Shown: positions 1 through 64,000, counted from the stretch's first letter. The stretch: 64,000 nucleotides of DNA from an uncultured Gemmatimonadales bacterium (GCA_963730185.1 CAVSQW010000002.1:32001-96000); one strand, 5' to 3'. Numbers and translations are program-made. Notes: generated by a model from the sequence alone, not told the origin.

Positions 1-1
1 G

Positions 2-944
2 CTGGAGCGTGAGCCGATCGCCGCGCCGCTCAGTACCGGCGTGCGCGCGATCGACGGCTTCCTGACCCTGGGCCGGGGCCAACGGATCGGGATCATGGCC
101 GGGAGCGGCGTCGGCAAGAGCGTGCTCCTGGGGATGATCGCCCGTCACACCAGCGCCGACGTGAACGTGATCGCGCTGCTCGGCGAGCGGGGCCGCGAGG
201 TCCGCGAGTTCATCGAGCGGGATCTCGGGCCCGAGGGTCTCAAGCGGAGCGTGATCGTGGTTGCCACCAGCGACCAGGCCGCCGTGATCCGGGCCACCGG
301 GGCGCTGGTGGCCACCGCCATCGCCGAGTTCTTCCGCGACGCGGGGCTCGAACGTGATGCTGATGATGGACTCCGTCACCCGGGTGGCGATGGCCTGGCG
401 CGAAGTGGGACTCTCGGTCGGCGAGCCGCCGACCACCAAGGGCTATCCGCCGTCCGTCTTCGCCCAGCTGCCCCGATTGCTGGAGCGGGCCGGCACCGGG
501 AAGCGGGGGAGCATCACCGGCCTCTACACCGTGCTGGTCGAGGGCGACGACTTCAACGAGCCGGTGGCGGACGCCGCCCGCTCGATCCTGGACGGGCACA
601 TCGTGCTCAGCCGGAAGCTGGCCAACGCCAAGCATTTCCCCGCCATCGACGTGCTCGACAGCGTGAGCCGGGTGCGCGACCAGGTAATCGATCCGGAGGA
701 CCGCGAGGCCGCCAACCTGCTGCTCCAACTCGAGGCGACCTACCGGACCCAGGAGGACCTGATCACGGTCGGCGCCTACAAGTCCGGCACCGACGCGGCC
801 CTCGATACGGCGGTGGCCGTCAGGCCCGAGTTGATCGAGCTGCTTCGGCAGCGACCGGAGGACGGCTGCCGGCTGGAGGAGACGGCCGCGCGGGTCCGTG
901 CCCTTGCCGCCAAGGTCGAGCAGCAACTCGGAGGTGGGGCATGA
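2..944 (+). CDS. fliI: Flagellar export ATPase FliI, 5'-truncated by the window edge, with a +1 frameshift near 349
   Basis: [15 protein letters not shown] (Walker A) and [10 protein letters not shown] in the frame of ORF 41. [18 protein letters not shown] and ARSILDGH follow in the frame of ORF 354. The junction reads ctc-g-aac-gtg. Confidence 0.93.
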
Positions 945-1390
945 AATCGTTCTCCTTCCGGCTGGACCGGATTCTCCGCTTGCGCGAGCAGGCCGAGCAG
1001 GGCCGGGCCCGCACCTTCGGCGCCGCGGCCCGGGAGGAGGCCTACCTGGACCGGCTGGTTCAGGACCAGGCCGACTACCTGGCATCGATCGGCGACCGGC
1101 TGGCTCCCAAGTCCGGCGAGCCAATGAGCGCTGGGTGGTTGCGAGTGCTGACCCTCACGGCCGCGGCGGCCCAGCAGCAGCTGGAAGACACCGAGAAGTC
1201 TCGGGAGGATGCCCGGACAGCGGCCGACGAGGCCCGCGCCCGGCTGGCCGAGGCCCGGGTCGAGCGGCGGAGCCTGGAACGGCTCCGCGAGAAGCAGCAG
1301 GCGGCCTGGGGCCTGGAGGCCCGCCGCGACGAGCAGAAGACCTTCGACGAGATCGCCGGACGGCGGCGGCCTGGAGGCGGTGAGGCGTGA
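941..1390 (+). CDS. fliJ: Flagellar export chaperone FliJ
   Basis: [19 protein letters not shown]...EQKTFDEIA coiled-coil pattern. Its ATG overlaps the fliI stop (ATGA). Confidence 0.88.
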
Positions 1391-1893
1391 AGCAGGTGTT
1401 CCTGCTGGGGATCGTGGCGTTCGCCTTCGCCATCGGTGGAGCGACTTGGGTCTCGGCTTATCTGCTGCCGCCGCCTCCGGCGCCGGTCGTGGACTCGACG
1501 GCGAGCGGGGCCCCGGCCTCGGACGGCACGGTCGCTCCGGCGACCGCCCGGGCCGGGTCGGCGCCGTCCGATACCGGTCGGCCCAAGGCCGGGGGGCCCG
1601 ACACCTCGTCGGCCGCCGCGGCGGCTCTGAAGGTCGCCGCCCCCGCGCCGGCTCGCGATTCCATGCCGCCCAACGTCAAGACGGTGGCCAAGATCATGGT
1701 CGCCATGAAGCCGAAGGACGCGGTCAGCATCATGGCCCGGCTCTCGGACAAGGAAGTGGAACAGATCCTTCGCCAGATGAACGCCAAACAGGTGGCCGCG
1801 CTGCTCGCGGTCCTGCCCCAGGAGCGCGCGGCCGAATTGAGCCGGCGACTCCTGCTGGATTCCCCACCGGTCAAGAACGGAGCGACCCCATGA
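1387..1893 (+). CDS. MotE/YlxF/FlbB-like flagellar protein (N-terminal TM plus MgtE_N-like helical domain)
   Basis: N-terminal TM segment, a Pro/Ala linker, then [40 protein letters not shown]. Lies between fliJ and fliK. Confidence 0.7.
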
Positions 1894-3547
1894 GCGCCCC
1901 CATCGCGACGACCCCGTCGTTCGTGTCCGAAAGCCGGGCGGCTCCCCGAGCAAGCGACGCCGCCGAGGGCGGGCCATTCGGGAAGGTCCTCGGCTCGGCC
2001 CTGCTGGAGGCGGCCGGCTCGTCGGAGGATCGGCAACAGCCCGGCCTCGCGGCCCTCACGGCGGTGGCGCTGTCGCTGGCCAAGCCGGCGGCCGCACCGC
2101 AGGCATCGGGCGCGAAGGTCGACCTCGGTGTCGACCTCGTGCTCGCCAGCGAGTGGCAGCCGGACCAGGACCCGTCGGCCGCGGGCGAGCTGAATACCGA
2201 CCTGACGTCGGCGACGAATGGATCCGCCCCCGACGAGGGTGTGCCGCGACCCGCGGGGCCGCCGCCTGCCGGTTCGGCCCGAGCCGCTGCCGGGACCGAC
2301 ATCCCGCTCACGCTCGAGAAGGGCCTCGAGCTCTGGGTCCGGCGGATCGCCAAGGGGGCAACCGTTGCGGCGGCGCCGGGACAGGGCGCCGCCGCAGGGC
2401 GGACGGCAGAGGCGGCGCCCGACGCGCCGTCCGCTGGGAGCGAACCGCTCTGGCTCGGTCCGGCCGCCGCCGGCGATGCCCAGGCGTCCAAGGCGCCCTC
2501 CCGCGAGGGGGTCGGGTCGTTCGTCCGACCGACGATCGACGGAGGACTGGACGCCGAGAGTCTGATCCAGGTCATGGCATCCAGGGTTCACGCGGTCGAG
2601 ATCGCGGGCTTCAGCTTTCCGATGCCGAGGGAGTTGGCCACGCCGGTCCCCGAGTCGGTCGCGGCGGTGCCCGGGGCGGACCAGGCTCTCCCGTCGGCGG
2701 GCGGGTCCGGAGCCAGCGGGCCCGCCCTGGCGACGGCGGCGGATGCCGCGCTCGCGGTCCGTTCGCGGATCGTCGAGCTGGAATCGCGCGGTAGCGGGGC
2801 CGACTCCACTCGGCGAGCTCGCCACGGCGCGACCGGGGCGGGGAAGCCGAGTGACTCGGCCACGGCGGGTCAGGGGGCCACGCTCCCGATCGAGACCGGC
2901 CGGAGCGGCGGTGACGACGCCAATCCGCGCCGCGACGGCCGGTCGGGCGACGGGCGGGACGGTGCTCGGCCGGAGGTGGGGGGGCGGCACCCGTCCCCGG
3001 CGGAAACACCACTCCGGGACACCCGGCCCCGGTCCACGTGGCCGACGCCGCCCCGCGGCCCCTGGCCACCGCCCCGACGGTCGCCACCGGCGACCCTCGC
3101 CCGGCGGCGGCGCCGGAGCCGGCCCGGCCGATGCCCCGCATGGAACAGGTGACCGTGGACCTCAAGGACGAGGCGGGGGATCACGGACGGCTCCGGCTCA
3201 GCGTGCAGGGATCGTCGCTTCGGGCGACGATCCTGCCGAACGACCCGGAGCTGGCAACCCGGCTCAACGACGGGCTTCGCGAGCTCCGCCAGAACCTGAG
3301 CGATCGGGGCTTCGCGGCCCCGCGGATCTCGGTCCAGGGTCCCCGGGTCGCCGACGGTTTGCCCGGGCTGGCCCCGCTGGGCCGTGACACTTCGGCGGTC
3401 AGGCTCGAGTCGCCCGGGACGGAACGGCAGTCGAGTAGTGATTCGCGACGGGACCCGTCGCAGCAGTCGGCAGAACAGCGCCGCCAGGGGGGACGGTCGT
3501 CCGACCGCCAGACGCCCGGACGGCAACCGCGTGGGAGGTGGGCATGA
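1890..3547 (+). CDS. fliK: Hook-length control protein FliK, frameshifted between 2915 and 3150
   Basis: A long low-complexity Ala/Pro/Gly N-region starts at ATG 1890. A FliK_C-like domain (VTVDLKDEAGDHGRLRLSVQGSSLRATI...LRELRQNLSDRGF) is in another frame. Lies directly upstream of flgD. Confidence 0.75.
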
Positions 3548-4203
3548 GCTTTCCCTTGGCCGGTCTCGGCAGCTCGGCGGCCAGCACGGCGACGACCGCG
3601 ACCGGCGGTCGAACCGACATCAATCGGGATCAGTTCCTTCAGCTGCTGGTGACTCAGCTGAAACACCAGGACCCCTTGAGTCCGCTGCAGCCCGACCAGT
3701 TCGCGGCCCAGCTGGCCCAATTCGCGACGGTGGAGCAGCTGAACACCCTGAACGACCACTTCACGGCCCAGTCGGCCGCTCAGGCGCAGGGAGCGCTGGT
3801 CGACCAGACCGCCCTCGGTGCGTCCCTCATGGGCCGGACGGTCCAGGCCCAGGGCAACGGCGTGGCGGTGGGCAGCAACGGGATCGCGTTATTGCCGGTG
3901 GACGTGGGCGGCAGCGGGGGCTCGGCCACGGTGCATTTCTACGACGGCACCGGTCGGCTGGTCGCCACCAAGGCGGTCGGCCAGGTGGCGGCGGGGTCGC
4001 AAACCCTGTCGGTCGCGCCGGGACTCCCTGCCGGCAACTACACCTATGACGTTCAGGTCGACGACGGGAGCGGCAATGCCGTTCCGGCCACGACCTTCAT
4101 GCAGGGCGTCGTCGACGGCGTCCTCTTCGAAAACGGCGCCATCGTGCTCCGCGTCGGCGGCACGAAGGTTCCACTCACCAAAGTCACCGAGATCACGAAC
4201 TAA
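3544..4203 (+). CDS. flgD: Hook capping protein FlgD
   Basis: DQFLQLLVTQLKHQDPLSP...QLAQFATVEQL signature. Confidence 0.95.
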   Translation: MSFPLAGLGSSAASTATTATGGRTDINRDQFLQLLVTQLKHQDPLSPLQPDQFAAQLAQFATVEQLNTLNDHFTAQSAAQAQGALVDQTALGASLMGRTVQAQGNGVAVGSNGIALLPVDVGGSGGSATVHFYDGTGRLVATKAVGQVAAGSQTLSVAPGLPAGNYTYDVQVDDGSGNAVPATTFMQGVVDGVLFENGAIVLRVGGTKVPLTKVTEITN

Positions 4204-4221
4204 CCAAGGAGCAATGGTCCC

Positions 4222-5574
4222 ATGATGCGAGCCCTCTTTGCCGGCGTGTCCGGGCTCCGGAATCACCAGGTCCGGATGGACATTATCGGCAACAACATCG
4301 CGAACGTGAATACCGTGGCGTTCAAGTCGTCGCGGGTCACCTTCGCCGAGTCGTTCAACCAGCTGATCCAGGGCGCCACCCGACCGCCGGCGAATTCCGG
4401 CGGCCGCAACCCGACCCAGATCGGCAACGGCATGAACGTCGCCAGCATCGACACCCTCTTCACCCAGGGCACGGTGCAGAGCACCGGCGTCAAGACCGAC
4501 GTCGCAATTACCGGCAACGGCTTCTTCGTGACGAAGGGCAACGGCCGGACACTCTACACCCGGGCGGGCAACTTCCAGTTCGACGCCAACGGCCGGCTGG
4601 TCGCCCCGGCCAACGGGTTCATCGTCCAGGGCATCAACGCCGACCCGCAGGGCAACTTCTCGTCGTCGTCGGCCGTAACCGGGATCGATCTCTCGCTCAA
4701 CCAGAAGTCGCCGGCCCGAGCCACGACCTCGCTCACCATCGCGGGCAACCTGGACCTGAACCAGCCGCTGACCCAGACCAACCCGACCCCGGTCGCCCAG
4801 ACCCACCAGATGTCGATCACGGTCTACGATACGGCCGGCCAAGCGCACAACCTGGTCATGAGCTTCGATCAGGTCTATACCGGCACGCCGCCGGCCACCA
4901 ACAATACCTGGCAGTTCTCGATGACCTCGGCCACGGCGACGGTGGAGGCGATCGACAATGCGGGCACCCCCAACACCGCCGCGATCGACACGGGGCAGGG
5001 GCTGGTCACCTTCAACGCCAATGGCCAGATGACCGATTTCAGCAACGGCCTGGTCCAGCTCTCGACCGAGCCGGTGCGGATCCGGGTCACCCCGAACTCG
5101 GGCGGTACCCCGTTCGACGTGACTCTCGATCCGGGCCAGCTCAACGACATCAACGGCCTGTCCCAGTTCTCGAACCCGTCCAACGCGGTGTTCACCAGCC
5201 AGGACGGGTACACCAGCGGCGACCTCCAGGACATCTCGATCGACTCGACCGGCGTCCTGACCGGCTTCTACACCAACGGTGTCAGCCGTCCCGTGGCCCA
5301 GCTGTCGCTGGCCGACTTCAACAACCCGACCGCGCTGCTCCGGCGGGGTGACAACATGTACGAGCCCTCGGCCAACTCGGGCGTCGCCGTCCTTGGCTTC
5401 GCCGGGTCGAGCAACACCTCGACCATCACCGCCGGGGCGCTCGAATCGTCCAACGTGGACCTCTCGGAGCAGTTCACCGAGATGATCACGGCCCAGCGCG
5501 GGTTCCAGGCCTCGGCCCGGGTCATCACGACCTCGGACGAGATGCTGACCGAGCTGGTGAACCTCAAGCGGTAG
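4222..5574 (+). CDS. flgE: Flagellar hook protein FlgE
   Basis: IGNNIANVNT N-terminus, YTRAGNF, and C-terminal LESSNVDLSEQFTEMITAQRGFQA. Confidence 0.96.
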   Translation: MMRALFAGVSGLRNHQVRMDIIGNNIANVNTVAFKSSRVTFAESFNQLIQGATRPPANSGGRNPTQIGNGMNVASIDTLFTQGTVQSTGVKTDVAITGNGFFVTKGNGRTLYTRAGNFQFDANGRLVAPANGFIVQGINADPQGNFSSSSAVTGIDLSLNQKSPARATTSLTIAGNLDLNQPLTQTNPTPVAQTHQMSITVYDTAGQAHNLVMSFDQVYTGTPPATNNTWQFSMTSATATVEAIDNAGTPNTAAIDTGQGLVTFNANGQMTDFSNGLVQLSTEPVRIRVTPNSGGTPFDVTLDPGQLNDINGLSQFSNPSNAVFTSQDGYTSGDLQDISIDSTGVLTGFYTNGVSRPVAQLSLADFNNPTALLRRGDNMYEPSANSGVAVLGFAGSSNTSTITAGALESSNVDLSEQFTEMITAQRGFQASARVITTSDEMLTELVNLKR

Positions 5575-5592
5575 TCCGGCATTGACGGGGAG

Positions 5593-5620
5593 CGCCGGCG
5601 CCCGGCAAAGGGCGCCGGCG
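5593..5620 (+). terminator. GC-rich hairpin after flgE (possible terminator or processing site)
   Basis: CGCCGGCGCCC-GGCAAA-GGGCGCCGGCG forms a perfect 11-bp stem. No U-tract follows. Confidence 0.45.
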
Positions 5621-5811
5621 TGACCCACCGGTCGGGCGGCACACCCAGCCGCTGCCGGCCGCCCGCTCGGCAAAAGCGTCCGCGCTCGAATCGGCACTTC
5701 CTTCCCGCCCGCCTCCGGCCGTCCGGGCCTGACCCCGATCCAATCAGCTGAAACTGTTGTCGCGCAATGGGTTGAAGGTCTGGCGCCCAACGCGATTTCT
5801 GCCCCTTCCGG

Positions 5812-5827
5812 TGGCATGTGGGTTGCC
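5812..5827 (+). promoter_or_regulatory. Sigma54 (-24/-12) promoter upstream of fliL
   Basis: TGGCAT-GTGGG-TTGCC with exact GG-N10-GC spacing, about 50 bp before the fliL ATG. Confidence 0.75.
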
Positions 5828-5877
5828 CTTTGCCGCAACCGGCAACGTCATCCGTTCACGCGCACCATCCGGGCATC

Positions 5878-6402
5878 ATGGCAGAGGAACAAGCGCAGGG
5901 CGCCGAAGAGGCGGGCGAGGGCGAGGCTCCCAAGAAGGGCGCCTCGAAGCTCCTCCTTCCGATCATCGTGGCGGTCGCGACGGTGGCCGGCGGCGTGGTG
6001 GGGGTGACGGTCGTCGCGCCCCGGCTGATCGCGGCCCGAGCCGCCTCCGCCGCGCCGGCCGACAGCGCCGACGGCGAGCATGGCGGCGGGGGTGGCGAGC
6101 CGGGTCCGCTCCTCAAGATGGACAACCTGATCGTCAACCCGGCCGGGGCACAGGGCACCCGCTTCCTGATGGTCTCGGTGGCCGTCGAGGCGCCCACCCC
6201 CAAGGTCGGTGACGAGCTTCGGGCCCAGGAGCTCCGGATTCGGGACCTGATCATCGGACTGCTGGAGCGGCAGACGATGCAGGACCTGAGCACGCCCGGC
6301 ATCCGAGAGGAACTCAAGGGGCAGATCGCGGATACCATCGGCGCCCTGATGGGGCAGGCGGGGAAGATCCGGGTGCTCCTTCCTCAGTTCGTGGTCCAAT
6401 AG
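5878..6402 (+). CDS. fliL: Flagellar basal body protein FliL
   Basis: Single N-terminal TM, LIVNPAGAQGTRFLMVSV, IRDLII and C-terminal FVVQ. Precedes fliM. Confidence 0.9.
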   Translation: MAEEQAQGAEEAGEGEAPKKGASKLLLPIIVAVATVAGGVVGVTVVAPRLIAARAASAAPADSADGEHGGGGGEPGPLLKMDNLIVNPAGAQGTRFLMVSVAVEAPTPKVGDELRAQELRIRDLIIGLLERQTMQDLSTPGIREELKGQIADTIGALMGQAGKIRVLLPQFVVQ

Positions 6403-6423
6403 GCCGGGCGGAGGCACCTTCCC

Positions 6424-7476
6424 GTGAGCGGCACCGGATCGTCCGGCTTCGGCCGGGGTGAGATCGACAACCTCACCCAGACGGACGTCGATCGGCTCCT
6501 CCAGAGTCGGGGCGGCCGCCCGGCGCGCGAGCGTCACCCGGCCGTCGAGATCGTCCCCTACAACTTCCTCCGTCCGCCCCGGATCTCGAAGGACCGGCGG
6601 GCGGTCCTCAATTCGATCTTCAGTCGCTTCGCCGCCACGGTGCAGTCGATGCTCTCCTCCCGCCTCCGGGTGGTGATGGACATCTCCTGCTCGGTGGAGC
6701 AGGCCAGCTTCGGCGAGTACACGATGTCGATCGCGTCGCCTTGTGCCGCCTTCGTCTTCGAGCTCGGGAGCACGGCCCAGGGCGAGGGGGCGATCGACTT
6801 CAGCACCGAGCTGGCCTTCTTCTTCATCGATCGGATCTTCGGCGGTCCCGGTGACCCGGTCCGCCTGGACCGGCCCCTCACGTCCCTCGAGCGGACCGTG
6901 ATGCGAGGCATCGCCGACCGGGTGCTGGTCTCCCTGCAGGAGGCCTGGGCCGAGCATCTCGGCCTCGAGCCCAAGGTCCTCGGCTTCGAGTCCACCCCCG
7001 ATTTGCTCCGGATCGCCAACGCCGAGGACAACGTCCTGGTGGTGAACATGGAGGTTCGGTCGGGCAACACCTCGGGCCTGATCGTCTGCTGCATCCCGCT
7101 GCTCGCCCTCGAAGGCTTCCTGAGCGAGAAGACCTCCGCCCGGCAGGCCGTGGCCCCGGGACGGGCCGCCATGCTGGGGCAGTTCCGGAAGACGATCGAG
7201 GAGCGCCTCCGCGCGGCCCGGGTGGAGCTGGCGGTCCGTTTTCCGCCGCTTCGCCTGAGCGCCCGTGAGATCGCCGAGCTCAAAGTCGGCCAGATCATCG
7301 CGACCACCCAGCCCATCGACGGGCCGGTGGAGCTCCACATCAACGGCCAGCGCCGCTTCCGCGGCGTGATCGGGGACAACCAGAAGGCCCTGGGCTTCCG
7401 AATCACCGAACCGACCGACCGCGCCACCGTTGGCGCCCTCGACCGGCCCACCCGAGGAAGGATCAGAACAGCATGA
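6424..7476 (+). CDS. fliM: Flagellar switch protein FliM
   Basis: LTQTDVDRLL CheY-binding-like peptide, YNFLRPPRISKD, DRIFGG, RPLTSLE and a C-terminal SpoA domain. Confidence 0.93.
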   Translation: MSGTGSSGFGRGEIDNLTQTDVDRLLQSRGGRPARERHPAVEIVPYNFLRPPRISKDRRAVLNSIFSRFAATVQSMLSSRLRVVMDISCSVEQASFGEYTMSIASPCAAFVFELGSTAQGEGAIDFSTELAFFFIDRIFGGPGDPVRLDRPLTSLERTVMRGIADRVLVSLQEAWAEHLGLEPKVLGFESTPDLLRIANAEDNVLVVNMEVRSGNTSGLIVCCIPLLALEGFLSEKTSARQAVAPGRAAMLGQFRKTIEERLRAARVELAVRFPPLRLSAREIAELKVGQIIATTQPIDGPVELHINGQRRFRGVIGDNQKALGFRITEPTDRATVGALDRPTRGRIRTA

Positions 7477-7781
7477 GCGACGCCGCAGCGAAGGCCACGG
7501 CGCCGGTCGCCCCGCGGGGCGAGGACGCCCGGTCGTTCGACAGCCTGATGGACATGAGCCTGCCGGTGATCATCGAGTTCGGCCGCACCGCGATGACCTT
7601 GCAGGAAGTCCTCGCGCTGGCCAGCGGCTCGGTCATCCGGCTGGAGCGGATGGTCGGCGAGCCGATCGACATCTTCGTGAGCGACCGCAAGCTCGCCGAG
7701 GGTGAAGTGGTGGTCATTGGCGAGCACTTCGGGGTTCGGATCACCCGGCTCCTGACCGAGCAGGGCGAGCCCGAGCAATGA
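7473..7781 (+). CDS. fliN: Flagellar switch protein FliN
   Basis: SpoA domain ending GEVVVIGEHFGVRIT. Confidence 0.93.
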   Translation: MSDAAAKATAPVAPRGEDARSFDSLMDMSLPVIIEFGRTAMTLQEVLALASGSVIRLERMVGEPIDIFVSDRKLAEGEVVVIGEHFGVRITRLLTEQGEPEQ

Positions 7782-8995
7782 GCGTTCAGGCGGTGGCCGG
7801 CCTGATCGGCGCGTTCGCGCTCACGGGCGGCCTGCTTCTCCTCACGGTCCGACTGCTCCGCCACCTGCAAGGCGGGTTCAAACGGTCGCAGCGACTCCCG
7901 TTCGAGGTGGTGCAGCGACATGCGCTGGGGCCCAAACAGGGCCTCGTGGTCATCCGTCTCGGCGCCCGGGTGCTGGTGCTGGCGACCGCCGACCAGGGCT
8001 CGCGGCTGGTGACCGAGCTCCGGGGCGACGACCGGGACGCGATCCTCGAGGCGCCCGCCGCCGGCCGGCCGGTGGTCCGGTCGCGGAAGGACCCCGACTT
8101 CAAGAAGCTGCTGGCCCGGCTCACCCTGGTGGCCCTGCTCGGCCTCGGGCTGAGCGGACCGGTGCAGGGTCAGGCCCGCCCGGCTCCGGCCGGTGCCGGC
8201 CCCGTCCGGCCGGACACCGGGAGGGTGCTCCCGGTGTCGCCCCCCAGCTCGGTGGCCCCCAGGCCCGAACGGCGCGCCCCGGCCCAGGCCATTCAAGGTC
8301 CCCGGGTCTCGGCGCCGACCGCCCCCAACATCGAGGTCAAGATCGGCCAGGGCGCGGAGTCGCTCCACCTGTCCGGCACGGTCGGGCTGGTGGTCTTCCT
8401 CGGGGCCCTGACGCTGCTGCCGGCCGTGGTCCTGCTGATGACCAGCTTCACCCGGATCCTGGTGGTGCTCCACTTTCTCCGTTCGGCGCTCGGAACGCAG
8501 GGGAGCCCGCCCGGTCAGCTGATGGTGGCGATCGCGGTGCTGCTCACCGGGGTCGTGATGCAGCCGGTCATTGCCGAGGTCAACCAGACCGCGGTCCAAC
8601 CCTACTTCGACGGCCAGATCCAACAGGCCGAAGCCTACACCCGGGCCCTCCAGCCCCTTCGCCGGTTCATGCTGGCGAACGTCCGGGAGCGGGACCTGGC
8701 GACCTTCGCCGAGATGGGCGGGGTGGCGGACGTCGACTCGTTCGACGACGTCCCGACCGTCACCATCGTGTCGGCCTTCGTCACCAGCGAGCTCCAGTCG
8801 GCCTTCTGGATGGGGTTCGTGATCTTCCTCCCCTTCGTGGTGGTCGACCTCATCGTGGCGACCTCACTCATGAGCCTCGGCATGTTCATGGTGCCGCCGG
8901 TCATGATTTCGCTCCCCTTCAAGCTGCTCCTCTTCGTGCTCGCCGACGGCTGGTCCCTCGTGGCCCAGAACCTGGTGGCGAGCTTCCACCGGTGA
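7778..8995 (+). CDS. fliP: Fused FliO-FliP export apparatus protein
   Basis: The N-terminal ~100 aa are FliO-like (TM, VVQRHALGPKQGLVVIRLGARVLVL). The C-terminus is FliP (MTSFTRILVVL, SLGMFMVPP, LPFKLLLFVLADGW). One ORF, no internal stop. Confidence 0.9.
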   Translation: MSVQAVAGLIGAFALTGGLLLLTVRLLRHLQGGFKRSQRLPFEVVQRHALGPKQGLVVIRLGARVLVLATADQGSRLVTELRGDDRDAILEAPAAGRPVVRSRKDPDFKKLLARLTLVALLGLGLSGPVQGQARPAPAGAGPVRPDTGRVLPVSPPSSVAPRPERRAPAQAIQGPRVSAPTAPNIEVKIGQGAESLHLSGTVGLVVFLGALTLLPAVVLLMTSFTRILVVLHFLRSALGTQGSPPGQLMVAIAVLLTGVVMQPVIAEVNQTAVQPYFDGQIQQAEAYTRALQPLRRFMLANVRERDLATFAEMGGVADVDSFDDVPTVTIVSAFVTSELQSAFWMGFVIFLPFVVVDLIVATSLMSLGMFMVPPVMISLPFKLLLFVLADGWSLVAQNLVASFHR

Positions 8996-8999
8996 GCCG

Positions 9000-9269
9000 A
9001 TGAACGCCGCGTTCGCCGCCGATCTCATTCGCCGGGGGGTGATGCTCACCCTCATGGTGTCGGCGCCGCTGTTGGTCACCGCGCTGGTGGTCGGCCTCCT
9101 GGTGACGCTGCTCCAGGCCATCACTCAGCTCCAGGAGCAGACCCTCACCTTCCTGCCCAAGGTGCTCACCATGGCGCTGGTCCTGCTCCTGGTGCTGCCC
9201 TGGATGCTTCGGGAGCTGGTGGAGTTCCTGGTGATGGCTCTCCGGACGTTGCCGTCGGTGAACGGATGA
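9000..9269 (+). CDS. fliQ: Export apparatus protein FliQ
   Basis: QAITQLQEQTLTFLPK signature. Confidence 0.95.
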   Translation: MNAAFAADLIRRGVMLTLMVSAPLLVTALVVGLLVTLLQAITQLQEQTLTFLPKVLTMALVLLLVLPWMLRELVEFLVMALRTLPSVNG

Positions 9270-10057
9270 CCGGGTTCGGCAACCTCCTCGCGCCCGGCGC
9301 CTGGCCCGCCTTCGTGTACATCTCGATGCGGCTGACCGGACTCATGCTGGTCGCGCCCTTCTGGTCGATGGTGGGCGTGCCCCGAACCGTCCGCGGCGCG
9401 ATGGTGGTGGTGATCGCCGCCGCCCTGATCCCGTTGGCGCCGGCCGTGTCGTTCCCGCCCCGGGTGCTCGATCTCCCGCTGCCGCTGATCACCGAGCTCT
9501 TGATCGGGCTCGGGATCGGCCTGGTCGCGGCGGTGATCCAGCACGCTCTGATGCTGGCCAGCGAGGTGGTCGCGATGCAGTCGGGGCTCTCCTTCGGGCA
9601 GCTCCTCACGGCCGATATCGAGACCGGCGGCCCGGCGATCTCCCAGCTCTACGGCTATGTGGGCCTCGCGACCTTCGTCGGCATCGGCGGTCACCTGATG
9701 CTGCTCGAGGCCCTCGGCCGGAGCCTCGCCACGGTCCCGCCGGGCTCGCTTCCGACCTTCGCCGGCGGGCCCGACCAGGTGATTGCGGTGACGGGTGAGC
9801 TCTTCCGCGACGCGATTCAGATCGCCGCCCCGGTGATGGTGGCGCTCACCATCAGCAATCTGGCGATGGCCATCCTCAGCCGGGCCGTGCCCCAGCTCAA
9901 CGCGATGGCCATGTCGTTCGCGGTGTCCATTGGGGTGGCGCTGGTGATCTTCGGCACCGCCTTGCCGCTGCTCAGTCGGGTCGTGGGCCGGTGGTACGGC
10001 GCGATCCCGATCGCGGCGGACGCGATGGTGGGCGCCATCGCGGGAACGGGACGGTAG
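9266..10057 (+). CDS. fliR: Export apparatus protein FliR
   Basis: Hydrophobic 263-aa protein with ELLIG, QSGLSF and RAVPQLN. Position matches fliR. Confidence 0.92.
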   Translation: MTGFGNLLAPGAWPAFVYISMRLTGLMLVAPFWSMVGVPRTVRGAMVVVIAAALIPLAPAVSFPPRVLDLPLPLITELLIGLGIGLVAAVIQHALMLASEVVAMQSGLSFGQLLTADIETGGPAISQLYGYVGLATFVGIGGHLMLLEALGRSLATVPPGSLPTFAGGPDQVIAVTGELFRDAIQIAAPVMVALTISNLAMAILSRAVPQLNAMAMSFAVSIGVALVIFGTALPLLSRVVGRWYGAIPIAADAMVGAIAGTGR

Positions 10058-10060
10058 GGT

Positions 10061-11161
10061 ATGGCCGAAAACGAAAGCGACGAGGAAAAGAATGAGGAGC
10101 CGACCGCCCGACGGCGGGACGACGCCCGGAAGGAGGGCCGGATCGCCAAGAGCCAGGAGCTCACGGCGGCGGTCCTGCTCCTGGCCGGCACCGCGTTGCT
10201 GGCGTCGTTGGGTGGGGGCTTTGCGGACCACCTGCTCGGTCTCTTCCGGAACGTCCCGGTGATCCTCCAGGCGACCCCGCCGGAGCTGTCGGGCGTGGTG
10301 CGGATCGCCCGAAACCTGATCATCAGCACCGTGCTCGCCATGGCGCCGTTCGGGATCGGCCTGATGGTCGCCGCGGTCGCCATCGGGCTGCTGCAGACCC
10401 GCGGGCTCGCGACCAGCAAGCCGCTGGAGCCCAAGTGGGAGCGGATCAACCCGATGGCCGGGCTCAAGCGGATGCTCGGCGCCAACGCCGCCATCAATCT
10501 GGTCAAGGCGACCCTCAAGCTGGTCCTCCTCGGCTTCATCACCTACTTGGTGCTCAAGCGGGCGCTGCCGCGCTTCGTCGAGCTGGGCGACGCGGCGCCA
10601 CCCGCGATCGTGACGGTGCTCCGCGCGAACGTGCTCCGGCTGGTGGCCACCGTCGGCCTCGCGTTTCTGGGGCTCGGGGTCTTCGACTTCGGGGTGCAGT
10701 TCTTCCGGACCGAGAAGGGCCTCAAGATGTCGCGCCACGAGATCCAGCAGGAGCACAAGGAGCAGGAAGGCGACCCCCAGATCAAGGCCCGGGTCCGCCA
10801 GATCGCCCGGCAGCGGGCCCGCCAGCGGATGCTCGCCGCCGTGACCACCGCCGACGTGGTGATCACCAACCCGACCCACATCGCCGTGGCGCTCAGGTAC
10901 GACACCAAGGTGTCGCCCGCCCCGGTCGTGGTCGCCATGGGCGAGCGGAAGATGGCGGAGCGGATCAAGCGGCTCGCCGCCGGCGCGGGCGTCCCGATGA
11001 TCGAGAACAAGCCGCTGGCCCGGGCGCTGCTCGCGACCTGCACCGTCGGCCTGCCGATTCCGCCCGCCCTCTACGTCGCGGTGGCCGAGATCCTCGCCTT
11101 CGTCTACCGGAAGCGGCGGCAGATGCCGGCCGGGCTGACGCTTGAGGGGAGCCGGGCATGA
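10061..11161 (+). CDS. flhB: Export apparatus protein FlhB
   Basis: EEPTARR, EGDPQIK and the NPTH autocleavage motif. Confidence 0.96.
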   Translation: MAENESDEEKNEEPTARRRDDARKEGRIAKSQELTAAVLLLAGTALLASLGGGFADHLLGLFRNVPVILQATPPELSGVVRIARNLIISTVLAMAPFGIGLMVAAVAIGLLQTRGLATSKPLEPKWERINPMAGLKRMLGANAAINLVKATLKLVLLGFITYLVLKRALPRFVELGDAAPPAIVTVLRANVLRLVATVGLAFLGLGVFDFGVQFFRTEKGLKMSRHEIQQEHKEQEGDPQIKARVRQIARQRARQRMLAAVTTADVVITNPTHIAVALRYDTKVSPAPVVVAMGERKMAERIKRLAAGAGVPMIENKPLARALLATCTVGLPIPPALYVAVAEILAFVYRKRRQMPAGLTLEGSRA

Positions 11162-13335
11162 GCGCGCCACCGGTGATGAGCTCCACCCCGATCCCCACTA
11201 CCCGATCGTCCAGCCTGACCGGATCGAGCGGAGGACACGTGCGCGATCACGGCAGCGGCGCGACCGCCCCGGCCCGGAAGCTGGTGAGCGCGAGCGCCGA
11301 GACCTACCTCGCCATCGGCGTGGTGGTGATCGTGGCGCTCCTGATCCTCCCGCTGCCCCCGCCGGTGCTCGACGCCATGCTGGCATTGAGCATCGGGCTC
11401 TCGATCCTGGTGCTGCTGGTGGCGATCTCGTCCAACGAGCCGCTCGAGTTCTCGGTCTTCCCGAGCCTGCTCCTGCTGGTGACACTGCTTCGCCTCGGCC
11501 TCAACGTGAGCAGCACCCGGCTGATCCTCAGCTCCGGCCGGGCCGGCCGGGTGATCGAGGCGTTCGGCAACTTCGTGGTGGGCGGCAACGTCGTCGTTGG
11601 GCTGGTGATCTTCCTGATCCTGGTCGTCATCAACTTCATGGTGATCACCAAGGGCGCCGGCCGGATCGCCGAAGTCGCGGCCCGGTTTACGCTCGACGCC
11701 ATGCCGGGCCGGCAGATGAGCATCGACGCCGACCTGAGCGCCGGGCTCATCGACGAGTCCGAGGCTCGAGCCCGCCGGGAAGAGATCAGCAAGTACGCCG
11801 ACTTCTACGGTGCCATGGACGGTGCCGCCAAGTTTGTCCGCGGCGACGCCGCGGCCGGCCTGGTGATCACCGGCATCAACTTGCTCGGCGGGTTCGTGAT
11901 CGGGATGACCCAGCAGGGGCTCTCGGCCGCCGACTCGCTCCAGACCTATACCAAGCTCACCGTCGGCGACGGCCTGGTCACCCAGATCCCGGCCCTGATC
12001 GTGAGCACCGCCGCCGGTATGTTGGTGACCTACGGGTCGTCCAACCCGGCCATGGGTCCGACTCTCGGGGCCCAGCTGACCCGGTCGCCGCGGACCATGA
12101 TCACCGCGGGTTCCATCCTCGGGCTCTTCGGGCTCGTGCCCGGACTGCCGACCGTCCCCTTCCTCCTCCTCGCCGGTCTGGCCATCGGGGGCGGGCTGGT
12201 CGGGCGACGGCGGGTGGCACGACGCGACGCGGCCGACGAAGCCGCCCGGGTCGAGGCCTTACCGGGTGAGAAGGCGCCGACCGCTCCGATCAAGGATCTG
12301 CTCGCGGTCGAGCCGCTCGAGCTCGAGATCGGCTATGCCCTGGTGCCGTTGGTCGACGAGGCGCAGCACGGCGACCTGGTCAAGCGGATCTCGCTCACCC
12401 GCCAGAAGCTCGCGATGGAGTTGGGGGTGATCGTGCCGCCGGCCCGGATCCGGGACAACATCCAGCTTCCGGCCACCGAATACGCCATCAAGCTCCGGGG
12501 AGTCCGGGTCGACGGCGGTGAGGTCATGCCGCGCTTCCTGCTGGCCCTCAACACCACCGGGGCCGGCACGCCGCTCGAGGGGATTCAGACCACCGACCCG
12601 AGCTTCGGGATCCCGGCCGTGTGGATCGCGGCCGAGCTCCGCCTCGAGGCCGAGGCGTCCGGCTACGCCGTCGTCGAGCCGGCGACGGTGATCTCCACCC
12701 ATCTGATGGAGACCGTCCGCCAGCACGCGGCGGACCTCCTGACCCGGCAACATACCCGCGAGCTCCTCGACGGCATCAAGGAGAGCCATCCGGCCCTGGT
12801 CGACGACGTGGTGCCCAACAAGCTCTCGCTCGGCACCGTGCACCGGGTCCTCCAGCGGCTCCTCAAGGAGTCGATCCCGATCCGGGACCTGGTCAGCATC
12901 CTCGAGGCCCTGAGCGACGCGGCCGACCAGACCAAGGATCCCGAGACCCTGACCGAGTTCGTCCGGCGAGCGCTGGGGAACGTGATCGTCCAGATCCACG
13001 ACCAGGGCGACGGGACCGTCCGCGGGATTACCGTGGGCCCCCGACTCGAGGCCGCGCTGATGCAGCTGTTCAGCCCCCGGCCGCTCCGGGACGGTGGCCG
13101 CACCATGGACCCCGACGAGCTCACCAACGCGCTCCGCCGGCTCAACGACCTGGCCCACGAGCACCGTCGCGACGGCGGCTGGCCCGCGATCATCACGCCC
13201 CCGACCCTCCGGGTCGGCGTCCGCCGCCTGATCGAGCCGGTGCTGCCCAAGGTTCCCGTTCTCTCGCTCGGAGAGCTGCCCACCCAGGCGCCCATCCTGA
13301 GCCTCGCCACCTGGGAGCTGCCCCGTGCCAATTAG
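11158..13335 (+). CDS. flhA: Export apparatus protein FlhA (start uncertain)
   Basis: RIAEVAARFTLDAMPGRQMSIDADL and FYGAMDGAAKFVRGDA (FHIPEP family). Confidence 0.96.
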   Translation: MSAPPVMSSTPIPTTRSSSLTGSSGGHVRDHGSGATAPARKLVSASAETYLAIGVVVIVALLILPLPPPVLDAMLALSIGLSILVLLVAISSNEPLEFSVFPSLLLLVTLLRLGLNVSSTRLILSSGRAGRVIEAFGNFVVGGNVVVGLVIFLILVVINFMVITKGAGRIAEVAARFTLDAMPGRQMSIDADLSAGLIDESEARARREEISKYADFYGAMDGAAKFVRGDAAAGLVITGINLLGGFVIGMTQQGLSAADSLQTYTKLTVGDGLVTQIPALIVSTAAGMLVTYGSSNPAMGPTLGAQLTRSPRTMITAGSILGLFGLVPGLPTVPFLLLAGLAIGGGLVGRRRVARRDAADEAARVEALPGEKAPTAPIKDLLAVEPLELEIGYALVPLVDEAQHGDLVKRISLTRQKLAMELGVIVPPARIRDNIQLPATEYAIKLRGVRVDGGEVMPRFLLALNTTGAGTPLEGIQTTDPSFGIPAVWIAAELRLEAEASGYAVVEPATVISTHLMETVRQHAADLLTRQHTRELLDGIKESHPALVDDVVPNKLSLGTVHRVLQRLLKESIPIRDLVSILEALSDAADQTKDPETLTEFVRRALGNVIVQIHDQGDGTVRGITVGPRLEAALMQLFSPRPLRDGGRTMDPDELTNALRRLNDLAHEHRRDGGWPAIITPPTLRVGVRRLIEPVLPKVPVLSLGELPTQAPILSLATWELPRAN

Positions 13336-14173
13336 GACCTTCGTCGGCCCGAACTTGTCGACCCTGCTCAAGCAGGCGCAGCGAACCATCGGCGCCGACG
13401 CCGTCATTCTCCACACCCGCCGGGTCAGGACGCCCAAGGGGCCCGCCTTCGAGCTTCTCGCCGCCGATCCCTCGAGCGCCAGCCGGCGGGTCCGGCTCCG
13501 CCCCGAGGGACCGGCCGCCGCGCTCGAGACCATGGTGCCGACCTTCCCGGGGCACGGTCCGCTCGTGATCGGGCTGGTCGGGCCGACCGGGTCGGGCAAG
13601 ACCACGACGCTCGCCAAGCTCGCCACCAATCCCCGGGTGTTCGGCGGGCGCCGGGTCGGGGTGGTGTCGCTCGACACCTACCGGGTGGGCGCCTTGGAGC
13701 AGCTCGGCACCTATGCCGCGATCGGCGGCCTGCCGCTCGAGGTCGCCTACCGGCTCGAGGACGTGACCCGGATCCGGACCCGCTTCCAGGACCGGGATGT
13801 GATCCTGGTGGATACCCCGGGTCGGAGCCCGCGGAACCGGCGCGACCGGCTGGCGGTGGAAGGGCTGCTCGCCGGGTTGGAGCCCACCGAGGTGCACCTG
13901 GTGTTGCCGGCCGCGATCCCGCTCTCCACCGGACGGCGGCTGATCGAGGACGGGCGCCGGATTGGGGTAAGCCATCTGCTGGCCACCAAGGCCGACGAGG
14001 CGGGCGACGAGTCGCACGTCTTCGACCTCGCAGTCGAGTCGGGCTTGCCCATTCGCTGGGAGACGTCGGGCCAGGAGGTCCCCTTCGACCTCGGGTCGCC
14101 CGCCGAATCGCTCGAGGCCGTCCGGCTGGCGCGCTCGGACCAGGCGCTGCTGGTGGGGGAGGACGTGGTATGA
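13325..14173 (+). CDS. flhF: Short FlhF SRP-type GTPase
   Basis: N-terminal IRTFVG...IGADAVILHTR, then GPTGSGKTT, DTYR, DTPGR, TKAD and GQEVP. Confidence 0.88.
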   Translation: MPIRTFVGPNLSTLLKQAQRTIGADAVILHTRRVRTPKGPAFELLAADPSSASRRVRLRPEGPAAALETMVPTFPGHGPLVIGLVGPTGSGKTTTLAKLATNPRVFGGRRVGVVSLDTYRVGALEQLGTYAAIGGLPLEVAYRLEDVTRIRTRFQDRDVILVDTPGRSPRNRRDRLAVEGLLAGLEPTEVHLVLPAAIPLSTGRRLIEDGRRIGVSHLLATKADEAGDESHVFDLAVESGLPIRWETSGQEVPFDLGSPAESLEAVRLARSDQALLVGEDVV

Positions 14174-15021
14174 ACGATCAGGCTCTTCGGCTCCGGCAAC
14201 TCGCCGCCGAGTCGGTCCCGGCGCCCACCGATTTCAACGGTCCCCCGGTGATCGTCATCGGGAGCGGCAAGGGCGGAGTGGGGAAGTCGGTCCTCGCCGT
14301 CCTCACGGCCCAGGCGCTGGGCGAGCGCGGGCTCCGGGTGCTCCTGCTCGACGGCTCCCAGAACCTGGGCCACCTCCAGGTGTTGCTGGGCGTGGCGGTG
14401 CAGGCCCGGCTGGAACAGCTGGCCCGGGGCGAGGCCACCCCGGAGTCGCTGCTCCACCGGGTGACCGAGCGGATCTGGCTGGTCCCCGGCGACTCCGGGG
14501 CCGAGGGGCTCTACGCCCTCCCGGCCGTCGACTCGGCCCGCCTGCATCACCGGCTCTGCAGCCTGTACGACGAATTCGACGCGGTGGTGGTCGACGCCGG
14601 CCCCGGGATCGAAGGCGTGGTCCGCCTGTCGACCATGCGGGGCACCCGCCTGGTGGTCGTGACCATGCCCGAAGCCGCCGCGCTGACCGACGCCTACGCC
14701 CTGATCAAGCTGGTCCACGTGCAGCTGCCCACCCTCCCGATCGACGTGCTCGTGAACCGGGTCATGTCGGAGGAGGAGGCGACCGTGGCCTTCGAGCGTC
14801 TGGCCGGCGCCGCCGAGCGGTTCCTGGCCCGCTCGGTCGGTTCGTTGGGAGCCCTGCCAGAGACGCCGGAGCTTCGGGAGGCGATGCGCCGTCCCGGGGC
14901 CCTTCTGACCGACCTCCACCTGGCCGCGCTCAGGGAGCGGGTGGCCGCCCTCGATCTCCGGATCGGCGGGGCGGAGCGGATGGAGGCCGTCCCGGTGCGA
15001 CCCGAGGAGTCAACGTCATGA
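14170..15021 (+). CDS. flhG: MinD-like ATPase FlhG/FleN
   Basis: MNDQALRLR N-terminus, deviant Walker A SGKGGVGKS, DAGPG and TDAYALIK. Confidence 0.9.
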   Translation: MNDQALRLRQLAAESVPAPTDFNGPPVIVIGSGKGGVGKSVLAVLTAQALGERGLRVLLLDGSQNLGHLQVLLGVAVQARLEQLARGEATPESLLHRVTERIWLVPGDSGAEGLYALPAVDSARLHHRLCSLYDEFDAVVVDAGPGIEGVVRLSTMRGTRLVVVTMPEAAALTDAYALIKLVHVQLPTLPIDVLVNRVMSEEEATVAFERLAGAAERFLARSVGSLGALPETPELREAMRRPGALLTDLHLAALRERVAALDLRIGGAERMEAVPVRPEESTS

Positions 15022-15782
15022 CGTCCGTCACCGATCAACTCTGGGAGCGCTACACCGACACGGGAGACCCCGAGGCTCGGTCCGAGCTCCTGGATCGTTA
15101 CCTGGGCCTGGTGCATCACTGCGCCCGGGACACCGCCAACCGGATCGGCAACGCGGTGGAGTTCGAGGACCTGGTGGGAGCCGGCACGCTCGGCCTGGTG
15201 CAGGCGCTCGAGGGCTTCGACCTCAAGCGCGGCCTGGCCTTCAGTACCTACGCGGTCCGGCGGATCCGGGGTGCCATCCTCGATGAGCTTCGGAGCCGCG
15301 ACTGGCGGCCCAGGAGCGTCCGGGTCAAGGGGCGGCAACTCGCCGCCGTGGTCTCGACGCTCCAGGTGGAGCTCGGCCGGGCGCCCGAGGCGCAGGAGGT
15401 CGCAATCGCGATGGGTGTCGATCTCCCCACCTACTACCGGATGAAGGAAGACGTCGAGGGCGGGGTGATGCTGTCCCTCTCCGGGGCCGTGGCCCGCGGC
15501 GGCGACGACGCCCCCCGGCTGGAGGACACGCTCGCCGACGAGAACAGCGACGCCTCCATAACCCGGGTCGGCCAGGGCGACCGGGTCCGGCGGGTCAAAG
15601 AGGCCATCGCGGGCCTCCCGGCCCGGGAACGGACCGTGCTGGCGCTCTACTACTACGAGGAGCTCAACCTCAAAGAAATCGCCGAGGTGCTCCACGTCAC
15701 GGAGTCGCGGATCAGCCAGATCCGGACCCAGGCGCTCCGCCGCCTGCGGGAATACTCCACCCTCACTGCGGAGGACTTGTGA
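15018..15782 (+). CDS. fliA: RNA polymerase sigma28 FliA/WhiG
   Basis: FSTYAVRRIRGAILDELRSRDW and LYYYEELNLKEIAEVLHVTESRISQ. Confidence 0.95.
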   Translation: MTSVTDQLWERYTDTGDPEARSELLDRYLGLVHHCARDTANRIGNAVEFEDLVGAGTLGLVQALEGFDLKRGLAFSTYAVRRIRGAILDELRSRDWRPRSVRVKGRQLAAVVSTLQVELGRAPEAQEVAIAMGVDLPTYYRMKEDVEGGVMLSLSGAVARGGDDAPRLEDTLADENSDASITRVGQGDRVRRVKEAIAGLPARERTVLALYYYEELNLKEIAEVLHVTESRISQIRTQALRRLREYSTLTAEDL

Positions 15783-16240
15783 ACCGGCGAATCTGGGCGG
15801 CCGTGCTGGCTACGGTCGGGGTGATGGGGACCACATCGGTGCTCCAGCATACCGACGCCTGGCGGACCAACGTCGCCTCGGCCCGGCGCGAGCTCGCCGA
15901 CCGCGGCGGTCCGGCCTGGCGCTGGGCGGTCGGTCATCGGGACGCCATCGGGGTCGGCACGGCCGCGATTGGCGTGCTGCTGCTGGTCGGTCTCCGGCTG
16001 CGCCGCCGGCCGGAACGACGCGGCCATGCCGCCCCGTGGCAGCAGGTGATCGAAATGGCGACCTCCGGCCAGGAGATCGACGAGATCGCGCGGGCCACGC
16101 ACCTGGCCCAGGACGCGGTCCGGATCCTTCTGACCCCGGTTCCCTTGGACCCGGCGCTGCCGCCGGGAAGAACCTTCCGGCATGATCGACCGGTTCCGGT
16201 CCCGAGCCCAGGCCGCCGCAAGCCGGGCCGCCGTCGGTGA
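15779..16240 (+). CDS. Membrane protein with C-terminal HTH-like motif (DUF2802/DUF6115/SwrB-like by position)
   Basis: Two hydrophobic segments, then VIEMATSGQEIDEIARATHLAQDAVRILL. GTGA overlap with fliA. Confidence 0.55.
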   Translation: MNRRIWAAVLATVGVMGTTSVLQHTDAWRTNVASARRELADRGGPAWRWAVGHRDAIGVGTAAIGVLLLVGLRLRRRPERRGHAAPWQQVIEMATSGQEIDEIARATHLAQDAVRILLTPVPLDPALPPGRTFRHDRPVPVPSPGRRKPGRRR

Positions 16241-16289
16241 AGTGATGGTACCGCAAGCGGTTCGGGCCGCTTCCCGAAAACGCGGCGCG

Positions 16290-16305
16290 AGGCATAGGGG
16301 TTGCG
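16290..16305 (+). promoter_or_regulatory. Sigma54 (-24/-12) promoter upstream of flgF
   Basis: AGGCAT-AGGGG-TTGCG with GG-N10-GC spacing. Closely resembles the motif before fliL. Confidence 0.72.
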
Positions 16306-16330
16306 CCTCGCCCCGCTCGGAGGAATGCCG

Positions 16331-17026
16331 ATGTTCACATTGCGTGGAATTCTGACGGCGGCCCGGACGCTCTCGTACTACTCCCGGCTGCAAGAAGTCA
16401 CGACCAACAATCTGGCCAACGTCGACACGGCCGGCTTCAAGGCCGATCGACTGACGGCCCATCGTCCCTCGGATCTCGAGAGCCCGATTCCGGTGGAGTC
16501 GACCGACTTCTCCCAGGGATCGCTCCGGAAGACCGACCGGCCGCTCGACGTGGCCCTGGAAGGGAAGGGGTTCTTCGTGGTGGAGACCCCCAACGGCCAG
16601 CGCCTGACCCGGGGCGGAAGCCTCAAGCTCGACGGCCAGGGGCAGCTGACCGATGACGCCGGCAACCCGGTGCTGGGGGAGAACGGTCCCATCACCCTGA
16701 CCGGCGCCAAGATCGAAATCCGCCCCGACGGGTCCGTCATCGACGACGGCGCCGACGTGGGCCGCCTCAAGGTCGTGGTGCCCGGTGACGGGGCCCAGCT
16801 CCTCAAGGAGTCGAACGGCCGCTACCTGCTCAGCCGGGGGACCGTGGATCCGGCGGACAATACGGCCGTCCGTCAAGGGCAGCTCGAGGAAGCCAACTTC
16901 AGCTCGATTACCGCCATGGTCTCGCTGGTCGAGATCCAGCGAGCCTACCAGGCGAACGTCACCGCCGTCCGGACCATGGACGGGGTGCTGGGCTCGGTCA
17001 CCAACGACGTGGGACGGGTAACGTGA
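16331..17026 (+). CDS. flgF: Basal-body rod protein FlgF (FlgG-like)
   Basis: NNLANVDTAGFK, LDVALEGKGFF, LTRGG and IQRAYQAN. GGAGG RBS at 16319. Confidence 0.88.
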   Translation: MFTLRGILTAARTLSYYSRLQEVTTNNLANVDTAGFKADRLTAHRPSDLESPIPVESTDFSQGSLRKTDRPLDVALEGKGFFVVETPNGQRLTRGGSLKLDGQGQLTDDAGNPVLGENGPITLTGAKIEIRPDGSVIDDGADVGRLKVVVPGDGAQLLKESNGRYLLSRGTVDPADNTAVRQGQLEEANFSSITAMVSLVEIQRAYQANVTAVRTMDGVLGSVTNDVGRVT

Positions 17027-17060
17027 TCGCCGCCGTCCATTCTTTCGAAGGGAGCGCGTG

Positions 17061-17852
17061 ATGGATCCGGCCATGCGGACCTCGGCGAGCGGGATGGTCG
17101 CCCAGCAGCGGATGATCGACGTGATCGCCAACAATCTGGCCAACGTCAACACCACCGCCTTCAAGCGGAGTCGGGCCAGCTTCCAGGACGTGCTCTACGA
17201 GACGCTCCAGGGCGAAGCCGTCGTCAACTACCAGAGCAACGACACCATCGCGCCGGTGCAGGTCGGTCGCGGCGTCCGGGTGGCGGCCGTCAGCCGGTTC
17301 CACCAGCAGGGCTCGCTCCAGCAGACCGACCGGCCGTTCGACCTGGCGATCGCGGGCGACGGGTTCTTCCAGATCCAGCGTCCCGACGGCACGATGGCCT
17401 ACACCCGGGACGGCTCGTTCACCCTCTCGAGCAACGGCGCCCTGGTCACCAGCAACGGTTACCTGGTTCAGCCGGGCGTGACGGTGCCGCCCGACTCGGT
17501 CGAGGTCAACGTCGCGCCCAACGGGATCGTCAGCGTCCGCTCCGGCTCCAACGATGCCCAGCCGGTCGAGATCGGGAAGATCGACCTGGTTCGGTTCGCC
17601 AATCCCACCGGGCTCGAGGCCCTGGGCGAGAACCTCTACCGGGAGACCGTCGCCTCCGGGCAGCCGATCACGGGCCAGGCCCAGGACAACGGCTTCGGCC
17701 GGATCCTCCAGGGCAACCTGGAGTCCAGCAACGTCGAGATCGTGGTCGAGATGACCGACATGATCGCGGCCCAGCGGGCCTACGAGATCAACGCCAAGGC
17801 CATCCGGACCACCGACGAGATGATGCAGAGCACCAATGACCTGGTTCGCTGA
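17061..17852 (+). CDS. flgG: Distal rod protein FlgG
   Basis: IANNLANVNTTAFK, FQDVLYE, YTRDGSF, GENLYRET and AQRAYEINAK. Confidence 0.95.
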   Translation: MDPAMRTSASGMVAQQRMIDVIANNLANVNTTAFKRSRASFQDVLYETLQGEAVVNYQSNDTIAPVQVGRGVRVAAVSRFHQQGSLQQTDRPFDLAIAGDGFFQIQRPDGTMAYTRDGSFTLSSNGALVTSNGYLVQPGVTVPPDSVEVNVAPNGIVSVRSGSNDAQPVEIGKIDLVRFANPTGLEALGENLYRETVASGQPITGQAQDNGFGRILQGNLESSNVEIVVEMTDMIAAQRAYEINAKAIRTTDEMMQSTNDLVR

Positions 17853-18495
17853 GCTGCTGCTGCTCGGGGCCGCCGTCACCGGCGACTCCACCGTCCCCGC
17901 CGGACTCGAGCTTCGGGTCCGCGAGGCCGTGGCCCGGGCCTGGCGGGTGCCGGCGGTCCAGGTGCAGGTGGCATGGGGCCAGGTCGCGGGGCGGGCGGAG
18001 CTCTCCGATTCGTCGGCCTTCCGGCTGGCCGGGCGAGGGCTCGCCGGCCGCTGGGTCGTCGTGGTGACCACCGAGCAAGGCGGCGCCGTGGCCATCGGGG
18101 TCCGGGCCGGCGTGGAGGACAGTGTCTGGTTGGCCGCCCGCCCGCTCCCGCTCGGGAGCACCGTGGGCGAGGGCGACCTGACCCGGGGCACCCGGCTCCG
18201 CTGGGGTCCACCCCCCGCCGACGCCGACTCTCCGATCGGCTGGGAGGTGCGCCGGTCGCTGGCCCAGGGCGACCCGGTGGAGGCGCCGGCGGTGCTCGAG
18301 CCGGCCGTGATTCGCGCCGGCGACCGAGTCCGGTTCGTCTGGCGGCAGGGATCGATCGCGGTGGTCCGGGAGGCGATCGCGGGCAACACCGCGCGACGTG
18401 GGGAAACCGTCTGGGCCCGGGATCCGGAGCGCGGCGACCGATTGGTCGGCACCGCGCTCGGCCGGGGCCTCGTGGATTTGAGAGGAGAGCGATAG
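17836..18495 (+). CDS. flgA: P-ring assembly chaperone FlgA
   Basis: Signal-like N-terminus and SAF/ChapFlgA-like VWLAARPLPLG...VIRAGDRV...GETVWARD. Lies between flgG and flgH. Confidence 0.75.
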   Translation: MTWFAELLLLGAAVTGDSTVPAGLELRVREAVARAWRVPAVQVQVAWGQVAGRAELSDSSAFRLAGRGLAGRWVVVVTTEQGGAVAIGVRAGVEDSVWLAARPLPLGSTVGEGDLTRGTRLRWGPPPADADSPIGWEVRRSLAQGDPVEAPAVLEPAVIRAGDRVRFVWRQGSIAVVREAIAGNTARRGETVWARDPERGDRLVGTALGRGLVDLRGER

Positions 18496-19152
18496 ATGGG
18501 GTGGAGCAACTCGGCGATTCTCGGGATCGCCCTCACGGCCGGCGCCGGCGGGCTCGCGGCTCAGGCCACGCCGAACGGCCAGCGTCCCGACTCCGCTCGG
18601 GCCGCCGCCGACTCGGTGGCGCCGGCCCCGGTGCGAGCCCCGGTGCCGCCGCCGCGGGCGGCCTGGCTCTCCGACCGACTCCCGCTTCGAGTCGGCGATC
18701 TCCTGACCGTCGTGATCGACGAGCAGGCGAACGCCTCCGAGCGGGTATCCAACAACGCCACCGCCAACCGCGCCCTCAACACCGGGCTCGGGCTGAACCT
18801 CGATTCGACCATTCGACTCGGGCCGTCGAAGGCCTTCTCGAGCACCGTCGGGAACTCGTCGACCGAAGGCTCGACCAGCGGCCGGGCCGGCGCCCTGACC
18901 GCCGTCCTCGCGGTCCGGGTCACCGACATCGACGCCAACGGCGTCGCCTCGATCGAAGGGACCAAGAGCGTGACCGTGGACGGGCGCGAGCAGCAGGTGA
19001 AGCTGACCGGCATGGTGCGGGCCGAAGACGTGGCCTCCTCCAACCTGGTTTCCTCGAGCCGGATCGCCAACGCCCAGATCACCTACAAGGGCAAGACGGT
19101 GAAGCCCAAGACCGGCATCCTCGGCAAGATCCTCTCGATCCTCTGGCCCTGA
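18496..19152 (+). CDS. flgH: L-ring protein FlgH (no lipobox Cys)
   Basis: RVGDLLTVVIDE, IEGTK and LTGMVRAEDVASSNLVSSSRIANAQITY. Confidence 0.9.
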   Translation: MGWSNSAILGIALTAGAGGLAAQATPNGQRPDSARAAADSVAPAPVRAPVPPPRAAWLSDRLPLRVGDLLTVVIDEQANASERVSNNATANRALNTGLGLNLDSTIRLGPSKAFSSTVGNSSTEGSTSGRAGALTAVLAVRVTDIDANGVASIEGTKSVTVDGREQQVKLTGMVRAEDVASSNLVSSSRIANAQITYKGKTVKPKTGILGKILSILWP

Positions 19153-19155
19153 TCC

Positions 19156-20295
19156 ATGGCTCCCGTGTTCTCGTCGCGCTTTCGCCGGGCCCTCGTCCCG
19201 GCCCTCGCCCTGGTGGCGCTCGGCCTGGCCGGCCCGCTTCGGGCCCAGCAAGTGGCCCGGGTGGCCGACCTGACCCATCGCGCCGGCGACGTGGCCCGCC
19301 GGCTGGTCGGCTACGGGATCGTGGTCGGCCTCGATGGCACCGGCGACCGGAGCTTCGGCGGCTTCAACGGCTCGACCATGACCGTCCGATCGATCACCAA
19401 CCTGCTCCGCCGGTTCAATATCGAGGTCCCGCCCGACCAGATGCGGCTCCGGAACGTGGCCGCCGTGCTGGTCACGGCCGAGGTGTCGCCGTATCTCCGT
19501 TCGGGGGGGCGGTTCGAGGTGCAGGTGGCCGCCATGGGCGACGCCACGTCGCTCCGGGGTGGGGTGCTCTGGATGGCGCCGCTCCTCACCGATCCGAACC
19601 AGCCGCCGGTCGCCACCGCGCAGGGCATGCTGGTCGTGCCCACGGACGGTACCGGCCGGATCAGCATCCGCCAGGGTAACAGCGGGCGGATCGCCGACGG
19701 CGGGCTACTCGAGGTCGATCTCCCGACCCCAACCCTCTCGGGAACGCCCCGCCTCTCCCTCGCCACCCCGGATCTCCGGATGGCCACCCGGATCGCCGGG
19801 GCCATCCGGGCCGTTTACGGCGACAGCGCCGCCCGGACCGAGGATGCCGGCAGCGTGCTCCTCAACCCTGGGGCCGGGCGTGCCGATAGTCTCAGTATGT
19901 GGCTCGCGGCCATCGACACCCTGCCGGTGACCGTAGTCGAGGTGAGCCGGGTGGTGATCGACGGCCGCGACGGCACCGTCGTGCTGGGTGGCGACGTCCG
20001 GGTCGGGCAGGCCACGGTGAGCCACCGGGGCTTGACCGTGCAGGTGGGCGGCCCTCCGCTGCCGGCGGCGGCCCCACCGGCCCAGCGGGCCCCCGGCGAC
20101 ACGACCGCCGCGACGGCCGCCGATTCGACCGCCACCGCGAGTGCCGCCGGGCTGATCCGGGCCACGGCCGGCGCGAGCGTCCAGGAGCTGGTCGCCGGGC
20201 TTCACGCAGCCGGCGCCCGAGCTCAGGAAGTGGCCGCGATCTTCGAGGCCTTGCGCGCGGCGGGCGCGATCCGGGCCCAGGTGGTGGTCCGATGA
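19156..20295 (+). CDS. flgI: P-ring protein FlgI
   Basis: LVGYGIVVGLDGTGD, NVAAVLVTA, GDATSLRGG and C-terminal ALRAAGAIRA. Confidence 0.95.
   Translation: MAPVFSSRFRRALVPALALVALGLAGPLRAQQVARVADLTHRAGDVARRLVGYGIVVGLDGTGDRSFGGFNGSTMTVRSITNLLRRFNIEVPPDQMRLRNVAAVLVTAEVSPYLRSGGRFEVQVAAMGDATSLRGGVLWMAPLLTDPNQPPVATAQGMLVVPTDGTGRISIRQGNSGRIADGGLLEVDLPTPTLSGTPRLSLATPDLRMATRIAGAIRAVYGDSAARTEDAGSVLLNPGAGRADSLSMWLAAIDTLPVTVVEVSRVVIDGRDGTVVLGGDVRVGQATVSHRGLTVQVGGPPLPAAAPPAQRAPGDTTAATAADSTATASAAGLIRATAGASVQELVAGLHAAGARAQEVAAIFEALRAAGAIRAQVVVR
19861..19889 (+). promoter_or_regulatory. Sigma28-like promoter internal to flgI, upstream of flgJ-flgN-flgK
   Basis: CTCAAC-N15-GCCGATAG, with the same architecture as the motifs at motA and cheA. 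Confidence 0.6.
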
Positions 20296-20600
20296 CCGGG
20301 ATTGGCGGGATCGGCGCGGGCGGCGGTCCGCCGGCGGCCGACGAACACACCCGGCTCCGGCAGACGGCGCAGCAGTTCGAGGGGCTGTTTCTGGCTCAGC
20401 TCTTCAAGGAAATGCGGGCCTCGGTCCCGAACGAAGGGCTGACCGGCAGCTCGGCGGGGCAGGAGACCTTCACCGGCTTCTTCGACGACGCGATCGCCCA
20501 AGAGGCCGCCAAACACTCGACCCGCGGCCTCGGTGAGGCCCTCTATCGACAGCTGGCCCGGCGCCTCGACGGCGCCCCGCCCACCGGGGACGTGAAATGA
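20292..20600 (+). CDS. flgJ: Short FlgJ (rod-binding domain only)
   Basis: LRQTAQQFEGLFLAQLFKEMRASVP...GLGEALYRQL. 102 aa, no hydrolase domain. Confidence 0.85.
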   Translation: MTGIGGIGAGGGPPAADEHTRLRQTAQQFEGLFLAQLFKEMRASVPNEGLTGSSAGQETFTGFFDDAIAQEAAKHSTRGLGEALYRQLARRLDGAPPTGDVK

Positions 20601-21106
20601 GCGCCGTGACCACCGAACTGCCCAGCTCGACCGAATCCGCCGCCGGACTTCGCCATGGGCTCGAGACCGAGCGCGGCCTCCTCAAGGATCTGCGGGGCGC
20701 CCTCCGGGAACAGCGCGACGCGCTGGCCCGCGACGACGCGCCGGCGCTCGAAGCCATCGTCCACCAGATCGGACGGACTCTGCTCGCGATCCGCGAAACC
20801 CGGCGCCACCGAAGCGGGCTGATCGCCGTCCTGACCGGCTCGTCCGACGCCGCGTTGTCGGCGGCCATCGGTGTCCTGACGCCGGCCGAGGCCGAGCCGG
20901 TGGAAGCCCTCTGCCGCGAGCTCCATCAGACGGCAATGGCGGCCAGCCGCGAGCTGGCGATCAACCAGTCGGTCCTCCGTCGCGCCATTCAGACCGGCGA
21001 GCAATTTCTCCAGCAGATGCTGACCGCCCCGGTCGACGGCGAGGGCGCCGGTAGCTATCCGGCGCCCGCGAGCGCGAGCGGTCTCCTCTTCAACCAACGG
21101 GCCTGA
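20597..21106 (+). CDS. flgN: Export chaperone FlgN
   Basis: Helical protein with ELAINQSVL and C-terminal Y...LFNQRA. Precedes flgK. Confidence 0.75.
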   Translation: MSAVTTELPSSTESAAGLRHGLETERGLLKDLRGALREQRDALARDDAPALEAIVHQIGRTLLAIRETRRHRSGLIAVLTGSSDAALSAAIGVLTPAEAEPVEALCRELHQTAMAASRELAINQSVLRRAIQTGEQFLQQMLTAPVDGEGAGSYPAPASASGLLFNQRA

Positions 21107-21109
21107 TCC

Positions 21110-22582
21110 ATGTCCGTCACGAGTCTGCTCTCCATCGCTCGCGGCGCGCTCTCCGCTCAGGAGCAGGCGGTCAACGTCGTCGGGCACAACATCGCCAATG
21201 CCGAGACGCCGGGGTACACCCGCCAACGGGTCACCCTCGCGGCGGCGACGCCGGAGACGCTCCTGCCCCTGGGGCAGATCGGCCGGGGCGTGACCGTGGC
21301 CGGGATCGAGCGGCTGCGGAGCGCCTTCCTCGACTCCAGCTGGCGCCAGGAGGCGGGGCTCCAGGGTCGGGCCCAGTCCCTCTCCGACGTCCTGAGCCAG
21401 GTGACCGGCGTGCTGGCGGAGCCCAGTGACACCGGCCTGGGGGCCAGTCTCGACAACCTGATCGACGCCTTCAACTCGCTCGCCTCGAACCCGGTCGATC
21501 CGACCAACCGCGCGGTGGTCGCCGCCAGCGCCACCGCACTGGTTGACAAGTTCCACGGCATCGACAGCCAGCTGACCGCCATTTCTCAGAACGCCGCGGC
21601 CGGTCTGACCCAGGCCGCCAACGACGTCAACTCATACGCCGCTCAGATCAGCGATCTGAACGCCCAGATCCGGGCGGCCGGCGGCTCCGCCCCCGACCTC
21701 CTCGATCGGCGGGACCAGCTGGTCGACAAGATCGGCGGCCTGATCGACGTCAAGGTGGTCGACCGGGGGTTCGGGACGGTCGACGTTCTCGCGGGCGGGC
21801 TCCAGCTGGTGTCGTCGGGGGGCACGACCCAATCGCTCTCGGTGAGCGGCAGCGGGCCGTACCAGGTGCAGATCGGATCGCCCGCGGCACCGGTGAGCAT
21901 CGGTGGCGGCAAGATCGCCGGCTTGATCGATGCCCTCAACACGATCGGCTCGCGGGGCTCCGGGACCACCCGGGCCACCGGGCTCCGGGGACAGCTCGAC
22001 GACCTGGCCGCCGGGCTGGTGACCGCTGTGAACCAGATTCACAGCGACTACGATCCCAGCACCAAGCCGCTCCAGCCGACCATCACGCCGGCCCCGTCGC
22101 CCCTGGCCACGATCGGCGCCTTCTTCGATCCGAACGGCATCACCGCGGCCTCGATTCAGCTCGATCCGGCCATCCAGGCCGATCCGGCCAACATCGCGGC
22201 CGGGTACAGCACCGCCGCGGGCGACAACACGATCGCGCTCCAGCTGAGCGGGCTCCGGAATCTCGCGGTTCCCGTCCCGGGCGCGAGCGGCGCGACCCCG
22301 AGCTCGCCGGCCACCACCGCCGGCGGGTCCCAGATTCTCGGTGACTTCTACACCTCGTTCGTGGCGGGCCTGGGCGTCACCGCCCAGGCGGCCCAGTCCC
22401 GGGCGGATTCCCACACCACCTTGCTCGGGAACCTGGATGCCAAGCGGCAGTCGGACTCGGGGGTGTCGATCGACGAGGAGATGGTGAGCCTGATCGAGCA
22501 TCAGCAGGCCTACACCGCGGCCGCCCGCCTGGTGAAGGTGGCCGACGAGATGCTCCAGGAACTGGTGAATCTAGGGCGGTAG
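21110..22582 (+). CDS. flgK: Hook-associated protein FlgK
   Basis: GHNIANAETPGYTRQ, LLDRRDQL and SGVSIDEEMVSLIEHQQAYTAAA. Confidence 0.95.
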   Translation: MSVTSLLSIARGALSAQEQAVNVVGHNIANAETPGYTRQRVTLAAATPETLLPLGQIGRGVTVAGIERLRSAFLDSSWRQEAGLQGRAQSLSDVLSQVTGVLAEPSDTGLGASLDNLIDAFNSLASNPVDPTNRAVVAASATALVDKFHGIDSQLTAISQNAAAGLTQAANDVNSYAAQISDLNAQIRAAGGSAPDLLDRRDQLVDKIGGLIDVKVVDRGFGTVDVLAGGLQLVSSGGTTQSLSVSGSGPYQVQIGSPAAPVSIGGGKIAGLIDALNTIGSRGSGTTRATGLRGQLDDLAAGLVTAVNQIHSDYDPSTKPLQPTITPAPSPLATIGAFFDPNGITAASIQLDPAIQADPANIAAGYSTAAGDNTIALQLSGLRNLAVPVPGASGATPSSPATTAGGSQILGDFYTSFVAGLGVTAQAAQSRADSHTTLLGNLDAKRQSDSGVSIDEEMVSLIEHQQAYTAAARLVKVADEMLQELVNLGR

Positions 22583-22590
22583 GTCGTGAC

Positions 22591-23316
22591 TCAGGGGGCG
22601 GGGCGGAGGGTGACCACCGTCTCGGTCCCGCCACCGGCCCGAACCCGGAATGCCAGCGTGCCGCCAGCCCGCTCCACCAGGGCCCGCGCCACGAACACCC
22701 CGACTCCACCGTGCGAGGCGGCCGGCCAGTCGCCGGCGAGCGGCCGCTCGACGACGAGGCCCGGTCCCGGGCCCCGATCGGCGATGACGATCGCCGCGCC
22801 CGACGGCCCGCCGGAGCTCGTAACCCGGACTTCGGTGCCGTCCTGGCCGGCGGCCTCCTTGGCGTTGTGCAGCAGGTCGAGCAGCACCTGGGTCAGCGCC
22901 GGGGTGGAGATCGCGACCCGAATCCGAGCGGTCACCGGGTCGATCCGAGTCGGCGTCGGGGGGACGTTGCGCTGAAACTCGGCCAGCCGTTCCACGGTCC
23001 GGAGTACCTCGCCCAGGTCGGAGACCGGGTCGGGGTCGGCCGGGTAGCGGCCCAGCTGGCCCAGAAGGTCGAGCGTCTCGGTCATGGCCTCGACGGCGCC
23101 GTCGACTCGCGACAGCACCGAGGCGTCCGCCTCGAAGGCGCCCATCCCCGAGCTCAGGGCCAGAACCTGGAGATTGTTGCGGATGTCGTGCGCGATCCCG
23201 CGAAGCAGCGACTGAATGGTATGGGCCCGACCGAGCGTCACCAGCCGGTCGATCTCCGCAGGGCTCAGCGGGACGGTGTCCTCGTCGGGAGAGTGCATTG
23301 GGTCGACGGGCACCAT
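22591..23316 (-). CDS. Sensor-less histidine kinase (HisKA plus HATPase)
   Basis: H-box IAHDIRNNL, N-box QVLLDLLHNAKEA, G1 IADRGPG and G2-like GGVGVFVAR. Confidence 0.75.
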   Translation of the reverse strand: MVPVDPMHSPDEDTVPLSPAEIDRLVTLGRAHTIQSLLRGIAHDIRNNLQVLALSSGMGAFEADASVLSRVDGAVEAMTETLDLLGQLGRYPADPDPVSDLGEVLRTVERLAEFQRNVPPTPTRIDPVTARIRVAISTPALTQVLLDLLHNAKEAAGQDGTEVRVTSSGGPSGAAIVIADRGPGPGLVVERPLAGDWPAASHGGVGVFVARALVERAGGTLAFRVRAGGGTETVVTLRPAP

Positions 23317-23350
23317 GATAGGGCGCGCCCGGGTCGGACGGCAAGGCCTC

Positions 23351-24547
23351 TCAGGCCGCCGGCGTTCCCCGGCGGACCCAGACCCCGTGCACGATCGGGT
23401 CGCTCCGGTGCCGCCGGCGAATCGTCTCGAGGGTCGCCTGGGTCAGCTGGGCACCGGCCGCGAGGAGCTTCACGCCGGAGCTGGTACAGAGATCGTCGGC
23501 CAGGACCATCCCCTCCTCGAGCTTCGTGATCGGCACCCGGGCTCGCGACGCCGTCGCCGGTGCGTCGGCTCCGGCCCGGACGATGGCGTCCAGGTAGGCC
23601 ACGACCAGCGGGTCGTACCGCGTGCCCGAGTGAGCCGCCAGGCGATCGAGCGCCGTGGGGGGCGTCGCCGCCTGGCCGGACTCCAAGAGGGCGTGGTAGT
23701 CGATCAAGCAGCGGAGGATCCGGGACCGGAGCGGAACCTGGCCCTGGCGGAGCCGGTCGGGATGGCCCGTTCCGTCCCAGTTCTCGAAGGACGCGCCGAT
23801 CAGGTCGGCGGCCGGCTCGAGTCCATCGGTCTGGCGGAGGAGGTCGCGGGCGGCCACCACGTAGCGCCAGGCGTCGCCCTCGAGCACGTCCTCGACCTCG
23901 TCGCCTTCCGCCTGCTCGGTCGCCAGCACCACCTTGCCGATCTCGTGGAGCTGAGCCGCGATCGTCAGGTCCCGCCGGAGCACCGGTGGGATCTCGAACC
24001 GATCGGCCAGCTGGGCGGCCAGCCGGGCGCTGTCGGCGCCCCGGGCCGCCGCCCCCGGCACCCGGAGGTCCACCAACTGGACCAGCAGCGCCAGCAGGTT
24101 GTCCAGCCGCTCGGCCACCGCCCGGTTCAGGCGCTCGAGCTCCAGCTTGTCGGCCCGGAGCTGATCGTGGAGCCGCTTGAGCCGGAGCATGGACCGGACC
24201 CGGGCCACCAGGTCGGCCGGCCCCACGGGCTTGATCAGGAAATCGTCCACCTCAGCCTCGGCGGCGATCTCGACCGGCGCGTCCGCGCTCGGCTCGAGCA
24301 CGACCACCAGGGTGCCCTCGAGGGTGTCGTCCTCCTTGATCGCCCGGCCCAGCGCCAGGCCGCTGCCGTCTGGCAGGGCCCGGTCGGTCACCACCAGGTC
24401 GGGGCGGTGGATCCGGGCCGCCGCGAGCCCCGACGCCAGGTCGGTCGCCGTGAGGATCCTCAGACCCTGGTACGGCTTGAGGACCGCCTGGTAGGCGGCC
24501 GCGTCGGCCGGATCGCCGACCAAGAGGGCCGTGCCGGCGAGCGTCAT
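23351..24547 (-). CDS. Response regulator with degenerate HD-GYP domain
   Basis: REC domain (PDLVVTD, DDFLIKP), a coiled coil, then LHEIGK, ENWDGTGHP and HSGTRYDP, ending in an LEEGMVLADDL...G..LL..G module. Confidence 0.82.
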   Translation of the reverse strand: MTLAGTALLVGDPADAAAYQAVLKPYQGLRILTATDLASGLAAARIHRPDLVVTDRALPDGSGLALGRAIKEDDTLEGTLVVVLEPSADAPVEIAAEAEVDDFLIKPVGPADLVARVRSMLRLKRLHDQLRADKLELERLNRAVAERLDNLLALLVQLVDLRVPGAAARGADSARLAAQLADRFEIPPVLRRDLTIAAQLHEIGKVVLATEQAEGDEVEDVLEGDAWRYVVAARDLLRQTDGLEPAADLIGASFENWDGTGHPDRLRQGQVPLRSRILRCLIDYHALLESGQAATPPTALDRLAAHSGTRYDPLVVAYLDAIVRAGADAPATASRARVPITKLEEGMVLADDLCTSSGVKLLAAGAQLTQATLETIRRRHRSDPIVHGVWVRRGTPAA

Positions 24548-25374
24548 CGGCGCCGCGCCAGCATCTTCCGGACGCTGTCGGCCGGGATGGTCACCTTGCC
24601 GACCGTCCGGTTCAACAGCACCAGGATGCTGACCCGCCGGTTCCGCGGATCGAAGGGCGCGTCCGGGTAGCGGAGCCGCCGGTCGGCCATCCCCCGGATC
24701 TCTTCGAACCGCCGCGACGGCACTCCCGCGTCGCCGACGATCCGCCGGGCGGCGTTGGCGCGGTCGGCCGAGAGCTCCCAGTTCGAGTAGCCCGAGCCGC
24801 TCACGTAGGGACGGGCGTCGGTGTGACCCTCGATGGTGACCTGGTTGGAGTCGGGCGCCAGCTCCTGGCCGATCAGGTTGAGCAGCAGTTTGCCCTTGTC
24901 GCTCACCGTTGCCTTGCCGGACTCGAAGAACTGAGCCGTCGAGTCCTCCAACAGCTCGATCCGGAGGCCCTCGTCGGTCATGGTGATCTCGACGTGGTTC
25001 TTGAGCGAATCGAGCAGGGGAACCGTGCCGAGCTTGTCCTTGAGGTCCTGCGCGATGTTCATCAACCGGTCGATCCGGAGGTCCACCACCTGGGGCGGGG
25101 CCAGGGGGCGGGCCATCTGGGTCTGGGCCCCCTCGCCCGGGATGATGGACGAGCCGAACTCGTCGGCCCGGCCCAGCGGGTCCTGGAAGTATCCGGCGAT
25201 CGCGGACTTGACGTCCGAGCTCTGGTTCACGAGCCAGAGCACCAGGAAGAGCGCGAACATCGCCGTCATGAAGTCGGCAAGCGCGACCTTCCAGGCACCG
25301 CCGTGATGGCCGTGGCCGCCGCTCTTCTTGCGGACGATGATGATGGGGGTTTCGCGGTCCCGATTCACGGCCAT
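24544..25374 (-). CDS. motB: Flagellar stator MotB
   Basis: WKVALADFMTAMFALF TM with the conserved Asp, plus OmpA-like IEGHTD, NWELSADRA and RNRRV. Confidence 0.95.
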   Translation of the reverse strand: MAVNRDRETPIIIVRKKSGGHGHHGGAWKVALADFMTAMFALFLVLWLVNQSSDVKSAIAGYFQDPLGRADEFGSSIIPGEGAQTQMARPLAPPQVVDLRIDRLMNIAQDLKDKLGTVPLLDSLKNHVEITMTDEGLRIELLEDSTAQFFESGKATVSDKGKLLLNLIGQELAPDSNQVTIEGHTDARPYVSGSGYSNWELSADRANAARRIVGDAGVPSRRFEEIRGMADRRLRYPDAPFDPRNRRVSILVLLNRTVGKVTIPADSVRKMLARRR

Positions 25375-25381
25375 AGCCGAC

Positions 25382-26233
25382 CTACTTCCCCTTGCAGGCG
25401 GTTTCCATGGCCTGGAACGTAGGACGGACGTCCGCCGGGATCGCCCGCCGGGCGAACTCGACCGCGACGATCGGGGCGAAGCCCTTCGCGAAGGCTACGA
25501 CCCCGGCGCGAAGCACCTGATAGAAACTGCCCTCCGCGGCGTTGAGGTGCTCGATGGCGGTGGCCAGCGGGCCGAAGAAGCCGTAGGCGCAGAACACCCC
25601 AAGCATCGTCCCGGTGAGCGCCGCCCCGACGTGCTCGCCGACCTGCTCCACGGGGCCGGAGATCGCCGCCATCGTGACGATGATGCCGAGTACGGCCGCC
25701 ACGATCCCGATCCCGGGGAGCGCGTCCGCCACCTTCTGGAGGGCATCGGCCGCGGCGCTCTCCTGGAGGTGAAGGAGGTCGATCTCCCCGTCCATCAGGG
25801 AGTCGAGGTCGTGGGGCGGCACGCTGCCCACGATCACCAGCCGAAGGTTGTCGCAGAGGAATTGGACCGCGTGAACGTGGTGGTGGATGGCCGGGTACTT
25901 CTTCAAGACGGAGCTCTGTTCCGGCCCCTCGACGTGGGCCTCGATGGCCACCAGGCCGTCCTTCCGGGCCAGCTGGAACAATTCGAAGAGGAGCCGGAGG
26001 GCATCGAGGTAGGTGGTGGAGCTGAACGGGGCTCCCTTGAATACCCCCGCTACCTTGCCGATCATTAGTTTCAGGACCGATGGGGGGGTCGAGACCAGGA
26101 CCGTTCCCAGAGCGGTGCCCAGGATGACGACGATCTCTGAAACATGGAACAATGCCAGAATCTTGCCCCCGGCGATCGTGAAACCGCCGAGGACCGAAGC
26201 AAGGACGACGATGATGCCGATGATCGCGAACAT
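25382..26233 (-). CDS. motA: Flagellar stator MotA
   Basis: ARKDGLVAIEAHVE, DALPGIGIVAAVLG, GAALTGT and AVEFARR. Confidence 0.95.
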   Translation of the reverse strand: MFAIIGIIVVLASVLGGFTIAGGKILALFHVSEIVVILGTALGTVLVSTPPSVLKLMIGKVAGVFKGAPFSSTTYLDALRLLFELFQLARKDGLVAIEAHVEGPEQSSVLKKYPAIHHHVHAVQFLCDNLRLVIVGSVPPHDLDSLMDGEIDLLHLQESAAADALQKVADALPGIGIVAAVLGIIVTMAAISGPVEQVGEHVGAALTGTMLGVFCAYGFFGPLATAIEHLNAAEGSFYQVLRAGVVAFAKGFAPIVAVEFARRAIPADVRPTFQAMETACKGK

Positions 26234-26285
26234 GCCTGGCCCTCAGTCCATACTCCGGGTTGGACTACCCGGGTGTGGGGGGTCA

Positions 26286-26314
26286 GTATCGGTCCCGCGA
26301 TCGGTCATCTTGAG
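26286..26314 (-). promoter_or_regulatory. Sigma28-like promoter of motAB
   Basis: Minus strand reads CTCAAG-N15-ACCGATAC, about 50 bp upstream of the motA ATG. Confidence 0.68.
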
Positions 26315-26347
26315 GCGTAGCCAGGGGCCTGACGGGGGGGCAAATCG

Positions 26348-27214
26348 ATGTCGGTGACCTCTTTCGAGGCCAACCTGGAAGTCCTCATGGCCAGCGGGCA
26401 GCAGCTGCCCTCGCTGCCCACCATGCTCATCCAGGTCCAGCGGGCCATGGCCAACGAAAACGGTGGCCTGGCGGACCTGGGGCGCCTCATCGAGCAGGAT
26501 CCGGCCCTGACCACCCGCCTGCTTCGGATGGCCAACTCGGCCTTCTTCAATCGGGGGGATCAGGTTACCTCGATCACATCGGCGCTCAATCGCCTCGGCA
26601 TGGTCAATGTCCGGTCTCTGTGCATTGCCGTCGGGGTCATCAAAGCCTTCGGCGACGCTCAGCACGCCTTGGACCACCGCCGCTACTGGCAGCACTCTGC
26701 CGCGGTCGGGCTGGTCGCCGAACACCTGGCCCGGGTTGGCAAACGCTATGCCGCGGTCGACGGGTCCGAGGCCTATACGGCGGGCCTCCTCCACGACGTG
26801 GGCGTCCTGATCCTGGACCAGTTCTTCCCGGCGCTCTTCGCCTCCATCCGGGCCGACGTCGAGGCCCAGGGCATCGGCCGCTGGCACGTCGAGACCGCCG
26901 AGCTCGGGATGGACCATGGGCAGGTCGGGGCCCGGCTCCTCGGGCACTGGCGCCTCCCGGAGCCCGTGATCGCCGCCGTCCGGGAGCACCACCAGGGGCC
27001 CGAGGCCGTCGTCGGCGCCGGGCTCCTCGGTCACCTGGTCTGGGGGGCCGAGGCCCTCTGCTCGGCCGGAGGCCTCGAGCTCACCGAGGAGGGGGTCGCC
27101 GAGATCACCCCCGCCGAGGTATTCGACCGCCTGGGCATCGAGGCTGCCGACCAATCGGCCGTGCTCGAGCGGGTCGGCAGGATCGGCGATCAGGCGCTCT
27201 CGATCGCGGCCTGA
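26348..27214 (+). CDS. Stand-alone HDOD domain protein
   Basis: LPSLP, QDPALTTRLLRMANSAFF, WQHS, AGLLHDVG and DHGQVGARLLGHWRLP. Confidence 0.9.
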   Translation: MSVTSFEANLEVLMASGQQLPSLPTMLIQVQRAMANENGGLADLGRLIEQDPALTTRLLRMANSAFFNRGDQVTSITSALNRLGMVNVRSLCIAVGVIKAFGDAQHALDHRRYWQHSAAVGLVAEHLARVGKRYAAVDGSEAYTAGLLHDVGVLILDQFFPALFASIRADVEAQGIGRWHVETAELGMDHGQVGARLLGHWRLPEPVIAAVREHHQGPEAVVGAGLLGHLVWGAEALCSAGGLELTEEGVAEITPAEVFDRLGIEAADQSAVLERVGRIGDQALSIAA

Positions 27215-27360
27215 TCGGCGGTCGGCCTCCGGGCCGTCCCTTTTCGCCGTCCGACCGGTCATTTCGTCCGCCTCTGATCGGCACGCCTTGCCGGATCGGG
27301 CGGCCGTGGGCCGGACTTTCCGCTCCCTTTCCGTTCTGCCACGCGAGCCGGCACTCCGGC

Positions 27361-27389
27361 CTCAACTTCGCCGTCCCAACGGCCGATAA
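27361..27389 (+). promoter_or_regulatory. Sigma28-like promoter upstream of the orphan cheA
   Basis: CTCAAC-N15-GCCGATAA, with a consensus sigma28 -10 box. Confidence 0.72.
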
Positions 27390-27490
27390 CACGGCTTGAC
27401 GGAAGTAGTGTCCTCTCCGGGAAGAGTGGGTCGGCCGACCGTCCCCCGCTCGGCATGTTCCCGCGCCGTTCGGACGGTCAAGGGAGTCGG

Positions 27491-29311
27491 GTGCCCGAAG
27501 TGGACGAGATCGTCAGAGAGTTTGTGGTCGAAAGCGCGGAGAGCCTCGAACAGGTCGATCGCGATCTCGTCGCGCTGGAACGACGCCCCGACGATGATGA
27601 GCTGCTCGGCCGGATCTTCCGCTGCATCCACACGATCAAGGGAACCTGCGGGTTTCTCGGCTTTTCGACCCTCGAGTCGATCACCCACGCCGGCGAGAGT
27701 CTCCTGGCCCGGCTTCGCGACGGCGACCTCCGGCTCACGGCCGAGGGGACCAGCGTCCTCCTCCGCCTCGTCGACGCCGTCCGCGGCGTCTTGGCCCGGA
27801 TCGAAGCGACCGGCGTGGAGGGCGACGCCGACCACGCGGATCTGATCGGAGCCCTGACCCGGCTGCAAGACGTCCCCGAATCCAACTCGGAGGCGCCGGC
27901 GGTGCGCGACATGGGCGAGCTCTTGATGGCCCGGGGAGCGGCCACCCGGGACCAGGTGGCCGAGGCCGCGGTCCGCCAGGGTCGAGGCGACCCCCGTCGG
28001 ATCGGCGAGATCCTGGTCGAGACGGCGCACGTCCCGCCGTCGGCGATCGTCGAGGCGCTCGCGGCGCAGGCGGCCGCCGCCCGCGCCAGCGGCTCCGTCA
28101 CCGACGGGACCGTCCGGGTCGAGGTGCGGATCCTCGACCGGCTCCTGGCCCTGATGGGCGAGCTCGTCGCCGTCCGGAGCGACGTGCTCGATCACCCCGC
28201 CACGGATTCGGATGCCCGGCTGAGCCGGGCGGCGCAACGCCTGGACTGGATCGCCGGCGAGCTGCGCGACGCGGTCGTCACCTCCCGGATGCAGCCGATC
28301 GGAACCCTGTGGGGCAGACTCCCTCGCCTGGTCCGCGACCTGGCCTTGGTCTGTCGGAAGCGGGTCCGGATCGATCTCGAGGGGGAGGCGATTGAGCTCG
28401 ACCGGACGGTCGTCGACGCGATCAAGGACCCCCTCACCCACCTGGTCCGGAACGCGGTCGATCACGGCATCGAGACGCCGGAGTCGCGGCTTGCCCAGGG
28501 CAAGCCGGCCGAAGGCCGCCTCCTCGTCCGGGCCCATCAGGCCGACGGCCAGGTCCACCTCGAGGTCTCGGACGACGGCGCGGGGATCGATCTGGAGAAG
28601 ATCAAGGCCAAGGCGGTGGCGAAGGGCATCCTCCCCCCCGCCCAGGCCGCCCGGTTGAGCGAGCGCGAGGCCCTGACGCTGGTCTTCGTCCCGGGGCTCT
28701 CCAGCGTCGAGGAAGTCAGCACCCTCTCCGGCCGCGGGGTCGGGATGGACGTGGTCCGGACCAACGTCGAGAGGATCGGTGGCACGATCGACATCGTGAC
28801 CGCCAAGGGACGGGGAACCACGCTCCGAATCACCATTCCCCTGACCGTCTCCCTGATCCCGGGTCTGCTCGTCTCCGCCCGCGCCGATCGCTTCGCGATC
28901 CCCCGGGCCAGCCTCCTCGAAGTGGTGCGGCTCGGCGGTGACGAGGTCGATCAGCAGATCGAGACGGTGGGGGGCAGGCCGGTCTACCGGCTCCGGGGCG
29001 AACCACTTCCCCTCGTCGGCCTGGCCGACCTCCTGGCCCTCGATTCCAGCGGGTGGACGCCGGCGGCGGGCTGCGCGGTTGAGATCGTCGTCCTGCGGGC
29101 CGCGGAGGGCACGTTCGGACTCGTCGTGGACGAGGTCAACGAGGCCAGGGAGATCGTGGTGAAACCGCTGGACCGGCAGCTCGAAGGCACCGTCCCATTC
29201 TCAGGGGCCACCGTGATGGGTGACGGGCGGATCGCGCTGATCCTCGACGTGAACGGGATCGCTCGCCTCGGCGGCGTCCGCCGGTCCAGGGTTCCCTCGA
29301 CCGCGGGGTGA
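27491..29311 (+). CDS. cheA: Chemotaxis histidine kinase CheA (Hpt, MshEN-like insert, dimerisation, HATPase, CheW)
   Basis: IFRCIHTIKG, PLTHLVRNAVDHGIE, SGRGVGMDVV and a CheW domain. GTG start after a GGGAG RBS. Confidence 0.93.
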   Translation: MPEVDEIVREFVVESAESLEQVDRDLVALERRPDDDELLGRIFRCIHTIKGTCGFLGFSTLESITHAGESLLARLRDGDLRLTAEGTSVLLRLVDAVRGVLARIEATGVEGDADHADLIGALTRLQDVPESNSEAPAVRDMGELLMARGAATRDQVAEAAVRQGRGDPRRIGEILVETAHVPPSAIVEALAAQAAAARASGSVTDGTVRVEVRILDRLLALMGELVAVRSDVLDHPATDSDARLSRAAQRLDWIAGELRDAVVTSRMQPIGTLWGRLPRLVRDLALVCRKRVRIDLEGEAIELDRTVVDAIKDPLTHLVRNAVDHGIETPESRLAQGKPAEGRLLVRAHQADGQVHLEVSDDGAGIDLEKIKAKAVAKGILPPAQAARLSEREALTLVFVPGLSSVEEVSTLSGRGVGMDVVRTNVERIGGTIDIVTAKGRGTTLRITIPLTVSLIPGLLVSARADRFAIPRASLLEVVRLGGDEVDQQIETVGGRPVYRLRGEPLPLVGLADLLALDSSGWTPAAGCAVEIVVLRAAEGTFGLVVDEVNEAREIVVKPLDRQLEGTVPFSGATVMGDGRIALILDVNGIARLGGVRRSRVPSTAG

Positions 29312-29353
29312 GGCGGGTCGCCCCGGCCGGCGGGAGATCGCCTGGCTTCGGGA

Positions 29354-30316
29354 TCAGGCGGGCCGGGGCCGGCCGGCCAGCTTGGCGTTGTACATCGCCC
29401 GGTCGGCCGACGCCAGGAGCGCCGACAGGTCGGGCTCCGGATCAGCCGTGAAGCTCACCCCGCCGAGGCTGAGCCCGAGCCGGAGCCGGCCGGCCAGCGT
29501 CGCGTTGGCCCGCTCGAGATTGTCGTCGAGCCGGCTCAGCACCGCCCGCCCGCCGTCGCCCGTCTGATCCAACGCCAGCACCGCGAACTCGTCGCCCCCC
29601 AGCCGCGCCAGGACGTCGGATTGACGGAAGGTGGCTCGGAACACGGCCGCCGTTGCCCGAAGAGCCTGGTCACCCATGTGGTGGCCCAGCGAGTCGTTGA
29701 TCCCCTTTAGTCCGTCGAGATCCGCGAACAGCAGCAGGAATTGGCTCCCGGTCCGGTTCCCGAGCCGGACCTGGGTGCCCGCCAGCGTCTGAAACCCCCG
29801 CCGGTTCAGGAGTCCGGTCAGCTCGTCCGTCAGGGACTGGGAGCGGAGTGCCGTCATCTGGCCGTGACGCTCCATCGCGCAGCGGATCGTGCGGGCCAGG
29901 CCGTCCGCCGTCGCCTGGCTCCGGACGACGTAGTCCTGCGCCCCCTGGCGGAGGGCCTCGAGCGCCAGCTCCTCGGTGCGCGCCGAGCAGAGCACCACGA
30001 TCGGTCGCTCCGGGGCCGCCAGCGCGAGCCGGTGGACGAGGTCGGCGTCTTTGGCCGGGAGGTCGATGCTCGCCAGGATCACGTCGACCGGGGTCTCCTC
30101 CAGCCGGCGGAGCGCCTGGGTCGCCGACCCCGCCACCGCCACGCGCACCGAGAACCCCGGCGCCCGGGACAGCAGTTGATGCAATCGCATCGCCTCGACG
30201 GGACTATCTTCGACCACCAACGCCGTGATCGTGGCGCCTCGGTCGTGACGCTTCGCGGACGGCACGGTTCGTCGGTCGGTAGCCGGGCCGACGGGAAGGG
30301 CGGTAAGCGGGGTCAT
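29354..30316 (-). CDS. Diguanylate cyclase with atypical receiver domain (REC-GGDEF)
   Basis: DELTGLLNRR, DLDGLKGINDSLGH and RQSDVLARLGGDEF (intact A-site and RxxD I-site). Confidence 0.92.
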   Translation of the reverse strand: MTPLTALPVGPATDRRTVPSAKRHDRGATITALVVEDSPVEAMRLHQLLSRAPGFSVRVAVAGSATQALRRLEETPVDVILASIDLPAKDADLVHRLALAAPERPIVVLCSARTEELALEALRQGAQDYVVRSQATADGLARTIRCAMERHGQMTALRSQSLTDELTGLLNRRGFQTLAGTQVRLGNRTGSQFLLLFADLDGLKGINDSLGHHMGDQALRATAAVFRATFRQSDVLARLGGDEFAVLALDQTGDGGRAVLSRLDDNLERANATLAGRLRLGLSLGGVSFTADPEPDLSALLASADRAMYNAKLAGRPRPA

Positions 30317-30385
30317 GCGTCCTCGGTTTGGGTCGTGGGCCGGCGGCGTTTCTCGCCTCTCGCCGGTCGTTCGCCGGGACTGAAA

Positions 30386-30401
30386 AGCAGACGGTGTGCC
30401 A
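30386..30401 (-). promoter_or_regulatory. Sigma54 promoter of the diguanylate cyclase
   Basis: Minus strand reads TGGCAC-ACCGT-CTGCT with GG-N10-GC spacing. Confidence 0.72.
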
Positions 30402-30418
30402 GTTGGTTCGATTTTACG

Positions 30419-30431
30419 TAACCTATTGATT
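30419..30431 (-). promoter_or_regulatory. IHF binding site
   Basis: Minus strand AATCAATAGGTTA matches WATCAANNNNTTR exactly. It lies in an AT-rich patch just upstream of the -24 box. Confidence 0.65.
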
Positions 30432-30514
30432 CACAACATGCTGCCTTGCGCGATCGCGGTCCGGAGCCGGGCCGGTCTCGCTGCCGGGCCAGCAGGAACT
30501 TCCGGGAGGTGGCC

Positions 30515-30898
30515 GTGCGGGAGCGGGTTTCGACCGGAACGCCTTGGGAGCCGGTGGTCGGGTACAGCCGGGCCGTCCGGGTCGGGAACCTGGTGCACGT
30601 GTCCGGCACCACGGCGACCGACGAGCGGGGGCAGTTGGTCGGCCGGGGCGACGCCTATGCCCAGACCGTCCGGATCATCGAGAACCTGAAGCAGGCCCTC
30701 GCCCGGGTCGGGGCCGGCCTCGACCATGTGGTCCGGACCCGGATGTACGTCACCGACATCGGCCGCTGGGAGGAGGTCGGTCGGGCCCACGGCGAGGCCT
30801 TCCGGGACATCCGGCCGGCGACCTCCATGGTTGAGGTCAGTCGCCTGATCGACCCCGACATGCTGGTCGAGATCGAGGCCGAGGCCGTCGTCGACTGA
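30515..30898 (+). CDS. RidA/YjgF/UK114 family protein
   Basis: [29 protein letters not shown] and [11 protein letters not shown] start after GGGAGG. Confidence 0.9.
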
Positions 30899-30938
30899 GC
30901 GCGTGGGATCCCGGGCCCGACCGGCCTATAATTCCTCC

Positions 30939-31844
30939 ATGCCCGAACCAGGTCTGCCCGCCACGCTCGTGACCACGCTCACGGGCGCCATCGACTACGC
31001 CGGTCTCTTCCCGCCCGCCGCGCTCGCCCTGCCCGACGCGGTGGCCAACTACGCCGATTATCGCGCCTCCGACGACGCCTGGGCCCTTGGCCGCCTGATC
31101 GTGCCGGCGGCGCGCCTGCTCGCGCTCGAGGCCGCCCTGGCTCGACTCGACCCGGCCCGGCTCGGCGGCATCCCCTGGGACCTGAGCGTTACCCTCGGTC
31201 CCGACTGGGAAGCCGACGGGCGGTCGCTGGACGGGTTCCACGCCAGCGGCGGCACCACCCGCGCCGTGCCCGATGCGATCGAGGCCCGGGTTCGCGACGC
31301 TGCGGCCGTGGGCCGACTCGCCGGCCTCGTCGGCAGCGACAAAGCCGTTTTCGGCGAGGTGGCCCCCGGCCCGGCGAGCGCGGAGGTGCTCGCGGCTCTG
31401 GCCGAGGCGGGCCTCGCGGCCAAGATTCGGATGGGTGGGGTCACGCCCGACGCCTTTCCCGCACCAGAGTTCGTGGCCGACTTCCTGATCGGTGTCGCCC
31501 GGCTCGCGCTGCCGTTCAAGGCCACCGCCGGGCTCCATCATCCGATCCGTGGCCCTTACCCACTGACCTACGCTCCCGATGCCGCGCGAGGCACCATGTA
31601 CGGATACCTCAACGTCGTGCTGGCCGCCGCGCTGGCCCGCGAGGGCGCCCCGGCCCCGACGGTGCGCAGCGCGCTCCTCGAGACCGACCGGGGCGCCCTC
31701 CGATTCGACGACGACGGACTGACCTGGCGCGAGTCACGGGTGAGTCGGCGGGTGCTCGATCAGCTCCGGGCCGGCGGATTGCGGGGGTGGGGCTCCTGTT
31801 CGTTCCGCGAGCCGATGGACGAGCTCCGCCCGGTGCTCCGCTGA
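30939..31844 (+). CDS. Conserved hypothetical protein coupled to fahA
   Basis: Motif-like segments [25 protein letters not shown] and [14 protein letters not shown] lies 6 nt before the ATG, and the stop overlaps the fahA start. Confidence 0.75.
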
Positions 31845-33166
31845 TGTCCTTCCAGCCTGGCCCGACCCACGATCCCTCCGCTCGCTCCTGGGTCGAGTCC
31901 GCCCAGCGGCCCGGGACCGACTTTCCGATTCAGAACCTTCCCTTCGGCGTGTTTCGCCGGCGGGGCGGCCCCGAGACCCCGCGAATCGGCGTGGCGATCG
32001 GGGACGAAGTGCTCGACCTGGCGGCCATGGTGGGGCAGGGGCTGCTCGACGGGCTCGATCCCGACCTCCGCACGGCGGCGGCCGGACGCACCCTGAACCC
32101 GCTCATGGCGCTCGGCCGCGACGCGGCGACGGCCCTCCGGTACGCTCTGTTCGAGCTGCTCACCGACGCCGGTCCAGGCCGCCGGCTGGCGGCCCCCGCC
32201 CTGATGCCGATGGAGGGGATCGAGCTCCTCCGGCCGGTCGACGTGGGCGACTACACCGACTTCTATGCGTCGATCTTCCACGCCACCAACGTCGGCAGCA
32301 TGTTCCGGCCCGACAACCCGCTGCTCCCGAACTACAAGTACCTCCCGATCGGCTACCACGGCCGGGCCTCGTCGATCGTGGTCAGCGGCACGCCGGTCCG
32401 TCGGCCGATGGGCCAGACCAAGGGCGATCAGGACGTCGCGCCGTCGTTCGGTCCCAGTCGGGCTCTCGACTACGAGTGCGAGGTCGGCGCCTTCGATCGG
32501 GCCGGGCAACTCGCTCGGCGAGCGGATCGCGCTCGCCCAGGCCGAGGCCCACCTGTTCGGGCTCTGCCTGCTCAACGACTGGTCGGCGCGGGACATCCAG
32601 GCGCTGGGAGTACCAGCCGCTCGGGCCGTTCCTCGCCAAGAGCTTCGCCTCGACCATCTCGCCCTGGGTGGTCACCGCCGACGCCTTGGCGCCGTTCCGG
32701 GTGCCGGCCTTCGAGCGCCCCGCCGATGACCCCGACCCGCTGCCCTACCTGTCGCACGAGGCCGACCGGGCCCGGGGCGGCGTCGAGCTCACGGTCGAGG
32801 TGCTCCTCGCGTCCGAGCGAATGCGCGCGCGACGGCATGGCGCCCTTCCGGGTGAGCTCGGCCCGCTTCGCCACCATGTACTGGACGGTCGGGCAGATGA
32901 TCACCCACCACGCCAGCAACGGCTGCAACCTTCGCCCCGGTGACCTCCTGGGCAGCGGCACCGTGTCCGGGCCGGCGCGGGAGAGCCGGGGGTGCCTTCT
33001 GGAGCTGACTTGGCGGGGCGCCGAGCCCATCGCCCTGCCCACGGGCGAGGAGCGGCGCTTCCTGCTCGACGGCGACGAAGTGCTGATCCGCGGCTTCTGC
33101 GACCGCGCCGGTACGGCCCGGATCGGCCTGGGTGAGTGCCGGGGGATCATTCTTCCCGCCGGGTGA
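31844..33166 (+). CDS. fahA: Fumarylacetoacetase with three apparent +1 insertions (near 32495, 32603, 32827)
   Basis: [55 protein letters not shown] and [11 protein letters not shown] are spread over three frames. Confidence 0.9.
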
Positions 33167-33209
33167 TCCGAATGCCGCGGGCGGAGCGCGTTACCCTCGG
33201 AGGTGAACG

Positions 33210-33845
33210 ATGAGTCTCGCCGACCGGCGGGTCGAATACGGGCGCGCGTCGCTCGATCCCGCCGCCGTAGATCCCGATCCCTTCCGACAGTTCTCGGTCT
33301 GGTTCGACGCCGCCGCGGCCGGCGGGGTGCCGGAGCCGAACGCGATGACCCTGGCCACCGCCAGCGCCGACGGGATGCCGTCCGCTCGGGTGGTGCTGCT
33401 CAAGGGGGTCGATCGCCACGGCTTCGTCTTCTACACCGACTATCGGAGCCGGAAGGGTGGGGAGCTGGCCGCCAACCCGCGGGCCGCGCTCGTCTTCTTC
33501 TGGCCTGCCCTCGAGCGGCAAGTGCGGATCGGCGGCATGGTGGAACGGGTGAGCCCGGCCGAGTCGGACGAGTACTATCAGAGCCGCCCCCACGGGAGCC
33601 GGGTCGGGGCCTGGGTCTCCTCGCAGAGCGCCGTGCTCCCCGACCGGGCCACGCTCGACGCGGCGTGGCGAGATGCCGCGGCCCGCTTCGGCGACGGCCC
33701 GGTGCCCCGGCCCGAGCACTGGGGCGGCTATCGGGTCGTGCCGGACGAGGTCGAGTTCTGGCAGGGGCGTCCCAACCGGCTGCACGACCGGGTCCGCTAT
33801 CGCCGCCTGGCCGATGGCTGGCGGGTCGAGCGACTCTGGCCCTGA
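33210..33845 (+). CDS. pdxH: Pyridoxamine 5'-phosphate oxidase
   Basis: [21 protein letters not shown] and [13 protein letters not shown]. Confidence 0.96.
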
Positions 33846-33879
33846 CGTCACGACCCTCCCACTGAGGAGATAACCCGGC

Positions 33880-36219
33880 ATGGCCTCTGTCCGCTCGGTC
33901 CTCGCTCTCTTCGCCGCCGGCGCGCTCGTCGCGGCCCCGGCCGAGGCCCAGGCGCCGCGCCGGCTCGCGGTCGATTGGATCATGCGAGGCCCGGAGCTGG
34001 TGGGCCGGACCCCGTCGTCCGTTGCCTGGTCGCCCGATGGGCAGTGGCTCTACTTCCAGTGGCTGCCTCCCGGCTCGGCCTGGGACGCCTCGCTCGCCCG
34101 CTATCGGGTCCGGGCGGTGCCCGGCGCGGTGCCCGAGTCGCTCACCACGGCGCAAGCGGATTCGCTGGCGCCGCTCTTCGCCCGGGGCGGTAGCACCAGC
34201 CCGGATCGCCGGCAGCGGGTGGTCTCGGTCGGCGGCGATCTCTTTCTGGTGGCCCAGCCGAGTGGCGCGATTCGCCGGCTCACCCACACCCCCGGCGTCA
34301 CCGAGACCGATCCCCATTTCGACGGCGCCGGCCGGGCGGTGCTGTTCCGGCGCGACCAGAACCTGGTCCGGTTCGACCTGGCGACGGTGGCCGTGACCCA
34401 GCTCACCGATATCCGGCCCGGTCCGGCGCCAGACTCCACGCCCCCCACGGGCCAGCGAGGCTTCGTCGCCCGCGAAGAACGGTCGCTGGTCCGGGCGGTG
34501 GACGAACGGCTGGCACGGGACAGCCTGGACCGGCTGGCGCGCCAGGTCCGGACCGCCGACGACCCCAAGCCCGTCTATCTCGCCAAGGGAGAGCGGGTCT
34601 CCCGGCTGGTCCCCTCCCCGGATGGCTCTCGGGCGCTGATCGTCGTGACCCGGCCGTCCGACCCGCGGCGGACCGAGGTGCCGAACTACGTCACCGAGAG
34701 CGGATACACCGAGGACATTCCCGGCCGGACCAAGGTCGGCGACGTGCAGCCCCGCCAACGGGTCGGCGTCCTCCGGATCGGGTCGGACAGCGTCACCTGG
34801 CTCGATCCCCTCCCCGGCGATTCGAGCGGGGTGTACGTCCGGCTCGACGATCGAGGCTGGAACGACGACGGAACGGCGGTCCTGCTCTGGGTCACCAGTC
34901 GCGACTACAACGAGCGCCGGCTGCTCGCCGTCGACACCGCGGGCGCGATCACCTCCCTCGACGTGCTCCGCGACAGCACCTGGGTGGGCGGCGTCGGGGG
35001 GCGGTGCTTCGGGTGCGCGGGCTGGCTCCCGGGGCGGACCGGAGCCTGGTTCGTGTCCGAGGAGGATGGCTACGCCCACCTGTACACCGTTGGCCCCGAC
35101 GGGTCCGGCAAGGCCCAGCGGACCCGGGGCCAGTGGGAGGTGCTCTCGGCCGAGCTGACCGCCGACCGCTCGGCCTGGGCCCTCCACACCAGCGAAGCCT
35201 CGCCGTTCGAGCGGCAGTTCTACCTGCTTCCAGTGTCGGGCGGTCCCGCCCGCCGGCTCACGAAGGAGGTCGGCGGACATGAGGTCGAGCTCTCGCCCGA
35301 CGGCTCGCTGCTGGCCGACGTCTTCTCGACCGCGAATCATCCCCCCGAGCTCTATCTCCAACCGGCCACGCTGGATGGCGGGCGTGCCCGCCTGACCACT
35401 TCGCCCACGGCGGAGTGGTCCCGCTTTCCGTGGATCAAACCCGAGATCGTCTGGGTTCCGGCGTCCGACGGGGTCAAGGTGCCGGCCCGGATCTATCGCC
35501 CCGCCGATCTCCACGCCCGCCCCAACGGGGCCGGGGTGATCTTCGTCCACGGCGCCGGCTACCTCCACAACGTGCACCGCTACTGGTCCGACTATTTCCG
35601 CGAGTACATGTTCAACCAGCTCCTCGCCCAGCGCGGCTATGTGGTGCTCGACCTCGACTACCGCGCCTCGGCCGGCTACGGCCGGGCCTGGCGGGAGGCC
35701 ATCTACCGGCACATGGGCGGGCGCGATCTCCAGGACCAGGTGGATGGCGCCCGCTACCTGAACCGGCGGTACGGCGTCTCCTTCGATCGAATCGGGATCT
35801 ACGGTGGGAGCTACGGCGGATTCCTCACCCTGATGGCGCTCTTCAGGGAAAGCAAGTACTTCGGCGCCGGCGCGGCGCTTCGAAGCGTGACCGACTGGGC
35901 TCATTACAACCACGGCTATACCGCCGCGATCCTCAACGAGCCCGAGCAGGACTCCGTCGCCTTCCGCCAGTCGTCGCCGATCTACTTCGCCGAGGGGCTT
36001 GAGGATCCGCTCTTGATGGCCCACGGGATGGTGGACGTGAACGTCCACTTCCAGGACATCGTCCGCCTGACGCAGCGCCTGATCGAGCTCGGCAAGACCA
36101 ACTGGGAGCTCGCCGTCTACCCGGTCGAGAGCCACGGCTTCGTCCGGCCCGATTCCTGGACCGACGAATACCGGCGGATCCTCGCCCTCTTCGATCGGTC
36201 GCTCCAACCCAAGCCATGA
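33880..36219 (+). CDS. Secreted S9 family (DPP-IV-like) peptidase
   Basis: Signal peptide, beta-propeller repeats (WSPDG), GGSYGG nucleophile, HGMVDVNV and ESHGF. Confidence 0.9.
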   Translation: MASVRSVLALFAAGALVAAPAEAQAPRRLAVDWIMRGPELVGRTPSSVAWSPDGQWLYFQWLPPGSAWDASLARYRVRAVPGAVPESLTTAQADSLAPLFARGGSTSPDRRQRVVSVGGDLFLVAQPSGAIRRLTHTPGVTETDPHFDGAGRAVLFRRDQNLVRFDLATVAVTQLTDIRPGPAPDSTPPTGQRGFVAREERSLVRAVDERLARDSLDRLARQVRTADDPKPVYLAKGERVSRLVPSPDGSRALIVVTRPSDPRRTEVPNYVTESGYTEDIPGRTKVGDVQPRQRVGVLRIGSDSVTWLDPLPGDSSGVYVRLDDRGWNDDGTAVLLWVTSRDYNERRLLAVDTAGAITSLDVLRDSTWVGGVGGRCFGCAGWLPGRTGAWFVSEEDGYAHLYTVGPDGSGKAQRTRGQWEVLSAELTADRSAWALHTSEASPFERQFYLLPVSGGPARRLTKEVGGHEVELSPDGSLLADVFSTANHPPELYLQPATLDGGRARLTTSPTAEWSRFPWIKPEIVWVPASDGVKVPARIYRPADLHARPNGAGVIFVHGAGYLHNVHRYWSDYFREYMFNQLLAQRGYVVLDLDYRASAGYGRAWREAIYRHMGGRDLQDQVDGARYLNRRYGVSFDRIGIYGGSYGGFLTLMALFRESKYFGAGAALRSVTDWAHYNHGYTAAILNEPEQDSVAFRQSSPIYFAEGLEDPLLMAHGMVDVNVHFQDIVRLTQRLIELGKTNWELAVYPVESHGFVRPDSWTDEYRRILALFDRSLQPKP

Positions 36220-37544
36220 CCGAACTCGCCCGCCGCTTCGAGACCCACCTCGCCCGGTTCGGCCTCCCGGCCGGCTCCGCGATGGTCGGGGTCTCGGGTG
36301 GAGTGGACTCGCTCGCGCTCCTCGATCTGTTGAGCCGCGCGGCAGGTCCGCTGGGGCTCGCCCTCGCGGTGCTGCACGTCGATCACGGAATCGACCCCGC
36401 CAGCGGCGAGGTCGCGGAGCGGATTCGCGCGGTCGCGGCTCGCTACGGACTGCCGTGCGTGGTGGAACGTCTGGCCCTCGGCGCCGGAGCGACCGAGACC
36501 GGAGCTCGGCGGGAGCGCTACCGGGCCTTCCGGGGCGCGCTGGCCCGGGAGGACTGCCGCCTGCTCTTCCTGGCTCACCAGGCCGACGATCAGGCCGAGA
36601 CCGTCCTGATGCGGCTCCTCCGGGGGTCGGGACCCGCCGGGTTGGCCGGGATTCCGGAGCGGCGGGGACCGTTCGTCCGGCCCCTGCTTCCGTTCCGCCG
36701 AACGGAGCTGGAGCGGCACCTGGCCCATCTCGGACTCGAGGCCTGGAGCGATCCAGCCAATCACGATCGCCGGCACCTCCGGGCCTGGGTCCGACACGAC
36801 GTGATGCCGGTGCTGGTCGCAAGAATTCCTGAGGTGGTCGCGAATCTGGGCCGGTCTGCCCGTCTGGCAGGGGAGAACCGGCGAGCCTGGCAGGGCGTCG
36901 TGAAGTCGCTGCCGGAGCTCGATTTTCGGGTCGATCAGGGGGTCGCTTCCGTTGCTGCGGTCCCGCTGAAAGGGTATAGTTCGGCGCTCAGGCGTGCGAT
37001 CCTTCGGGCCCTGGCCCGGCGGGTCGGCGTGAGCCTGGGCGCATGCGCTCTCGATCGAGTCGAAGCGCTTGTGAGCCACGGACATACGGGCCAGGTGCTC
37101 GAGCTGGCGGCCGGCGGTCGGGCCGAGTGCGCGTTCGGCCGAATCCGAGTGTTCCAGCCCGCCGGGACTCCGGAGGTCGGTGAGAGGGTGCTGACGGGTG
37201 AGCGGGGCAGCGTGAACCTGGGACCGTGGCGGCTCAGCTGGAGCCCGGACCGAGGGCCCGCGGCGCTCGACCGGGGCGGGATGACCACCTGGGTGTCGCC
37301 AGACGCGGCGCTCTCGGTCCGCGGGTGGCGGCCCGGAGACCGGATTCGGCCTCTGGGAGGTCGCGGTTCGCGGTTGGTGGTGCGGTGTATGCAGGATCTG
37401 AAGGTGGCGCGCAGTCGTCGGCCAGGATGGCCGGTCGTGGAGCAGGGAGGCCGGGTCCTATGGGTGCCCGGCGTCTGCCGAAGCGACGATTTGGTGCCGG
37501 AACCGAAGGGAGATGCGTTGCGGATCGATGCCCGTCCAATCTGA
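36216..37544 (+). CDS. tilS: tRNA(Ile)-lysidine synthetase
   Basis: PP-loop SGGVDS, HVDHG, AHQADDQAET and DPAN. Part of the tilS-hpt-ftsH synteny. Confidence 0.94.
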   Translation: MTELARRFETHLARFGLPAGSAMVGVSGGVDSLALLDLLSRAAGPLGLALAVLHVDHGIDPASGEVAERIRAVAARYGLPCVVERLALGAGATETGARRERYRAFRGALAREDCRLLFLAHQADDQAETVLMRLLRGSGPAGLAGIPERRGPFVRPLLPFRRTELERHLAHLGLEAWSDPANHDRRHLRAWVRHDVMPVLVARIPEVVANLGRSARLAGENRRAWQGVVKSLPELDFRVDQGVASVAAVPLKGYSSALRRAILRALARRVGVSLGACALDRVEALVSHGHTGQVLELAAGGRAECAFGRIRVFQPAGTPEVGERVLTGERGSVNLGPWRLSWSPDRGPAALDRGGMTTWVSPDAALSVRGWRPGDRIRPLGGRGSRLVVRCMQDLKVARSRRPGWPVVEQGGRVLWVPGVCRSDDLVPEPKGDALRIDARPI

Positions 37545-38082
37545 GACCCTGCGTCGGACCGGCGGTCGTTCGCTCAAGTCCATCGTGTTCGAGGCCGAGA
37601 CGATCGGCGCTCGGGTTCGGGAGCTCGGGCAGCAGATCACCGATGCGTATCCGGACGGCGAGCTTCTCGTGCTCGGGTTGCTCAAAGGAAGCTTCATCTT
37701 CCTCGGCGACTTGGTGCGTCAGATCGAGCGGCCGCTGCAGGTGGACTTCCTGGCGGCGAGTTCGTACGGCCGCGGGACGACGTCGAGCGGGGACGTCTCA
37801 TTGCTCTACGATCCCGAGACCACGCTGGAAGGGAAGCACATCGTGTTGGTGGAAGACATCGTCGACAGTGGGAATACCATCCGGAAGCTGATCGGGATGC
37901 TCGAGTCCCGGCGCCCCCGGTCGCTCACCGTCTGCGCGCTGCTCGACAAGGAGGAGCAGCATCCCTCTTTTCCGGCTCTTCGATTCGTCGGCTTCAAGGC
38001 GCCCCCGGCGTTTCTCGTCGGCTATGGTCTCGACCACGCCGAGGATTTCCGGCACCTTCCCTTCATCGCGGATTTGATGTAG
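37528..38082 (+). CDS. hpt: Hypoxanthine phosphoribosyltransferase
   Basis: LKGSFIF, PRPP motif LVEDIVDSGNT, and FLVGYGLD. Confidence 0.95.
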   Translation: MPVQSETLRRTGGRSLKSIVFEAETIGARVRELGQQITDAYPDGELLVLGLLKGSFIFLGDLVRQIERPLQVDFLAASSYGRGTTSSGDVSLLYDPETTLEGKHIVLVEDIVDSGNTIRKLIGMLESRRPRSLTVCALLDKEEQHPSFPALRFVGFKAPPAFLVGYGLDHAEDFRHLPFIADLM

Positions 38083-40068
<1,986 letters not shown>

Positions 40069-40160
40069 GCCCGGGCTCATCCGCAAGTCCGTAACCCGAG
40101 AGAGGCGGTTGGCCCGAGCGGCGCCGCCTCTCGTCATTCACGCTCCCTCGATCCCTGGCG

Positions 40161-42557
40161 ATGCGTCCTCCTTACCGCGCCGCGCTCGTCGTCACCCTCC
40201 TGGTCCTCGCGGGATACGTCTTCTCGCTGGCGCCCTCGGTCACCTTCTGGGACGCCGGCGAGTTCATCGCGGCCATGAAGGGCCTGGGCATTCCCCATCC
40301 GCCCGGGACCCCGTTGTTCGTCCTGATGGGCCACGTCTGGGCGGGGCTGATCCCGTTCGGCGAATACGCCTGGCGTACCAATCTGCTGAGCGCCACGTTC
40401 AGCGCCGGCGCCGCCGGGTTCTGGTTCCTCGTCGTGCACGAGGCCCTGCTCCGGGCGATCCCGGGTGACGATCGGGCCGCCAACCGGCTCCGGATCGTCG
40501 GGGCCGGGGCGTCGGCTCTCCTGGCCGCCTTTACCTTCACCAATTGGCAGAACTCCAACGAAACCGAGGTCTACGCGGTCGCCTCGTTCATCGTCGGAGC
40601 GATCGCGTGGTCCTGCCTCCGGTGGCGGGCGGCCCGGGGCACCGATCGGGCCCGCCGGGCGCTCCTGATGATCGCCTACCTCCTGGGGCTCTCGATCGCC
40701 AATCACCTGCTGGCGCTCCTGGCCGGGCCGGCGGTCATCGCGTTCCTGGTGGCGGAGCTCCGGCTCCACCCGGCGGCGAGCGCCGAGGAGCGGCGCGGCG
40801 AGTGGGCTCGCGCCGCGGTCTTCGCCGGGCTTTGGGCGCTGCTGTTGGGCGTCGGGCTCGGCAGCCCGGGGATCGCGGTCGTGGGTGGGCTCGCCTTTCT
40901 GGCGGCCAGTGTCTTCGCGCTCCGGGCCGGGGCGCTGGGCTTCGCCCTCGTCGCGGTGGCGATCGCCTTGGTGGGCGTGACCCCCTACCTCTTTCTCTTC
41001 CTCCGCTCGGCCCAGCACCCGGTCCTCAACGAGGCGGCGCCGTCGACCTGGGACGCGCTGCTCGCCGTGATCCAGCGGGCCCAGTATCCGGTCCGGACAC
41101 CGTTCGACGATCCGACCCACCTCCACGGGCCAGACAACCCGGGGCGGACGCTCTCGATCATCGGGCTCCAGCTCCTCAACTACGTGCAGTACTTCGACTG
41201 GCAGTGGGCCAAGTCGCTGGCGGTCCAGTTCGCCGGGGTGCCGCTTCGCGTCATCGCGACCATCACCTTCTTCTCGCTCGGCCTCTACGGCGCCGGCGTG
41301 CACCGGCGGGCCGACCGGACCGGGTGGTGGTTGATCTTCACGCTCTGGCTGGTCACCGGGCTGGGCCTGGTCGGCTACATGAACTTCAAGCCGGGTTACA
41401 GCCTCGGCTATCAGCTCTTCCCCAGCTCGGGGCAGCACGAGGTCCGGGAGCGCGACTATTTCTTCGTGCTGAGCTTCGTGACCTGGGGCCTCTGGGCCGG
41501 GATGGGCCTCACCTCGCTGGTCCGTCAGGCGGGCGAAGCCGGCCGGGGGCTCAGGCAGGGAGCCTTCCTGGCCTTTGCCCTGGTGCTGGTCCCGCCGGTG
41601 CTCAACTTTCGCGAGGCCGATCGGGCCCACGGTCCCGACACCCACCTTCCCGGCGACTTCGCCTACGACCTCCTCAACTCGGCCCCACCGTACGGGATCC
41701 TCTTCACCTACGGCGACAACGACACCTTCCCGCTCTGGTGGGCCCAGGAGGTGGCGGGCATCCGGCAGGACGTCCGCGTGGTCTGCCTGGCGCTCTCCCG
41801 AACCGACTGGTACATGCGCCAGCTGCGGGAGAATCCGGAGCGTCCGTTCGCACGGGACCGGGCCCCGGCCATCTGGCGCGACAGCTCGGCCGAGCAGCCG
41901 ACCTGGCCGCTCCACAGCATGACCGACGAGGAGATCGCGGCCGCGGTGCCCCAGTATCTGCCCCGGGCCGTCCCGCTCCGGTTCGGACCCTACCGCGCCG
42001 TGCTCGACTCGGGCACGGTGCTCTATCCGGAAGACTTCGCCGTCATCCGCATCGTCCAGCAGAACTTCGGCCGACGGCCGGTGGTCTGGTCGCTGACGAC
42101 GGCGGGGAAGTACTTCGGGTTGGACGGCCTCATCGTCCAGAACGGCCTCGGTCTCGAGCTCCAGACCTCGCCCCCCGATACCACCAGCCCCGCCCTGGAC
42201 TTCAACGGCATGTTCGGCGTTCCGCTCGACGTGCCCACCACCCGCCGACTGGCGATGGAGACCTACCGCTACGGCGGGCTGCTCGAGTCGCCACCCTCGA
42301 CGCTCGAGTCCACGGCCGCCGGCATCGCCCAGACGCTGACGGTCCCACTGACCCAGCTCGCCCTGGCGGCCCGATCGCGGCACGACTACCAGGGCGCGAT
42401 CGGGTACCTCGAGCGGGCCGCCGCCATTACGCCCTCGGCCAGCGTGACCCAGCTGCTTGCCAGCCTCAGGGCAGAAGCCGCCAAGCCGGCCGCGACCGAC
42501 TCCGGCGGCGCGCCGGCCAAGGGCTCCGCCAGGGGGGTGGAAACACCGCGTCCCTGA
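40161..42557 (+). CDS. DUF2723 / TMEM260-like GT-C membrane glycosyltransferase
   Basis: FWDAGEF...GIPHPPGTPLF, ETEVY, RERDYFF, GDNDTFPLW and many TMs. Confidence 0.85.
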   Translation: MRPPYRAALVVTLLVLAGYVFSLAPSVTFWDAGEFIAAMKGLGIPHPPGTPLFVLMGHVWAGLIPFGEYAWRTNLLSATFSAGAAGFWFLVVHEALLRAIPGDDRAANRLRIVGAGASALLAAFTFTNWQNSNETEVYAVASFIVGAIAWSCLRWRAARGTDRARRALLMIAYLLGLSIANHLLALLAGPAVIAFLVAELRLHPAASAEERRGEWARAAVFAGLWALLLGVGLGSPGIAVVGGLAFLAASVFALRAGALGFALVAVAIALVGVTPYLFLFLRSAQHPVLNEAAPSTWDALLAVIQRAQYPVRTPFDDPTHLHGPDNPGRTLSIIGLQLLNYVQYFDWQWAKSLAVQFAGVPLRVIATITFFSLGLYGAGVHRRADRTGWWLIFTLWLVTGLGLVGYMNFKPGYSLGYQLFPSSGQHEVRERDYFFVLSFVTWGLWAGMGLTSLVRQAGEAGRGLRQGAFLAFALVLVPPVLNFREADRAHGPDTHLPGDFAYDLLNSAPPYGILFTYGDNDTFPLWWAQEVAGIRQDVRVVCLALSRTDWYMRQLRENPERPFARDRAPAIWRDSSAEQPTWPLHSMTDEEIAAAVPQYLPRAVPLRFGPYRAVLDSGTVLYPEDFAVIRIVQQNFGRRPVVWSLTTAGKYFGLDGLIVQNGLGLELQTSPPDTTSPALDFNGMFGVPLDVPTTRRLAMETYRYGGLLESPPSTLESTAAGIAQTLTVPLTQLALAARSRHDYQGAIGYLERAAAITPSASVTQLLASLRAEAAKPAATDSGGAPAKGSARGVETPRP

Positions 42558-42657
42558 GGCCCAGAAGACCCCGGATCTCGGTCCCGGGCCGCCGGGGGCC
42601 GACCGAGGTCGCTCCGCGCCCTGCCGGTCTGGATAAATCGTTCTATATTTGGGGGTT

Positions 42658-43344
42658 ATGGATTACCGGGGCGTTTCCGACCGCCTGGCCTGGGTCCGTG
42701 ACCAGATCGCCGAGCGCCAGATGCGGGGCGGGTGGTCGCACCCGGTTCAGGTCGTGGCGGTCACCAAGGGTCATCCGGTCGAGGCGGTCCAAGCCGCGCT
42801 CGACGCCGGACTACCGGATGTCGGTGAGAATCGGGTCCAGGAGGCCCTGGGCAAGCAGGCTCTGTGTCCCGACCCGAGGGTGCGGTGGCACCTGATCGGC
42901 CGCTTGCAGCGGAACAAGGCGAGGCAGGCCGTCGGCCGTTTCGTCCTGATCCACTCGGTCGACCGGCCGGAACTGGTGGTGGAGCTGGGTCGGCGCTGTC
43001 CGGAAGGGAGCCGGCAGCGGGTGCTGTTGGAGGTGAATTGCTCGGGAGAGCCGCAGAAGGGCGGGGCGGAGCCGGACGGGGTGCTGGCGTTGGTTCGCCA
43101 GGTGGCGGCGGAATCCCGATTGGCGTTTGGCGGCCTGATGACGATGGCCGCATTGAGCGAGGATGAAGCGGTGGCCCGATCGGCGTTTCGCCGGCTTCGG
43201 ACCGTGAAAGCGGAGGTGGAGGAGGCCGGGTTTCCGGTCGCCGATCTCTCCATGGGAATGTCGGGCGACTTTCCGGTGGCGGTCGAGGAAGGTGCCACGA
43301 TGATCCGACTCGGAACACTGCTGTTCGGGGAGCGAACGCAATGA
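42658..43344 (+). CDS. yggS: PLP homeostasis protein YggS
   Basis: AVTK, GENRVQEA, WHLIGRLQRNK, LSMGMSGD and EGATMIRLG. Confidence 0.95.
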   Translation: MDYRGVSDRLAWVRDQIAERQMRGGWSHPVQVVAVTKGHPVEAVQAALDAGLPDVGENRVQEALGKQALCPDPRVRWHLIGRLQRNKARQAVGRFVLIHSVDRPELVVELGRRCPEGSRQRVLLEVNCSGEPQKGGAEPDGVLALVRQVAAESRLAFGGLMTMAALSEDEAVARSAFRRLRTVKAEVEEAGFPVADLSMGMSGDFPVAVEEGATMIRLGTLLFGERTQ

Positions 43345-43892
43345 CCGACGAAGGCTTCCAACTCAGCGCGCACGATGTGCGTCACCAGGAGTTCCAGCGG
43401 AGTCTCCGCGGGTATGACATCACCCAGGTGGACGACTTCAAGGAGCGGATCGCGCAGGAGCTCGATCGACTCTGGCGGGAGCGGAGCCAGGGCAGCGATC
43501 GGGTCCAGAGCATGGTGGAGCAGCTCAAGGGCTTCCGAGATCGGGAACGGGCCATGAACGATGCCCTGATCGCGGCCCAGCAGCTCCGGGCCGACGTGCA
43601 GAGTCAGGCCGACAAGGAGGCGGAGCTGATCCTCCAGCGGGCCCGGGCCCAGGCCGACCAGCTCCTGGCGGAGGCCCGCACCGAGGCTCAGCGGATCGTC
43701 GATCATGCCAAGAACGAGGAGCAACGACTCCGTTACGCCAACGAGGCCATCCGACGACAGTTCCTGGCGTATCTGACCAGCTATCGCCGGATGCTGGAGC
43801 GCGAGCTCTCGGAGCTCGATGCCGTGGCATCCTCCGACCAGGCTCCGACCGGGTCGGTCGATTCCGAAGTCTCGTTCCGACGGCCCGCCTAA
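43341..43892 (+). CDS. DivIVA domain protein
   Basis: LSAHDVRHQEFQRSLRGYDITQVDDF followed by a coiled coil. Part of the yggS-divIVA-ileS synteny. Confidence 0.88.
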   Translation: MTDEGFQLSAHDVRHQEFQRSLRGYDITQVDDFKERIAQELDRLWRERSQGSDRVQSMVEQLKGFRDRERAMNDALIAAQQLRADVQSQADKEAELILQRARAQADQLLAEARTEAQRIVDHAKNEEQRLRYANEAIRRQFLAYLTSYRRMLERELSELDAVASSDQAPTGSVDSEVSFRRPA

Positions 43893-43897
43893 CGCGA

Positions 43898-46800
43898 ATG
43901 ACGTCGTTCCAGCGCTGGCCAGACGGAGGCCCCGACCGACTCGAGACCGAGGTGCTCGAGATCTGGAAGGCCGAGCATCTCTTCGCCCAGGTCCAGGAGG
44001 CGGGGCGGGGCAAGCCGCCGTTCGTCTTTTTCGAAGGTCCGCCCACCGCGAACGGCCGGCCTGGGATCCATCACGTCTTCTCCCGGACCATCAAGGACCT
44101 CTTCTGCCGGTTCCACGCCATGCGGGGGCGGTCGGTGACCCGGATCGCCGGATGGGACACCCACGGCCTCCCGGTCGAGATCGAGGTCGAGAAGCAGCTC
44201 AAGCTCACCGGCAAGAAGGACATCGAAGCCTATGGCGTGGAGGCGTTCAACCGGCTCTGTCGGGAGAACGTCTTCACCTACAAGCACGAGTGGGAAGCTC
44301 TGTCCGACCGGATCGGCTACTGGCTGGACTACGAGCGCCCCTACGTCACCTGCACCCCCGAGTACATCGAGTCGGTCTGGTGGCTGCTCCGCCGGCTGTT
44401 CGACAAGGGCCTCCTGGTCCGGGGCCACCGGGTGCTGCCGTACTGCCCCCGCTGCGGCACCGTGCTCTCGAGCCACGAGCTGTCGCTCGGCTACGAAGAG
44501 GTTCGGGACAAATCGATCTATGTAACGTTTCCACTCGAAGATGGCACCGGACGTGAGCTGGTGGTCTGGACCACCACACCCTGGACCCTGCCGTCCAACG
44601 TCGCCGCGGCCGTCCATCCCGACGAGGAGTACGGGACCTACCCGTTCTCCGACGGGCGCCGACTGGTTCTCGCCACCAGTCGGGCCGCGACCGTGCTGGG
44701 CGACGGCAAGAACCCGCCGCCCGCCCCCGAGGCGACCTATCCGGGGCGCGCGCTCCTGGGGCTGGAGTACCGGCGCGCCCTCGACGTGGTCCCGCTTCCC
44801 GACGACCGGACCCACTCGGTGGTCGTTCCCGGCGACTTCGTCACGTCGGAGGACGGCTCCGGCATCGTCCACATGGCGCCGGCGTTCGGCGCCGACGACT
44901 ACGCCATGGGCCAGACCCACGGCCTGGCCCTGGTCCGACCGGTCGCGGCCGACGGCACCTTCCAGGGAACCACCTGGCCCGAGCTGGAGGGACGGCTGGT
45001 CACCGCTGACGAGACCAACGAGCTCATCATCCGCGAGCTCAAGCGCCTGGGCCGGCACCTCAAGACCGAGCAGCATACCCACAGCTATCCCCATTGCTGG
45101 CGTTGCAAGAGCAAGCTGATCTACTACGCCCGCGACTCCTGGTTCGTCCGGACCTCCGCCGTCAAGGAACGGCTGGTCGAGCTCAACCGGGGCATCGACT
45201 GGCATCCGCCGGAGGTGGGGAGCGGACGGTTCGGCGGCTGGCTCGAGAACAACGTCGATTGGGCGCTCTCCCGGGACCGGTACTGGGGGACCCCGCTCCC
45301 CGTTTGGGTGTCCGACCGGGATCCGGCGGTGGTCGAGGTGATCGGGAGCTTCGAGGAGCTGGCGCGCAAGGTCGGCCGGACCCTGCCGGCCGACTTCGAC
45401 CCCCACAAGCCGTTCATCGACGAGTACACCTGGCCCGATCCGGCCGGCGGCACGATGCGCCGGGTGCCGGAGGTCATCGACACCTGGTTCGATTCGGGGT
45501 CGATGCCCTATGCCCAGTGGCACTACCCCTTCGAGCACGAGGCCGAGTTCGAGGCCCACTTCCCGGCCGACTTCATCTGCGAGGGCGTCGATCAGACCCG
45601 GGGCTGGTTTTACTCGCTCCTGGCCATCGGCGCGACGGTGTTCGAGCGAGCGCCCTATCGCCACGTGGTGGTCAACGAGCTGATCCTGGATGCCCAGGGT
45701 CAGAAGATGTCGAAAAGCCGGGGCAACGTGGTGGAGCCCTGGGAGGCGGTGCGGGAATTCGGGGCCGACACGGTCCGGCTCTACCTCCTGACGTCGAGTC
45801 AGGTATGGCTGCCGAAGCCGTTCGACCGGAGCGCCATTCCGGACGTGGCGGGTGGCTTCCTCAATACCCTCCGCCACACCTACGAGTTCTTCGCCCGTTA
45901 CGCGCCGACCGCCGGCCGCGACGCGCTGCCGCCGACCCGGGAGAGCGGGCTGCTCGATCGCTGGATCCGGAGCCGGCTGGCCGCCACGGTGCGGGTCAGC
46001 CACGCCGCGCTCGCCGGGTACGACGCGACCGCCGCGGTCCGCGCGATCATGGACTTCGTGGTCGACGACCTCTCCAACTGGTACGTCCGGCTCTCCCGGG
46101 CCCGCTTCTGGGCGCCCGACGCCGACGCCGATCCCCAGGCCGTGGCCACCCTCCGCGAGTGCCTGGTGACCGTCGCCCGGCTGCTCGCCCCGGCCGCGCC
46201 CTTCATCAGCGACTGGATCCATCGGGCCATCGAGGACACCAGCGTGCATCTGGCGCCGTATCCCGAGCCTGACCCGGCCCGCGAGGATCCCGAGCTGGAG
46301 CGGGCGATGGACGGCATCCGGCGGCTCGCGTCGCTGGGCCGGAGTGCCCGCGAGGCCGGGAACCTTCGGGTCCGCCAGACGCTCGGTGCCATGCGGGCCG
46401 CGGTTCCAGCCGGGGTTGACGGCGGCCGCTTCCGCGAGCTGCTCGGCCTCCTGGCGCAGGAAGTGAACGTGCGGACGGTCGAGGTCATGTCGTCGGATGC
46501 GGAGCTGGTCCGGCTTCGCGGGCGGGCGAACTTCCGCTCGCTCGGGAAGCGCTTCGCCAAGCGGACGCCGACGGTGGCCCGCTTGGTGGCGGAGCTCGAC
46601 CCGGCCGCGCTCCGGGTCCTGGAGGGCGGCGGCACCGCCACCGTGGCGCTCGACGGCGAGACGCTCGCCATCGAGCCGGACGACGTGGTGGTGGAGCGGG
46701 AGGTGGCGACCAGCTGGTTGGTGCAGAGCGCCGGCGCCTTCGTGGCGGCGGTCGACCCGGAGCTCACGGCCGAGCTCCGGCGGGATGGCTTGGCGAGGGA

Positions 46801-47071
46801 GATCGTGCATCGTGTCCAACGGCTCCGCAAGGACGCCGGTTTCGAATACACCACGCGCATTGCGCTGGCCGTCGAGGGGGACGACCCCGTCCTCGAAGCG
46901 GCGCGCGCGCATCAGACGTTCATCGAGGGCGAAACCCTGGCCCGGTCGCTCCGGGTCGGGCGACCGCTCGAGGGCTGGCAGGCTCGGGACGACGCCTCGA
47001 TCGACGACTATCACGTGACCCTGACGGTGGCCCCCTGGACCGGTGGGACCCCGGAGAACGCCGAGAGGTAG
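43898..47071 (+). CDS. ileS: Isoleucyl-tRNA synthetase, type 2
   Basis: EGPPTANG, signature GIHH, GWDTHGLP, WTTTPWTL, DQTRGWF, KMSKS and C-terminal REIVHRVQRLRK. Confidence 0.97.
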   Translation: MTSFQRWPDGGPDRLETEVLEIWKAEHLFAQVQEAGRGKPPFVFFEGPPTANGRPGIHHVFSRTIKDLFCRFHAMRGRSVTRIAGWDTHGLPVEIEVEKQLKLTGKKDIEAYGVEAFNRLCRENVFTYKHEWEALSDRIGYWLDYERPYVTCTPEYIESVWWLLRRLFDKGLLVRGHRVLPYCPRCGTVLSSHELSLGYEEVRDKSIYVTFPLEDGTGRELVVWTTTPWTLPSNVAAAVHPDEEYGTYPFSDGRRLVLATSRAATVLGDGKNPPPAPEATYPGRALLGLEYRRALDVVPLPDDRTHSVVVPGDFVTSEDGSGIVHMAPAFGADDYAMGQTHGLALVRPVAADGTFQGTTWPELEGRLVTADETNELIIRELKRLGRHLKTEQHTHSYPHCWRCKSKLIYYARDSWFVRTSAVKERLVELNRGIDWHPPEVGSGRFGGWLENNVDWALSRDRYWGTPLPVWVSDRDPAVVEVIGSFEELARKVGRTLPADFDPHKPFIDEYTWPDPAGGTMRRVPEVIDTWFDSGSMPYAQWHYPFEHEAEFEAHFPADFICEGVDQTRGWFYSLLAIGATVFERAPYRHVVVNELILDAQGQKMSKSRGNVVEPWEAVREFGADTVRLYLLTSSQVWLPKPFDRSAIPDVAGGFLNTLRHTYEFFARYAPTAGRDALPPTRESGLLDRWIRSRLAATVRVSHAALAGYDATAAVRAIMDFVVDDLSNWYVRLSRARFWAPDADADPQAVATLRECLVTVARLLAPAAPFISDWIHRAIEDTSVHLAPYPEPDPAREDPELERAMDGIRRLASLGRSAREAGNLRVRQTLGAMRAAVPAGVDGGRFRELLGLLAQEVNVRTVEVMSSDAELVRLRGRANFRSLGKRFAKRTPTVARLVAELDPAALRVLEGGGTATVALDGETLAIEPDDVVVEREVATSWLVQSAGAFVAAVDPELTAELRRDGLAREIVHRVQRLRKDAGFEYTTRIALAVEGDDPVLEAARAHQTFIEGETLARSLRVGRPLEGWQARDDASIDDYHVTLTVAPWTGGTPENAER

Positions 47072-47078
47072 AGCGCGG

Positions 47079-47462
47079 ATGACCAAGGACCAGTTGAAGC
47101 ACCTCGAGAAGCGATTGCTCGACGAGCGAGCGCGGGTGATGAAGGAGCTCGGCTTCTACGGCGACGCCTTCAACGCGACGCTCCAGGGCGGCGACGGCGA
47201 CCTGTCGTCCTACTCGTTCCACATGGCCGATCAGGGCACCGACACCATGGAGCGCGAAAAGCAGTTTCTCTTCGCCTCCCAGGAGGGCCGGTACCTCTGG
47301 CACGTGAACCAGGCGCTCCGTCGGCTGTACAACTCGCCCGACAAGTTCGGCCACTGCCACACGTGCGGGCAGCCGATCAGCTTCGAGCGGCTCGACGCCC
47401 TGCCGCACGCCCGGCTCTGCATTAGCTGCAAGGAGAAGGAAGAGGATGAAAAGCGGCGCTGA
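47079..47462 (+). CDS. TraR/DksA C4 zinc-finger protein
   Basis: HMADQGTD coiled-coil tip and CHTC...ERLDALP...CISC. Confidence 0.92.
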   Translation: MTKDQLKHLEKRLLDERARVMKELGFYGDAFNATLQGGDGDLSSYSFHMADQGTDTMEREKQFLFASQEGRYLWHVNQALRRLYNSPDKFGHCHTCGQPISFERLDALPHARLCISCKEKEEDEKRR

Positions 47463-47964
47463 CCCGCGCCGCGTGTTCTGGCCGATCGCCCTCGTCTGGG
47501 TCGGCCTCGACACCGTGACGAAGCGGTGGGCCGAACAGGCCCTGCTGCCGGTGCCCCCGATCCACGTGATCGGCGACTGGGTCCAGCTTCGTCTGGTCTA
47601 CAACCAGGGCGCCGCGTTCGGGCTCCATTTGGGCGCCTACTCCCGCTGGATCTTCCTGGTCGTGGCGGCGGCCGCGGTAGTCGGCATCGCCTGGAAGGCG
47701 CGGGACCCGTCGTGGGCCGAATGGCTCCGCCAGATCGCCGCCAGTCTGGTGGTGGGCGGGGCCGCAGGGAACCTGATCGATCGGATCCGGGGCTCCGCCG
47801 GCGTGGTCGACTTCATCGACGTGGGGGTCCACGCGCTCCGCTGGCCCACCTTCAACGTGGCCGACATCGGGGTGAGCTGCGGGGCCGTCGGGCTTGCCAT
47901 CTCGTTCTGGCTCGAGGACACCCGCCGGGCCCGCGAAGCGGCGCGGGCCCGAACCTCGGCCTGA
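47446..47964 (+). CDS. lspA: Lipoprotein signal peptidase II
   Basis: YNQGAAF, GNLIDR, VVDFID and FNVAD. Confidence 0.95.
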   Translation: MKSGADPRRVFWPIALVWVGLDTVTKRWAEQALLPVPPIHVIGDWVQLRLVYNQGAAFGLHLGAYSRWIFLVVAAAAVVGIAWKARDPSWAEWLRQIAASLVVGGAAGNLIDRIRGSAGVVDFIDVGVHALRWPTFNVADIGVSCGAVGLAISFWLEDTRRAREAARARTSA

Positions 47965-47971
47965 GGGCGTT

Positions 47972-48967
47972 CTGGCCACCACCCGGTTCACGGTCCTGGC
48001 CGACGAAACCGAGCGCCTCGACCGCTTCCTCGCCGATCAGCTGAGCTTCTCCCGAACCCAGGCCTCGCGGCTCGTGGCCGAGGGGCGGGTCCGGGTCAAC
48101 GACCTCCGGGCCCGGGCCTCGCGGCTGTTGGCGCGGGGTGACACGGTTGACGTCCGGATCGACGACGAGCGTCCGCCGCGGACGCTGGCCCCCCATCCAA
48201 TCCCGCTGAACGTGGTCTACGAAGACGAGTACCTGGCGGTCATCAACAAGCCGGCCGGGCTGGTGGTGCACCCGGCGCCGGGTCATTGGGACGACACCTT
48301 GGTCAACGCCTTGGTGGCCCGGGGGACGTCCCTGTCGGACGGGACCGGCGGCCGGCCGGGGATTGTCCACCGCCTCGATCGCGACACATCGGGGCTGATG
48401 TTGATCGCCAAGACCGACGTCGCCCATCGGAAGCTCGGCGCCGCCATCGCGGCTCGCCGGGTGGAGCGGTGTTATGCGGTGCTGGCCTGGGGGCACCTGC
48501 CGGAGTCGCCCCTCGACGTCAACGCCCCGATCGGCCGCCATTCCTCCGACCGAAAGCGGATGGTGGTGCGGGAGGACGGGCGGACCGCTCGGACCCGGTT
48601 CGAGGTCGTGGCCCGATTTTCGGTGGGGGAGTTGCTTCGGGCCAGGCTGGAGACCGGCCGGACCCACCAGATCCGGGTCCACCTGGCCCACGTGGGCCAC
48701 CCGGTGGTCGGCGACCCCGTGTATGGGGCCGGGGGGGCCCGTCGGATCACCGGGGGGGCCCGGAGTCTGGCGGAACGCCTCGAACGGGCGACGCCCCGCC
48801 AGGCCCTCCACGCGGCCCAGCTCCGGTTCCGCCACCCGATCACGGGGGCGGCCCTGGCCTTCGAGAGCGATTGGCCCGGGGATCTGGCCGAGTCGCTCCG
48901 AATCCTGCAACTTGTTGCAGATCAAGTTGATCCGCCTCATTGGCTGACATATCTTGGGTTCTTCTGA
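47972..48967 (+). CDS. rluD: RluA/RluD family pseudouridine synthase (start uncertain, possibly CTG)
   Basis: S4 domain RLDRFL, INKPAGLVVHP, HRLDRDTSG and GRTHQIRVH. Confidence 0.92.
   Translation: MATTRFTVLADETERLDRFLADQLSFSRTQASRLVAEGRVRVNDLRARASRLLARGDTVDVRIDDERPPRTLAPHPIPLNVVYEDEYLAVINKPAGLVVHPAPGHWDDTLVNALVARGTSLSDGTGGRPGIVHRLDRDTSGLMLIAKTDVAHRKLGAAIAARRVERCYAVLAWGHLPESPLDVNAPIGRHSSDRKRMVVREDGRTARTRFEVVARFSVGELLRARLETGRTHQIRVHLAHVGHPVVGDPVYGAGGARRITGGARSLAERLERATPRQALHAAQLRFRHPITGAALAFESDWPGDLAESLRILQLVADQVDPPHWLTYLGFF
48927..48955 (+). promoter_or_regulatory. Sigma70-like promoter for the che/mgl operon inside the rluD 3' end
   Basis: TTGATC-N17-TATCTT in an AT-rich patch, ending about 20 bp before the cheW ATG. 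Confidence 0.55.
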
Positions 48968-48974
48968 GCGGAGC

Positions 48975-49340
48975 ATGAGCGAGACACCAGCATCCCGGGC
49001 GGTCGTGTGCCAGGCGGGGGGGCAGCGCTTCGCGTTGGCGCTGGAAGACGTGCGCGAAGTTTGCACGGACGTACTGGTGGTCCCGATGCCGGGAGTTGCA
49101 GCTCCGGTCGAGGGTGTCGCGAATGTTCGCGGGACGGTGGTGACCGTGGTGCGCGCCGCCGACCTGCTGGGCGTGACGCCGACCCGATCGGGGCCCTCGC
49201 CGTGGCTGGTCGTTCTCCGATTTCGGGACGGACGAGTGGCCCTCGGCGTCGAGGACATCGAAGATCTGGCGCCGGTCGGGATCGGCTTGAGTCGATTGGC
49301 GGTCGACGCACACCTCGGTCCGCTGTTTGGATCGCGCTAA
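48975..49340 (+). CDS. cheW: CheW-like adaptor (short)
   Basis: FALALEDVREV, PMPG...VEGVANVRGTVVTVV and VALGVEDI. Confidence 0.85.
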   Translation: MSETPASRAVVCQAGGQRFALALEDVREVCTDVLVVPMPGVAAPVEGVANVRGTVVTVVRAADLLGVTPTRSGPSPWLVVLRFRDGRVALGVEDIEDLAPVGIGLSRLAVDAHLGPLFGSR

Positions 49341-49352
49341 CTGGAGGCTCTT

Positions 49353-49715
49353 GTGGGGCACACGGTTCTCGTTTGCGACGACGCGATGTTCATGCGGACT
49401 ATGATCGCCGACATCCTCACCCAAGCCGGGTTCGAGGTGGTGGGCGAAGCGGAGTCGGGTGAGCAGGCGCTCGCCCGGTACCGGGAGCTCAAGCCCGATC
49501 TGGTCACCATGGACATCGTGATGCCCAACATGGGCGGAATCGAGGCCGTCCGGGCCATCTGCAAGGAAGATCCGGAGGCCAAGATTCTGATGTGCAGCGC
49601 GATGGGACAGCAGGCCCTGGTGGTGGAGGCCATCCAGGCCGGCGCCAAGGACTTCGTCGTCAAACCCTTCCAGCCTTCCCGCGTTCTGGAGGCGGTTCAG
49701 CGGCTCCTGGGGTGA
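49353..49715 (+). CDS. cheY: CheY response regulator (Bacillus/Thermotoga type)
   Basis: DDAMFMR, PDLVTMDIVMP, SAMGQQ and AKDFVVKPF. Confidence 0.93.
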   Translation: MGHTVLVCDDAMFMRTMIADILTQAGFEVVGEAESGEQALARYRELKPDLVTMDIVMPNMGGIEAVRAICKEDPEAKILMCSAMGQQALVVEAIQAGAKDFVVKPFQPSRVLEAVQRLLG

Positions 49716-49722
49716 GCCCGCG

Positions 49723-51330
49723 GTGGATCTGAGCCGCTATACCGCCCTCTTCCTCGCTGACACCCGGGAGCATCTCGACCGGGCCAGCCGGATCTTGCTC
49801 GACTGGGAGCGCGAGCCTGGAACGCTCGAGCCGGTGGCCGAGCTGTTCCGGGCGTTCCACTCGGTCAAAGGCTCGGCGGCCACGATGGAGTACACGGCCC
49901 TGGCCGACCTGGCGCATGCCGCCGAGCACCTGCTCGACGCCGTCCGGAAGGGTGACCTCGGGCCGTCGCGGGCGGTGGTGAGCCTGCTGCTTCGAGCGGT
50001 CGACGTGCTGGAGCGGGGCGCGGAGCTGGTGGTGGCCGGCGAAGCGGTGCCGGACGCGCCGGCGCTGGTGGGGGTCCTCGAGCGGATGGTTGCGTCCGGG
50101 GCGCCGCCGGCGCCCGCCGAGCCCCCGCTGGAGCGCCGGACCCCGACCCGCGTCCCCCGGCCCTCGGCCCGCTTTACCCTGTCCGCGGTCCGGGTCGACC
50201 GGAGCCGGCTGGACGAGCTCCTCCACCGGGCGGCCGAGCTGGTGGTGGCGCGGAATCGGCTGGACGGGCTCGTCGCCAGGAGCAGCGACCCCGAGCTCGA
50301 GGCGGTCGCCGGCCAGGTCGGGACCTTGGCCCGGTCGATGCACGCCGGAGTGCTCCGGGCCCGGCTGGCCCCGGTCGCTGAGCTCTTCGACCGGCTGCCC
50401 CGGGTGGCCCGGGACCTGGGGCAGTCGCTCGATCGGGAGGTGGAGCTCAAGCTTCGGAGCGACGGGATCGAGTTGGATCGCGGGATGCTGGAGGAGTTGC
50501 TCGACCCGCTGGTGCACTTGGTGCGGAACGCGGTCGATCACGGCATCGAGCCCCCCGCCGAGCGGCTGCTCGCGGGCAAGCCGCCCGAGGGGCGGCTTCT
50601 CCTCAGCGCCTCGCGGGAGCGGGAGTTCGTCACCGTGCGTCTAGCCGACGACGGACGGGGCATCGACCGCGACGCGGTCGCCCGGCGGGCCGAAGAGGCC
50701 GGACTTCGGCCGGCCGGCCGGCCGCCGCCCGACGACCACGAGCTCCTCGGGCTGCTGGCTCGGCCCGGGTTCACGCTCCGGCACGAGGTCACCTCGATCT
50801 CGGGACGTGGCGTCGGGATGGACGTGGTGCTGAGCACCGTGCGCAGCCTGGGCGGCCAGGTCGAGGTGAGCTCGGAGCCCGGACAGGGCACCACCTTCAC
50901 GCTGACCCTGCCGCTCACCACCGCGATTCAGCGGGTGCTCCTGGTGGGGGCGGCTGGCGAGCGGTACGCGATCCCCTTTCGGATCGTGGCCGAAGCGGTG
51001 CGGGGGCCCGGGCCGGCGGCGACCGAAACGACCGGGGGGCGGTTTAGCTTTCGGGATCGCTCGTTGCCGATGGTGGACCTGGCCCGCGCGACCGGGCTGA
51101 AGGGAGCGACGGCCGGGCGGGTGCGTCCGATGCTGGTGCTCGAATGGGGGACCCGGCAGGGCGCGCTGGCGGTCGACGCCGTGCTGGGGCAGCTGGACGT
51201 GGTGATCGAGCGGGTGGAGGCGCCGGTCGGCCTGCCCGCCTGGGTGAGCGGTGCGACCATTCTTGCCGACGGGTCGCCCGCACTGGTGCTGGATCCAACC
51301 GCCCTGTTCCAGGCGGAGGCCTCGCGATGA
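49723..51330 (+). CDS. cheA: Chemotaxis histidine kinase CheA (no P2 domain)
   Basis: FRAFHSVKG, PLVHLVRNAVDHGIE, SGRGVGMDVV and a C-terminal CheW domain. 535 aa. Confidence 0.92.
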   Translation: MDLSRYTALFLADTREHLDRASRILLDWEREPGTLEPVAELFRAFHSVKGSAATMEYTALADLAHAAEHLLDAVRKGDLGPSRAVVSLLLRAVDVLERGAELVVAGEAVPDAPALVGVLERMVASGAPPAPAEPPLERRTPTRVPRPSARFTLSAVRVDRSRLDELLHRAAELVVARNRLDGLVARSSDPELEAVAGQVGTLARSMHAGVLRARLAPVAELFDRLPRVARDLGQSLDREVELKLRSDGIELDRGMLEELLDPLVHLVRNAVDHGIEPPAERLLAGKPPEGRLLLSASREREFVTVRLADDGRGIDRDAVARRAEEAGLRPAGRPPPDDHELLGLLARPGFTLRHEVTSISGRGVGMDVVLSTVRSLGGQVEVSSEPGQGTTFTLTLPLTTAIQRVLLVGAAGERYAIPFRIVAEAVRGPGPAATETTGGRFSFRDRSLPMVDLARATGLKGATAGRVRPMLVLEWGTRQGALAVDAVLGQLDVVIERVEAPVGLPAWVSGATILADGSPALVLDPTALFQAEASR

Positions 51331-51950
51331 TGGATGCTTCGAAGCTGACCGACGTGGAGCGCGACGCGCTGCGCGAGATCGCCAACATCGGGGCCGGGCA
51401 CGCGGCCACGGCCCTGTCGCAGATGACGGGTCGCCGGATCATGATCGACGTGCCCGAGGTCTCGGTCAAGCGGCTGGAGGAGGCCAGCGATCTGATCGGT
51501 CCGCCCGACACGATCATCGCCGCCGTGCTGATGCACATGATGGGCGACATGACCGGCCGCACCCTCCTGGTCCTGCCCGAGGGGAGCGCCCGCGCCCTCT
51601 GCGCCATCCTGCTCCGCAACGCGGCCCAGGACGGTCCCGGGTTCACCGACATGCAGCGCTCCACCGTGATGGAGACCGGCAACATCCTCTGCAGCGCGTA
51701 CCTCAACGCGCTCTCCGACTTCATGGGGATGATGCTGCTCCCGTCGGTGCCGGCCCTGGTGGTCGATCAAGCCGGCGCCGTGCTCACCACGGCCTATCTC
51801 AACTTCGGCCACGCCCGCGATCACGTGATCTGCGTCGAGACCTCGTTCCGGATCGACGGCTCGCCCGAGCAGCTGAGCGGCCAGTTCATCCTGATGCCGG
51901 ACGTCGCGTCGTTGGCGGCGATCTTCGACGCGATCCGTCTCCCCCGGTAG
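51327..51950 (+). CDS. cheC: CheY-P phosphatase CheC
   Basis: Two ExxN motifs: DALREIANIGAGHAATALS and ETGNIL. Confidence 0.92.
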   Translation: MMDASKLTDVERDALREIANIGAGHAATALSQMTGRRIMIDVPEVSVKRLEEASDLIGPPDTIIAAVLMHMMGDMTGRTLLVLPEGSARALCAILLRNAAQDGPGFTDMQRSTVMETGNILCSAYLNALSDFMGMMLLPSVPALVVDQAGAVLTTAYLNFGHARDHVICVETSFRIDGSPEQLSGQFILMPDVASLAAIFDAIRLPR

Positions 51951-51954
51951 GCGG

Positions 51955-54627
51955 ATGACGGGGTCCGGGTCGTCGGAGCGGGAGCTCGGTGTCCTGCGCT
52001 CCCTCGCGCGGCGGATCGATCCGTCGGACCCGGGCGCGCACAACAACCTCGGGGTGCTCTACTACGAGCGCGGGATGGTGCCCGAGGCGATCGCCGCGTT
52101 CGCCCGGGCGCTCGAGCTCGATCCGCACATGCGGGTGGCCCAGGACAACCTCGAGGCCGTCCAGCGCGAGACCGGCTTCTACGACCGCCGGATCCACGAG
52201 CTTCGAGAGCAGGTGCTCCGCCAGCCGTCCGACCGCCAGCTGAAGCTCGAGCTCGGCCGGGCCTATCTCGCCCTGGGGCAGTTCGACCGGGCGGCCGAGC
52301 AGTTCGAGGATCTGCTCAAGGGGCACCCCAACGACGGTACCGCCCTGGTGCAGCTTGGTCTGGTCGAGCACGCGCGGGGCCGCCAGGAGACCGCCACCGG
52401 CTGGTTCGAGCGGGCCTGCGAGGTGGATCCCAAGAGCACCGTCGCCCGGCTCTACCTCGGCCAGGCCCTCTACAACCGGGGCCTGGTGGACGCCGCCCTC
52501 GCGGTGCTGAGCGAGGCCGCCGCCCTCAATCCCGACCACGCCGACGTCCAGTACCTGCTCGGCTTCGTGTACGGCGACCTCGGGTATCACGACGCCGCCC
52601 GCGCCGCCACCCGCCGGGCCATCGGGCTCAATCCGTCGCTGGGGACCGCGCAGACCAACCTCCGGATCGGGGGCCGGCCGAACCCGTCGGCCCCCGACCC
52701 GCCTCGGGCCCCGGTTCGGGTCGACCAGTCGGGCGGCGAAGCCCATCTCCACCTGGCCGAAGCGTTTCGGCGGCGCGGGTATCTGGTCGAGGCTCTCCGG
52801 GAGTACCGGCTGGCGCACGAGAGCGGGGAAGACCCCCGGGCCGCGCTCGAGGGCATGGCCGAGATCTATCTCCTCAAGCGGGAGACCCGGAACGCCCTGG
52901 AGCTCTACGACCGGCTGCTGGCCGAGGCGCCCGACGCGGCCAAGCTCTGGACCGAGCGCGGGGTGGTCCTCCACCAGGCCGGCCGCCGGGACGAGGCCCG
53001 GGCGGCCTACGATCGGGCCCTCGAGGCCGACCCGGGTTACGCGCTGGCCTGGAACGACCTCGGCGTGCTCCGGGCCGGCGACTCCGACCCCGGCCCGGCC
53101 GCCGAGGCGTTCGAGGCCGCCTTGGGCCGGCGCCCCGACTTCGTGGCCGCCCGGCTCAACCTCGCCCTCCTCCACTTCCAGCGGCAGCGGCTCCAGCTCG
53201 CCCTGGAGGGCTACCGGGCGGTGCTGGCCGAGGAGGCCGAGCACCCGGTGGCCTGGAATGGGGTCGGCCTGGTCCTGATGGAGCTCAAGCGCTACGCCGA
53301 TGCCCGGAACGCCTTCGGGCGGGCGGTCGAGGCCGACCCCGACTCCGCCGCGGCCCACTACAACCTCGGGTTCGCCCTGAGCCAGCTCGGCGCCTTCGAC
53401 GACGCCCTCCGCGAGACCCGCCGCGCCCTGGAGCTCGATCCGTTCTACGTACCCCAGAAGTTCGCCCTCTCGATCGAGCTCCAGCTCACCGAGTCGCTCC
53501 TCCCGATCGCTCCCTCGCTGGTGGGCGACGTGGCCGCCGACGCCGCGGCCGAGGACTTCAGCTTCGACCCCGCCGCCCTCGACGAGCTATTCGTCGAGCT
53601 GGCGCCCGGCGAGTCGGCCGCGCCGGTGGCACCGGTCGATCCCTACTCCCTGGTCCGCGACCTGGTCGGGAAGGGGCTCCTGGAGTCGGCCACGGCGGAG
53701 GTGCACCGGGTGCTCCGGCGGGGGGGGCCGGCCGGTCCGGGGATCGCGCTGCTCGGGACGATCTTCGCCAAGCGGGGCCTTCACGGCGAAGCCCTGGAAC
53801 GGTTCCGCGAAGCCCGCCGTGAGTCGCCCGACGATGCCGGTATCCTCCTCGGCGAAGCGACCTCGCTCCTCGCCCTGGGCCGCTCCCGCGAGGCGGCCGA
53901 GACCGCCGACGAGCTGGTCCGGCGCCGCCCCGACGACGCCGAGGCCCTGGTGGTTCGGGCCCGGGCCCGGCTGGCCGAGGGCGATCTAGGCGGCGCCCAG
54001 GACGACGCGCTCGGCGCCCTCGCGGCGGCGCCGGGCCGGGCCGACCTGCTGGTGCTTCGGGGCGTGGTCGCCCGGCGCCTCAACGACCCCGAGGAGGCGC
54101 TCGATGCGTTCCGGGGGGCGGTCGACCTGGAGCCCGACCTGGTCCAGGCCTGGTACGAGATCGGGATGGTGGAGGAGGAGCGCCGTGATCCGGCCGCGGC
54201 CCGCGCGGCCTACGAACGCGCCCTCGCCATCCTGCCGACCTATCTCGAAGCGGGGTTGGCCCTGGCCGAACTGCATCGCCGGCAGGGGCGCACCGGGGAC
54301 GCGGTCCGGCTGCTGGTCGACCTCCTCCTGGTGGAGCCCTACGCCTTCGACGCGCTCCTCCTGCTGGGTCGCACGCTGGCCGACGAACGCCGCCACCAAG
54401 ATGCCGTGGTGGCCTTCAACCGGGTCCTCCAGTTCTTGCCCGAGCACACGGTCGCCCGCTTCTATCGGGGCGTGTCGCTCAACGCCCTCGGGCGGTTCGA
54501 CCTGGCTCTGGCCGATTGGGATGAGACGCTCCGGCTCGCCCCGACCGGTCCGCTCGCGGCGGCCGCCCGGGCCCAGGCCCGCTCCACCCGGGACCTCCTC
54601 CACATCCTGCAACCGGTGGAGGTGTAG
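51955..54627 (+). CDS. Large tetratricopeptide repeat protein (890 aa)
   Basis: Repeated TPR consensus segments (AHNNLGVLY...ALELDP, AWNDLGVL, AWNGVGLVL, AHYNLGFAL). No signal peptide. Confidence 0.9.
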   Translation: MTGSGSSERELGVLRSLARRIDPSDPGAHNNLGVLYYERGMVPEAIAAFARALELDPHMRVAQDNLEAVQRETGFYDRRIHELREQVLRQPSDRQLKLELGRAYLALGQFDRAAEQFEDLLKGHPNDGTALVQLGLVEHARGRQETATGWFERACEVDPKSTVARLYLGQALYNRGLVDAALAVLSEAAALNPDHADVQYLLGFVYGDLGYHDAARAATRRAIGLNPSLGTAQTNLRIGGRPNPSAPDPPRAPVRVDQSGGEAHLHLAEAFRRRGYLVEALREYRLAHESGEDPRAALEGMAEIYLLKRETRNALELYDRLLAEAPDAAKLWTERGVVLHQAGRRDEARAAYDRALEADPGYALAWNDLGVLRAGDSDPGPAAEAFEAALGRRPDFVAARLNLALLHFQRQRLQLALEGYRAVLAEEAEHPVAWNGVGLVLMELKRYADARNAFGRAVEADPDSAAAHYNLGFALSQLGAFDDALRETRRALELDPFYVPQKFALSIELQLTESLLPIAPSLVGDVAADAAAEDFSFDPAALDELFVELAPGESAAPVAPVDPYSLVRDLVGKGLLESATAEVHRVLRRGGPAGPGIALLGTIFAKRGLHGEALERFREARRESPDDAGILLGEATSLLALGRSREAAETADELVRRRPDDAEALVVRARARLAEGDLGGAQDDALGALAAAPGRADLLVLRGVVARRLNDPEEALDAFRGAVDLEPDLVQAWYEIGMVEEERRDPAAARAAYERALAILPTYLEAGLALAELHRRQGRTGDAVRLLVDLLLVEPYAFDALLLLGRTLADERRHQDAVVAFNRVLQFLPEHTVARFYRGVSLNALGRFDLALADWDETLRLAPTGPLAAAARAQARSTRDLLHILQPVEV

Positions 54628-55779
54628 GTGGCGATCCAGGGTCCGCTCCGCGAGCTCGGCATCCACGACGTCTTCCAGCTCCTCGATCTGGGCCGGAAGA
54701 CCGGGTTGCTCCGGATCGTGTCCGAACTCCGCCAGAACGAGGGCACGATCTGGTTCCACGAGGCCGCGGTGGTCGGCGCCACCATCCGCTCCAACCCGCA
54801 TCTGCTGGGGCAGCAGCTGCTTCGGGCGGGCAAGGTCCGGAACGAGGACCTGGCCCGGGCTGAGGCGCTCAAGGACGGCGGCGACGGCCGCCGGATCGGC
54901 GAGATGCTGGTGTCGTTCGGCGCGATCACCGCGCGGGAGCTCGCCACCCAGGTCCGGCTCCAGATCGAGGAGGTCGTGTTCACCCTGCTCGGGTGGTCGG
55001 AGGGCCACTTCATCTTCGAGGAGCGGAGCGCCGACGCCATCCCGCGCGAGGCCGACGTCCGGATCTCGGTCGAGTCGCTCCTGCTCGAGGCGGCCCGCCG
55101 GATCGACGAGTGGTCCCGGATCCGCACCCGGATCCCGCACCTCGGCGTGATTCCCCGGCTGGCGCCCTCCCAACAGGAGGAGGCCGGCTCGTTGGTGTTG
55201 ACGCCGTTCGAATGGCGGGTGCTGGCGGCGTCCGACGGCGTGCGCGACGTCCAGGCCCTCGCCGTCACCATGAGCGAGCCGGAGTTCGACGTGGCTCGGG
55301 CCATCTTCGGGCTGGCTTCCGCCGGGGTGGTGATCGTCCGCGACCCGGTGGAGGAGTCGGCGGCGGCGGCCCCGCGGGAGGACGCTGGGCCCCTGTTGGC
55401 GGAAGCCGAGCGGTTGGTGAAGGCCGGGAACTTCGAGGCGGCCCGGAGCATGGCGAGCGCCGCCTTCGACGCCTTCCCGAACGACCCCCGTCCGTATCTT
55501 TTGGTAGGACGAACGTTGATCGCTGAGCAGCGCTTCGACGAGGCGGAAGCGCCGCTTCGGGAGGCGGTCCGGCTCGATCCGGCGTCACCTCGGGCCCTGC
55601 GGCTGCTCTCCTGGTCGCTGCTTGGCACCGGTCGCCTCGGCGAAGCGGTGCACGGATTCGAGGCCTGGCTGGCGCTCCCGTCGCTCGGCCCCGAGGAGGA
55701 ACGGCGGGTCGCGTCGGTCGGCGCGGCCATTCCGGCGGCCCGGCAGTTGGCCGCGTTGCTCAGAGGCTCGCATGACTGA
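54628..55779 (+). CDS. DUF4388 (PATAN-like) + MshEN-like + TPR protein
   Basis: IQGPLRELGIHDVFQLL...KTG, LLGQQLLRAG...RIGEMLVSFG, LLLEAARRIDE and a C-terminal TPR region. Confidence 0.82.
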   Translation: MAIQGPLRELGIHDVFQLLDLGRKTGLLRIVSELRQNEGTIWFHEAAVVGATIRSNPHLLGQQLLRAGKVRNEDLARAEALKDGGDGRRIGEMLVSFGAITARELATQVRLQIEEVVFTLLGWSEGHFIFEERSADAIPREADVRISVESLLLEAARRIDEWSRIRTRIPHLGVIPRLAPSQQEEAGSLVLTPFEWRVLAASDGVRDVQALAVTMSEPEFDVARAIFGLASAGVVIVRDPVEESAAAAPREDAGPLLAEAERLVKAGNFEAARSMASAAFDAFPNDPRPYLLVGRTLIAEQRFDEAEAPLREAVRLDPASPRALRLLSWSLLGTGRLGEAVHGFEAWLALPSLGPEEERRVASVGAAIPAARQLAALLRGSHD

Positions 55780-56563
55780 CGACATCGCGACGATGACCGT
55801 GCAGCTGGCGCAGGATCCGACCAGCCTGGTGTTTCTGCCGCTGGCCGAGGCGCTCCGCGGCCGGGGACAGCTGGACGCCGCCCTCACGGTCGCCCTCCGT
55901 GGCCTGAGCCGCTATCCCGAGGTGGCCGACGCCTACGACTTGGTCGCTCGGATCCAGTGCGATCGGGGCGACGGCGACGCCGCCTTCGATGCCTGGACCA
56001 ATGTGCTCCGCCTCGCGCCCGACCATCTGGGCGCGCACAAGGGGCTCGCCTTTCTCTTCTACCGCGGCGGCGAGGTCACCCGGAGTCTCCGCCACCTGAC
56101 CCGGGCGCTCGAGATCGCGCCCGGCGACGCCAGCCTCACCGCCGCGGTCGACCGGATTCGGATCCAGGCCGAGGCCGGCCTCGAGCGGCCCAGCGTGCCG
56201 GACCAGGCGGCGCCGCAGGCGGTCCGCCGGGGGGGCGACCAGGCCACCCTGCTGTTCGATCAGCAGGGGCGGGTGCTCCGGGGCGACGTGGTGCGGCCCG
56301 ACGGCAGCGACGCCAGCGAGGCCGTCGCCGCAGGCCTGGCCGGCGTGAGTCGGGAGGCCGAGCGCACCGCCCGGATGCTCGGCCTGGGCGAATGGCGGGC
56401 CATCGCGGTCGAGGGCGGGCCGGTCAACTACGAGATTCGGAGCCCGTCCGAGGAGACCCTCCTGCTCCTGATGCGGGGGCGCGAGGTGCCGGCCGGTCGG
56501 CTGTCGCGGATCGCCGATCGCGCCGTCGCTGACTCGGTGCGCTGGCTGGAGGAACTGGAATGA
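55772..56563 (+). CDS. TPR + Roadblock/LC7-like fusion protein
   Basis: QDPTSLVFLPLAEALR followed by TPRs. The C-terminal LLFDQQGRVL...AAGLAG...LGLGEWRAIAVEG pattern is Roadblock-like. Confidence 0.72.
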   Translation: MTDDIATMTVQLAQDPTSLVFLPLAEALRGRGQLDAALTVALRGLSRYPEVADAYDLVARIQCDRGDGDAAFDAWTNVLRLAPDHLGAHKGLAFLFYRGGEVTRSLRHLTRALEIAPGDASLTAAVDRIRIQAEAGLERPSVPDQAAPQAVRRGGDQATLLFDQQGRVLRGDVVRPDGSDASEAVAAGLAGVSREAERTARMLGLGEWRAIAVEGGPVNYEIRSPSEETLLLLMRGREVPAGRLSRIADRAVADSVRWLEELE

Positions 56564-56910
56564 CCTTTCCCGAACAGGCGGTCCTCGATGAGGTCACCCG
56601 GCTGCCGGGAGTCCGGAGCGCGCTCCTGGTCGGGCTCGAGGACGGGATCGTGGTGGCCGAGACCGCGCTCGAGGGAGAGGACACCCGGGCGGCGGCGGCC
56701 CTGGCGGCCCGGCTGGCCCAGCGCCTGGCCGAGCTGCCTCGAACGGTCGGCCATCCCGCCCTCACCATGATCCTGCTTCAGGGCTCGGAGGGACAGCTCT
56801 TCGCTGCCCCGGGTGGCGACGGCTTGCTGCTGGTCGCGGTGGCGGACAACGACGTGAACATCGGCGAGGTGCGGCTCGCCCTGCTCGACGCCGCGGGGCG
56901 GCTCAGCTGA
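56560..56910 (+). CDS. Roadblock/LC7 domain protein (MglB/MglC-like)
   Basis: LPGVRSALLVGLEDGIVV...AAAL...VNIGEVRL. 116 aa. Confidence 0.85.
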   Translation: MTFPEQAVLDEVTRLPGVRSALLVGLEDGIVVAETALEGEDTRAAAALAARLAQRLAELPRTVGHPALTMILLQGSEGQLFAAPGGDGLLLVAVADNDVNIGEVRLALLDAAGRLS

Positions 56911-57371
56911 TGCGAGCCATCGAGCCCTGGGTCGAACGGCCGCTGGCGGGCTTCGTGGAGGAGTCCGGGGCGCGGATCGCGGTCCTGATGACCGGAGCGG
57001 GCCAGGTGGTGGCCCAACACGGCTTCACCCGGTCGCTCGACCTGATGTCGGCCGCGGCGCTCGGCGCCGGCATCGTGGCGTCGACCCGCGAGATGGCTCG
57101 CGAACTGGGTTCGGACGGGTTCGGAGCGATCGTTCACCAGGGCCAGCAGCTGGGCGTGTTTCTCGCCCCGTTCGATCTCCCCGCCGCGTCGTGGATCGGC
57201 CTGGTCGTGTTCGGGCCGGAGACCTCACTCGGGCTGGTGCAGCTCTTCTTCGATCAGATGGTGGACGGGCTGACCCGGGCGGCGCCGCGCGAGGCGCCCG
57301 CGCGCCAGGTCTTGCCCGAGGCCTTCGAAGACGAGCTGAACGCCAGCCTGCGCGCCCTCTTTGGACGGTGA
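56910..57371 (+). CDS. mglB: MglB-type GAP (Roadblock/LC7)
   Basis: AVLMTGAGQVV...AAALGAG...HQG...VFGPETSLGLVQL resembles Myxococcus MglB. Directly upstream of mglA. Confidence 0.8.
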   Translation: MRAIEPWVERPLAGFVEESGARIAVLMTGAGQVVAQHGFTRSLDLMSAAALGAGIVASTREMARELGSDGFGAIVHQGQQLGVFLAPFDLPAASWIGLVVFGPETSLGLVQLFFDQMVDGLTRAAPREAPARQVLPEAFEDELNASLRALFGR

Positions 57372-57374
57372 CCC

Positions 57375-57977
57375 ATGCCGCTCGTCAACTTCACCGCCCG
57401 CGAAATCACCTGCAAGCTGGTCTACTACGGACCGGGCCGCTGCGGCAAGACGACCAATCTCCAGTACATTCATGGCCGGGTGCCGGAGCACCGCCGGGGT
57501 CGGATGGTCTCGCTGGCCACCCAGTCCGATCGCACCCTCTTCTTCGACTTCCTGCCCCTCGAGCTGGGGGTGATCTCCGGGTTCACCACCCGATTCCAGC
57601 TCTACACCGTGCCGGGTCAGGTCTACTACAACGCCACCCGCCGGCTGGTGCTCCAGGGCGCCGACGGGGTGGTGTTCGTGGTCGACAGCCAGGCCCGCCG
57701 GTTCGACGACAACATCGAGAGCTTCCAGAACCTGCAGGAGAATTTCCTGGATCAGGGGGTCGACATCCGCCAGGTGCCGCTGGTGCTCCAGTACAACAAG
57801 CAGGACCTGCCCGCCGATCTCGTCCTCGGTCCCTCCGATCTCGACGAGACCTTCAACTTCCGCTCCGTTCCCAGCCTGCCGGCCGACGCCCTGCACGGCA
57901 CCGGCGTGTTCGAGACGCTCAAGGCGCTGTCCACGCTCGTCCTGCAACGGCTCGCCGCGCGGCCGCCGACGCTGTGA
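57375..57977 (+). CDS. mglA: MglA small Ras-like GTPase
   Basis: REITCKLVYYGPGRCGKTTNLQYI, DRTLFFDFLP, LYTVPGQVYY and QYNKQD. Confidence 0.95.
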   Translation: MPLVNFTAREITCKLVYYGPGRCGKTTNLQYIHGRVPEHRRGRMVSLATQSDRTLFFDFLPLELGVISGFTTRFQLYTVPGQVYYNATRRLVLQGADGVVFVVDSQARRFDDNIESFQNLQENFLDQGVDIRQVPLVLQYNKQDLPADLVLGPSDLDETFNFRSVPSLPADALHGTGVFETLKALSTLVLQRLAARPPTL

Positions 57978-59950
57978 CGGACCCGTTCGCTTTGTTCGTC
58001 ACCGATCCGGCCAATGCGGCGGCGGTGGCAGCGGCCCGGACGGTCGCCGATGCGAGCCGTACCCTCTACGGCCCCCTGGTGATGGTGGGAATCCGGGGCG
58101 CCGGGAAGTCGCATCTTCTCCGCGCCGTGCGTGACCGGGCCGCCGCCCAGTCGCCCCCCCGGCGGGCGGAGCTCATCTCGCTCCTTCGGCTCGCCGACGT
58201 GGTGCACGCCCGCGGCTTGGGCGAGGGGGGATCGGCGCTTCGCGACCGGCTGCTCGACGCCGACCTGCTGCTGATCGACGATTTCGAGGCGGTGACCCGC
58301 CATCTGCCGGTGCAGGCCTTCGTCTTCGACCTTCTCGAATCGCGGATCACCAAGGGCCGCGAGGTCGTGGTCGCGAGCGCCCTGCCGGTCGCCGGGCTGG
58401 CCGGTCTCGACGCCCGGCTTCGCCGCCGGCTCGAGGCAGGCACCGTCGTCACGCTCGGGCTTCCCGGCTCCGACGCCAGGCAGGTGATCCTGGACCGGCG
58501 GGTGGCCGAAAGCGGCGTTCGCCTTGCGCCGGCGGTGGTCGAGGCCCTGGCCCACCAGCCGTTCCGGTCGATCAAGGAATACCTGGGCGCGCTCCAGCGG
58601 GTCCTCGCCTTCCAGCAAACGACGCCCGAAGCGCTCTCGGCGGCCGACGCGCTGGCGTTGCTCGGCCTCGAGAGCACCAACGGGCGCCTCGGTCCGGCCG
58701 AGGCCGGACCAGCCCCCGCCGCTGCCGACGCACCCCAGGAGCCGCCCAGCCTCGAGGAAGCGGAGTTCGACGCCTTCCTCTCCGAGGTCGTGGCCAACGT
58801 TTCGCATCAGTTCGACCGGTGGCGGGGCCGGATTCGCGAAGCCATCGCCCACTGGCAGTCGCGGGGCCTCCGGGCCCGTCGGCTGGAGCGGGCCCTGACC
58901 GACGAGATGGGCGGCGACCCGGAGCCGGTGATCAGCGACTTCGGCCGCGACGCCACCGAGCTGGAGCGGCTGGTGGCCGAGGTTCGAGCCATCGCGCCCG
59001 ACCTGGCCGGCGCCGAGGTCCTCCGTGATCCCGATCAGCTCCCGGCCGCCCGCGAGCTGGTGGACGAGGCCCGGCGCCGGCGGGCCCCGCTGTCGGCCCC
59101 GTTGCCGGAGCTCACCCTCGACACCCTCGGCGTGGGCCCCTCCAACCGGCTGGCCGTCGAGGCGGCCCGCGCCCGGGTGGCCGACGCCGGCGGGCAGGAC
59201 AACCCCCTGGTCGTGGTCGGGGCCAGCGGGTTGGGCAAGACCCATCTGCTCCACGGGATCGGTAACGCGCTGATCGAGCGACAGGTCTCACCCATCGCTT
59301 GCCTGAGCGCCCACAGCTTCCTGGGCGAAGTCTCCGCCCTCCGGACCGCGGAGGAGACCGCCGCCTGGCGGACCCGCTATCAGTGGGTGGCCGGCCTCCT
59401 GGTCGACGATCTTCACGTGCTCGCCCACGAGGGCCGCGCCCAGGAGGAGCTGCTCCAGATCTTCGGGGCGCTCGCCGACGGCGGCCGCCCCCTGGTCTTC
59501 GCGTCGGCCCGCCGGCTGAGCGAGCTCGAGGGCTTCGATCCCCGGCTCCTGACCCGGCTCGAGGCGGGCCTGGTGGTGGAGATCCTCCCGCCCGATCGAG
59601 AGGTGCGCCTGACCGTCGTCAAGGCGCTGCTGGCCGGCACTCCCATGGCCGACGACGCCGCGCTGATCGACTACCTCGCCGGCCGCCCGGCCGACTCCAT
59701 CCGGGCGGTGCAGGGGGCGGTGCATCGAGTGCTCGGTGAAGCGCGGGGCCAGCGGGTCACGCCCTCGCCCGCGCTGGCCCGCGAGGTGCTCGAGGTGGTC
59801 TTGTCCAAGGGCACCCGGCCGGGCCGGCGGAGCGCGACCCCGCGAGGGAGCGGGATCCTCTCGCCCGGGATGGGGGTGGTCCGAAGCCGGGAGAAGATGA
59901 TTCAGCGCTGGCCGCACCCGGCCGAGCGGCTGATGGTGGAGCTGCGCTGA
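57974..59950 (+). CDS. Protein with two tandem DnaA/Hda-type AAA+ domains, lacking DnaA domains I and IV
   Basis: Domain 1: FALFVTDPANAAA...GIRGAGKSHLL...LLLIDD...RLRRRLEAG. Domain 2: VGPSNRLA...NPLVVVGASGLGKTHLL...LLVDD...QEEL...RLLTRLEAG. The GTG start overlaps the mglA stop. Confidence 0.85.
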   Translation: MTDPFALFVTDPANAAAVAAARTVADASRTLYGPLVMVGIRGAGKSHLLRAVRDRAAAQSPPRRAELISLLRLADVVHARGLGEGGSALRDRLLDADLLLIDDFEAVTRHLPVQAFVFDLLESRITKGREVVVASALPVAGLAGLDARLRRRLEAGTVVTLGLPGSDARQVILDRRVAESGVRLAPAVVEALAHQPFRSIKEYLGALQRVLAFQQTTPEALSAADALALLGLESTNGRLGPAEAGPAPAAADAPQEPPSLEEAEFDAFLSEVVANVSHQFDRWRGRIREAIAHWQSRGLRARRLERALTDEMGGDPEPVISDFGRDATELERLVAEVRAIAPDLAGAEVLRDPDQLPAARELVDEARRRRAPLSAPLPELTLDTLGVGPSNRLAVEAARARVADAGGQDNPLVVVGASGLGKTHLLHGIGNALIERQVSPIACLSAHSFLGEVSALRTAEETAAWRTRYQWVAGLLVDDLHVLAHEGRAQEELLQIFGALADGGRPLVFASARRLSELEGFDPRLLTRLEAGLVVEILPPDREVRLTVVKALLAGTPMADDAALIDYLAGRPADSIRAVQGAVHRVLGEARGQRVTPSPALAREVLEVVLSKGTRPGRRSATPRGSGILSPGMGVVRSREKMIQRWPHPAERLMVELR

Positions 59951-61566
59951 TGGCGATCAAGGGCAGCCTCAAGGAGGCCAGCCTCCCCGACGTGATCCAG
60001 CTGCTCTTCTTCGGGCGGCGGACGGGGTGTCTGGCGCTGGCCGATCGGCAGCGCTTCGGCTCGATCTTCTTCGAGGACGGCTGGATCGCCTACGCGACGA
60101 TCGTGAACCGGCGCGATCGGCTGGGCGACATCCTGCTCCGGGCCGGGACCATCAGCCGGGAGCAGCTCGACCAGGCCCTCGCCATGCAACAGGTCTCGCG
60201 GGGCCGGCGTTTGGGCGAGATCCTGGTCAGCCTGGGCGCCCTGGCGCCGGAAGAGCTCCGCCGGCTGCTCCGCTTTCAGATCGAGGAAGCGGTCTACGCG
60301 CTCTTCTCCTGGTCGACCGGCACCTTCACCTTCGATGCCGGCGTGCGCCCCGAATGGGAGGGCGATCTCGACCGGATCAACCCCGAAAACCTGTTGCTCG
60401 AGGGTGCCCGCCGGGTGGACGAGTGGAGCCTGATCGAGAAGAAGATTCCGTCGTTCGACGCCGTCTTCTCCGTCGACCGGGGCGCGCTGGCCAACCCCGC
60501 GCTCAGCTTCACCGAGGCGCAGCGCCGGATCCTGCCGCTGCTCGACGGCGAGCGCGACACCCGCGAGGTCATCGACGCCTCCGGCCTCTCCGATTTCGAG
60601 GCCGCGCAGGCGCTGTTCGGGCTGATCACCGCGGGGCTGGCCCAGCGGACCGGAACCTCGTCCAAGGCGGCGCCGTCGCGGCTGCTCGAGGCCCAGCTCG
60701 ACGAGCACCGAAACCTGGGCGTGGCGTTCCTCCGAAGCGACATGCTCGACGAGGCCTCCCGCGAGTTCCGCCGGGTCATGGAGCTGCGGCCGTCCGAAGG
60801 AACCTCGCCATTCTATCTGGGCGTCATCGCCGCCCGCCAGGACAACTGGCCCGACGCCGTCACCCTCTTCCGGCAGGCGCTCGACCGGAGCGGCCCCCGC
60901 GGCGCGATCCTTCACAACCTGGCCGTGGCCCTCGAGGCGATCGGCCGGACCGACCAGGCCGACGCCATCGGCGCCGAGGCCGCGAGCCGGCTGCCGGACG
61001 ACCCCAGGATCTTCCTCGACTGGGGGATCCTGGCTCTCGAGCGCGACGAGCCCCAGGTGGCCTGGGCCCGGCTGGATCGCGCCCGCGAGCTCTTCGGAGT
61101 GGCGGCCCCGCCGATCTGGTTCTGGGCTGCCGCGCTGACCCAGGTGGCCCTCGACCAGATCGAATCCGCCGTGAGCCTGGCGCGCGAAGGCGTCACGGCC
61201 TTTCCTCAGCACAGCGTGCTCCGGAACAACTACGCCGTCCTGCTCGAGGCCACCGGTGCCTTTACCGAGGCGCAGGTCCTCCTCGAGGAGATCATCGGCG
61301 ACGAGCCGTCGCAGCCCCAGCCGTTCAAGAACCTGGGCGATCTCTACTACCGGGGCGGCCGCTACGAGGACGCCGCCCGGGTTTACGAGCGGGCGGCCAC
61401 GATCGCCCCCGAGCTGGGCGACGATCTCTTCTTCAAACTCGGGAACCTCGCCTTCCGGGGGCGGGAAGCGTCCCGGGCCCGCGAGTTCTGGGAGCGGGCC
61501 CTGGCGCTCAACCCGGGGCACCAGCTGGCCCGGGCCAACCTCGAGCTCTTGCCGGTGTCCGCATGA
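59950..61566 (+). CDS. DUF4388 (PATAN-like) + MshEN + TPR protein
   Basis: IKGSLKEASLPDVIQLL, RLGDILLRAGTISREQLDQALAMQ...RLGEILVSLG, LLLEGARRVDE and many TPRs. Confidence 0.85.
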   Translation: MAIKGSLKEASLPDVIQLLFFGRRTGCLALADRQRFGSIFFEDGWIAYATIVNRRDRLGDILLRAGTISREQLDQALAMQQVSRGRRLGEILVSLGALAPEELRRLLRFQIEEAVYALFSWSTGTFTFDAGVRPEWEGDLDRINPENLLLEGARRVDEWSLIEKKIPSFDAVFSVDRGALANPALSFTEAQRRILPLLDGERDTREVIDASGLSDFEAAQALFGLITAGLAQRTGTSSKAAPSRLLEAQLDEHRNLGVAFLRSDMLDEASREFRRVMELRPSEGTSPFYLGVIAARQDNWPDAVTLFRQALDRSGPRGAILHNLAVALEAIGRTDQADAIGAEAASRLPDDPRIFLDWGILALERDEPQVAWARLDRARELFGVAAPPIWFWAAALTQVALDQIESAVSLAREGVTAFPQHSVLRNNYAVLLEATGAFTEAQVLLEEIIGDEPSQPQPFKNLGDLYYRGGRYEDAARVYERAATIAPELGDDLFFKLGNLAFRGREASRAREFWERALALNPGHQLARANLELLPVSA

Positions 61567-62366
61567 GCCTCGTCGACCATCCCGCCTTCGGTCGGGTGAC
61601 CGAGCACCTCGAGCGGCTGGGCGCCGGGGCGTTCGTGCTGTACAAGACGCCCTGCCTGGAGCGGCGGCTCGCCTCCCGGATCCGGGCCCGCCGCCAGCAC
61701 GGCCTGGCCGAGTACGCCGCCCTGCTCGACAGCGATGCCGGTGAGCGCGACCGGCTGGTGAGGGCGCTCTCGATCGGCGTCACCAGCTTCTTCCGGAATC
61801 CGACGGCGTGGCGCCGGCTCGCCGAGCTGCTCGAGGAGCGGAAGCCGGCGGGCGGGCTCCGAGGCTGGAGCGCCGGCTGCGCGAGCGGCGAGGAGGCCTG
61901 GTCGCTGGCCATGGTCCTCTCCGATCGGGCCCTCACCGGGTCAGGCGACCCGACCGCCTTCCGGGTCGACGCCACCGATCTCGACCTGGCCGGGCTGGCC
62001 CTCGGTCGGATGGGCGAGTATCCCGGGCAGGTAACCGCGCCCCTTCGGCTGGCCGGCGACCTTCGCCACGGTCGGCTGGTGGGTGACCGGTTCCTGGTGG
62101 AGCCGGCGCTCCGGGGGCGAGTCCACTTCCGCCGAGACGATCTCACCGAGTCGCGGGTGCGCGGGCCGTACGACGTGGTCACCTGCCGGAACGTGCTCAT
62201 CTACTTTGGCGACGAGGGGCAGTCGCGGGCCTTGGCCGCGCTGGTTCGCTCCCTCGCGCCGGGCGGCCTCCTGATGCTCGGCCGGGCCGAGCTCGCCGCC
62301 CGATCGGTTGCCGAGGAGCTGGAGATCGTCGACTCGCGGGAACGGATCTACCGGAGGGTCGAATGA
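61563..62366 (+). CDS. cheR: Protein-glutamate O-methyltransferase CheR
   Basis: VTSFFRNP, WSAGCASGEE, ATDLD, CRNVLIYF and LAPGGLLMLG. Confidence 0.92.
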   Translation: MSLVDHPAFGRVTEHLERLGAGAFVLYKTPCLERRLASRIRARRQHGLAEYAALLDSDAGERDRLVRALSIGVTSFFRNPTAWRRLAELLEERKPAGGLRGWSAGCASGEEAWSLAMVLSDRALTGSGDPTAFRVDATDLDLAGLALGRMGEYPGQVTAPLRLAGDLRHGRLVGDRFLVEPALRGRVHFRRDDLTESRVRGPYDVVTCRNVLIYFGDEGQSRALAALVRSLAPGGLLMLGRAELAARSVAEELEIVDSRERIYRRVE

Positions 62367-62851
62367 CGGGGCTCCGGGTCGTCGTCCGGGTGAGCGGCCT
62401 GATCGTGGCCGAGGCGCCGGCGACGCTCGTGGCGCTCGCCCTCGGGAGCTGCGTCGCGATCGCCCTCTACGATCCCCAGGCCAAGATCGGCGGCATGGCC
62501 CACGTGCTCCTGCCCTCGGCGGCGATGGGACGGGACCAGGGACAACCTGGCCGCTTCGCCCAGACCGCGGTGCCCACCCTCCTGGAACGGCTGATTGCCC
62601 GGGGTGCGCGGGCGCCGGCCATCACCGCCCGGCTGGTCGGCGGGGCCAGCATGTTCACCTCGCTGGCCCCTCCGGGCACCATCCAAATGGGCGACCGGAA
62701 CGTGGTGGCGGCCCGCGAGGCGCTCCACCGCAACGGCATCCGCCTGGTCGGTGAAGCGGTCGGCGGCGACTTCGGCCGGACGGCCGAGTTCGACGTGGAG
62801 ACCGGCCGGATCCGGGTCGCCTCGTACCTCCGCGGCGAGCAGCTGCTGTGA
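62363..62851 (+). CDS. cheD: Chemoreceptor glutamine deamidase CheD
   Basis: LGSCVAIALYD, GGMAHVLLP, GGASMF and GDRNV. Confidence 0.93.
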   Translation: MTGLRVVVRVSGLIVAEAPATLVALALGSCVAIALYDPQAKIGGMAHVLLPSAAMGRDQGQPGRFAQTAVPTLLERLIARGARAPAITARLVGGASMFTSLAPPGTIQMGDRNVVAAREALHRNGIRLVGEAVGGDFGRTAEFDVETGRIRVASYLRGEQLL

Positions 62852-63726
62852 CCGACGTCCGACGGACGGCCTGGCTGGCCGCGCTGGTCGAGGAGCTCGA
62901 CGCGATCGACCGCGAGCTCGAGGCTGGCGCCGCCGATCGGGCTCGTCTCAAGACCCGGATCGTCGCCACCTTCCGCCAAGTGGAGGGGAGCCTGTCGGAG
63001 CTCGGCGGCCTCAAGGACCGGATCAAAGGGCAGGTGGACCGCTTCAAGCAGCTCGCCACCAGCGGCCCCGGCCACCCCGACCCGGCCGAGGCGGGGCCGA
63101 TGCCGGTGCGGGCCGACCACCTCGGCGCCTCGACCTTCATCGAGAAGGGCTGGAGCCTGATCTCGGCGGGCGACCCCGCTGGTGCGATCGACGCGCTCCA
63201 CCGAGCGCTCGAGCTCGCCCCCGACGACGTCCACGCGAAGGCCCTCGTTGGATGGGCCCAGATGCTCGGGGAGCACTATGACGACGCCCTGGTGACCTTC
63301 TCCGAGGTGCTGGCCCGCGAGCCCGCCCACGCGCTGGCCCGGGTGAACGTGGGCTTCATCTGCCTCAAGAAGCGAATCTTCGGCGAGGCGATCGAGCACC
63401 TCTCCCGGGTCATCCGGCTCGACAACGACCGGAAGGCCACGCTGTACGCCCACTACTATCTGGGACTCGTCTACCTCGAGCGGGCGATGTACCTCGACGC
63501 CGAGACCTTTCTCACCAAGGCCATCGCGCTGGGGCCGAATCTGATCGAGGCGTACTACGACTTGGGGCGGGCCCGCTGGTTCGCGGGCGATCAGGAAGGG
63601 GCCCGCGCCACCTGGCGCAAAGGGGCCAAGGCCAACAAATATGCTCCGTGGGCCAAGCGTTGCCAGGAACTCCTCGAAGCCGTCGAGCGCGGCGAGTCGG
63701 TGCCGCCCTCCTCGCCGGCGGCCTGA
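62848..63726 (+). CDS. Coiled-coil + TPR protein
   Basis: N-terminal heptad helix followed by TPRs (AHYYLGLVY, AYYDLGRA). Confidence 0.82.
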   Translation: MTDVRRTAWLAALVEELDAIDRELEAGAADRARLKTRIVATFRQVEGSLSELGGLKDRIKGQVDRFKQLATSGPGHPDPAEAGPMPVRADHLGASTFIEKGWSLISAGDPAGAIDALHRALELAPDDVHAKALVGWAQMLGEHYDDALVTFSEVLAREPAHALARVNVGFICLKKRIFGEAIEHLSRVIRLDNDRKATLYAHYYLGLVYLERAMYLDAETFLTKAIALGPNLIEAYYDLGRARWFAGDQEGARATWRKGAKANKYAPWAKRCQELLEAVERGESVPPSSPAA

Positions 63727-64000
63727 TCGTCGCCGGGCCCGTCCGGGCCCAGGCGCAGCGTGAGATCGTCCGGGTAGGGCAGGCGACCGCGCTGGCGGCT
63801 CCGTCCGATCTCGATCTGGCGGTGGCCCTGGCCGAGCGAGCCGACCAGCCGGCCGAGTATTACGGCCTGGGACGGCGGTCGATCGGCCCCGTCGCGATCG
63901 CCGTGGTGCGGGGCCGGGGCGGGTTCGACTCGGTCTCGCGGGGCCGGATCCCGTCGTGGGGCGCGGGGCTCGCCCTGCCGGCCGCCCGCTTCATCGCGAT
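63660..64000 (+). CDS. Partial secreted protein, possibly a peptidase MA-like metallohydrolase (runs off the window)
   Basis: Open frame from TTG 63660 with signal-like RRARRVGAALLAGGLIVAGPVRAQ, ending GRIPSWGAGLALPAARFI. No HExxH motif is visible within the window. Confidence 0.45.
   Translation, partial: MPGTPRSRRARRVGAALLAGGLIVAGPVRAQAQREIVRVGQATALAAPSDLDLAVALAERADQPAEYYGLGRRSIGPVAIAVVRGRGGFDSVSRGRIPSWGAGLALPAARFIA

Follow-up and report, generated by a model that had tools for sequence, protein, structure and literature searches.

The window analysed here is a stretch of 64,000 nucleotides from an uncultured Gemmatimonadales bacterium. Between positions 48975 and 63726 it carries an array of 15 genes, all on the + strand, whose identity and order were established by Pfam and NCBIfam scans (Table 1). 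The 14 junctions within the array measure from -8 to +12 nt, with nine overlaps of the ATGA, GTGA or TGATG type among them. A first-pass annotation of this DNA had described 15 tightly packed, co-oriented genes with an Mgl block nested between cheC and cheR/cheD; its gene list, its order and the nesting all agree with the Pfam/NCBIfam gene calls.

The same tight, co-oriented packing extends upstream of cheW through rluD (+7 nt), lspA, a dksA-like gene and ileS. At the other end, the Peptidase_MA_2 gene overlaps the last TPR gene of the array by 79 nt; beyond it come a TPR gene and the cell-division (dcw) cluster. Since the packing runs on past both ends of the array, the transcription unit may exceed 15 genes.

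Table 1. Genes of the array and its immediate flanks, with positions counted from the first nucleotide of the window.
Feature	Position	Strand	Supporting match
rluD, upstream flank	47894..48967	+	PseudoU_synth_2, S4; 7 nt before cheW
cheW	48975..49340	+	Pfam CheW 59.2 bits
cheY, single-domain response regulator	49353..49715	+	Response_reg 110.8 bits
cheA	49723..51330	+	Pfam Hpt, H-kinase_dim, HATPase_c, CheW
cheC, CheY-P phosphatase (predicted)	51327..51950	+	Pfam CheC 77 bits
All-TPR protein, 890 aa	51955..54627	+	Many TPR families
PATAN(DUF4388)-TPR protein 1 (PATAN-TPR1)	54628..55779	+	DUF4388 96.4 bits
TPR protein, C-terminal Roadblock-like domain	55772..56563	+	TPR_19, TPR_2; Robl_LC7 18.1 bits, cut-off 23
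Small Roadblock/LC7 protein	56560..56910	+	Robl_LC7 47.1 bits
MglB-like Roadblock protein	56910..57371	+	Robl_LC7 32.6 bits
mglA2, second MglA-family GTPase paralogue	57375..57977	+	phmmer against M. xanthus MglA
Tandem DnaA-type AAA+ ATPase (DnaA2x), 658 aa	57974..59950	+	Bac_DnaA 181 bits, 2 stretches
PATAN-TPR protein 2 (PATAN-TPR2), MshEN-type insert	59950..61566	+	DUF4388 124.9 bits
cheR, MCP methyltransferase (predicted)	61563..62366	+	CheR 121 bits, CheR_N
cheD, MCP deamidase (predicted)	62363..62851	+	CheD 93 bits
TPR protein closing the array, 292 aa	62848..63726	+	TPR_2, TPR_1
Peptidase_MA_2 gene start, downstream flank	63648..64000	+	Pfam; runs off the window

Chemosensory genes and their receptors

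The array encodes a CheA in which the P1 Hpt, P3 dimerisation, P4 HATPase and P5 CheW domains all score above their Pfam cut-offs; the same scan detects neither a P2 domain nor a fused receiver (REC/Response_reg). This cheA is one of two in the genome. A genome-wide search with PF01584 returned three CheW domains, namely those of the two CheA proteins and that of the array cheW, which is the only stand-alone CheW gene of the assembly. cheC (by tblastn) and cheD are each single-copy, all these copy counts referring to the window's own assembly, which is 82% complete. The best NCBIfam match of CheC is CheC_Thtogales (168 bits, under the equivalog cut-off of 250), and CheD reaches 135 bits against CheD_Thtga, under the cut-off of 240.

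No MCPsignal domain was detected by Pfam among the 15 genes, and the array therefore falls short of a complete chemosensory pathway that includes an MCP. The genome does encode two MCPs outside the array, on contigs C15 and C1. The earlier description of the system as receptor-less thus applies to the cluster and fails for the genome as a whole; the notion of a self-contained switch has to be abandoned, as the array has no MCP and yet contains cheR and cheD, which act on MCPs. In five related genomes, the three that possess cheR/cheB have 3, 6 and 2 MCP genes, and the two that lack cheR/cheB have none. The location of the MCP genes and these counts suggest receptors that act in trans.

The MglA2 module

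MglA proteins are recognised by a Ras-like fold with a P-loop, by a threonine that replaces the aspartate of G3 (TxxGQ; Thr78 in a published abstract) and by an intrinsic arginine in the motif DRTLFFDF. The translation of mglA2 contains the P-loop GPGRCGKT, the TxxGQ variant TVPGQ and the stretch SDRTLFFDF with its arginine, and it aligns with M. xanthus MglA (6hjh_A) over residues 1-193 (phmmer 2.7e-70, 239 bits). Judged by these motifs and this alignment, MglA2 is a true MglA-family GTPase. A canonical mglBA pair resides on another contig, C15, where the MglA paralogue beside mglB scores 291 bits against M. xanthus MglA; MglA genes number two in genomes with the array and one where mglA2 is missing.

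The MglB-like gene ends 3 nt upstream of mglA2. Its product exceeds the Robl_LC7 cut-off (32.6 bits against 23), resembles solved MglB structures (phmmer 1.2e-08 for 6h5b_B) and obtains 34 bits with the NCBIfam MglB model, under the cut-off of 200. The Roadblock fold, the position next to mglA and the resemblance to solved MglB place it among MglB proteins, and it is predicted to be the GAP of MglA2. The small Roadblock protein may fulfil an MglC-like accessory role. The 890-aa TPR protein, which has no specific NCBIfam equivalog and matches MamA (234 bits) on its repeats only, is a candidate MglA-GTP effector or scaffold.

The tandem DnaA-type ATPase and the PATAN-TPR proteins

DnaA2x is built from a first AAA+ module, a helical middle domain, a second AAA+ module, a disordered linker and a conserved C-terminal helix. 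Module 2 aligns to domain III of DnaA from B. subtilis, T. maritima and A. aeolicus (1e-21 to 2e-30), and a Foldseek search with the AF2 model (pLDDT 81.3) retrieves DnaA domain III in 2z4r and 8bv3 with TMt values of 0.86-0.87. Walker A and B of module 1 are kept in 14 of 14 aligned DnaA-like sequences, and both box-VII arginines are conserved. In the AF2 model the C-terminus is a short helix only, with no further folded domain; this tail, of the form W.WP....(V/I)EE.R, follows the disordered linker and is retained even in single-module variants. DnaA2x is not the DnaA replication initiator: it has domain III twice, it gives no Bac_DnaA_C or DnaA_N match in Pfam at E<=0.01, domains I and IV being absent, and it scores 280 bits against TIGR00362, under the cut-off of 344. 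A normal DnaA is encoded elsewhere in the genome (contig C9).

Both PATAN-TPR proteins are members of the PATAN family (DUF4388, PF14332), whose cut-off of 25 bits they exceed (Table 1). Neither is a PatA-type PATAN-receiver fusion, both having TPR repeats and no Response_reg domain in the Pfam scan. They had initially been put forward as two c-di-GMP readers, of which one survives: PATAN-TPR2 passes the MshEN c-di-GMP model NF053729 with 65.2 bits (cut-off 38), and PATAN-TPR1 stays below it with 21.2 bits. We searched both for the MshEN motif in a relaxed form of the tandem 24-residue type RLGxx(h)(h)xxG(h)(h)xxxxLxxxLxxQ, as given by Wang et al. 2016. PATAN-TPR2 contains one exact match, at residue 87, and its first copy deviates at one position (T at a hydrophobic site); both copies match exactly, by regular expression, in 7 of 13 relatives. 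The helical insert of PATAN-TPR1 is only half MshEN-like and holds one relaxed match of the 24-residue motif. The family model and the motif thus point to PATAN-TPR2 as an MshEN protein, which is predicted to bind c-di-GMP. The MshEN-type insert covers residues 57-110 approximately, and the AF2 model of the protein (pLDDT 86.7) displays a four-helix insert at 58-119 and TPR repeats at 244-537; with pTM values of 0.44 for DnaA2x and 0.54 for PATAN-TPR2, the inter-domain geometry of both models is uncertain.

The insert accompanies the ATPase gene. It is present in all 16 loci with a DnaA-like gene and absent from all three without one (19/19 concordant). Because the three insert-less PATAN-TPR2 proteins form one clade (SH-aLRT 98 in a quick tree), this co-occurrence amounts to one loss event.

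Conservation and natural variants

Forty other Gemmatimonadota genomes examined show the same gene order, again between rluD and the dcw cluster. Synteny on this scale excludes chance and disposes of the reservation, raised with the first description, that the order might not be conserved among relatives. The array was found in three families of the window's taxonomic order, as well as in f4 and f8, two families that belong to the same class but not to that order; in the window's order, 20 of 20 loci have the same gene order as far as each contig reaches, and among five loci from other families of the class (f4, f8) the array is complete at three. An ileS-dksA-like-lspA-rluD string precedes it in all relatives, and the Peptidase_MA gene is kept downstream in most loci, including the reduced ones of family f7. 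The 292-aa TPR protein ends the array in nearly all relatives (median identity 58% outside the genus), and the 890-aa TPR protein and the TPR/Roadblock protein are both syntenic as well. Conservation peaks by a wide margin in CheY and MglA2, whose median identities outside the genus reach 81% and 72%; most of the other proteins lie at 33-58%. Of 166 genomes of the window's family, the DnaA-like gene was detected in 163.

Natural deletion variants reveal that the array is modular. In genome G103 it reads cheW-Y-A-C-PATAN-cheR-cheB, without the Mgl block, and PATAN-TPR2 stays between cheC and cheR. Genomes of family f7 have kept only DnaA2x and PATAN-TPR2, with no che genes or mglA2 adjoining, and this pair must therefore have a job independent of the chemosensory and MglA2 parts. 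PATAN-TPR2 is the sole gene common to every variant of the array.

Relation to flagella and pili

Among 100 genomes of the window's family with at least 90% completeness, FlhA occurs in 17, in one of these as a fragment only. PilT is found in 100 of 100 and cannot discriminate, being universal in the family sampled. Of ten FlhA-negative genomes retrieved, seven contain the che+mgl array in full and an eighth, truncated at a contig end, agrees with it; one lacks cheR/D/B and one lacks any che genes. G031 also has no FlhA, and its only CheA lies in the array. The che genes of the array are thus not a flagellar pathway and are independent of flagella, the window's own genus being treated apart below. 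The persistence of the array in genomes that lack FlhA and bear PilT lends indirect support to a non-flagellar reading, in polarity or surface motility.

The window's genus is flagellated, with flagellar genes and motAB in the window and FlhA present. Here the che genes of the array could instead constitute the flagellar chemotaxis pathway, and the Mgl/PATAN/DnaA-like block an independent module that shares the operon by chance. The assembly has no stand-alone cheW, cheC or cheD outside the array, which may therefore also feed the flagellar motor in this genus. CheC, CheD and CheA best match Thermotoga- or Halobacterium-type models, which are flagellar or archaellar, and the G103 variant, with che genes and PATAN but without the Mgl block, demonstrates that the two parts are separable. 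We nevertheless regard this explanation as unlikely. The same che genes occupy the same place in eight of the ten FlhA-negative genomes and in G031, where the array holds the sole CheA; the window genome has its second CheA among the flagellar genes, and G103 has a separate cheA2-cheW-cheB-cheR cluster on its FlhA contig. Moreover, it is PATAN-TPR2 that sits between cheC and cheR even in G103.

Proposed function of the array

We propose that the array is a chemosensory-driven polarity switch that serves a non-flagellar function, probably type IV pili, and that is Frz-like with new parts. In this joint reading, towards which we lean with slightly more confidence than doubt, the array is translationally coupled and its che genes bracket a second MglA/MglB module, two further Roadblock proteins, TPR/PATAN scaffolds and a DnaA-type ATPase without a DNA-binding domain. 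The pilus is probably the output of the circuit, by analogy with Myxococcus and cyanobacteria. The analysis establishes gene content, order, conservation, modular variants, domain and motif integrity and the independence from flagella; every protein-protein contact in the scheme below, like the output itself, is a proposal.

MCPs encoded elsewhere would control CheA via CheW and would be adapted by CheR and CheD, joined by CheB in relatives. CheY-P, reset by CheC, would then act on the PATAN-TPR/Roadblock assembly, following the logic of PatA-type PATAN-REC proteins, but in trans. This would change the GTP/GDP state of MglA2, with the MglB-like protein as GAP, and MglA2-GTP would then bring a TPR effector to the pilus motor at one pole. 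The MshEN insert of PATAN-TPR2 is a predicted binding site for c-di-GMP, and a coupling of this binding to the ATP cycle of DnaA2x is predicted as well; the conserved, tethered C-terminal helix of the ATPase would dock on a TPR partner.

A bolder version is possible, and we offer it only tentatively. The DnaA-derived ATPase and PATAN-TPR2, whose MshEN insert would read c-di-GMP, could be the invariant heart of the system: an initiator-type AAA+ switch that came to act in the cytoplasm as a polarity timer or landmark gated by a second messenger. A second MglA and a whole chemosensory pathway would have been grafted onto it later in Gemmatimonadota. If true, this would represent a new class of bacterial polarity machine, beyond a rearranged Frz-Mgl circuit.

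The neighbourhood of the array invites a different interpretation. The core of DnaA-like ATPase and PATAN-TPR2, together with the Mgl block, would designate a pole not for motility but for growth, division or budding, and the che genes would modulate this cell-cycle polarity. The array lies directly upstream of Peptidase_MA-TPR-mraW-ftsL-ftsI-mur in every locus that reaches far enough, and its ATPase derives from a replication initiator. Family f7 keeps DnaA2x-PATAN-TPR2-Peptidase_MA without che genes or mglA2 there, genome G248 has neither FlhA nor CheA, and Gemmatimonas is named for its bud-like division. However, the adjoining ileS-lspA-rluD and dcw genes may be inherited synteny without functional meaning, and the ATPase, devoid of DnaA domains I and IV, has for that reason no evident link to oriC. 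MglA/MglB and PATAN proteins of known function also act on motility machines in the literature consulted, and we judge a role in growth or division improbable. That several unrelated operons were merely packed together by genome streamlining, without a common function, is far less credible still: the packing does reach clearly unrelated housekeeping genes (rluD at +7 nt, lspA, ileS) and promoter and terminator scans were uninformative, but the order is kept across the whole class, with the ATPase at 31-42% identity, modules are lost blockwise while the remainder stays in place, and comparable MglA-PATAN and MglB-PATAN linkage is reported from other phyla (Wuichet 2014).

Comparison with known systems

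The chemosensory-driven polarity switch that we favour would share with the Frz and MglA/MglB(/RomR/MglC) system of Myxococcus xanthus a CheA/CheW/CheY-type pathway, methylation enzymes, MglA, a Roadblock GAP, extra Roadblocks and TPR effectors. Frz is distinguished by a CheA-CheY fusion (FrzE), the double-receiver protein FrzZ and the cytoplasmic MCP FrzCD, encoded in the cluster. The array is not a Frz system proper: by the Pfam scan its CheA has no Response_reg domain, and the cluster encodes neither a FrzZ-type double receiver nor an MCP. It adds CheC, CheD, the DnaA-type ATPase and two PATAN-TPR proteins, and its MglA exists alongside a canonical mglBA pair as an additional paralogue. The frz and mglBA genes of Myxococcus occupy separate loci (Wuichet 2014), whereas here both parts are joined in one array. 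Wuichet 2014 also describes the actinobacterial conservon (CvnA-D), whose single operon hard-wires a histidine kinase to a homologue of Roadblock/MglB and a GTPase of the MglA family; its kinase is a membrane sensor rather than a CheA, and it has no che adaptation genes, PATAN proteins or AAA+ ATPase.

The cyanobacterial Tax/Pix systems with their PatA-type regulators likewise tie a che-type pathway to PATAN. There, PATAN is the output domain that contacts the pilus extension ATPase; it binds PilB1, at the N-terminal domain, and PilC (Han et al. 2021 bioRxiv). In the array, by contrast, PATAN is fused to TPR repeats and not to a receiver, CheY is a separate protein, and the gene set further includes an MglA module and an AAA+ ATPase.

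With the MshEN domains of MshE/PilB-type ATPases, PATAN-TPR2 shares the tandem 24-residue motif and the NCBIfam MshE-related model that it passes. The motif forms an insert inside PATAN rather than the N-terminus of a secretion ATPase, and the accompanying ATPase is a separate protein of the DnaA (initiator) clade. Like other members of the DnaA/Hda/DnaC-IstB initiator clade, DnaA2x has the Bac_DnaA fold, in both modules, together with Walker A/B and the box-VII arginines; it differs from them in its two AAA+ modules per chain, its family-specific helical middle domain, its disordered linker and its conserved C-terminal helix.

The first-pass annotation knew of no functional description of this architecture, and a full-text literature search found none. 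One element was already on record: the MglA-PATAN neighbourhood of Gemmatimonas aurantiaca is tabulated as 'PATAN>MglA>-PATAN>' by Wuichet and Sogaard-Andersen 2014 (Table S2), an entry that itself lists no che genes or ATPase. The che-mgl-PATAN-DnaA-type circuit as a whole is described in none of the papers searched.

Organization of the array

The DNA analysed here (G+C 71%) comes from contig C2 of an assembly of 5.27 Mb in 17 contigs, with a completeness of 82%. Gene calls, made from an ORF listing with start-codon inspection, and domain searches with Pfam and NCBIfam bear out for all 15 co-oriented genes the order proposed in the first-pass annotation, as well as the tight spacing it had described: the 14 junctions span -8 to +12 nt and the majority are overlaps of 1, 4 or 8 nt. 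The CheA of the array consists of Hpt, dimerisation, HATPase and CheW domains, with P2 and receiver absent from the Pfam and NCBIfam assignments. The upstream edge is equally tight, with 7 nt between the end of rluD and cheW, and with lspA, a dksA-like gene and ileS in the same overlapping string. At the downstream edge there is likewise an overlap, between the last TPR gene and a Peptidase_MA gene. A consensus scan of positions 44001-64000 gave one promoter-like site (0.6 expected) and three terminator-like sites (4.5 expected), none above chance. A search of sequencing runs for the stretch returned no RNA run and only four soil DNA runs, in each of which a small share (0.05-0.14) of the sampled words occurred.

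The four-gene string preceding the array is found there in every relative examined and is also known from Bacillus subtilis. Past the end of the window, a Peptidase_MA_2 gene (HEXXH type) is followed by genes for a TPR protein of 503 aa and an unknown protein of 208 aa, and these by the dcw cluster, with mraW, a small ORF of ftsL size, ftsI, a Mur ligase gene and mraY; most relatives, among them the reduced loci of family f7, show the same Peptidase_MA_2-TPR-dcw neighbourhood.

Coordinates of the array and of the other features discussed (positions in the window unless a contig or locus is named)
Feature	Coordinates	Strand	Content	Basis
Array, 15 genes	48975-63726	+		ORF listing, start-codon inspection
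Chemosensory start of array		+	CheW, CheY, CheA, CheC	Pfam, NCBIfam
Middle of array		+	890-aa TPR protein; PATAN/DUF4388-TPR; TPR + weak Roadblock; Roadblock; MglB-like Roadblock; MglA	Pfam, NCBIfam
End of array		+	Protein with two Bac_DnaA ATPase modules; second PATAN-TPR; CheR; CheD; 292-aa TPR	Pfam, NCBIfam
String upstream of array	43898-48967	+	ileS, dksA-like, lspA, rluD
Region past window end (locus L207)	G000:C2:95001-111000		Peptidase to dcw cluster
FlhA	about 11329-13287
Flagellar genes	16301-22582; 24544-26233	+; -	flgF/G-like rods, flgA, flgH, flgI, flgN, flgK, motA/motB
Candidate c-di-GMP-related gene	23351-24547	-	REC + HD_5 (HD-GYP-like)
Candidate c-di-GMP-related gene	26348-27214	+	HDOD protein
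Second CheA	27455-29311	+	618 aa
Candidate c-di-GMP-related gene	29354-30316	-	REC-GGDEF
Second cheR-like gene, outside window	G000:C2:202329-203717	-		tblastn
AAA_22 ATPase, family f2 (locus L055)	16790-17587
AAA_22 ATPase, family f2 (locus L059)	16238-17320

Conservation and taxonomic range

When the N-terminal PATAN region of PATAN-TPR2, the second PATAN-TPR protein of the array, was used as query against a species-representative genome collection, 661 related stretches were obtained, and the best 80 of the 661 are titled Gemmatimonadales, Gemmatimonadota or Gemmatimonas, bar one Limnocylindria and one 'bacterium'. A 65%-identical PATAN-TPR2 lies on a 6.3-kb contig labelled Candidatus Limnocylindria (Chloroflexota; L193), which may be mis-binned. 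The tandem DnaA-like protein is full-length in 18 of 21 genomes of the same genus and occurs in each of the order's three families. Across a phylum sample of 401 genomes (the unpublished G183 counted in), with a match set at E<=1e-35 and matches near 1e-36 possibly representing true DnaA, it was detected in 163 of the 166 genomes from the window's own family (f1), 71 of 93 from f2 and 5 of 5 from f3, and in smaller shares of f4 to f8; none of the 23 genomes of f9 to f12 gave a match at that threshold.

We searched the proteins of the window on 20 fetched loci from the same order, and all 20 keep the arrangement rluD-cheW-Y-A-C-TPR-PATAN-TPR/Robl-Robl-mglB-mglA-DnaA2x-PATAN-cheR-cheD-...-TPR up to the end of each contig; the gaps are cheR and cheD, unmatched in G022, cheR in G029, and Roadblock matches that fall below threshold in three loci. 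Outside the order, the full array is found in three loci of families f4 and f8, of the same class. The gene neighbourhood on which the first-pass reading depended is thus conserved. Two f7 genomes have just ileS-rluD-DnaA2x-PATAN-TPR2, followed by the peptidase gene.

Outside the genus, cheB, an AAA_22 ATPase gene and two more cheW are located between cheD and the last TPR gene. None of these was found by tblastn elsewhere in the window's genome, and the genus has lost the cheB-AAA_22-cheW-cheW stretch. In family f2, the ATPase between cheB and the two extra cheW is ExeA/MshM-like. Elsewhere on contig C2, a second cheR-like gene adjoins a CheB-methylesterase-like stretch.

Natural variants further divide the array. 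Che genes and PATAN-TPR2 are all that is present at the G103 locus, whereas G194 has only rluD-mglA-PATAN-TPR2; G031 lacks the ATPase and is otherwise full; G140 has the Mgl block with zero che genes; and G075 has cheY-cheA-cheC and the Mgl block without cheR, cheD or cheB. In G115 and G307 the ATPase has one module and comprises AAA+ module 1, the middle domain and the tail. PATAN-TPR2 is the sole gene found in every variant examined. The array is real, conserved and modular.

The MglA/MglB module

Compared with M. xanthus MglA, the array MglA gives 2.7e-70 (239 bits); its P-loop, TxxGQ motif and arginine-bearing switch stretch are all intact. A separate mglB-mglA pair on contig C15 is nearer the Myxococcus protein (291 bits). 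Array-bearing genomes have two MglA genes, and genomes without the array paralogue, mglA2 (G103, G248, G273), have one. For the MglB-like protein, the match to solved MglB structures is at 1.2e-08. Conservation outside the genus is highest in CheY (median identity 81%) and MglA2 (72%), most other array proteins lying at 33-58%.

The DnaA-type ATPase

In alignment A1, of 14 ATPase orthologues, the Walker A (G42, G44, K45) and Walker B (D102, D103) residues of module 1 are invariant and box-VII-like arginines are conserved in both modules (R148, R152; R524, R528). A family-specific helical middle domain and a variable linker complete the alignment, together with a conserved C-terminal tail, 'SREKVVWxWP....RLVEELR', in which W646 is invariant. 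The two f7 genomes have degenerate Walker motifs in module 2 and retain its arginines. In the AF2 model (pLDDT 81.3, pTM 0.44), residues 1-230 and 375-612 form the AAA+ modules and long helices span 264-370; 234-279 and 612-646 are disordered, and a terminal helix covers 649-657. Tethered as it is, and encoded in an operon rich in TPR proteins, this terminal helix may dock on a TPR protein in peptide-in-groove fashion.

Module 2 resembles DnaA domain III in sequence (2e-30) and fold (TMt 0.86-0.87, rmsd 2.7-2.9 Å); DnaA domains I and IV were not detected in the protein by Pfam, and the normal DnaA of the genome is encoded on contig C9. Kinship with p97/Cdc48/Rix7 was rejected, the whole-model Foldseek matches (rmsd 15-22 Å) reflecting a shared double-AAA+ layout only. 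From the protein Atlas, the only clusters returned carry DnaA/Hda names (590-663 aa, most often from Gemmatimonadota), and these clusters supplied no functional name.

The PATAN-TPR proteins and the predicted c-di-GMP-binding insert

Both PATAN-TPR proteins had been put forward as candidate c-di-GMP readers. With the NCBIfam MshE-related model (cut-off 38 bits), PATAN-TPR2 stands as a candidate, passing at 65.2 bits, but PATAN-TPR1 fails, at 21.2. The relaxed form of the 24-residue motif given by Wang et al. 2016 has one exact match and one match with a single deviation in PATAN-TPR2 of the window; of 13 relatives, 7 match at both copies. The AF2 model of this protein (pLDDT 86.7) shows a four-helix insert, residues 58-119, inside the PATAN beta-sheet domain, with a small alpha/beta domain and the TPR repeats (244-537) C-terminal to it.

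All 16 loci with the DnaA-like gene (14 of alignment A4, plus G115 and G307) have the insert, and it is cleanly deleted in all three loci without that gene (G103, G031, G194). The idea of three independent losses linking the MshEN insert to the ATPase was dropped in the light of the tree, a quick IQ-TREE search of 40 rows with a truncated long branch, L064: the insert-less proteins of all three loci group in a single clade (SH-aLRT 98). Since they do, the pattern amounts to a single co-loss event, which is suggestive of a tie between insert and ATPase and does not constitute statistical support.

Receptors and output

The first-pass annotation had called the chemosensory core receptor-less. 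This is correct for the array, in which there is no MCP gene, but not for the genome, which encodes a 695-aa GAF-MCP and a 477-aa MCP on other contigs. Among five relatives, MCP number tracks the adaptation genes: there are 3, 6 and 2 MCPs in G085, G100 and G031, where cheR/cheB are present, and 0 in both G075 (no cheR/D/B) and G140 (no che genes). In G075 (locus L106; 99% complete), which carries cheY-cheA-cheC in its array, no MCP, cheR, cheD, cheB or cheW match was detectable, and its CheA is a candidate truly receptor-less kinase. The presence of CheA-CheY-CheC without a detectable MCP in this one genome hints that the kinase could take its input from the array's own proteins.

Since the window also carries motAB, a second CheA and flagellar genes of the rod, ring and hook-associated kinds, a flagellar role was weighed as well. 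The window's genus is flagellated and most of its family is not: FlhA (PF00771) occurs in 17 of 100 genomes of the family that are at least 90% complete, one of the 17 being a fragment. Ten FlhA-negative genomes were drawn from those with a located DnaA-like gene; seven have the complete che and mgl sets, one is cut by a contig end and consistent, one is without adaptation genes and one is without any che gene. FlhA is missing from G031 (98% complete), whose one CheA sits in the array; in G103, where FlhA is present, a second che cluster lies on the FlhA contig. Because the array che genes are kept in FlhA-negative genomes and the flagellar contig of G103 has its own che cluster, they are not a flagellar pathway in most carriers. 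Cross-talk with the flagellum may nevertheless occur in the window's genome, since its sole stand-alone CheW, sole CheC and sole CheD are those of the array.

A pilus output would instead follow by analogy with the roles of MglA and PATAN proteins in other systems. PilT is present in 100 of 100 genomes of the family in the same kind of sample, and therefore has no discriminating power.

The second CheA adjoins the HDOD gene and motAB. Its residues 153-205, between Hpt and dimerisation domains, score 30.1 bits with the MshE-related model, below the cut-off of 38; judged by sequence, it may be a c-di-GMP-binding CheA in which this segment replaces P2. Three candidate c-di-GMP-related genes are located 20-25 kb upstream of the array (table).

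Discussion

To our knowledge, Myxococcus is essentially the only organism in which the link between a chemosensory system and a Ras-like polarity GTPase is understood; there it is a genetic link, between dispersed loci. Here the whole circuit forms one conserved array, and natural deletion variants reveal which parts travel together. Two added parts have no described role in polarity: a DnaA-clade double ATPase with no DNA-binding domain, and a PATAN scaffold with a predicted c-di-GMP-binding insert. Gemmatimonadota are abundant in soil and, as far as we know, their cell biology is almost wholly undescribed. Cultured Gemmatimonas carries the array core, and the predictions are therefore directly testable: for G. 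aurantiaca T-27, Table S2 of Wuichet and Sogaard-Andersen 2014 lists 'PATAN>MglA>-PATAN>' (GAU_1409) besides 'MglB>MglA>' (GAU_1115).

In the available portions of that study, Gemmatimonadetes MglA is placed in Group 1 and, citing Makarova et al. 2006, MglA genes are said to lie occasionally near PATAN genes, and no more. Han et al. 2021 (bioRxiv) report that PATAN binds the PilB1 N-terminal domain and PilC and mention DUF4388 proteins annotated with GspE_N; in Oklitschek et al. 2024, the SgmX-proximal candidates of Myxococcus include PATAN proteins. Full-text searches of papers outside subscription-only journals turned up no description of the array or the ATPase, and the Geobacter che-cluster paper PMC2577667 does not mention MglA, roadblock, PATAN, DnaA, GTPase or TPR.

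On its gene content, the array would work most like the Myxococcus Frz-to-MglA circuit and the cyanobacterial che-to-PATAN-to-PilB route, but it is a member of neither. Unlike in those systems, its CheA has no receiver fusion and its cluster no MCP, its PATAN domains carry TPR repeats in place of a fused receiver, and its MglA is an extra paralogue. It also adds a DnaA-clade ATPase that appears to be coupled to the MshEN insert, and of all parts of the array this ATPase/PATAN-MshEN pair has the best claim to being truly new.

Follow-up and report, generated by a model that had tools for sequence, protein, structure and literature searches.

Here we describe a 658-residue protein, encoded by an uncultured Gemmatimonadales bacterium, in which the ATPase core of the replication initiator DnaA occurs twice in a single chain, without domain I and without the DNA-binding domain IV. 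Judged by sequence comparison this is a real and conserved reuse of the DnaA ATPase core that is undescribed in the literature we searched, and what is new about it is a natural deletion series that ends in mini-genes, a predicted complex between the C-terminal tail and a TPR protein, and a helical repeat shared with giant proteins of the Thermoplasmata. A role outside replication is very probable. The whole chain of events that we favor, in which the protein is an ATP switch tethered by its tail as a subunit of a PATAN-TPR protein, and clusters this effector of motility or polarity, we hold at a probability of about 0.5. The gene lies in a window of 64,000 nucleotides, the whole stretch of DNA that was analyzed (GCA_963730185.1, CAVSQW010000002.1:32001-96000), and its operon and internal features are as follows.

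48954..51950, + strand: cheW, cheY, cheA and cheC
51955..55779, + strand: 890-aa TPR protein and first DUF4388-TPR protein
55772..57371, + strand: TPR-roadblock gene and two roadblock/LC7 (MglB-like) genes
57375..57977, + strand: MglA-family small GTPase gene (mglA), one of two paralogues in the genome
57974..59950, + strand: tandem DnaA-domain-III gene, 658-aa open reading frame, GTG start
57986..58645, + strand: AAA+ module 1, residues 5-224 (Walker A at 58088-58111)
58685..58756, + strand: Pro/Ala-rich spacer of low model confidence, residues 238-261
58760..58810, + strand: helix A, acidic amphipathic motif EFxxFLxEV
58811..59095, + strand: single copy of a helical repeat of about 95 aa (WxxEGY ... 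DP), homologous to the arrays of giant Thermoplasmata proteins
59105..59809, + strand: AAA+ module 2, residues 378-612 (Walker A at 59219-59242)
59879..59947, + strand: C-terminal tail EKxxxxWPxxxxRxxxE, whose last codons double as the ribosome-binding site of the next gene in most relatives
59950..61566, + strand: DUF4388 (PATAN)-TPR protein, the next gene (alpha-clip/MshEN-like insert at about 60112-60279, predicted TPR groove at about 60799-61341)
61563..63726, + strand: cheR, cheD and a 292-aa TPR protein

The GTG start of the tandem-ATPase gene overlaps the stop codon of mglA by four bases (GTGA), as a first-pass annotation of this DNA had implied in calling the two translationally coupled, but the downstream coupling, in which the stop codon overlaps the start of the DUF4388-TPR gene by one base (TGATG), is at least as tight. 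We take the upstream gene to be mglA from its matches to Arf, Ras and GTP_EFTU, its roadblock neighbors and motifs typical of the family. The gene order is widely kept, and runs cheW-cheY-cheA-cheC-TPR-DUF4388/TPR-TPR/roadblock-roadblock-roadblock-mglA-tandem ATPase-DUF4388/TPR-cheR-cheD-TPR. Among loci with wide flanks, mglA lies directly upstream in 41 of 42 that bear ATPase modules, the remaining one (G143) keeping a two-module gene without it, while the DUF4388-TPR gene lies directly downstream in all 40 that have sequence there (42 were examined, and two contigs end). The overlap of stop and start before the DUF4388-TPR gene, counted by eye and with the reading frame left aside, is present in 37 of 46 loci. 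Most genomes with a tandem ATPase have two MglA paralogues, of which the operon paralogue is the upstream neighbor.

Two DnaA domain III modules had been proposed from the DNA alone, and this part of the description holds. Pfam (E ≤ 0.01) finds two stretches of Bac_DnaA in the 658-aa protein (E = 2e-53) and neither Bac_DnaA_C, the helix-turn-helix of domain IV, nor DnaA_N, which is domain I, exactly the pattern that had been predicted; module 1 begins at residue 5, and the Pfam matches listed for 120 homologues include neither domain I nor domain IV. The AlphaFold2 model (mean pLDDT 89, pTM 0.52) contains two AAA+ folds whose best fold matches are DnaA structures (8BTG, 8BV3, 3R8F, 2Z4R), ranked among tandem-AAA matches to p97 and Rix7. 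Confidence is high within the domains and not between them, so that the modeled arrangement of the modules is tentative. Between the modules the first-pass annotation had placed an acidic linker and helical joiner; the region is indeed helical, but it is an ordered domain (residues 260-369 in the model) and more than a spacer. The earlier feature list had also missed the short, conserved C-terminal tail, which in the model follows a second floppy stretch at residues 614-643.

In comparison with domain III of DnaA (B. subtilis 8BV3 and 8BTG, T. maritima 2Z4R, A. aeolicus 1L8Q and 3R8F), the modules share the fold, with an rmsd of 2-3 Å and about 30% identity, as well as Walker A and B, the box VII arginine, the arginine finger and mostly sensor II. 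They depart from DnaA in being two to a chain without domain I or IV, in having largely lost the sensor I aspartate and the ELEG glutamate, in the loss of the ssDNA H/B motif from module 1, in the addition of helix A, the repeat and the tail, and in their location in a che/mgl operon and not beside dnaN. With Hda and HdaA they have in common a DnaA-type AAA+ domain that lacks domains I and IV and carries an arginine finger, whereas the tandem arrangement, the predicted tether to a PATAN-TPR protein and the lack of a clamp-binding motif set them apart. The absence of that motif, which had been suspected at first sight, extends to the family: a regular expression that recognizes QLSLP in the positive control, E. 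coli Hda, had no match among family N-termini (0 of 62 and 0 of 57). On the Hda model the scores are also far under the cut-off, and they do not reach those on the DnaA model, the two halves giving 118.5 bits (DnaA) versus 65.9 (Hda) and 165.9 versus 60.4. The whole protein falls under the cut-offs of both models (279.9 against 343.9 for TIGR00362), and by these membership criteria it is neither a DnaA nor an Hda. A canonical dnaA does exist elsewhere in the genome, as had been anticipated, in a dnaA-dnaN pair on contig C9 that is separate from the tandem-ATPase gene, and a canonical domain-IV gene is present in 61 of 61 phylum genomes searched, one of which has two copies.

The nucleotide-binding motifs had been called intact in both modules. 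This is true of Walker A and B, the box VII arginine and the arginine finger. The sensor I aspartate, however, is alanine in both modules and the sensor II arginine is lysine in module 1, module 2 having kept it. The same imbalance is visible across the family when 117 N-modules and 114 C-modules, many of them close kin, are tallied against 100 DnaA sequences, with residue roles drawn from passages of PMC5742627. The Walker A lysine is present in 114/117 N-modules and 113/114 C-modules, the first aspartate of Walker B in 115/117 and 113/114, the box VII arginine in 103/117 and 110/114, the arginine finger in 93/117 and 106/114, and the sensor II arginine in 82/117 (with lysine in 30 more) and 102/114. 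The sensor I aspartate, which is invariant in the DnaA set, remains in 58/117 N-modules and 14/114 C-modules; the ELEG glutamate, present in 99/100 DnaA sequences, does not figure among the residues common in either module. AID-1 and the ssDNA H and B positions are gone from module 1, and module 2 retains them in part. Since the residues for nucleotide binding and head-to-tail contact are kept and those for DNA functions are wholly or partly lost, the former two activities look preserved in the modules and the DNA functions do not. The loss of the sensor I aspartate suggests a looser binding of the nucleotide.

Named homologues belong to the Gemmatimonadota, and the family is near-universal in the Gemmatimonadales; the host group consists of widespread soil and water bacteria. 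Among 150 genomes drawn from the phylum, positives by family were 73/74 for f1, 21/31 for f2, 2/2 for f3, 1/1 for f4, 1/1 for f5 and 2/2 for f8 (G124 included), and none of 16 genomes of families f9-f12 was positive. From f6 and f7 only G143 was counted as real, the other matches (E about 1e-61 to 1e-66, half of the profile covered) being read as canonical DnaA. The unpublished genomes G085, G124 and G399 are counted in this draw and in the tallies of MglA paralogues, domain-IV genes and mini-genes, and two loci from this set (L253, L375) were left out of all locus analyses. A MAG labeled Acidimicrobiia (L033) carries the same operon, possibly by misbinning. A single-protein pattern scan of the genome contigs gave no match. 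In the second of our trees, which are quick trees whose free search the AU tests reveal as suboptimal, the N-modules form one group (support 99) and the C-modules another (100), and neither nests in the DnaA of Gemmatimonadota. A tree constrained to hold N- and C-modules together has a likelihood above that of the free quick tree (p-AU 0.94), and one that holds all 48 non-canonical modules together lies 50 log units above the unresolved free quick tree (p-AU 0.96). The modules may therefore share a single origin, which these trees do not reject. Module 1 is a long branch in the source genus. Hda was represented by the E. coli protein only, the Hda scan having given only near-identical enterobacterial copies, and E. 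coli Hda and DnaC form long, unplaceable branches.

Among relatives the gene has been whittled down in a natural series that leads from two ATPase modules to one and to none. Module 2 is shortened or missing in some relatives, the lid of one module is missing in L104, L107-L113 and L117, module 1 stands alone in L105, L106 and L126, and 26 loci keep only a mini-gene of 60-80 aa that consists of the acidic helix A and the C-terminal tail. The first of these minis were seen as a small ORF at the same position in three genomes without a family match; a search with one of them then found minis in 26 of 301 genomes of family f2, spread over five genera, and the 26 loci examined, recognized by sequence similarity or by inspection, are 25 of those (one unpublished genome was left out) plus L127. 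Every one of the 26 lies upstream of a DUF4388 (PATAN)-TPR gene, whereas only 18 follow mglA and 8 do not, and in six loci the order is cheC-mini-DUF4388, the entire roadblock/mglA block being gone. F11, W48 and E57 are invariant in the 22 aligned minis. In a tree of the partner protein with its insert removed, the minis nest inside f2 among ATPase-bearing forms and are thus derived, and because they fall into two well-supported groups whose union has a support of 39, just one or two deletions may account for them all. We propose that the ATPase modules are a removable regulatory layer and the tether is the core.

The mini-proteins also offer a compact view of what the tail may do. When the 60-aa mini-protein of L385, from another genome and one without an operon mglA, was folded with its cognate 438-aa partner from that same genome, three runs gave an ipSAE of 0.83, against 0.01 for the best of three controls; the runs share at least 86% of contacts, and the pLDDT of the partner is at least 73. 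The ipSAE mark was passed by 116 of 157 solved pairs versus 2 of 215 mismatched ones, counts that are roughly valid with the alignments used here, although TPR-peptide complexes are common among solved structures and the pass may therefore partly reflect likeness to them. In the predicted complex the tail (residues 32-60) runs along the TPR groove of the partner (231-414), and helix A lies outside the interface. Conservation is higher in the interface columns than in the remaining TPR columns (0.61 vs 0.52, p = 0.008; 0.65 vs 0.44 for polar columns). The partner in the window keeps the groove residues N323, N426, N427, Q457 and N461, and is identical to the L385 partner at 19 of 43 interface residues and at 30% of positions outside the interface. 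Conservation of the tail has to be read with care at the EE codons, which are at the same time the ribosome-binding site (GAGGAG) of the next gene and so provide no independent evidence; this overlap does not explain the W-P, EK and R positions. Moreover, a similar tail, overlapped by no gene, occurs in a stand-alone paralogue whose N-terminal domain is different, which speaks for selection on the tail as protein. On this modeling and conservation, the tail probably binds the TPR groove of the partner, and the homologous tail is predicted to be held by conserved groove asparagines in the style of TPR-groove ligands.

The first-pass annotation had seen in this gene an initiator-clade ATPase reused for signaling or scaffolding as a partner of MglA. 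The reuse is supported by the lack of domain I, domain IV and clamp motif, while the choice of partner is weakened: the DUF4388-TPR neighbor is kept in the loci without mglA (8 of 26 mini loci and the one ATPase-bearing exception), and it is on the TPR protein that the tail is modeled, even if mglA remains the usual upstream gene. Because the linkage to DUF4388-TPR survives the loss of mglA, and the tail docks there in the model, we treat the PATAN-TPR protein as the firm partner, and it is the best-supported one to which the predicted tether can be reassigned.

In the mechanism that we favor, coupled translation would produce both proteins together, as the gene overlaps suggest, and the C-terminal tail would tether the ATPase in the TPR groove of its partner. 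The DnaA-derived modules would then bind ATP, the arginine finger and the box VII arginine giving DnaA-like head-to-tail contacts with no DNA involved, as the conserved residues imply. Nucleotide-dependent assembly would in turn cluster or release the tethered PATAN protein, and by analogy PATAN would be the output that reaches a machine of motility or polarity. The type IV pilus motor is the most likely such machine, and the Che proteins together with the MglA/roadblock switch would be the inputs. The pilus motor is proposed because a cyanobacterial PATAN is described as binding PilB1 and PilC (bioRxiv 10.1101/2021.06.11.447907), where PatA-type PATAN regulators of Synechocystis appear as an output acting on the pilus motor; the Gemmatimonadota PATAN protein differs from the cyanobacterial regulators described there in having TPRs instead of a receiver domain and, in addition, a predicted dedicated tail ligand. 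Pilus-type ATPases are also present in the genome. The flagellum is nevertheless a real alternative as the output, because a full flagellar cluster occupies 1-26 kb of the window and the operon contains cheC and cheD.

It could also be that MglA is a second partner, and that the protein is a bridge: the tail would hold the PATAN-TPR protein, and the ATPase modules, the repeat or helix A would bind MglA in the role of effector, GAP or GEF. This narrowed version of the first-pass proposal does not conflict with the tether, although we regard it as unlikely. In its favor, the mglA of the locus is missing, G143 apart, only in lineages that are already without ATPase modules, and its position directly upstream of the ATPase-bearing gene is near-constant. 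Helix A, furthermore, is conserved and left free in the complex model, and Myxococcus MglB has an acidic amphipathic helix that acts on MglA. However, helix A persists in all minis, including those of the 8 loci without mglA, where G080, G099 and G101 have only the other MglA paralogue in a genome search; the MglA of genus g24 is only 39-46% identical, compared with 53-70% for the tail; and G143 keeps its two-module gene without an adjacent mglA.

Rather improbable, in our judgment, is that the tethered modules form no oligomers and are instead monomeric or intramolecular ATP-ADP energy sensors that act allosterically on the partner. The erosion of sensor I, described above for both modules, and the loss of the ELEG glutamate would fit such a sensor, as would the persistence in several genera of lid-less forms without sensor II. 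In 24 of 26 mini loci the partner has no alpha-clip insert, a loss that suggests an action of the ATPase part on the insert. Yet the trans-acting box VII arginine and the arginine finger are highly conserved, and a monomer would have no need of them unless the modules complement each other in cis. Finally, a link between replication state and polarity, which had also been floated at first, through co-assembly with DnaA or an Hda-like stimulation of ATP hydrolysis by DnaA that would tie motility to the cell cycle, gains from the modules being nearer to DnaA than to Hda, from the arginines of the DnaA-DnaA interface that they keep, and from module 2 often keeping R227 (71/114) and R245 (96/114), but it is very improbable because a clamp motif and a DNA-binding domain are lacking and both modules have been deleted in lineages that keep dnaA and the rest of the locus, and also in view of the loss of R227, V211 and R245 from module 1 and of nearest architectures that lie in archaea and in pilus-related fusions.

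The repeat-bearing architectures among these came to light through the middle of the protein. A profile of residues 260-374 gave 482 matches at E ≤ 0.001 among 1.84 billion representatives, and the best 150 of the 482 include giant multi-repeat proteins, of which the named ones are from Thermoplasmata, other archaea and one Ca. Wallbacteria. Many giant proteins have about eight repeats, followed by one DnaA domain III without domain IV and then by zinc ribbons; the genome loci L265, L335 and L259 that encode such proteins are from Thermoplasmata, one of them on a 3.58-Mb chromosome. In the reverse direction, a profile of 40 giant-protein repeats ranks the tandem-ATPase gene first of the 43,757 frames of its own genome, weakly (E 0.16), and scores up to 43.5 bits on the relatives, where 61 of 62 give a match, the best in each lying in the middle region. 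An hhalign comparison of the middle domain with the giant-protein repeat reaches 98.1% (E 7.6e-14), a helical control reaching 0.1%, and the ESM Atlas yielded no usable match for the middle domain.

The Thermoplasmata proteins (L265, L335, L259; the P0130 family, which is uncharacterized) thus have the same helical repeat directly before a DnaA domain III that is without domain IV. They differ in having about eight repeats and not one, a single ATPase module with sensor I intact, and stand-alone genes in the loci examined, where helix A and the tail were not found. Other DnaA modules that lack domain IV occur in fusions with DUF835, with MshEN (as MshEN-AAA-coil-AAA, a pair of modules in about 1,900 aa) and with a pilus ATPase whose gene lies in an archaeal pilin operon. 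Several further candidates were set aside. The change of W288 to G (RFEGGL) does not mark the family, since DnaA loci that look canonical, from Corynebacterium and others, match it as well; a PATAN-like N-terminal domain in the Thermoplasmata proteins came only as DUF2226 at E 0.0055, below the cut-off and in one of two tested, with hhalign giving 1% against DUF4388; P0307, an apparent DUF4388 fusion, is known from one record that has no contig, and since its join lies inside a shared short motif it may be an artefact; and P0150 looks frameshifted.

Clusters of MglA, roadblock, PATAN and TPR genes are already described as Group 1 MglA/MglB modules (PMC4316618), from whose main text the word "DnaA" is absent. 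A literature search that covered mainly the main text of open-access papers found no paper on the tandem-ATPase family. Many homologue records carry the automatic annotation "chromosomal replication initiation ATPase DnaA", and the repeat-array relatives are also labeled "DnaA"; such labels mislead surveys of DnaA, archaea included. To our knowledge, the characterized proteins that consist of a lone DnaA-clade ATPase (Hda, DnaC, IstB) all act in DNA transactions.

Tentatively, the DnaA core freed from DNA may represent an unnamed class of nucleotide switch, common to bacteria and archaea, for the control of surface filaments and polarity, in which DnaA-like ATP filaments would cluster the regulators of motors. 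If so, the class would be tethered by a tail to PATAN-TPR proteins in Gemmatimonadota, placed after repeat arrays or fused to DUF835 or a pilus ATPase in Thermoplasmata, and fused to MshEN elsewhere. The natural 60-aa mini-protein and the predicted interface between tail and TPR groove allow a direct and cheap test. Were it true, a DnaA core that works as a signaling switch in motility or polarity would widen the known roles of this clade, and would add an ATP switch to the MglA/PATAN modules.

The window holds, on its minus strand, a flagellar gene cluster that looks complete and is accompanied by motAB, and signalling genes are found in the same part of the window:
354-26233, minus strand: flagellar cluster (fliI to flgK, fliM/N, flhAB, flhF, fliA) plus motAB
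23354-24547: receiver-HD protein
26348-30316: HDOD protein, second CheA and receiver-GGDEF diguanylate cyclase

Several loci depart from the usual arrangement or appear damaged. At four of them (L029, L030, L128 and L129, the last two from genus g24), the operon MglA is strongly diverged (39-46%) while the tandem gene and the tail it encodes are still conserved, and cheR/cheD are absent. At locus L123 (genome G153), a stop or frameshift past module 1 breaks the tandem gene in this assembly. On a contig of the window's own genome (G000:C14:58411-59561), a T2SSE-family ATPase gene is apparently split over several frames, and an intact one adjoins it.

DnaA modules also occur in fusions to pilus-related domains. 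In a Thermoplasmata pilin operon (L282:3722-11975), the pilus assembly ATPase carries a DnaA domain III fused at its N-terminus, and in proteins P0285-P0298, each about 1,900 aa long, MshEN precedes two DnaA modules that are separated by a long helical stretch. The helical repeat, for its part, builds two giant proteins of more than 3,000 aa, P0122 and P0132 (the latter from Ca. Wallbacteria), with 22-25 repeat matches; P0122 has no Pfam match.

The DUF4388-TPR protein, encoded directly downstream of the tandem gene, contains an insert with two RLGxxLxxxG motifs (window 60112-60279), both of which resemble the c-di-GMP-binding motif of MshEN. This insert is deleted at 24 of the 26 mini-gene loci, where helix A and the tail are all that is left of the tandem protein.

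A tail like that of the tandem protein is also found in a stand-alone paralogue (L488:5363-7360; proteins P0260 and P0244), in which an N-terminal domain is followed by helix A, the repeat, and the tail; in P0244 this domain gives a weak iron-hydrogenase-like match. The stand-alone paralogue might thereby serve the DUF4388-TPR protein as another ligand for its predicted TPR groove, the one proposed to take up the tandem protein's tail.
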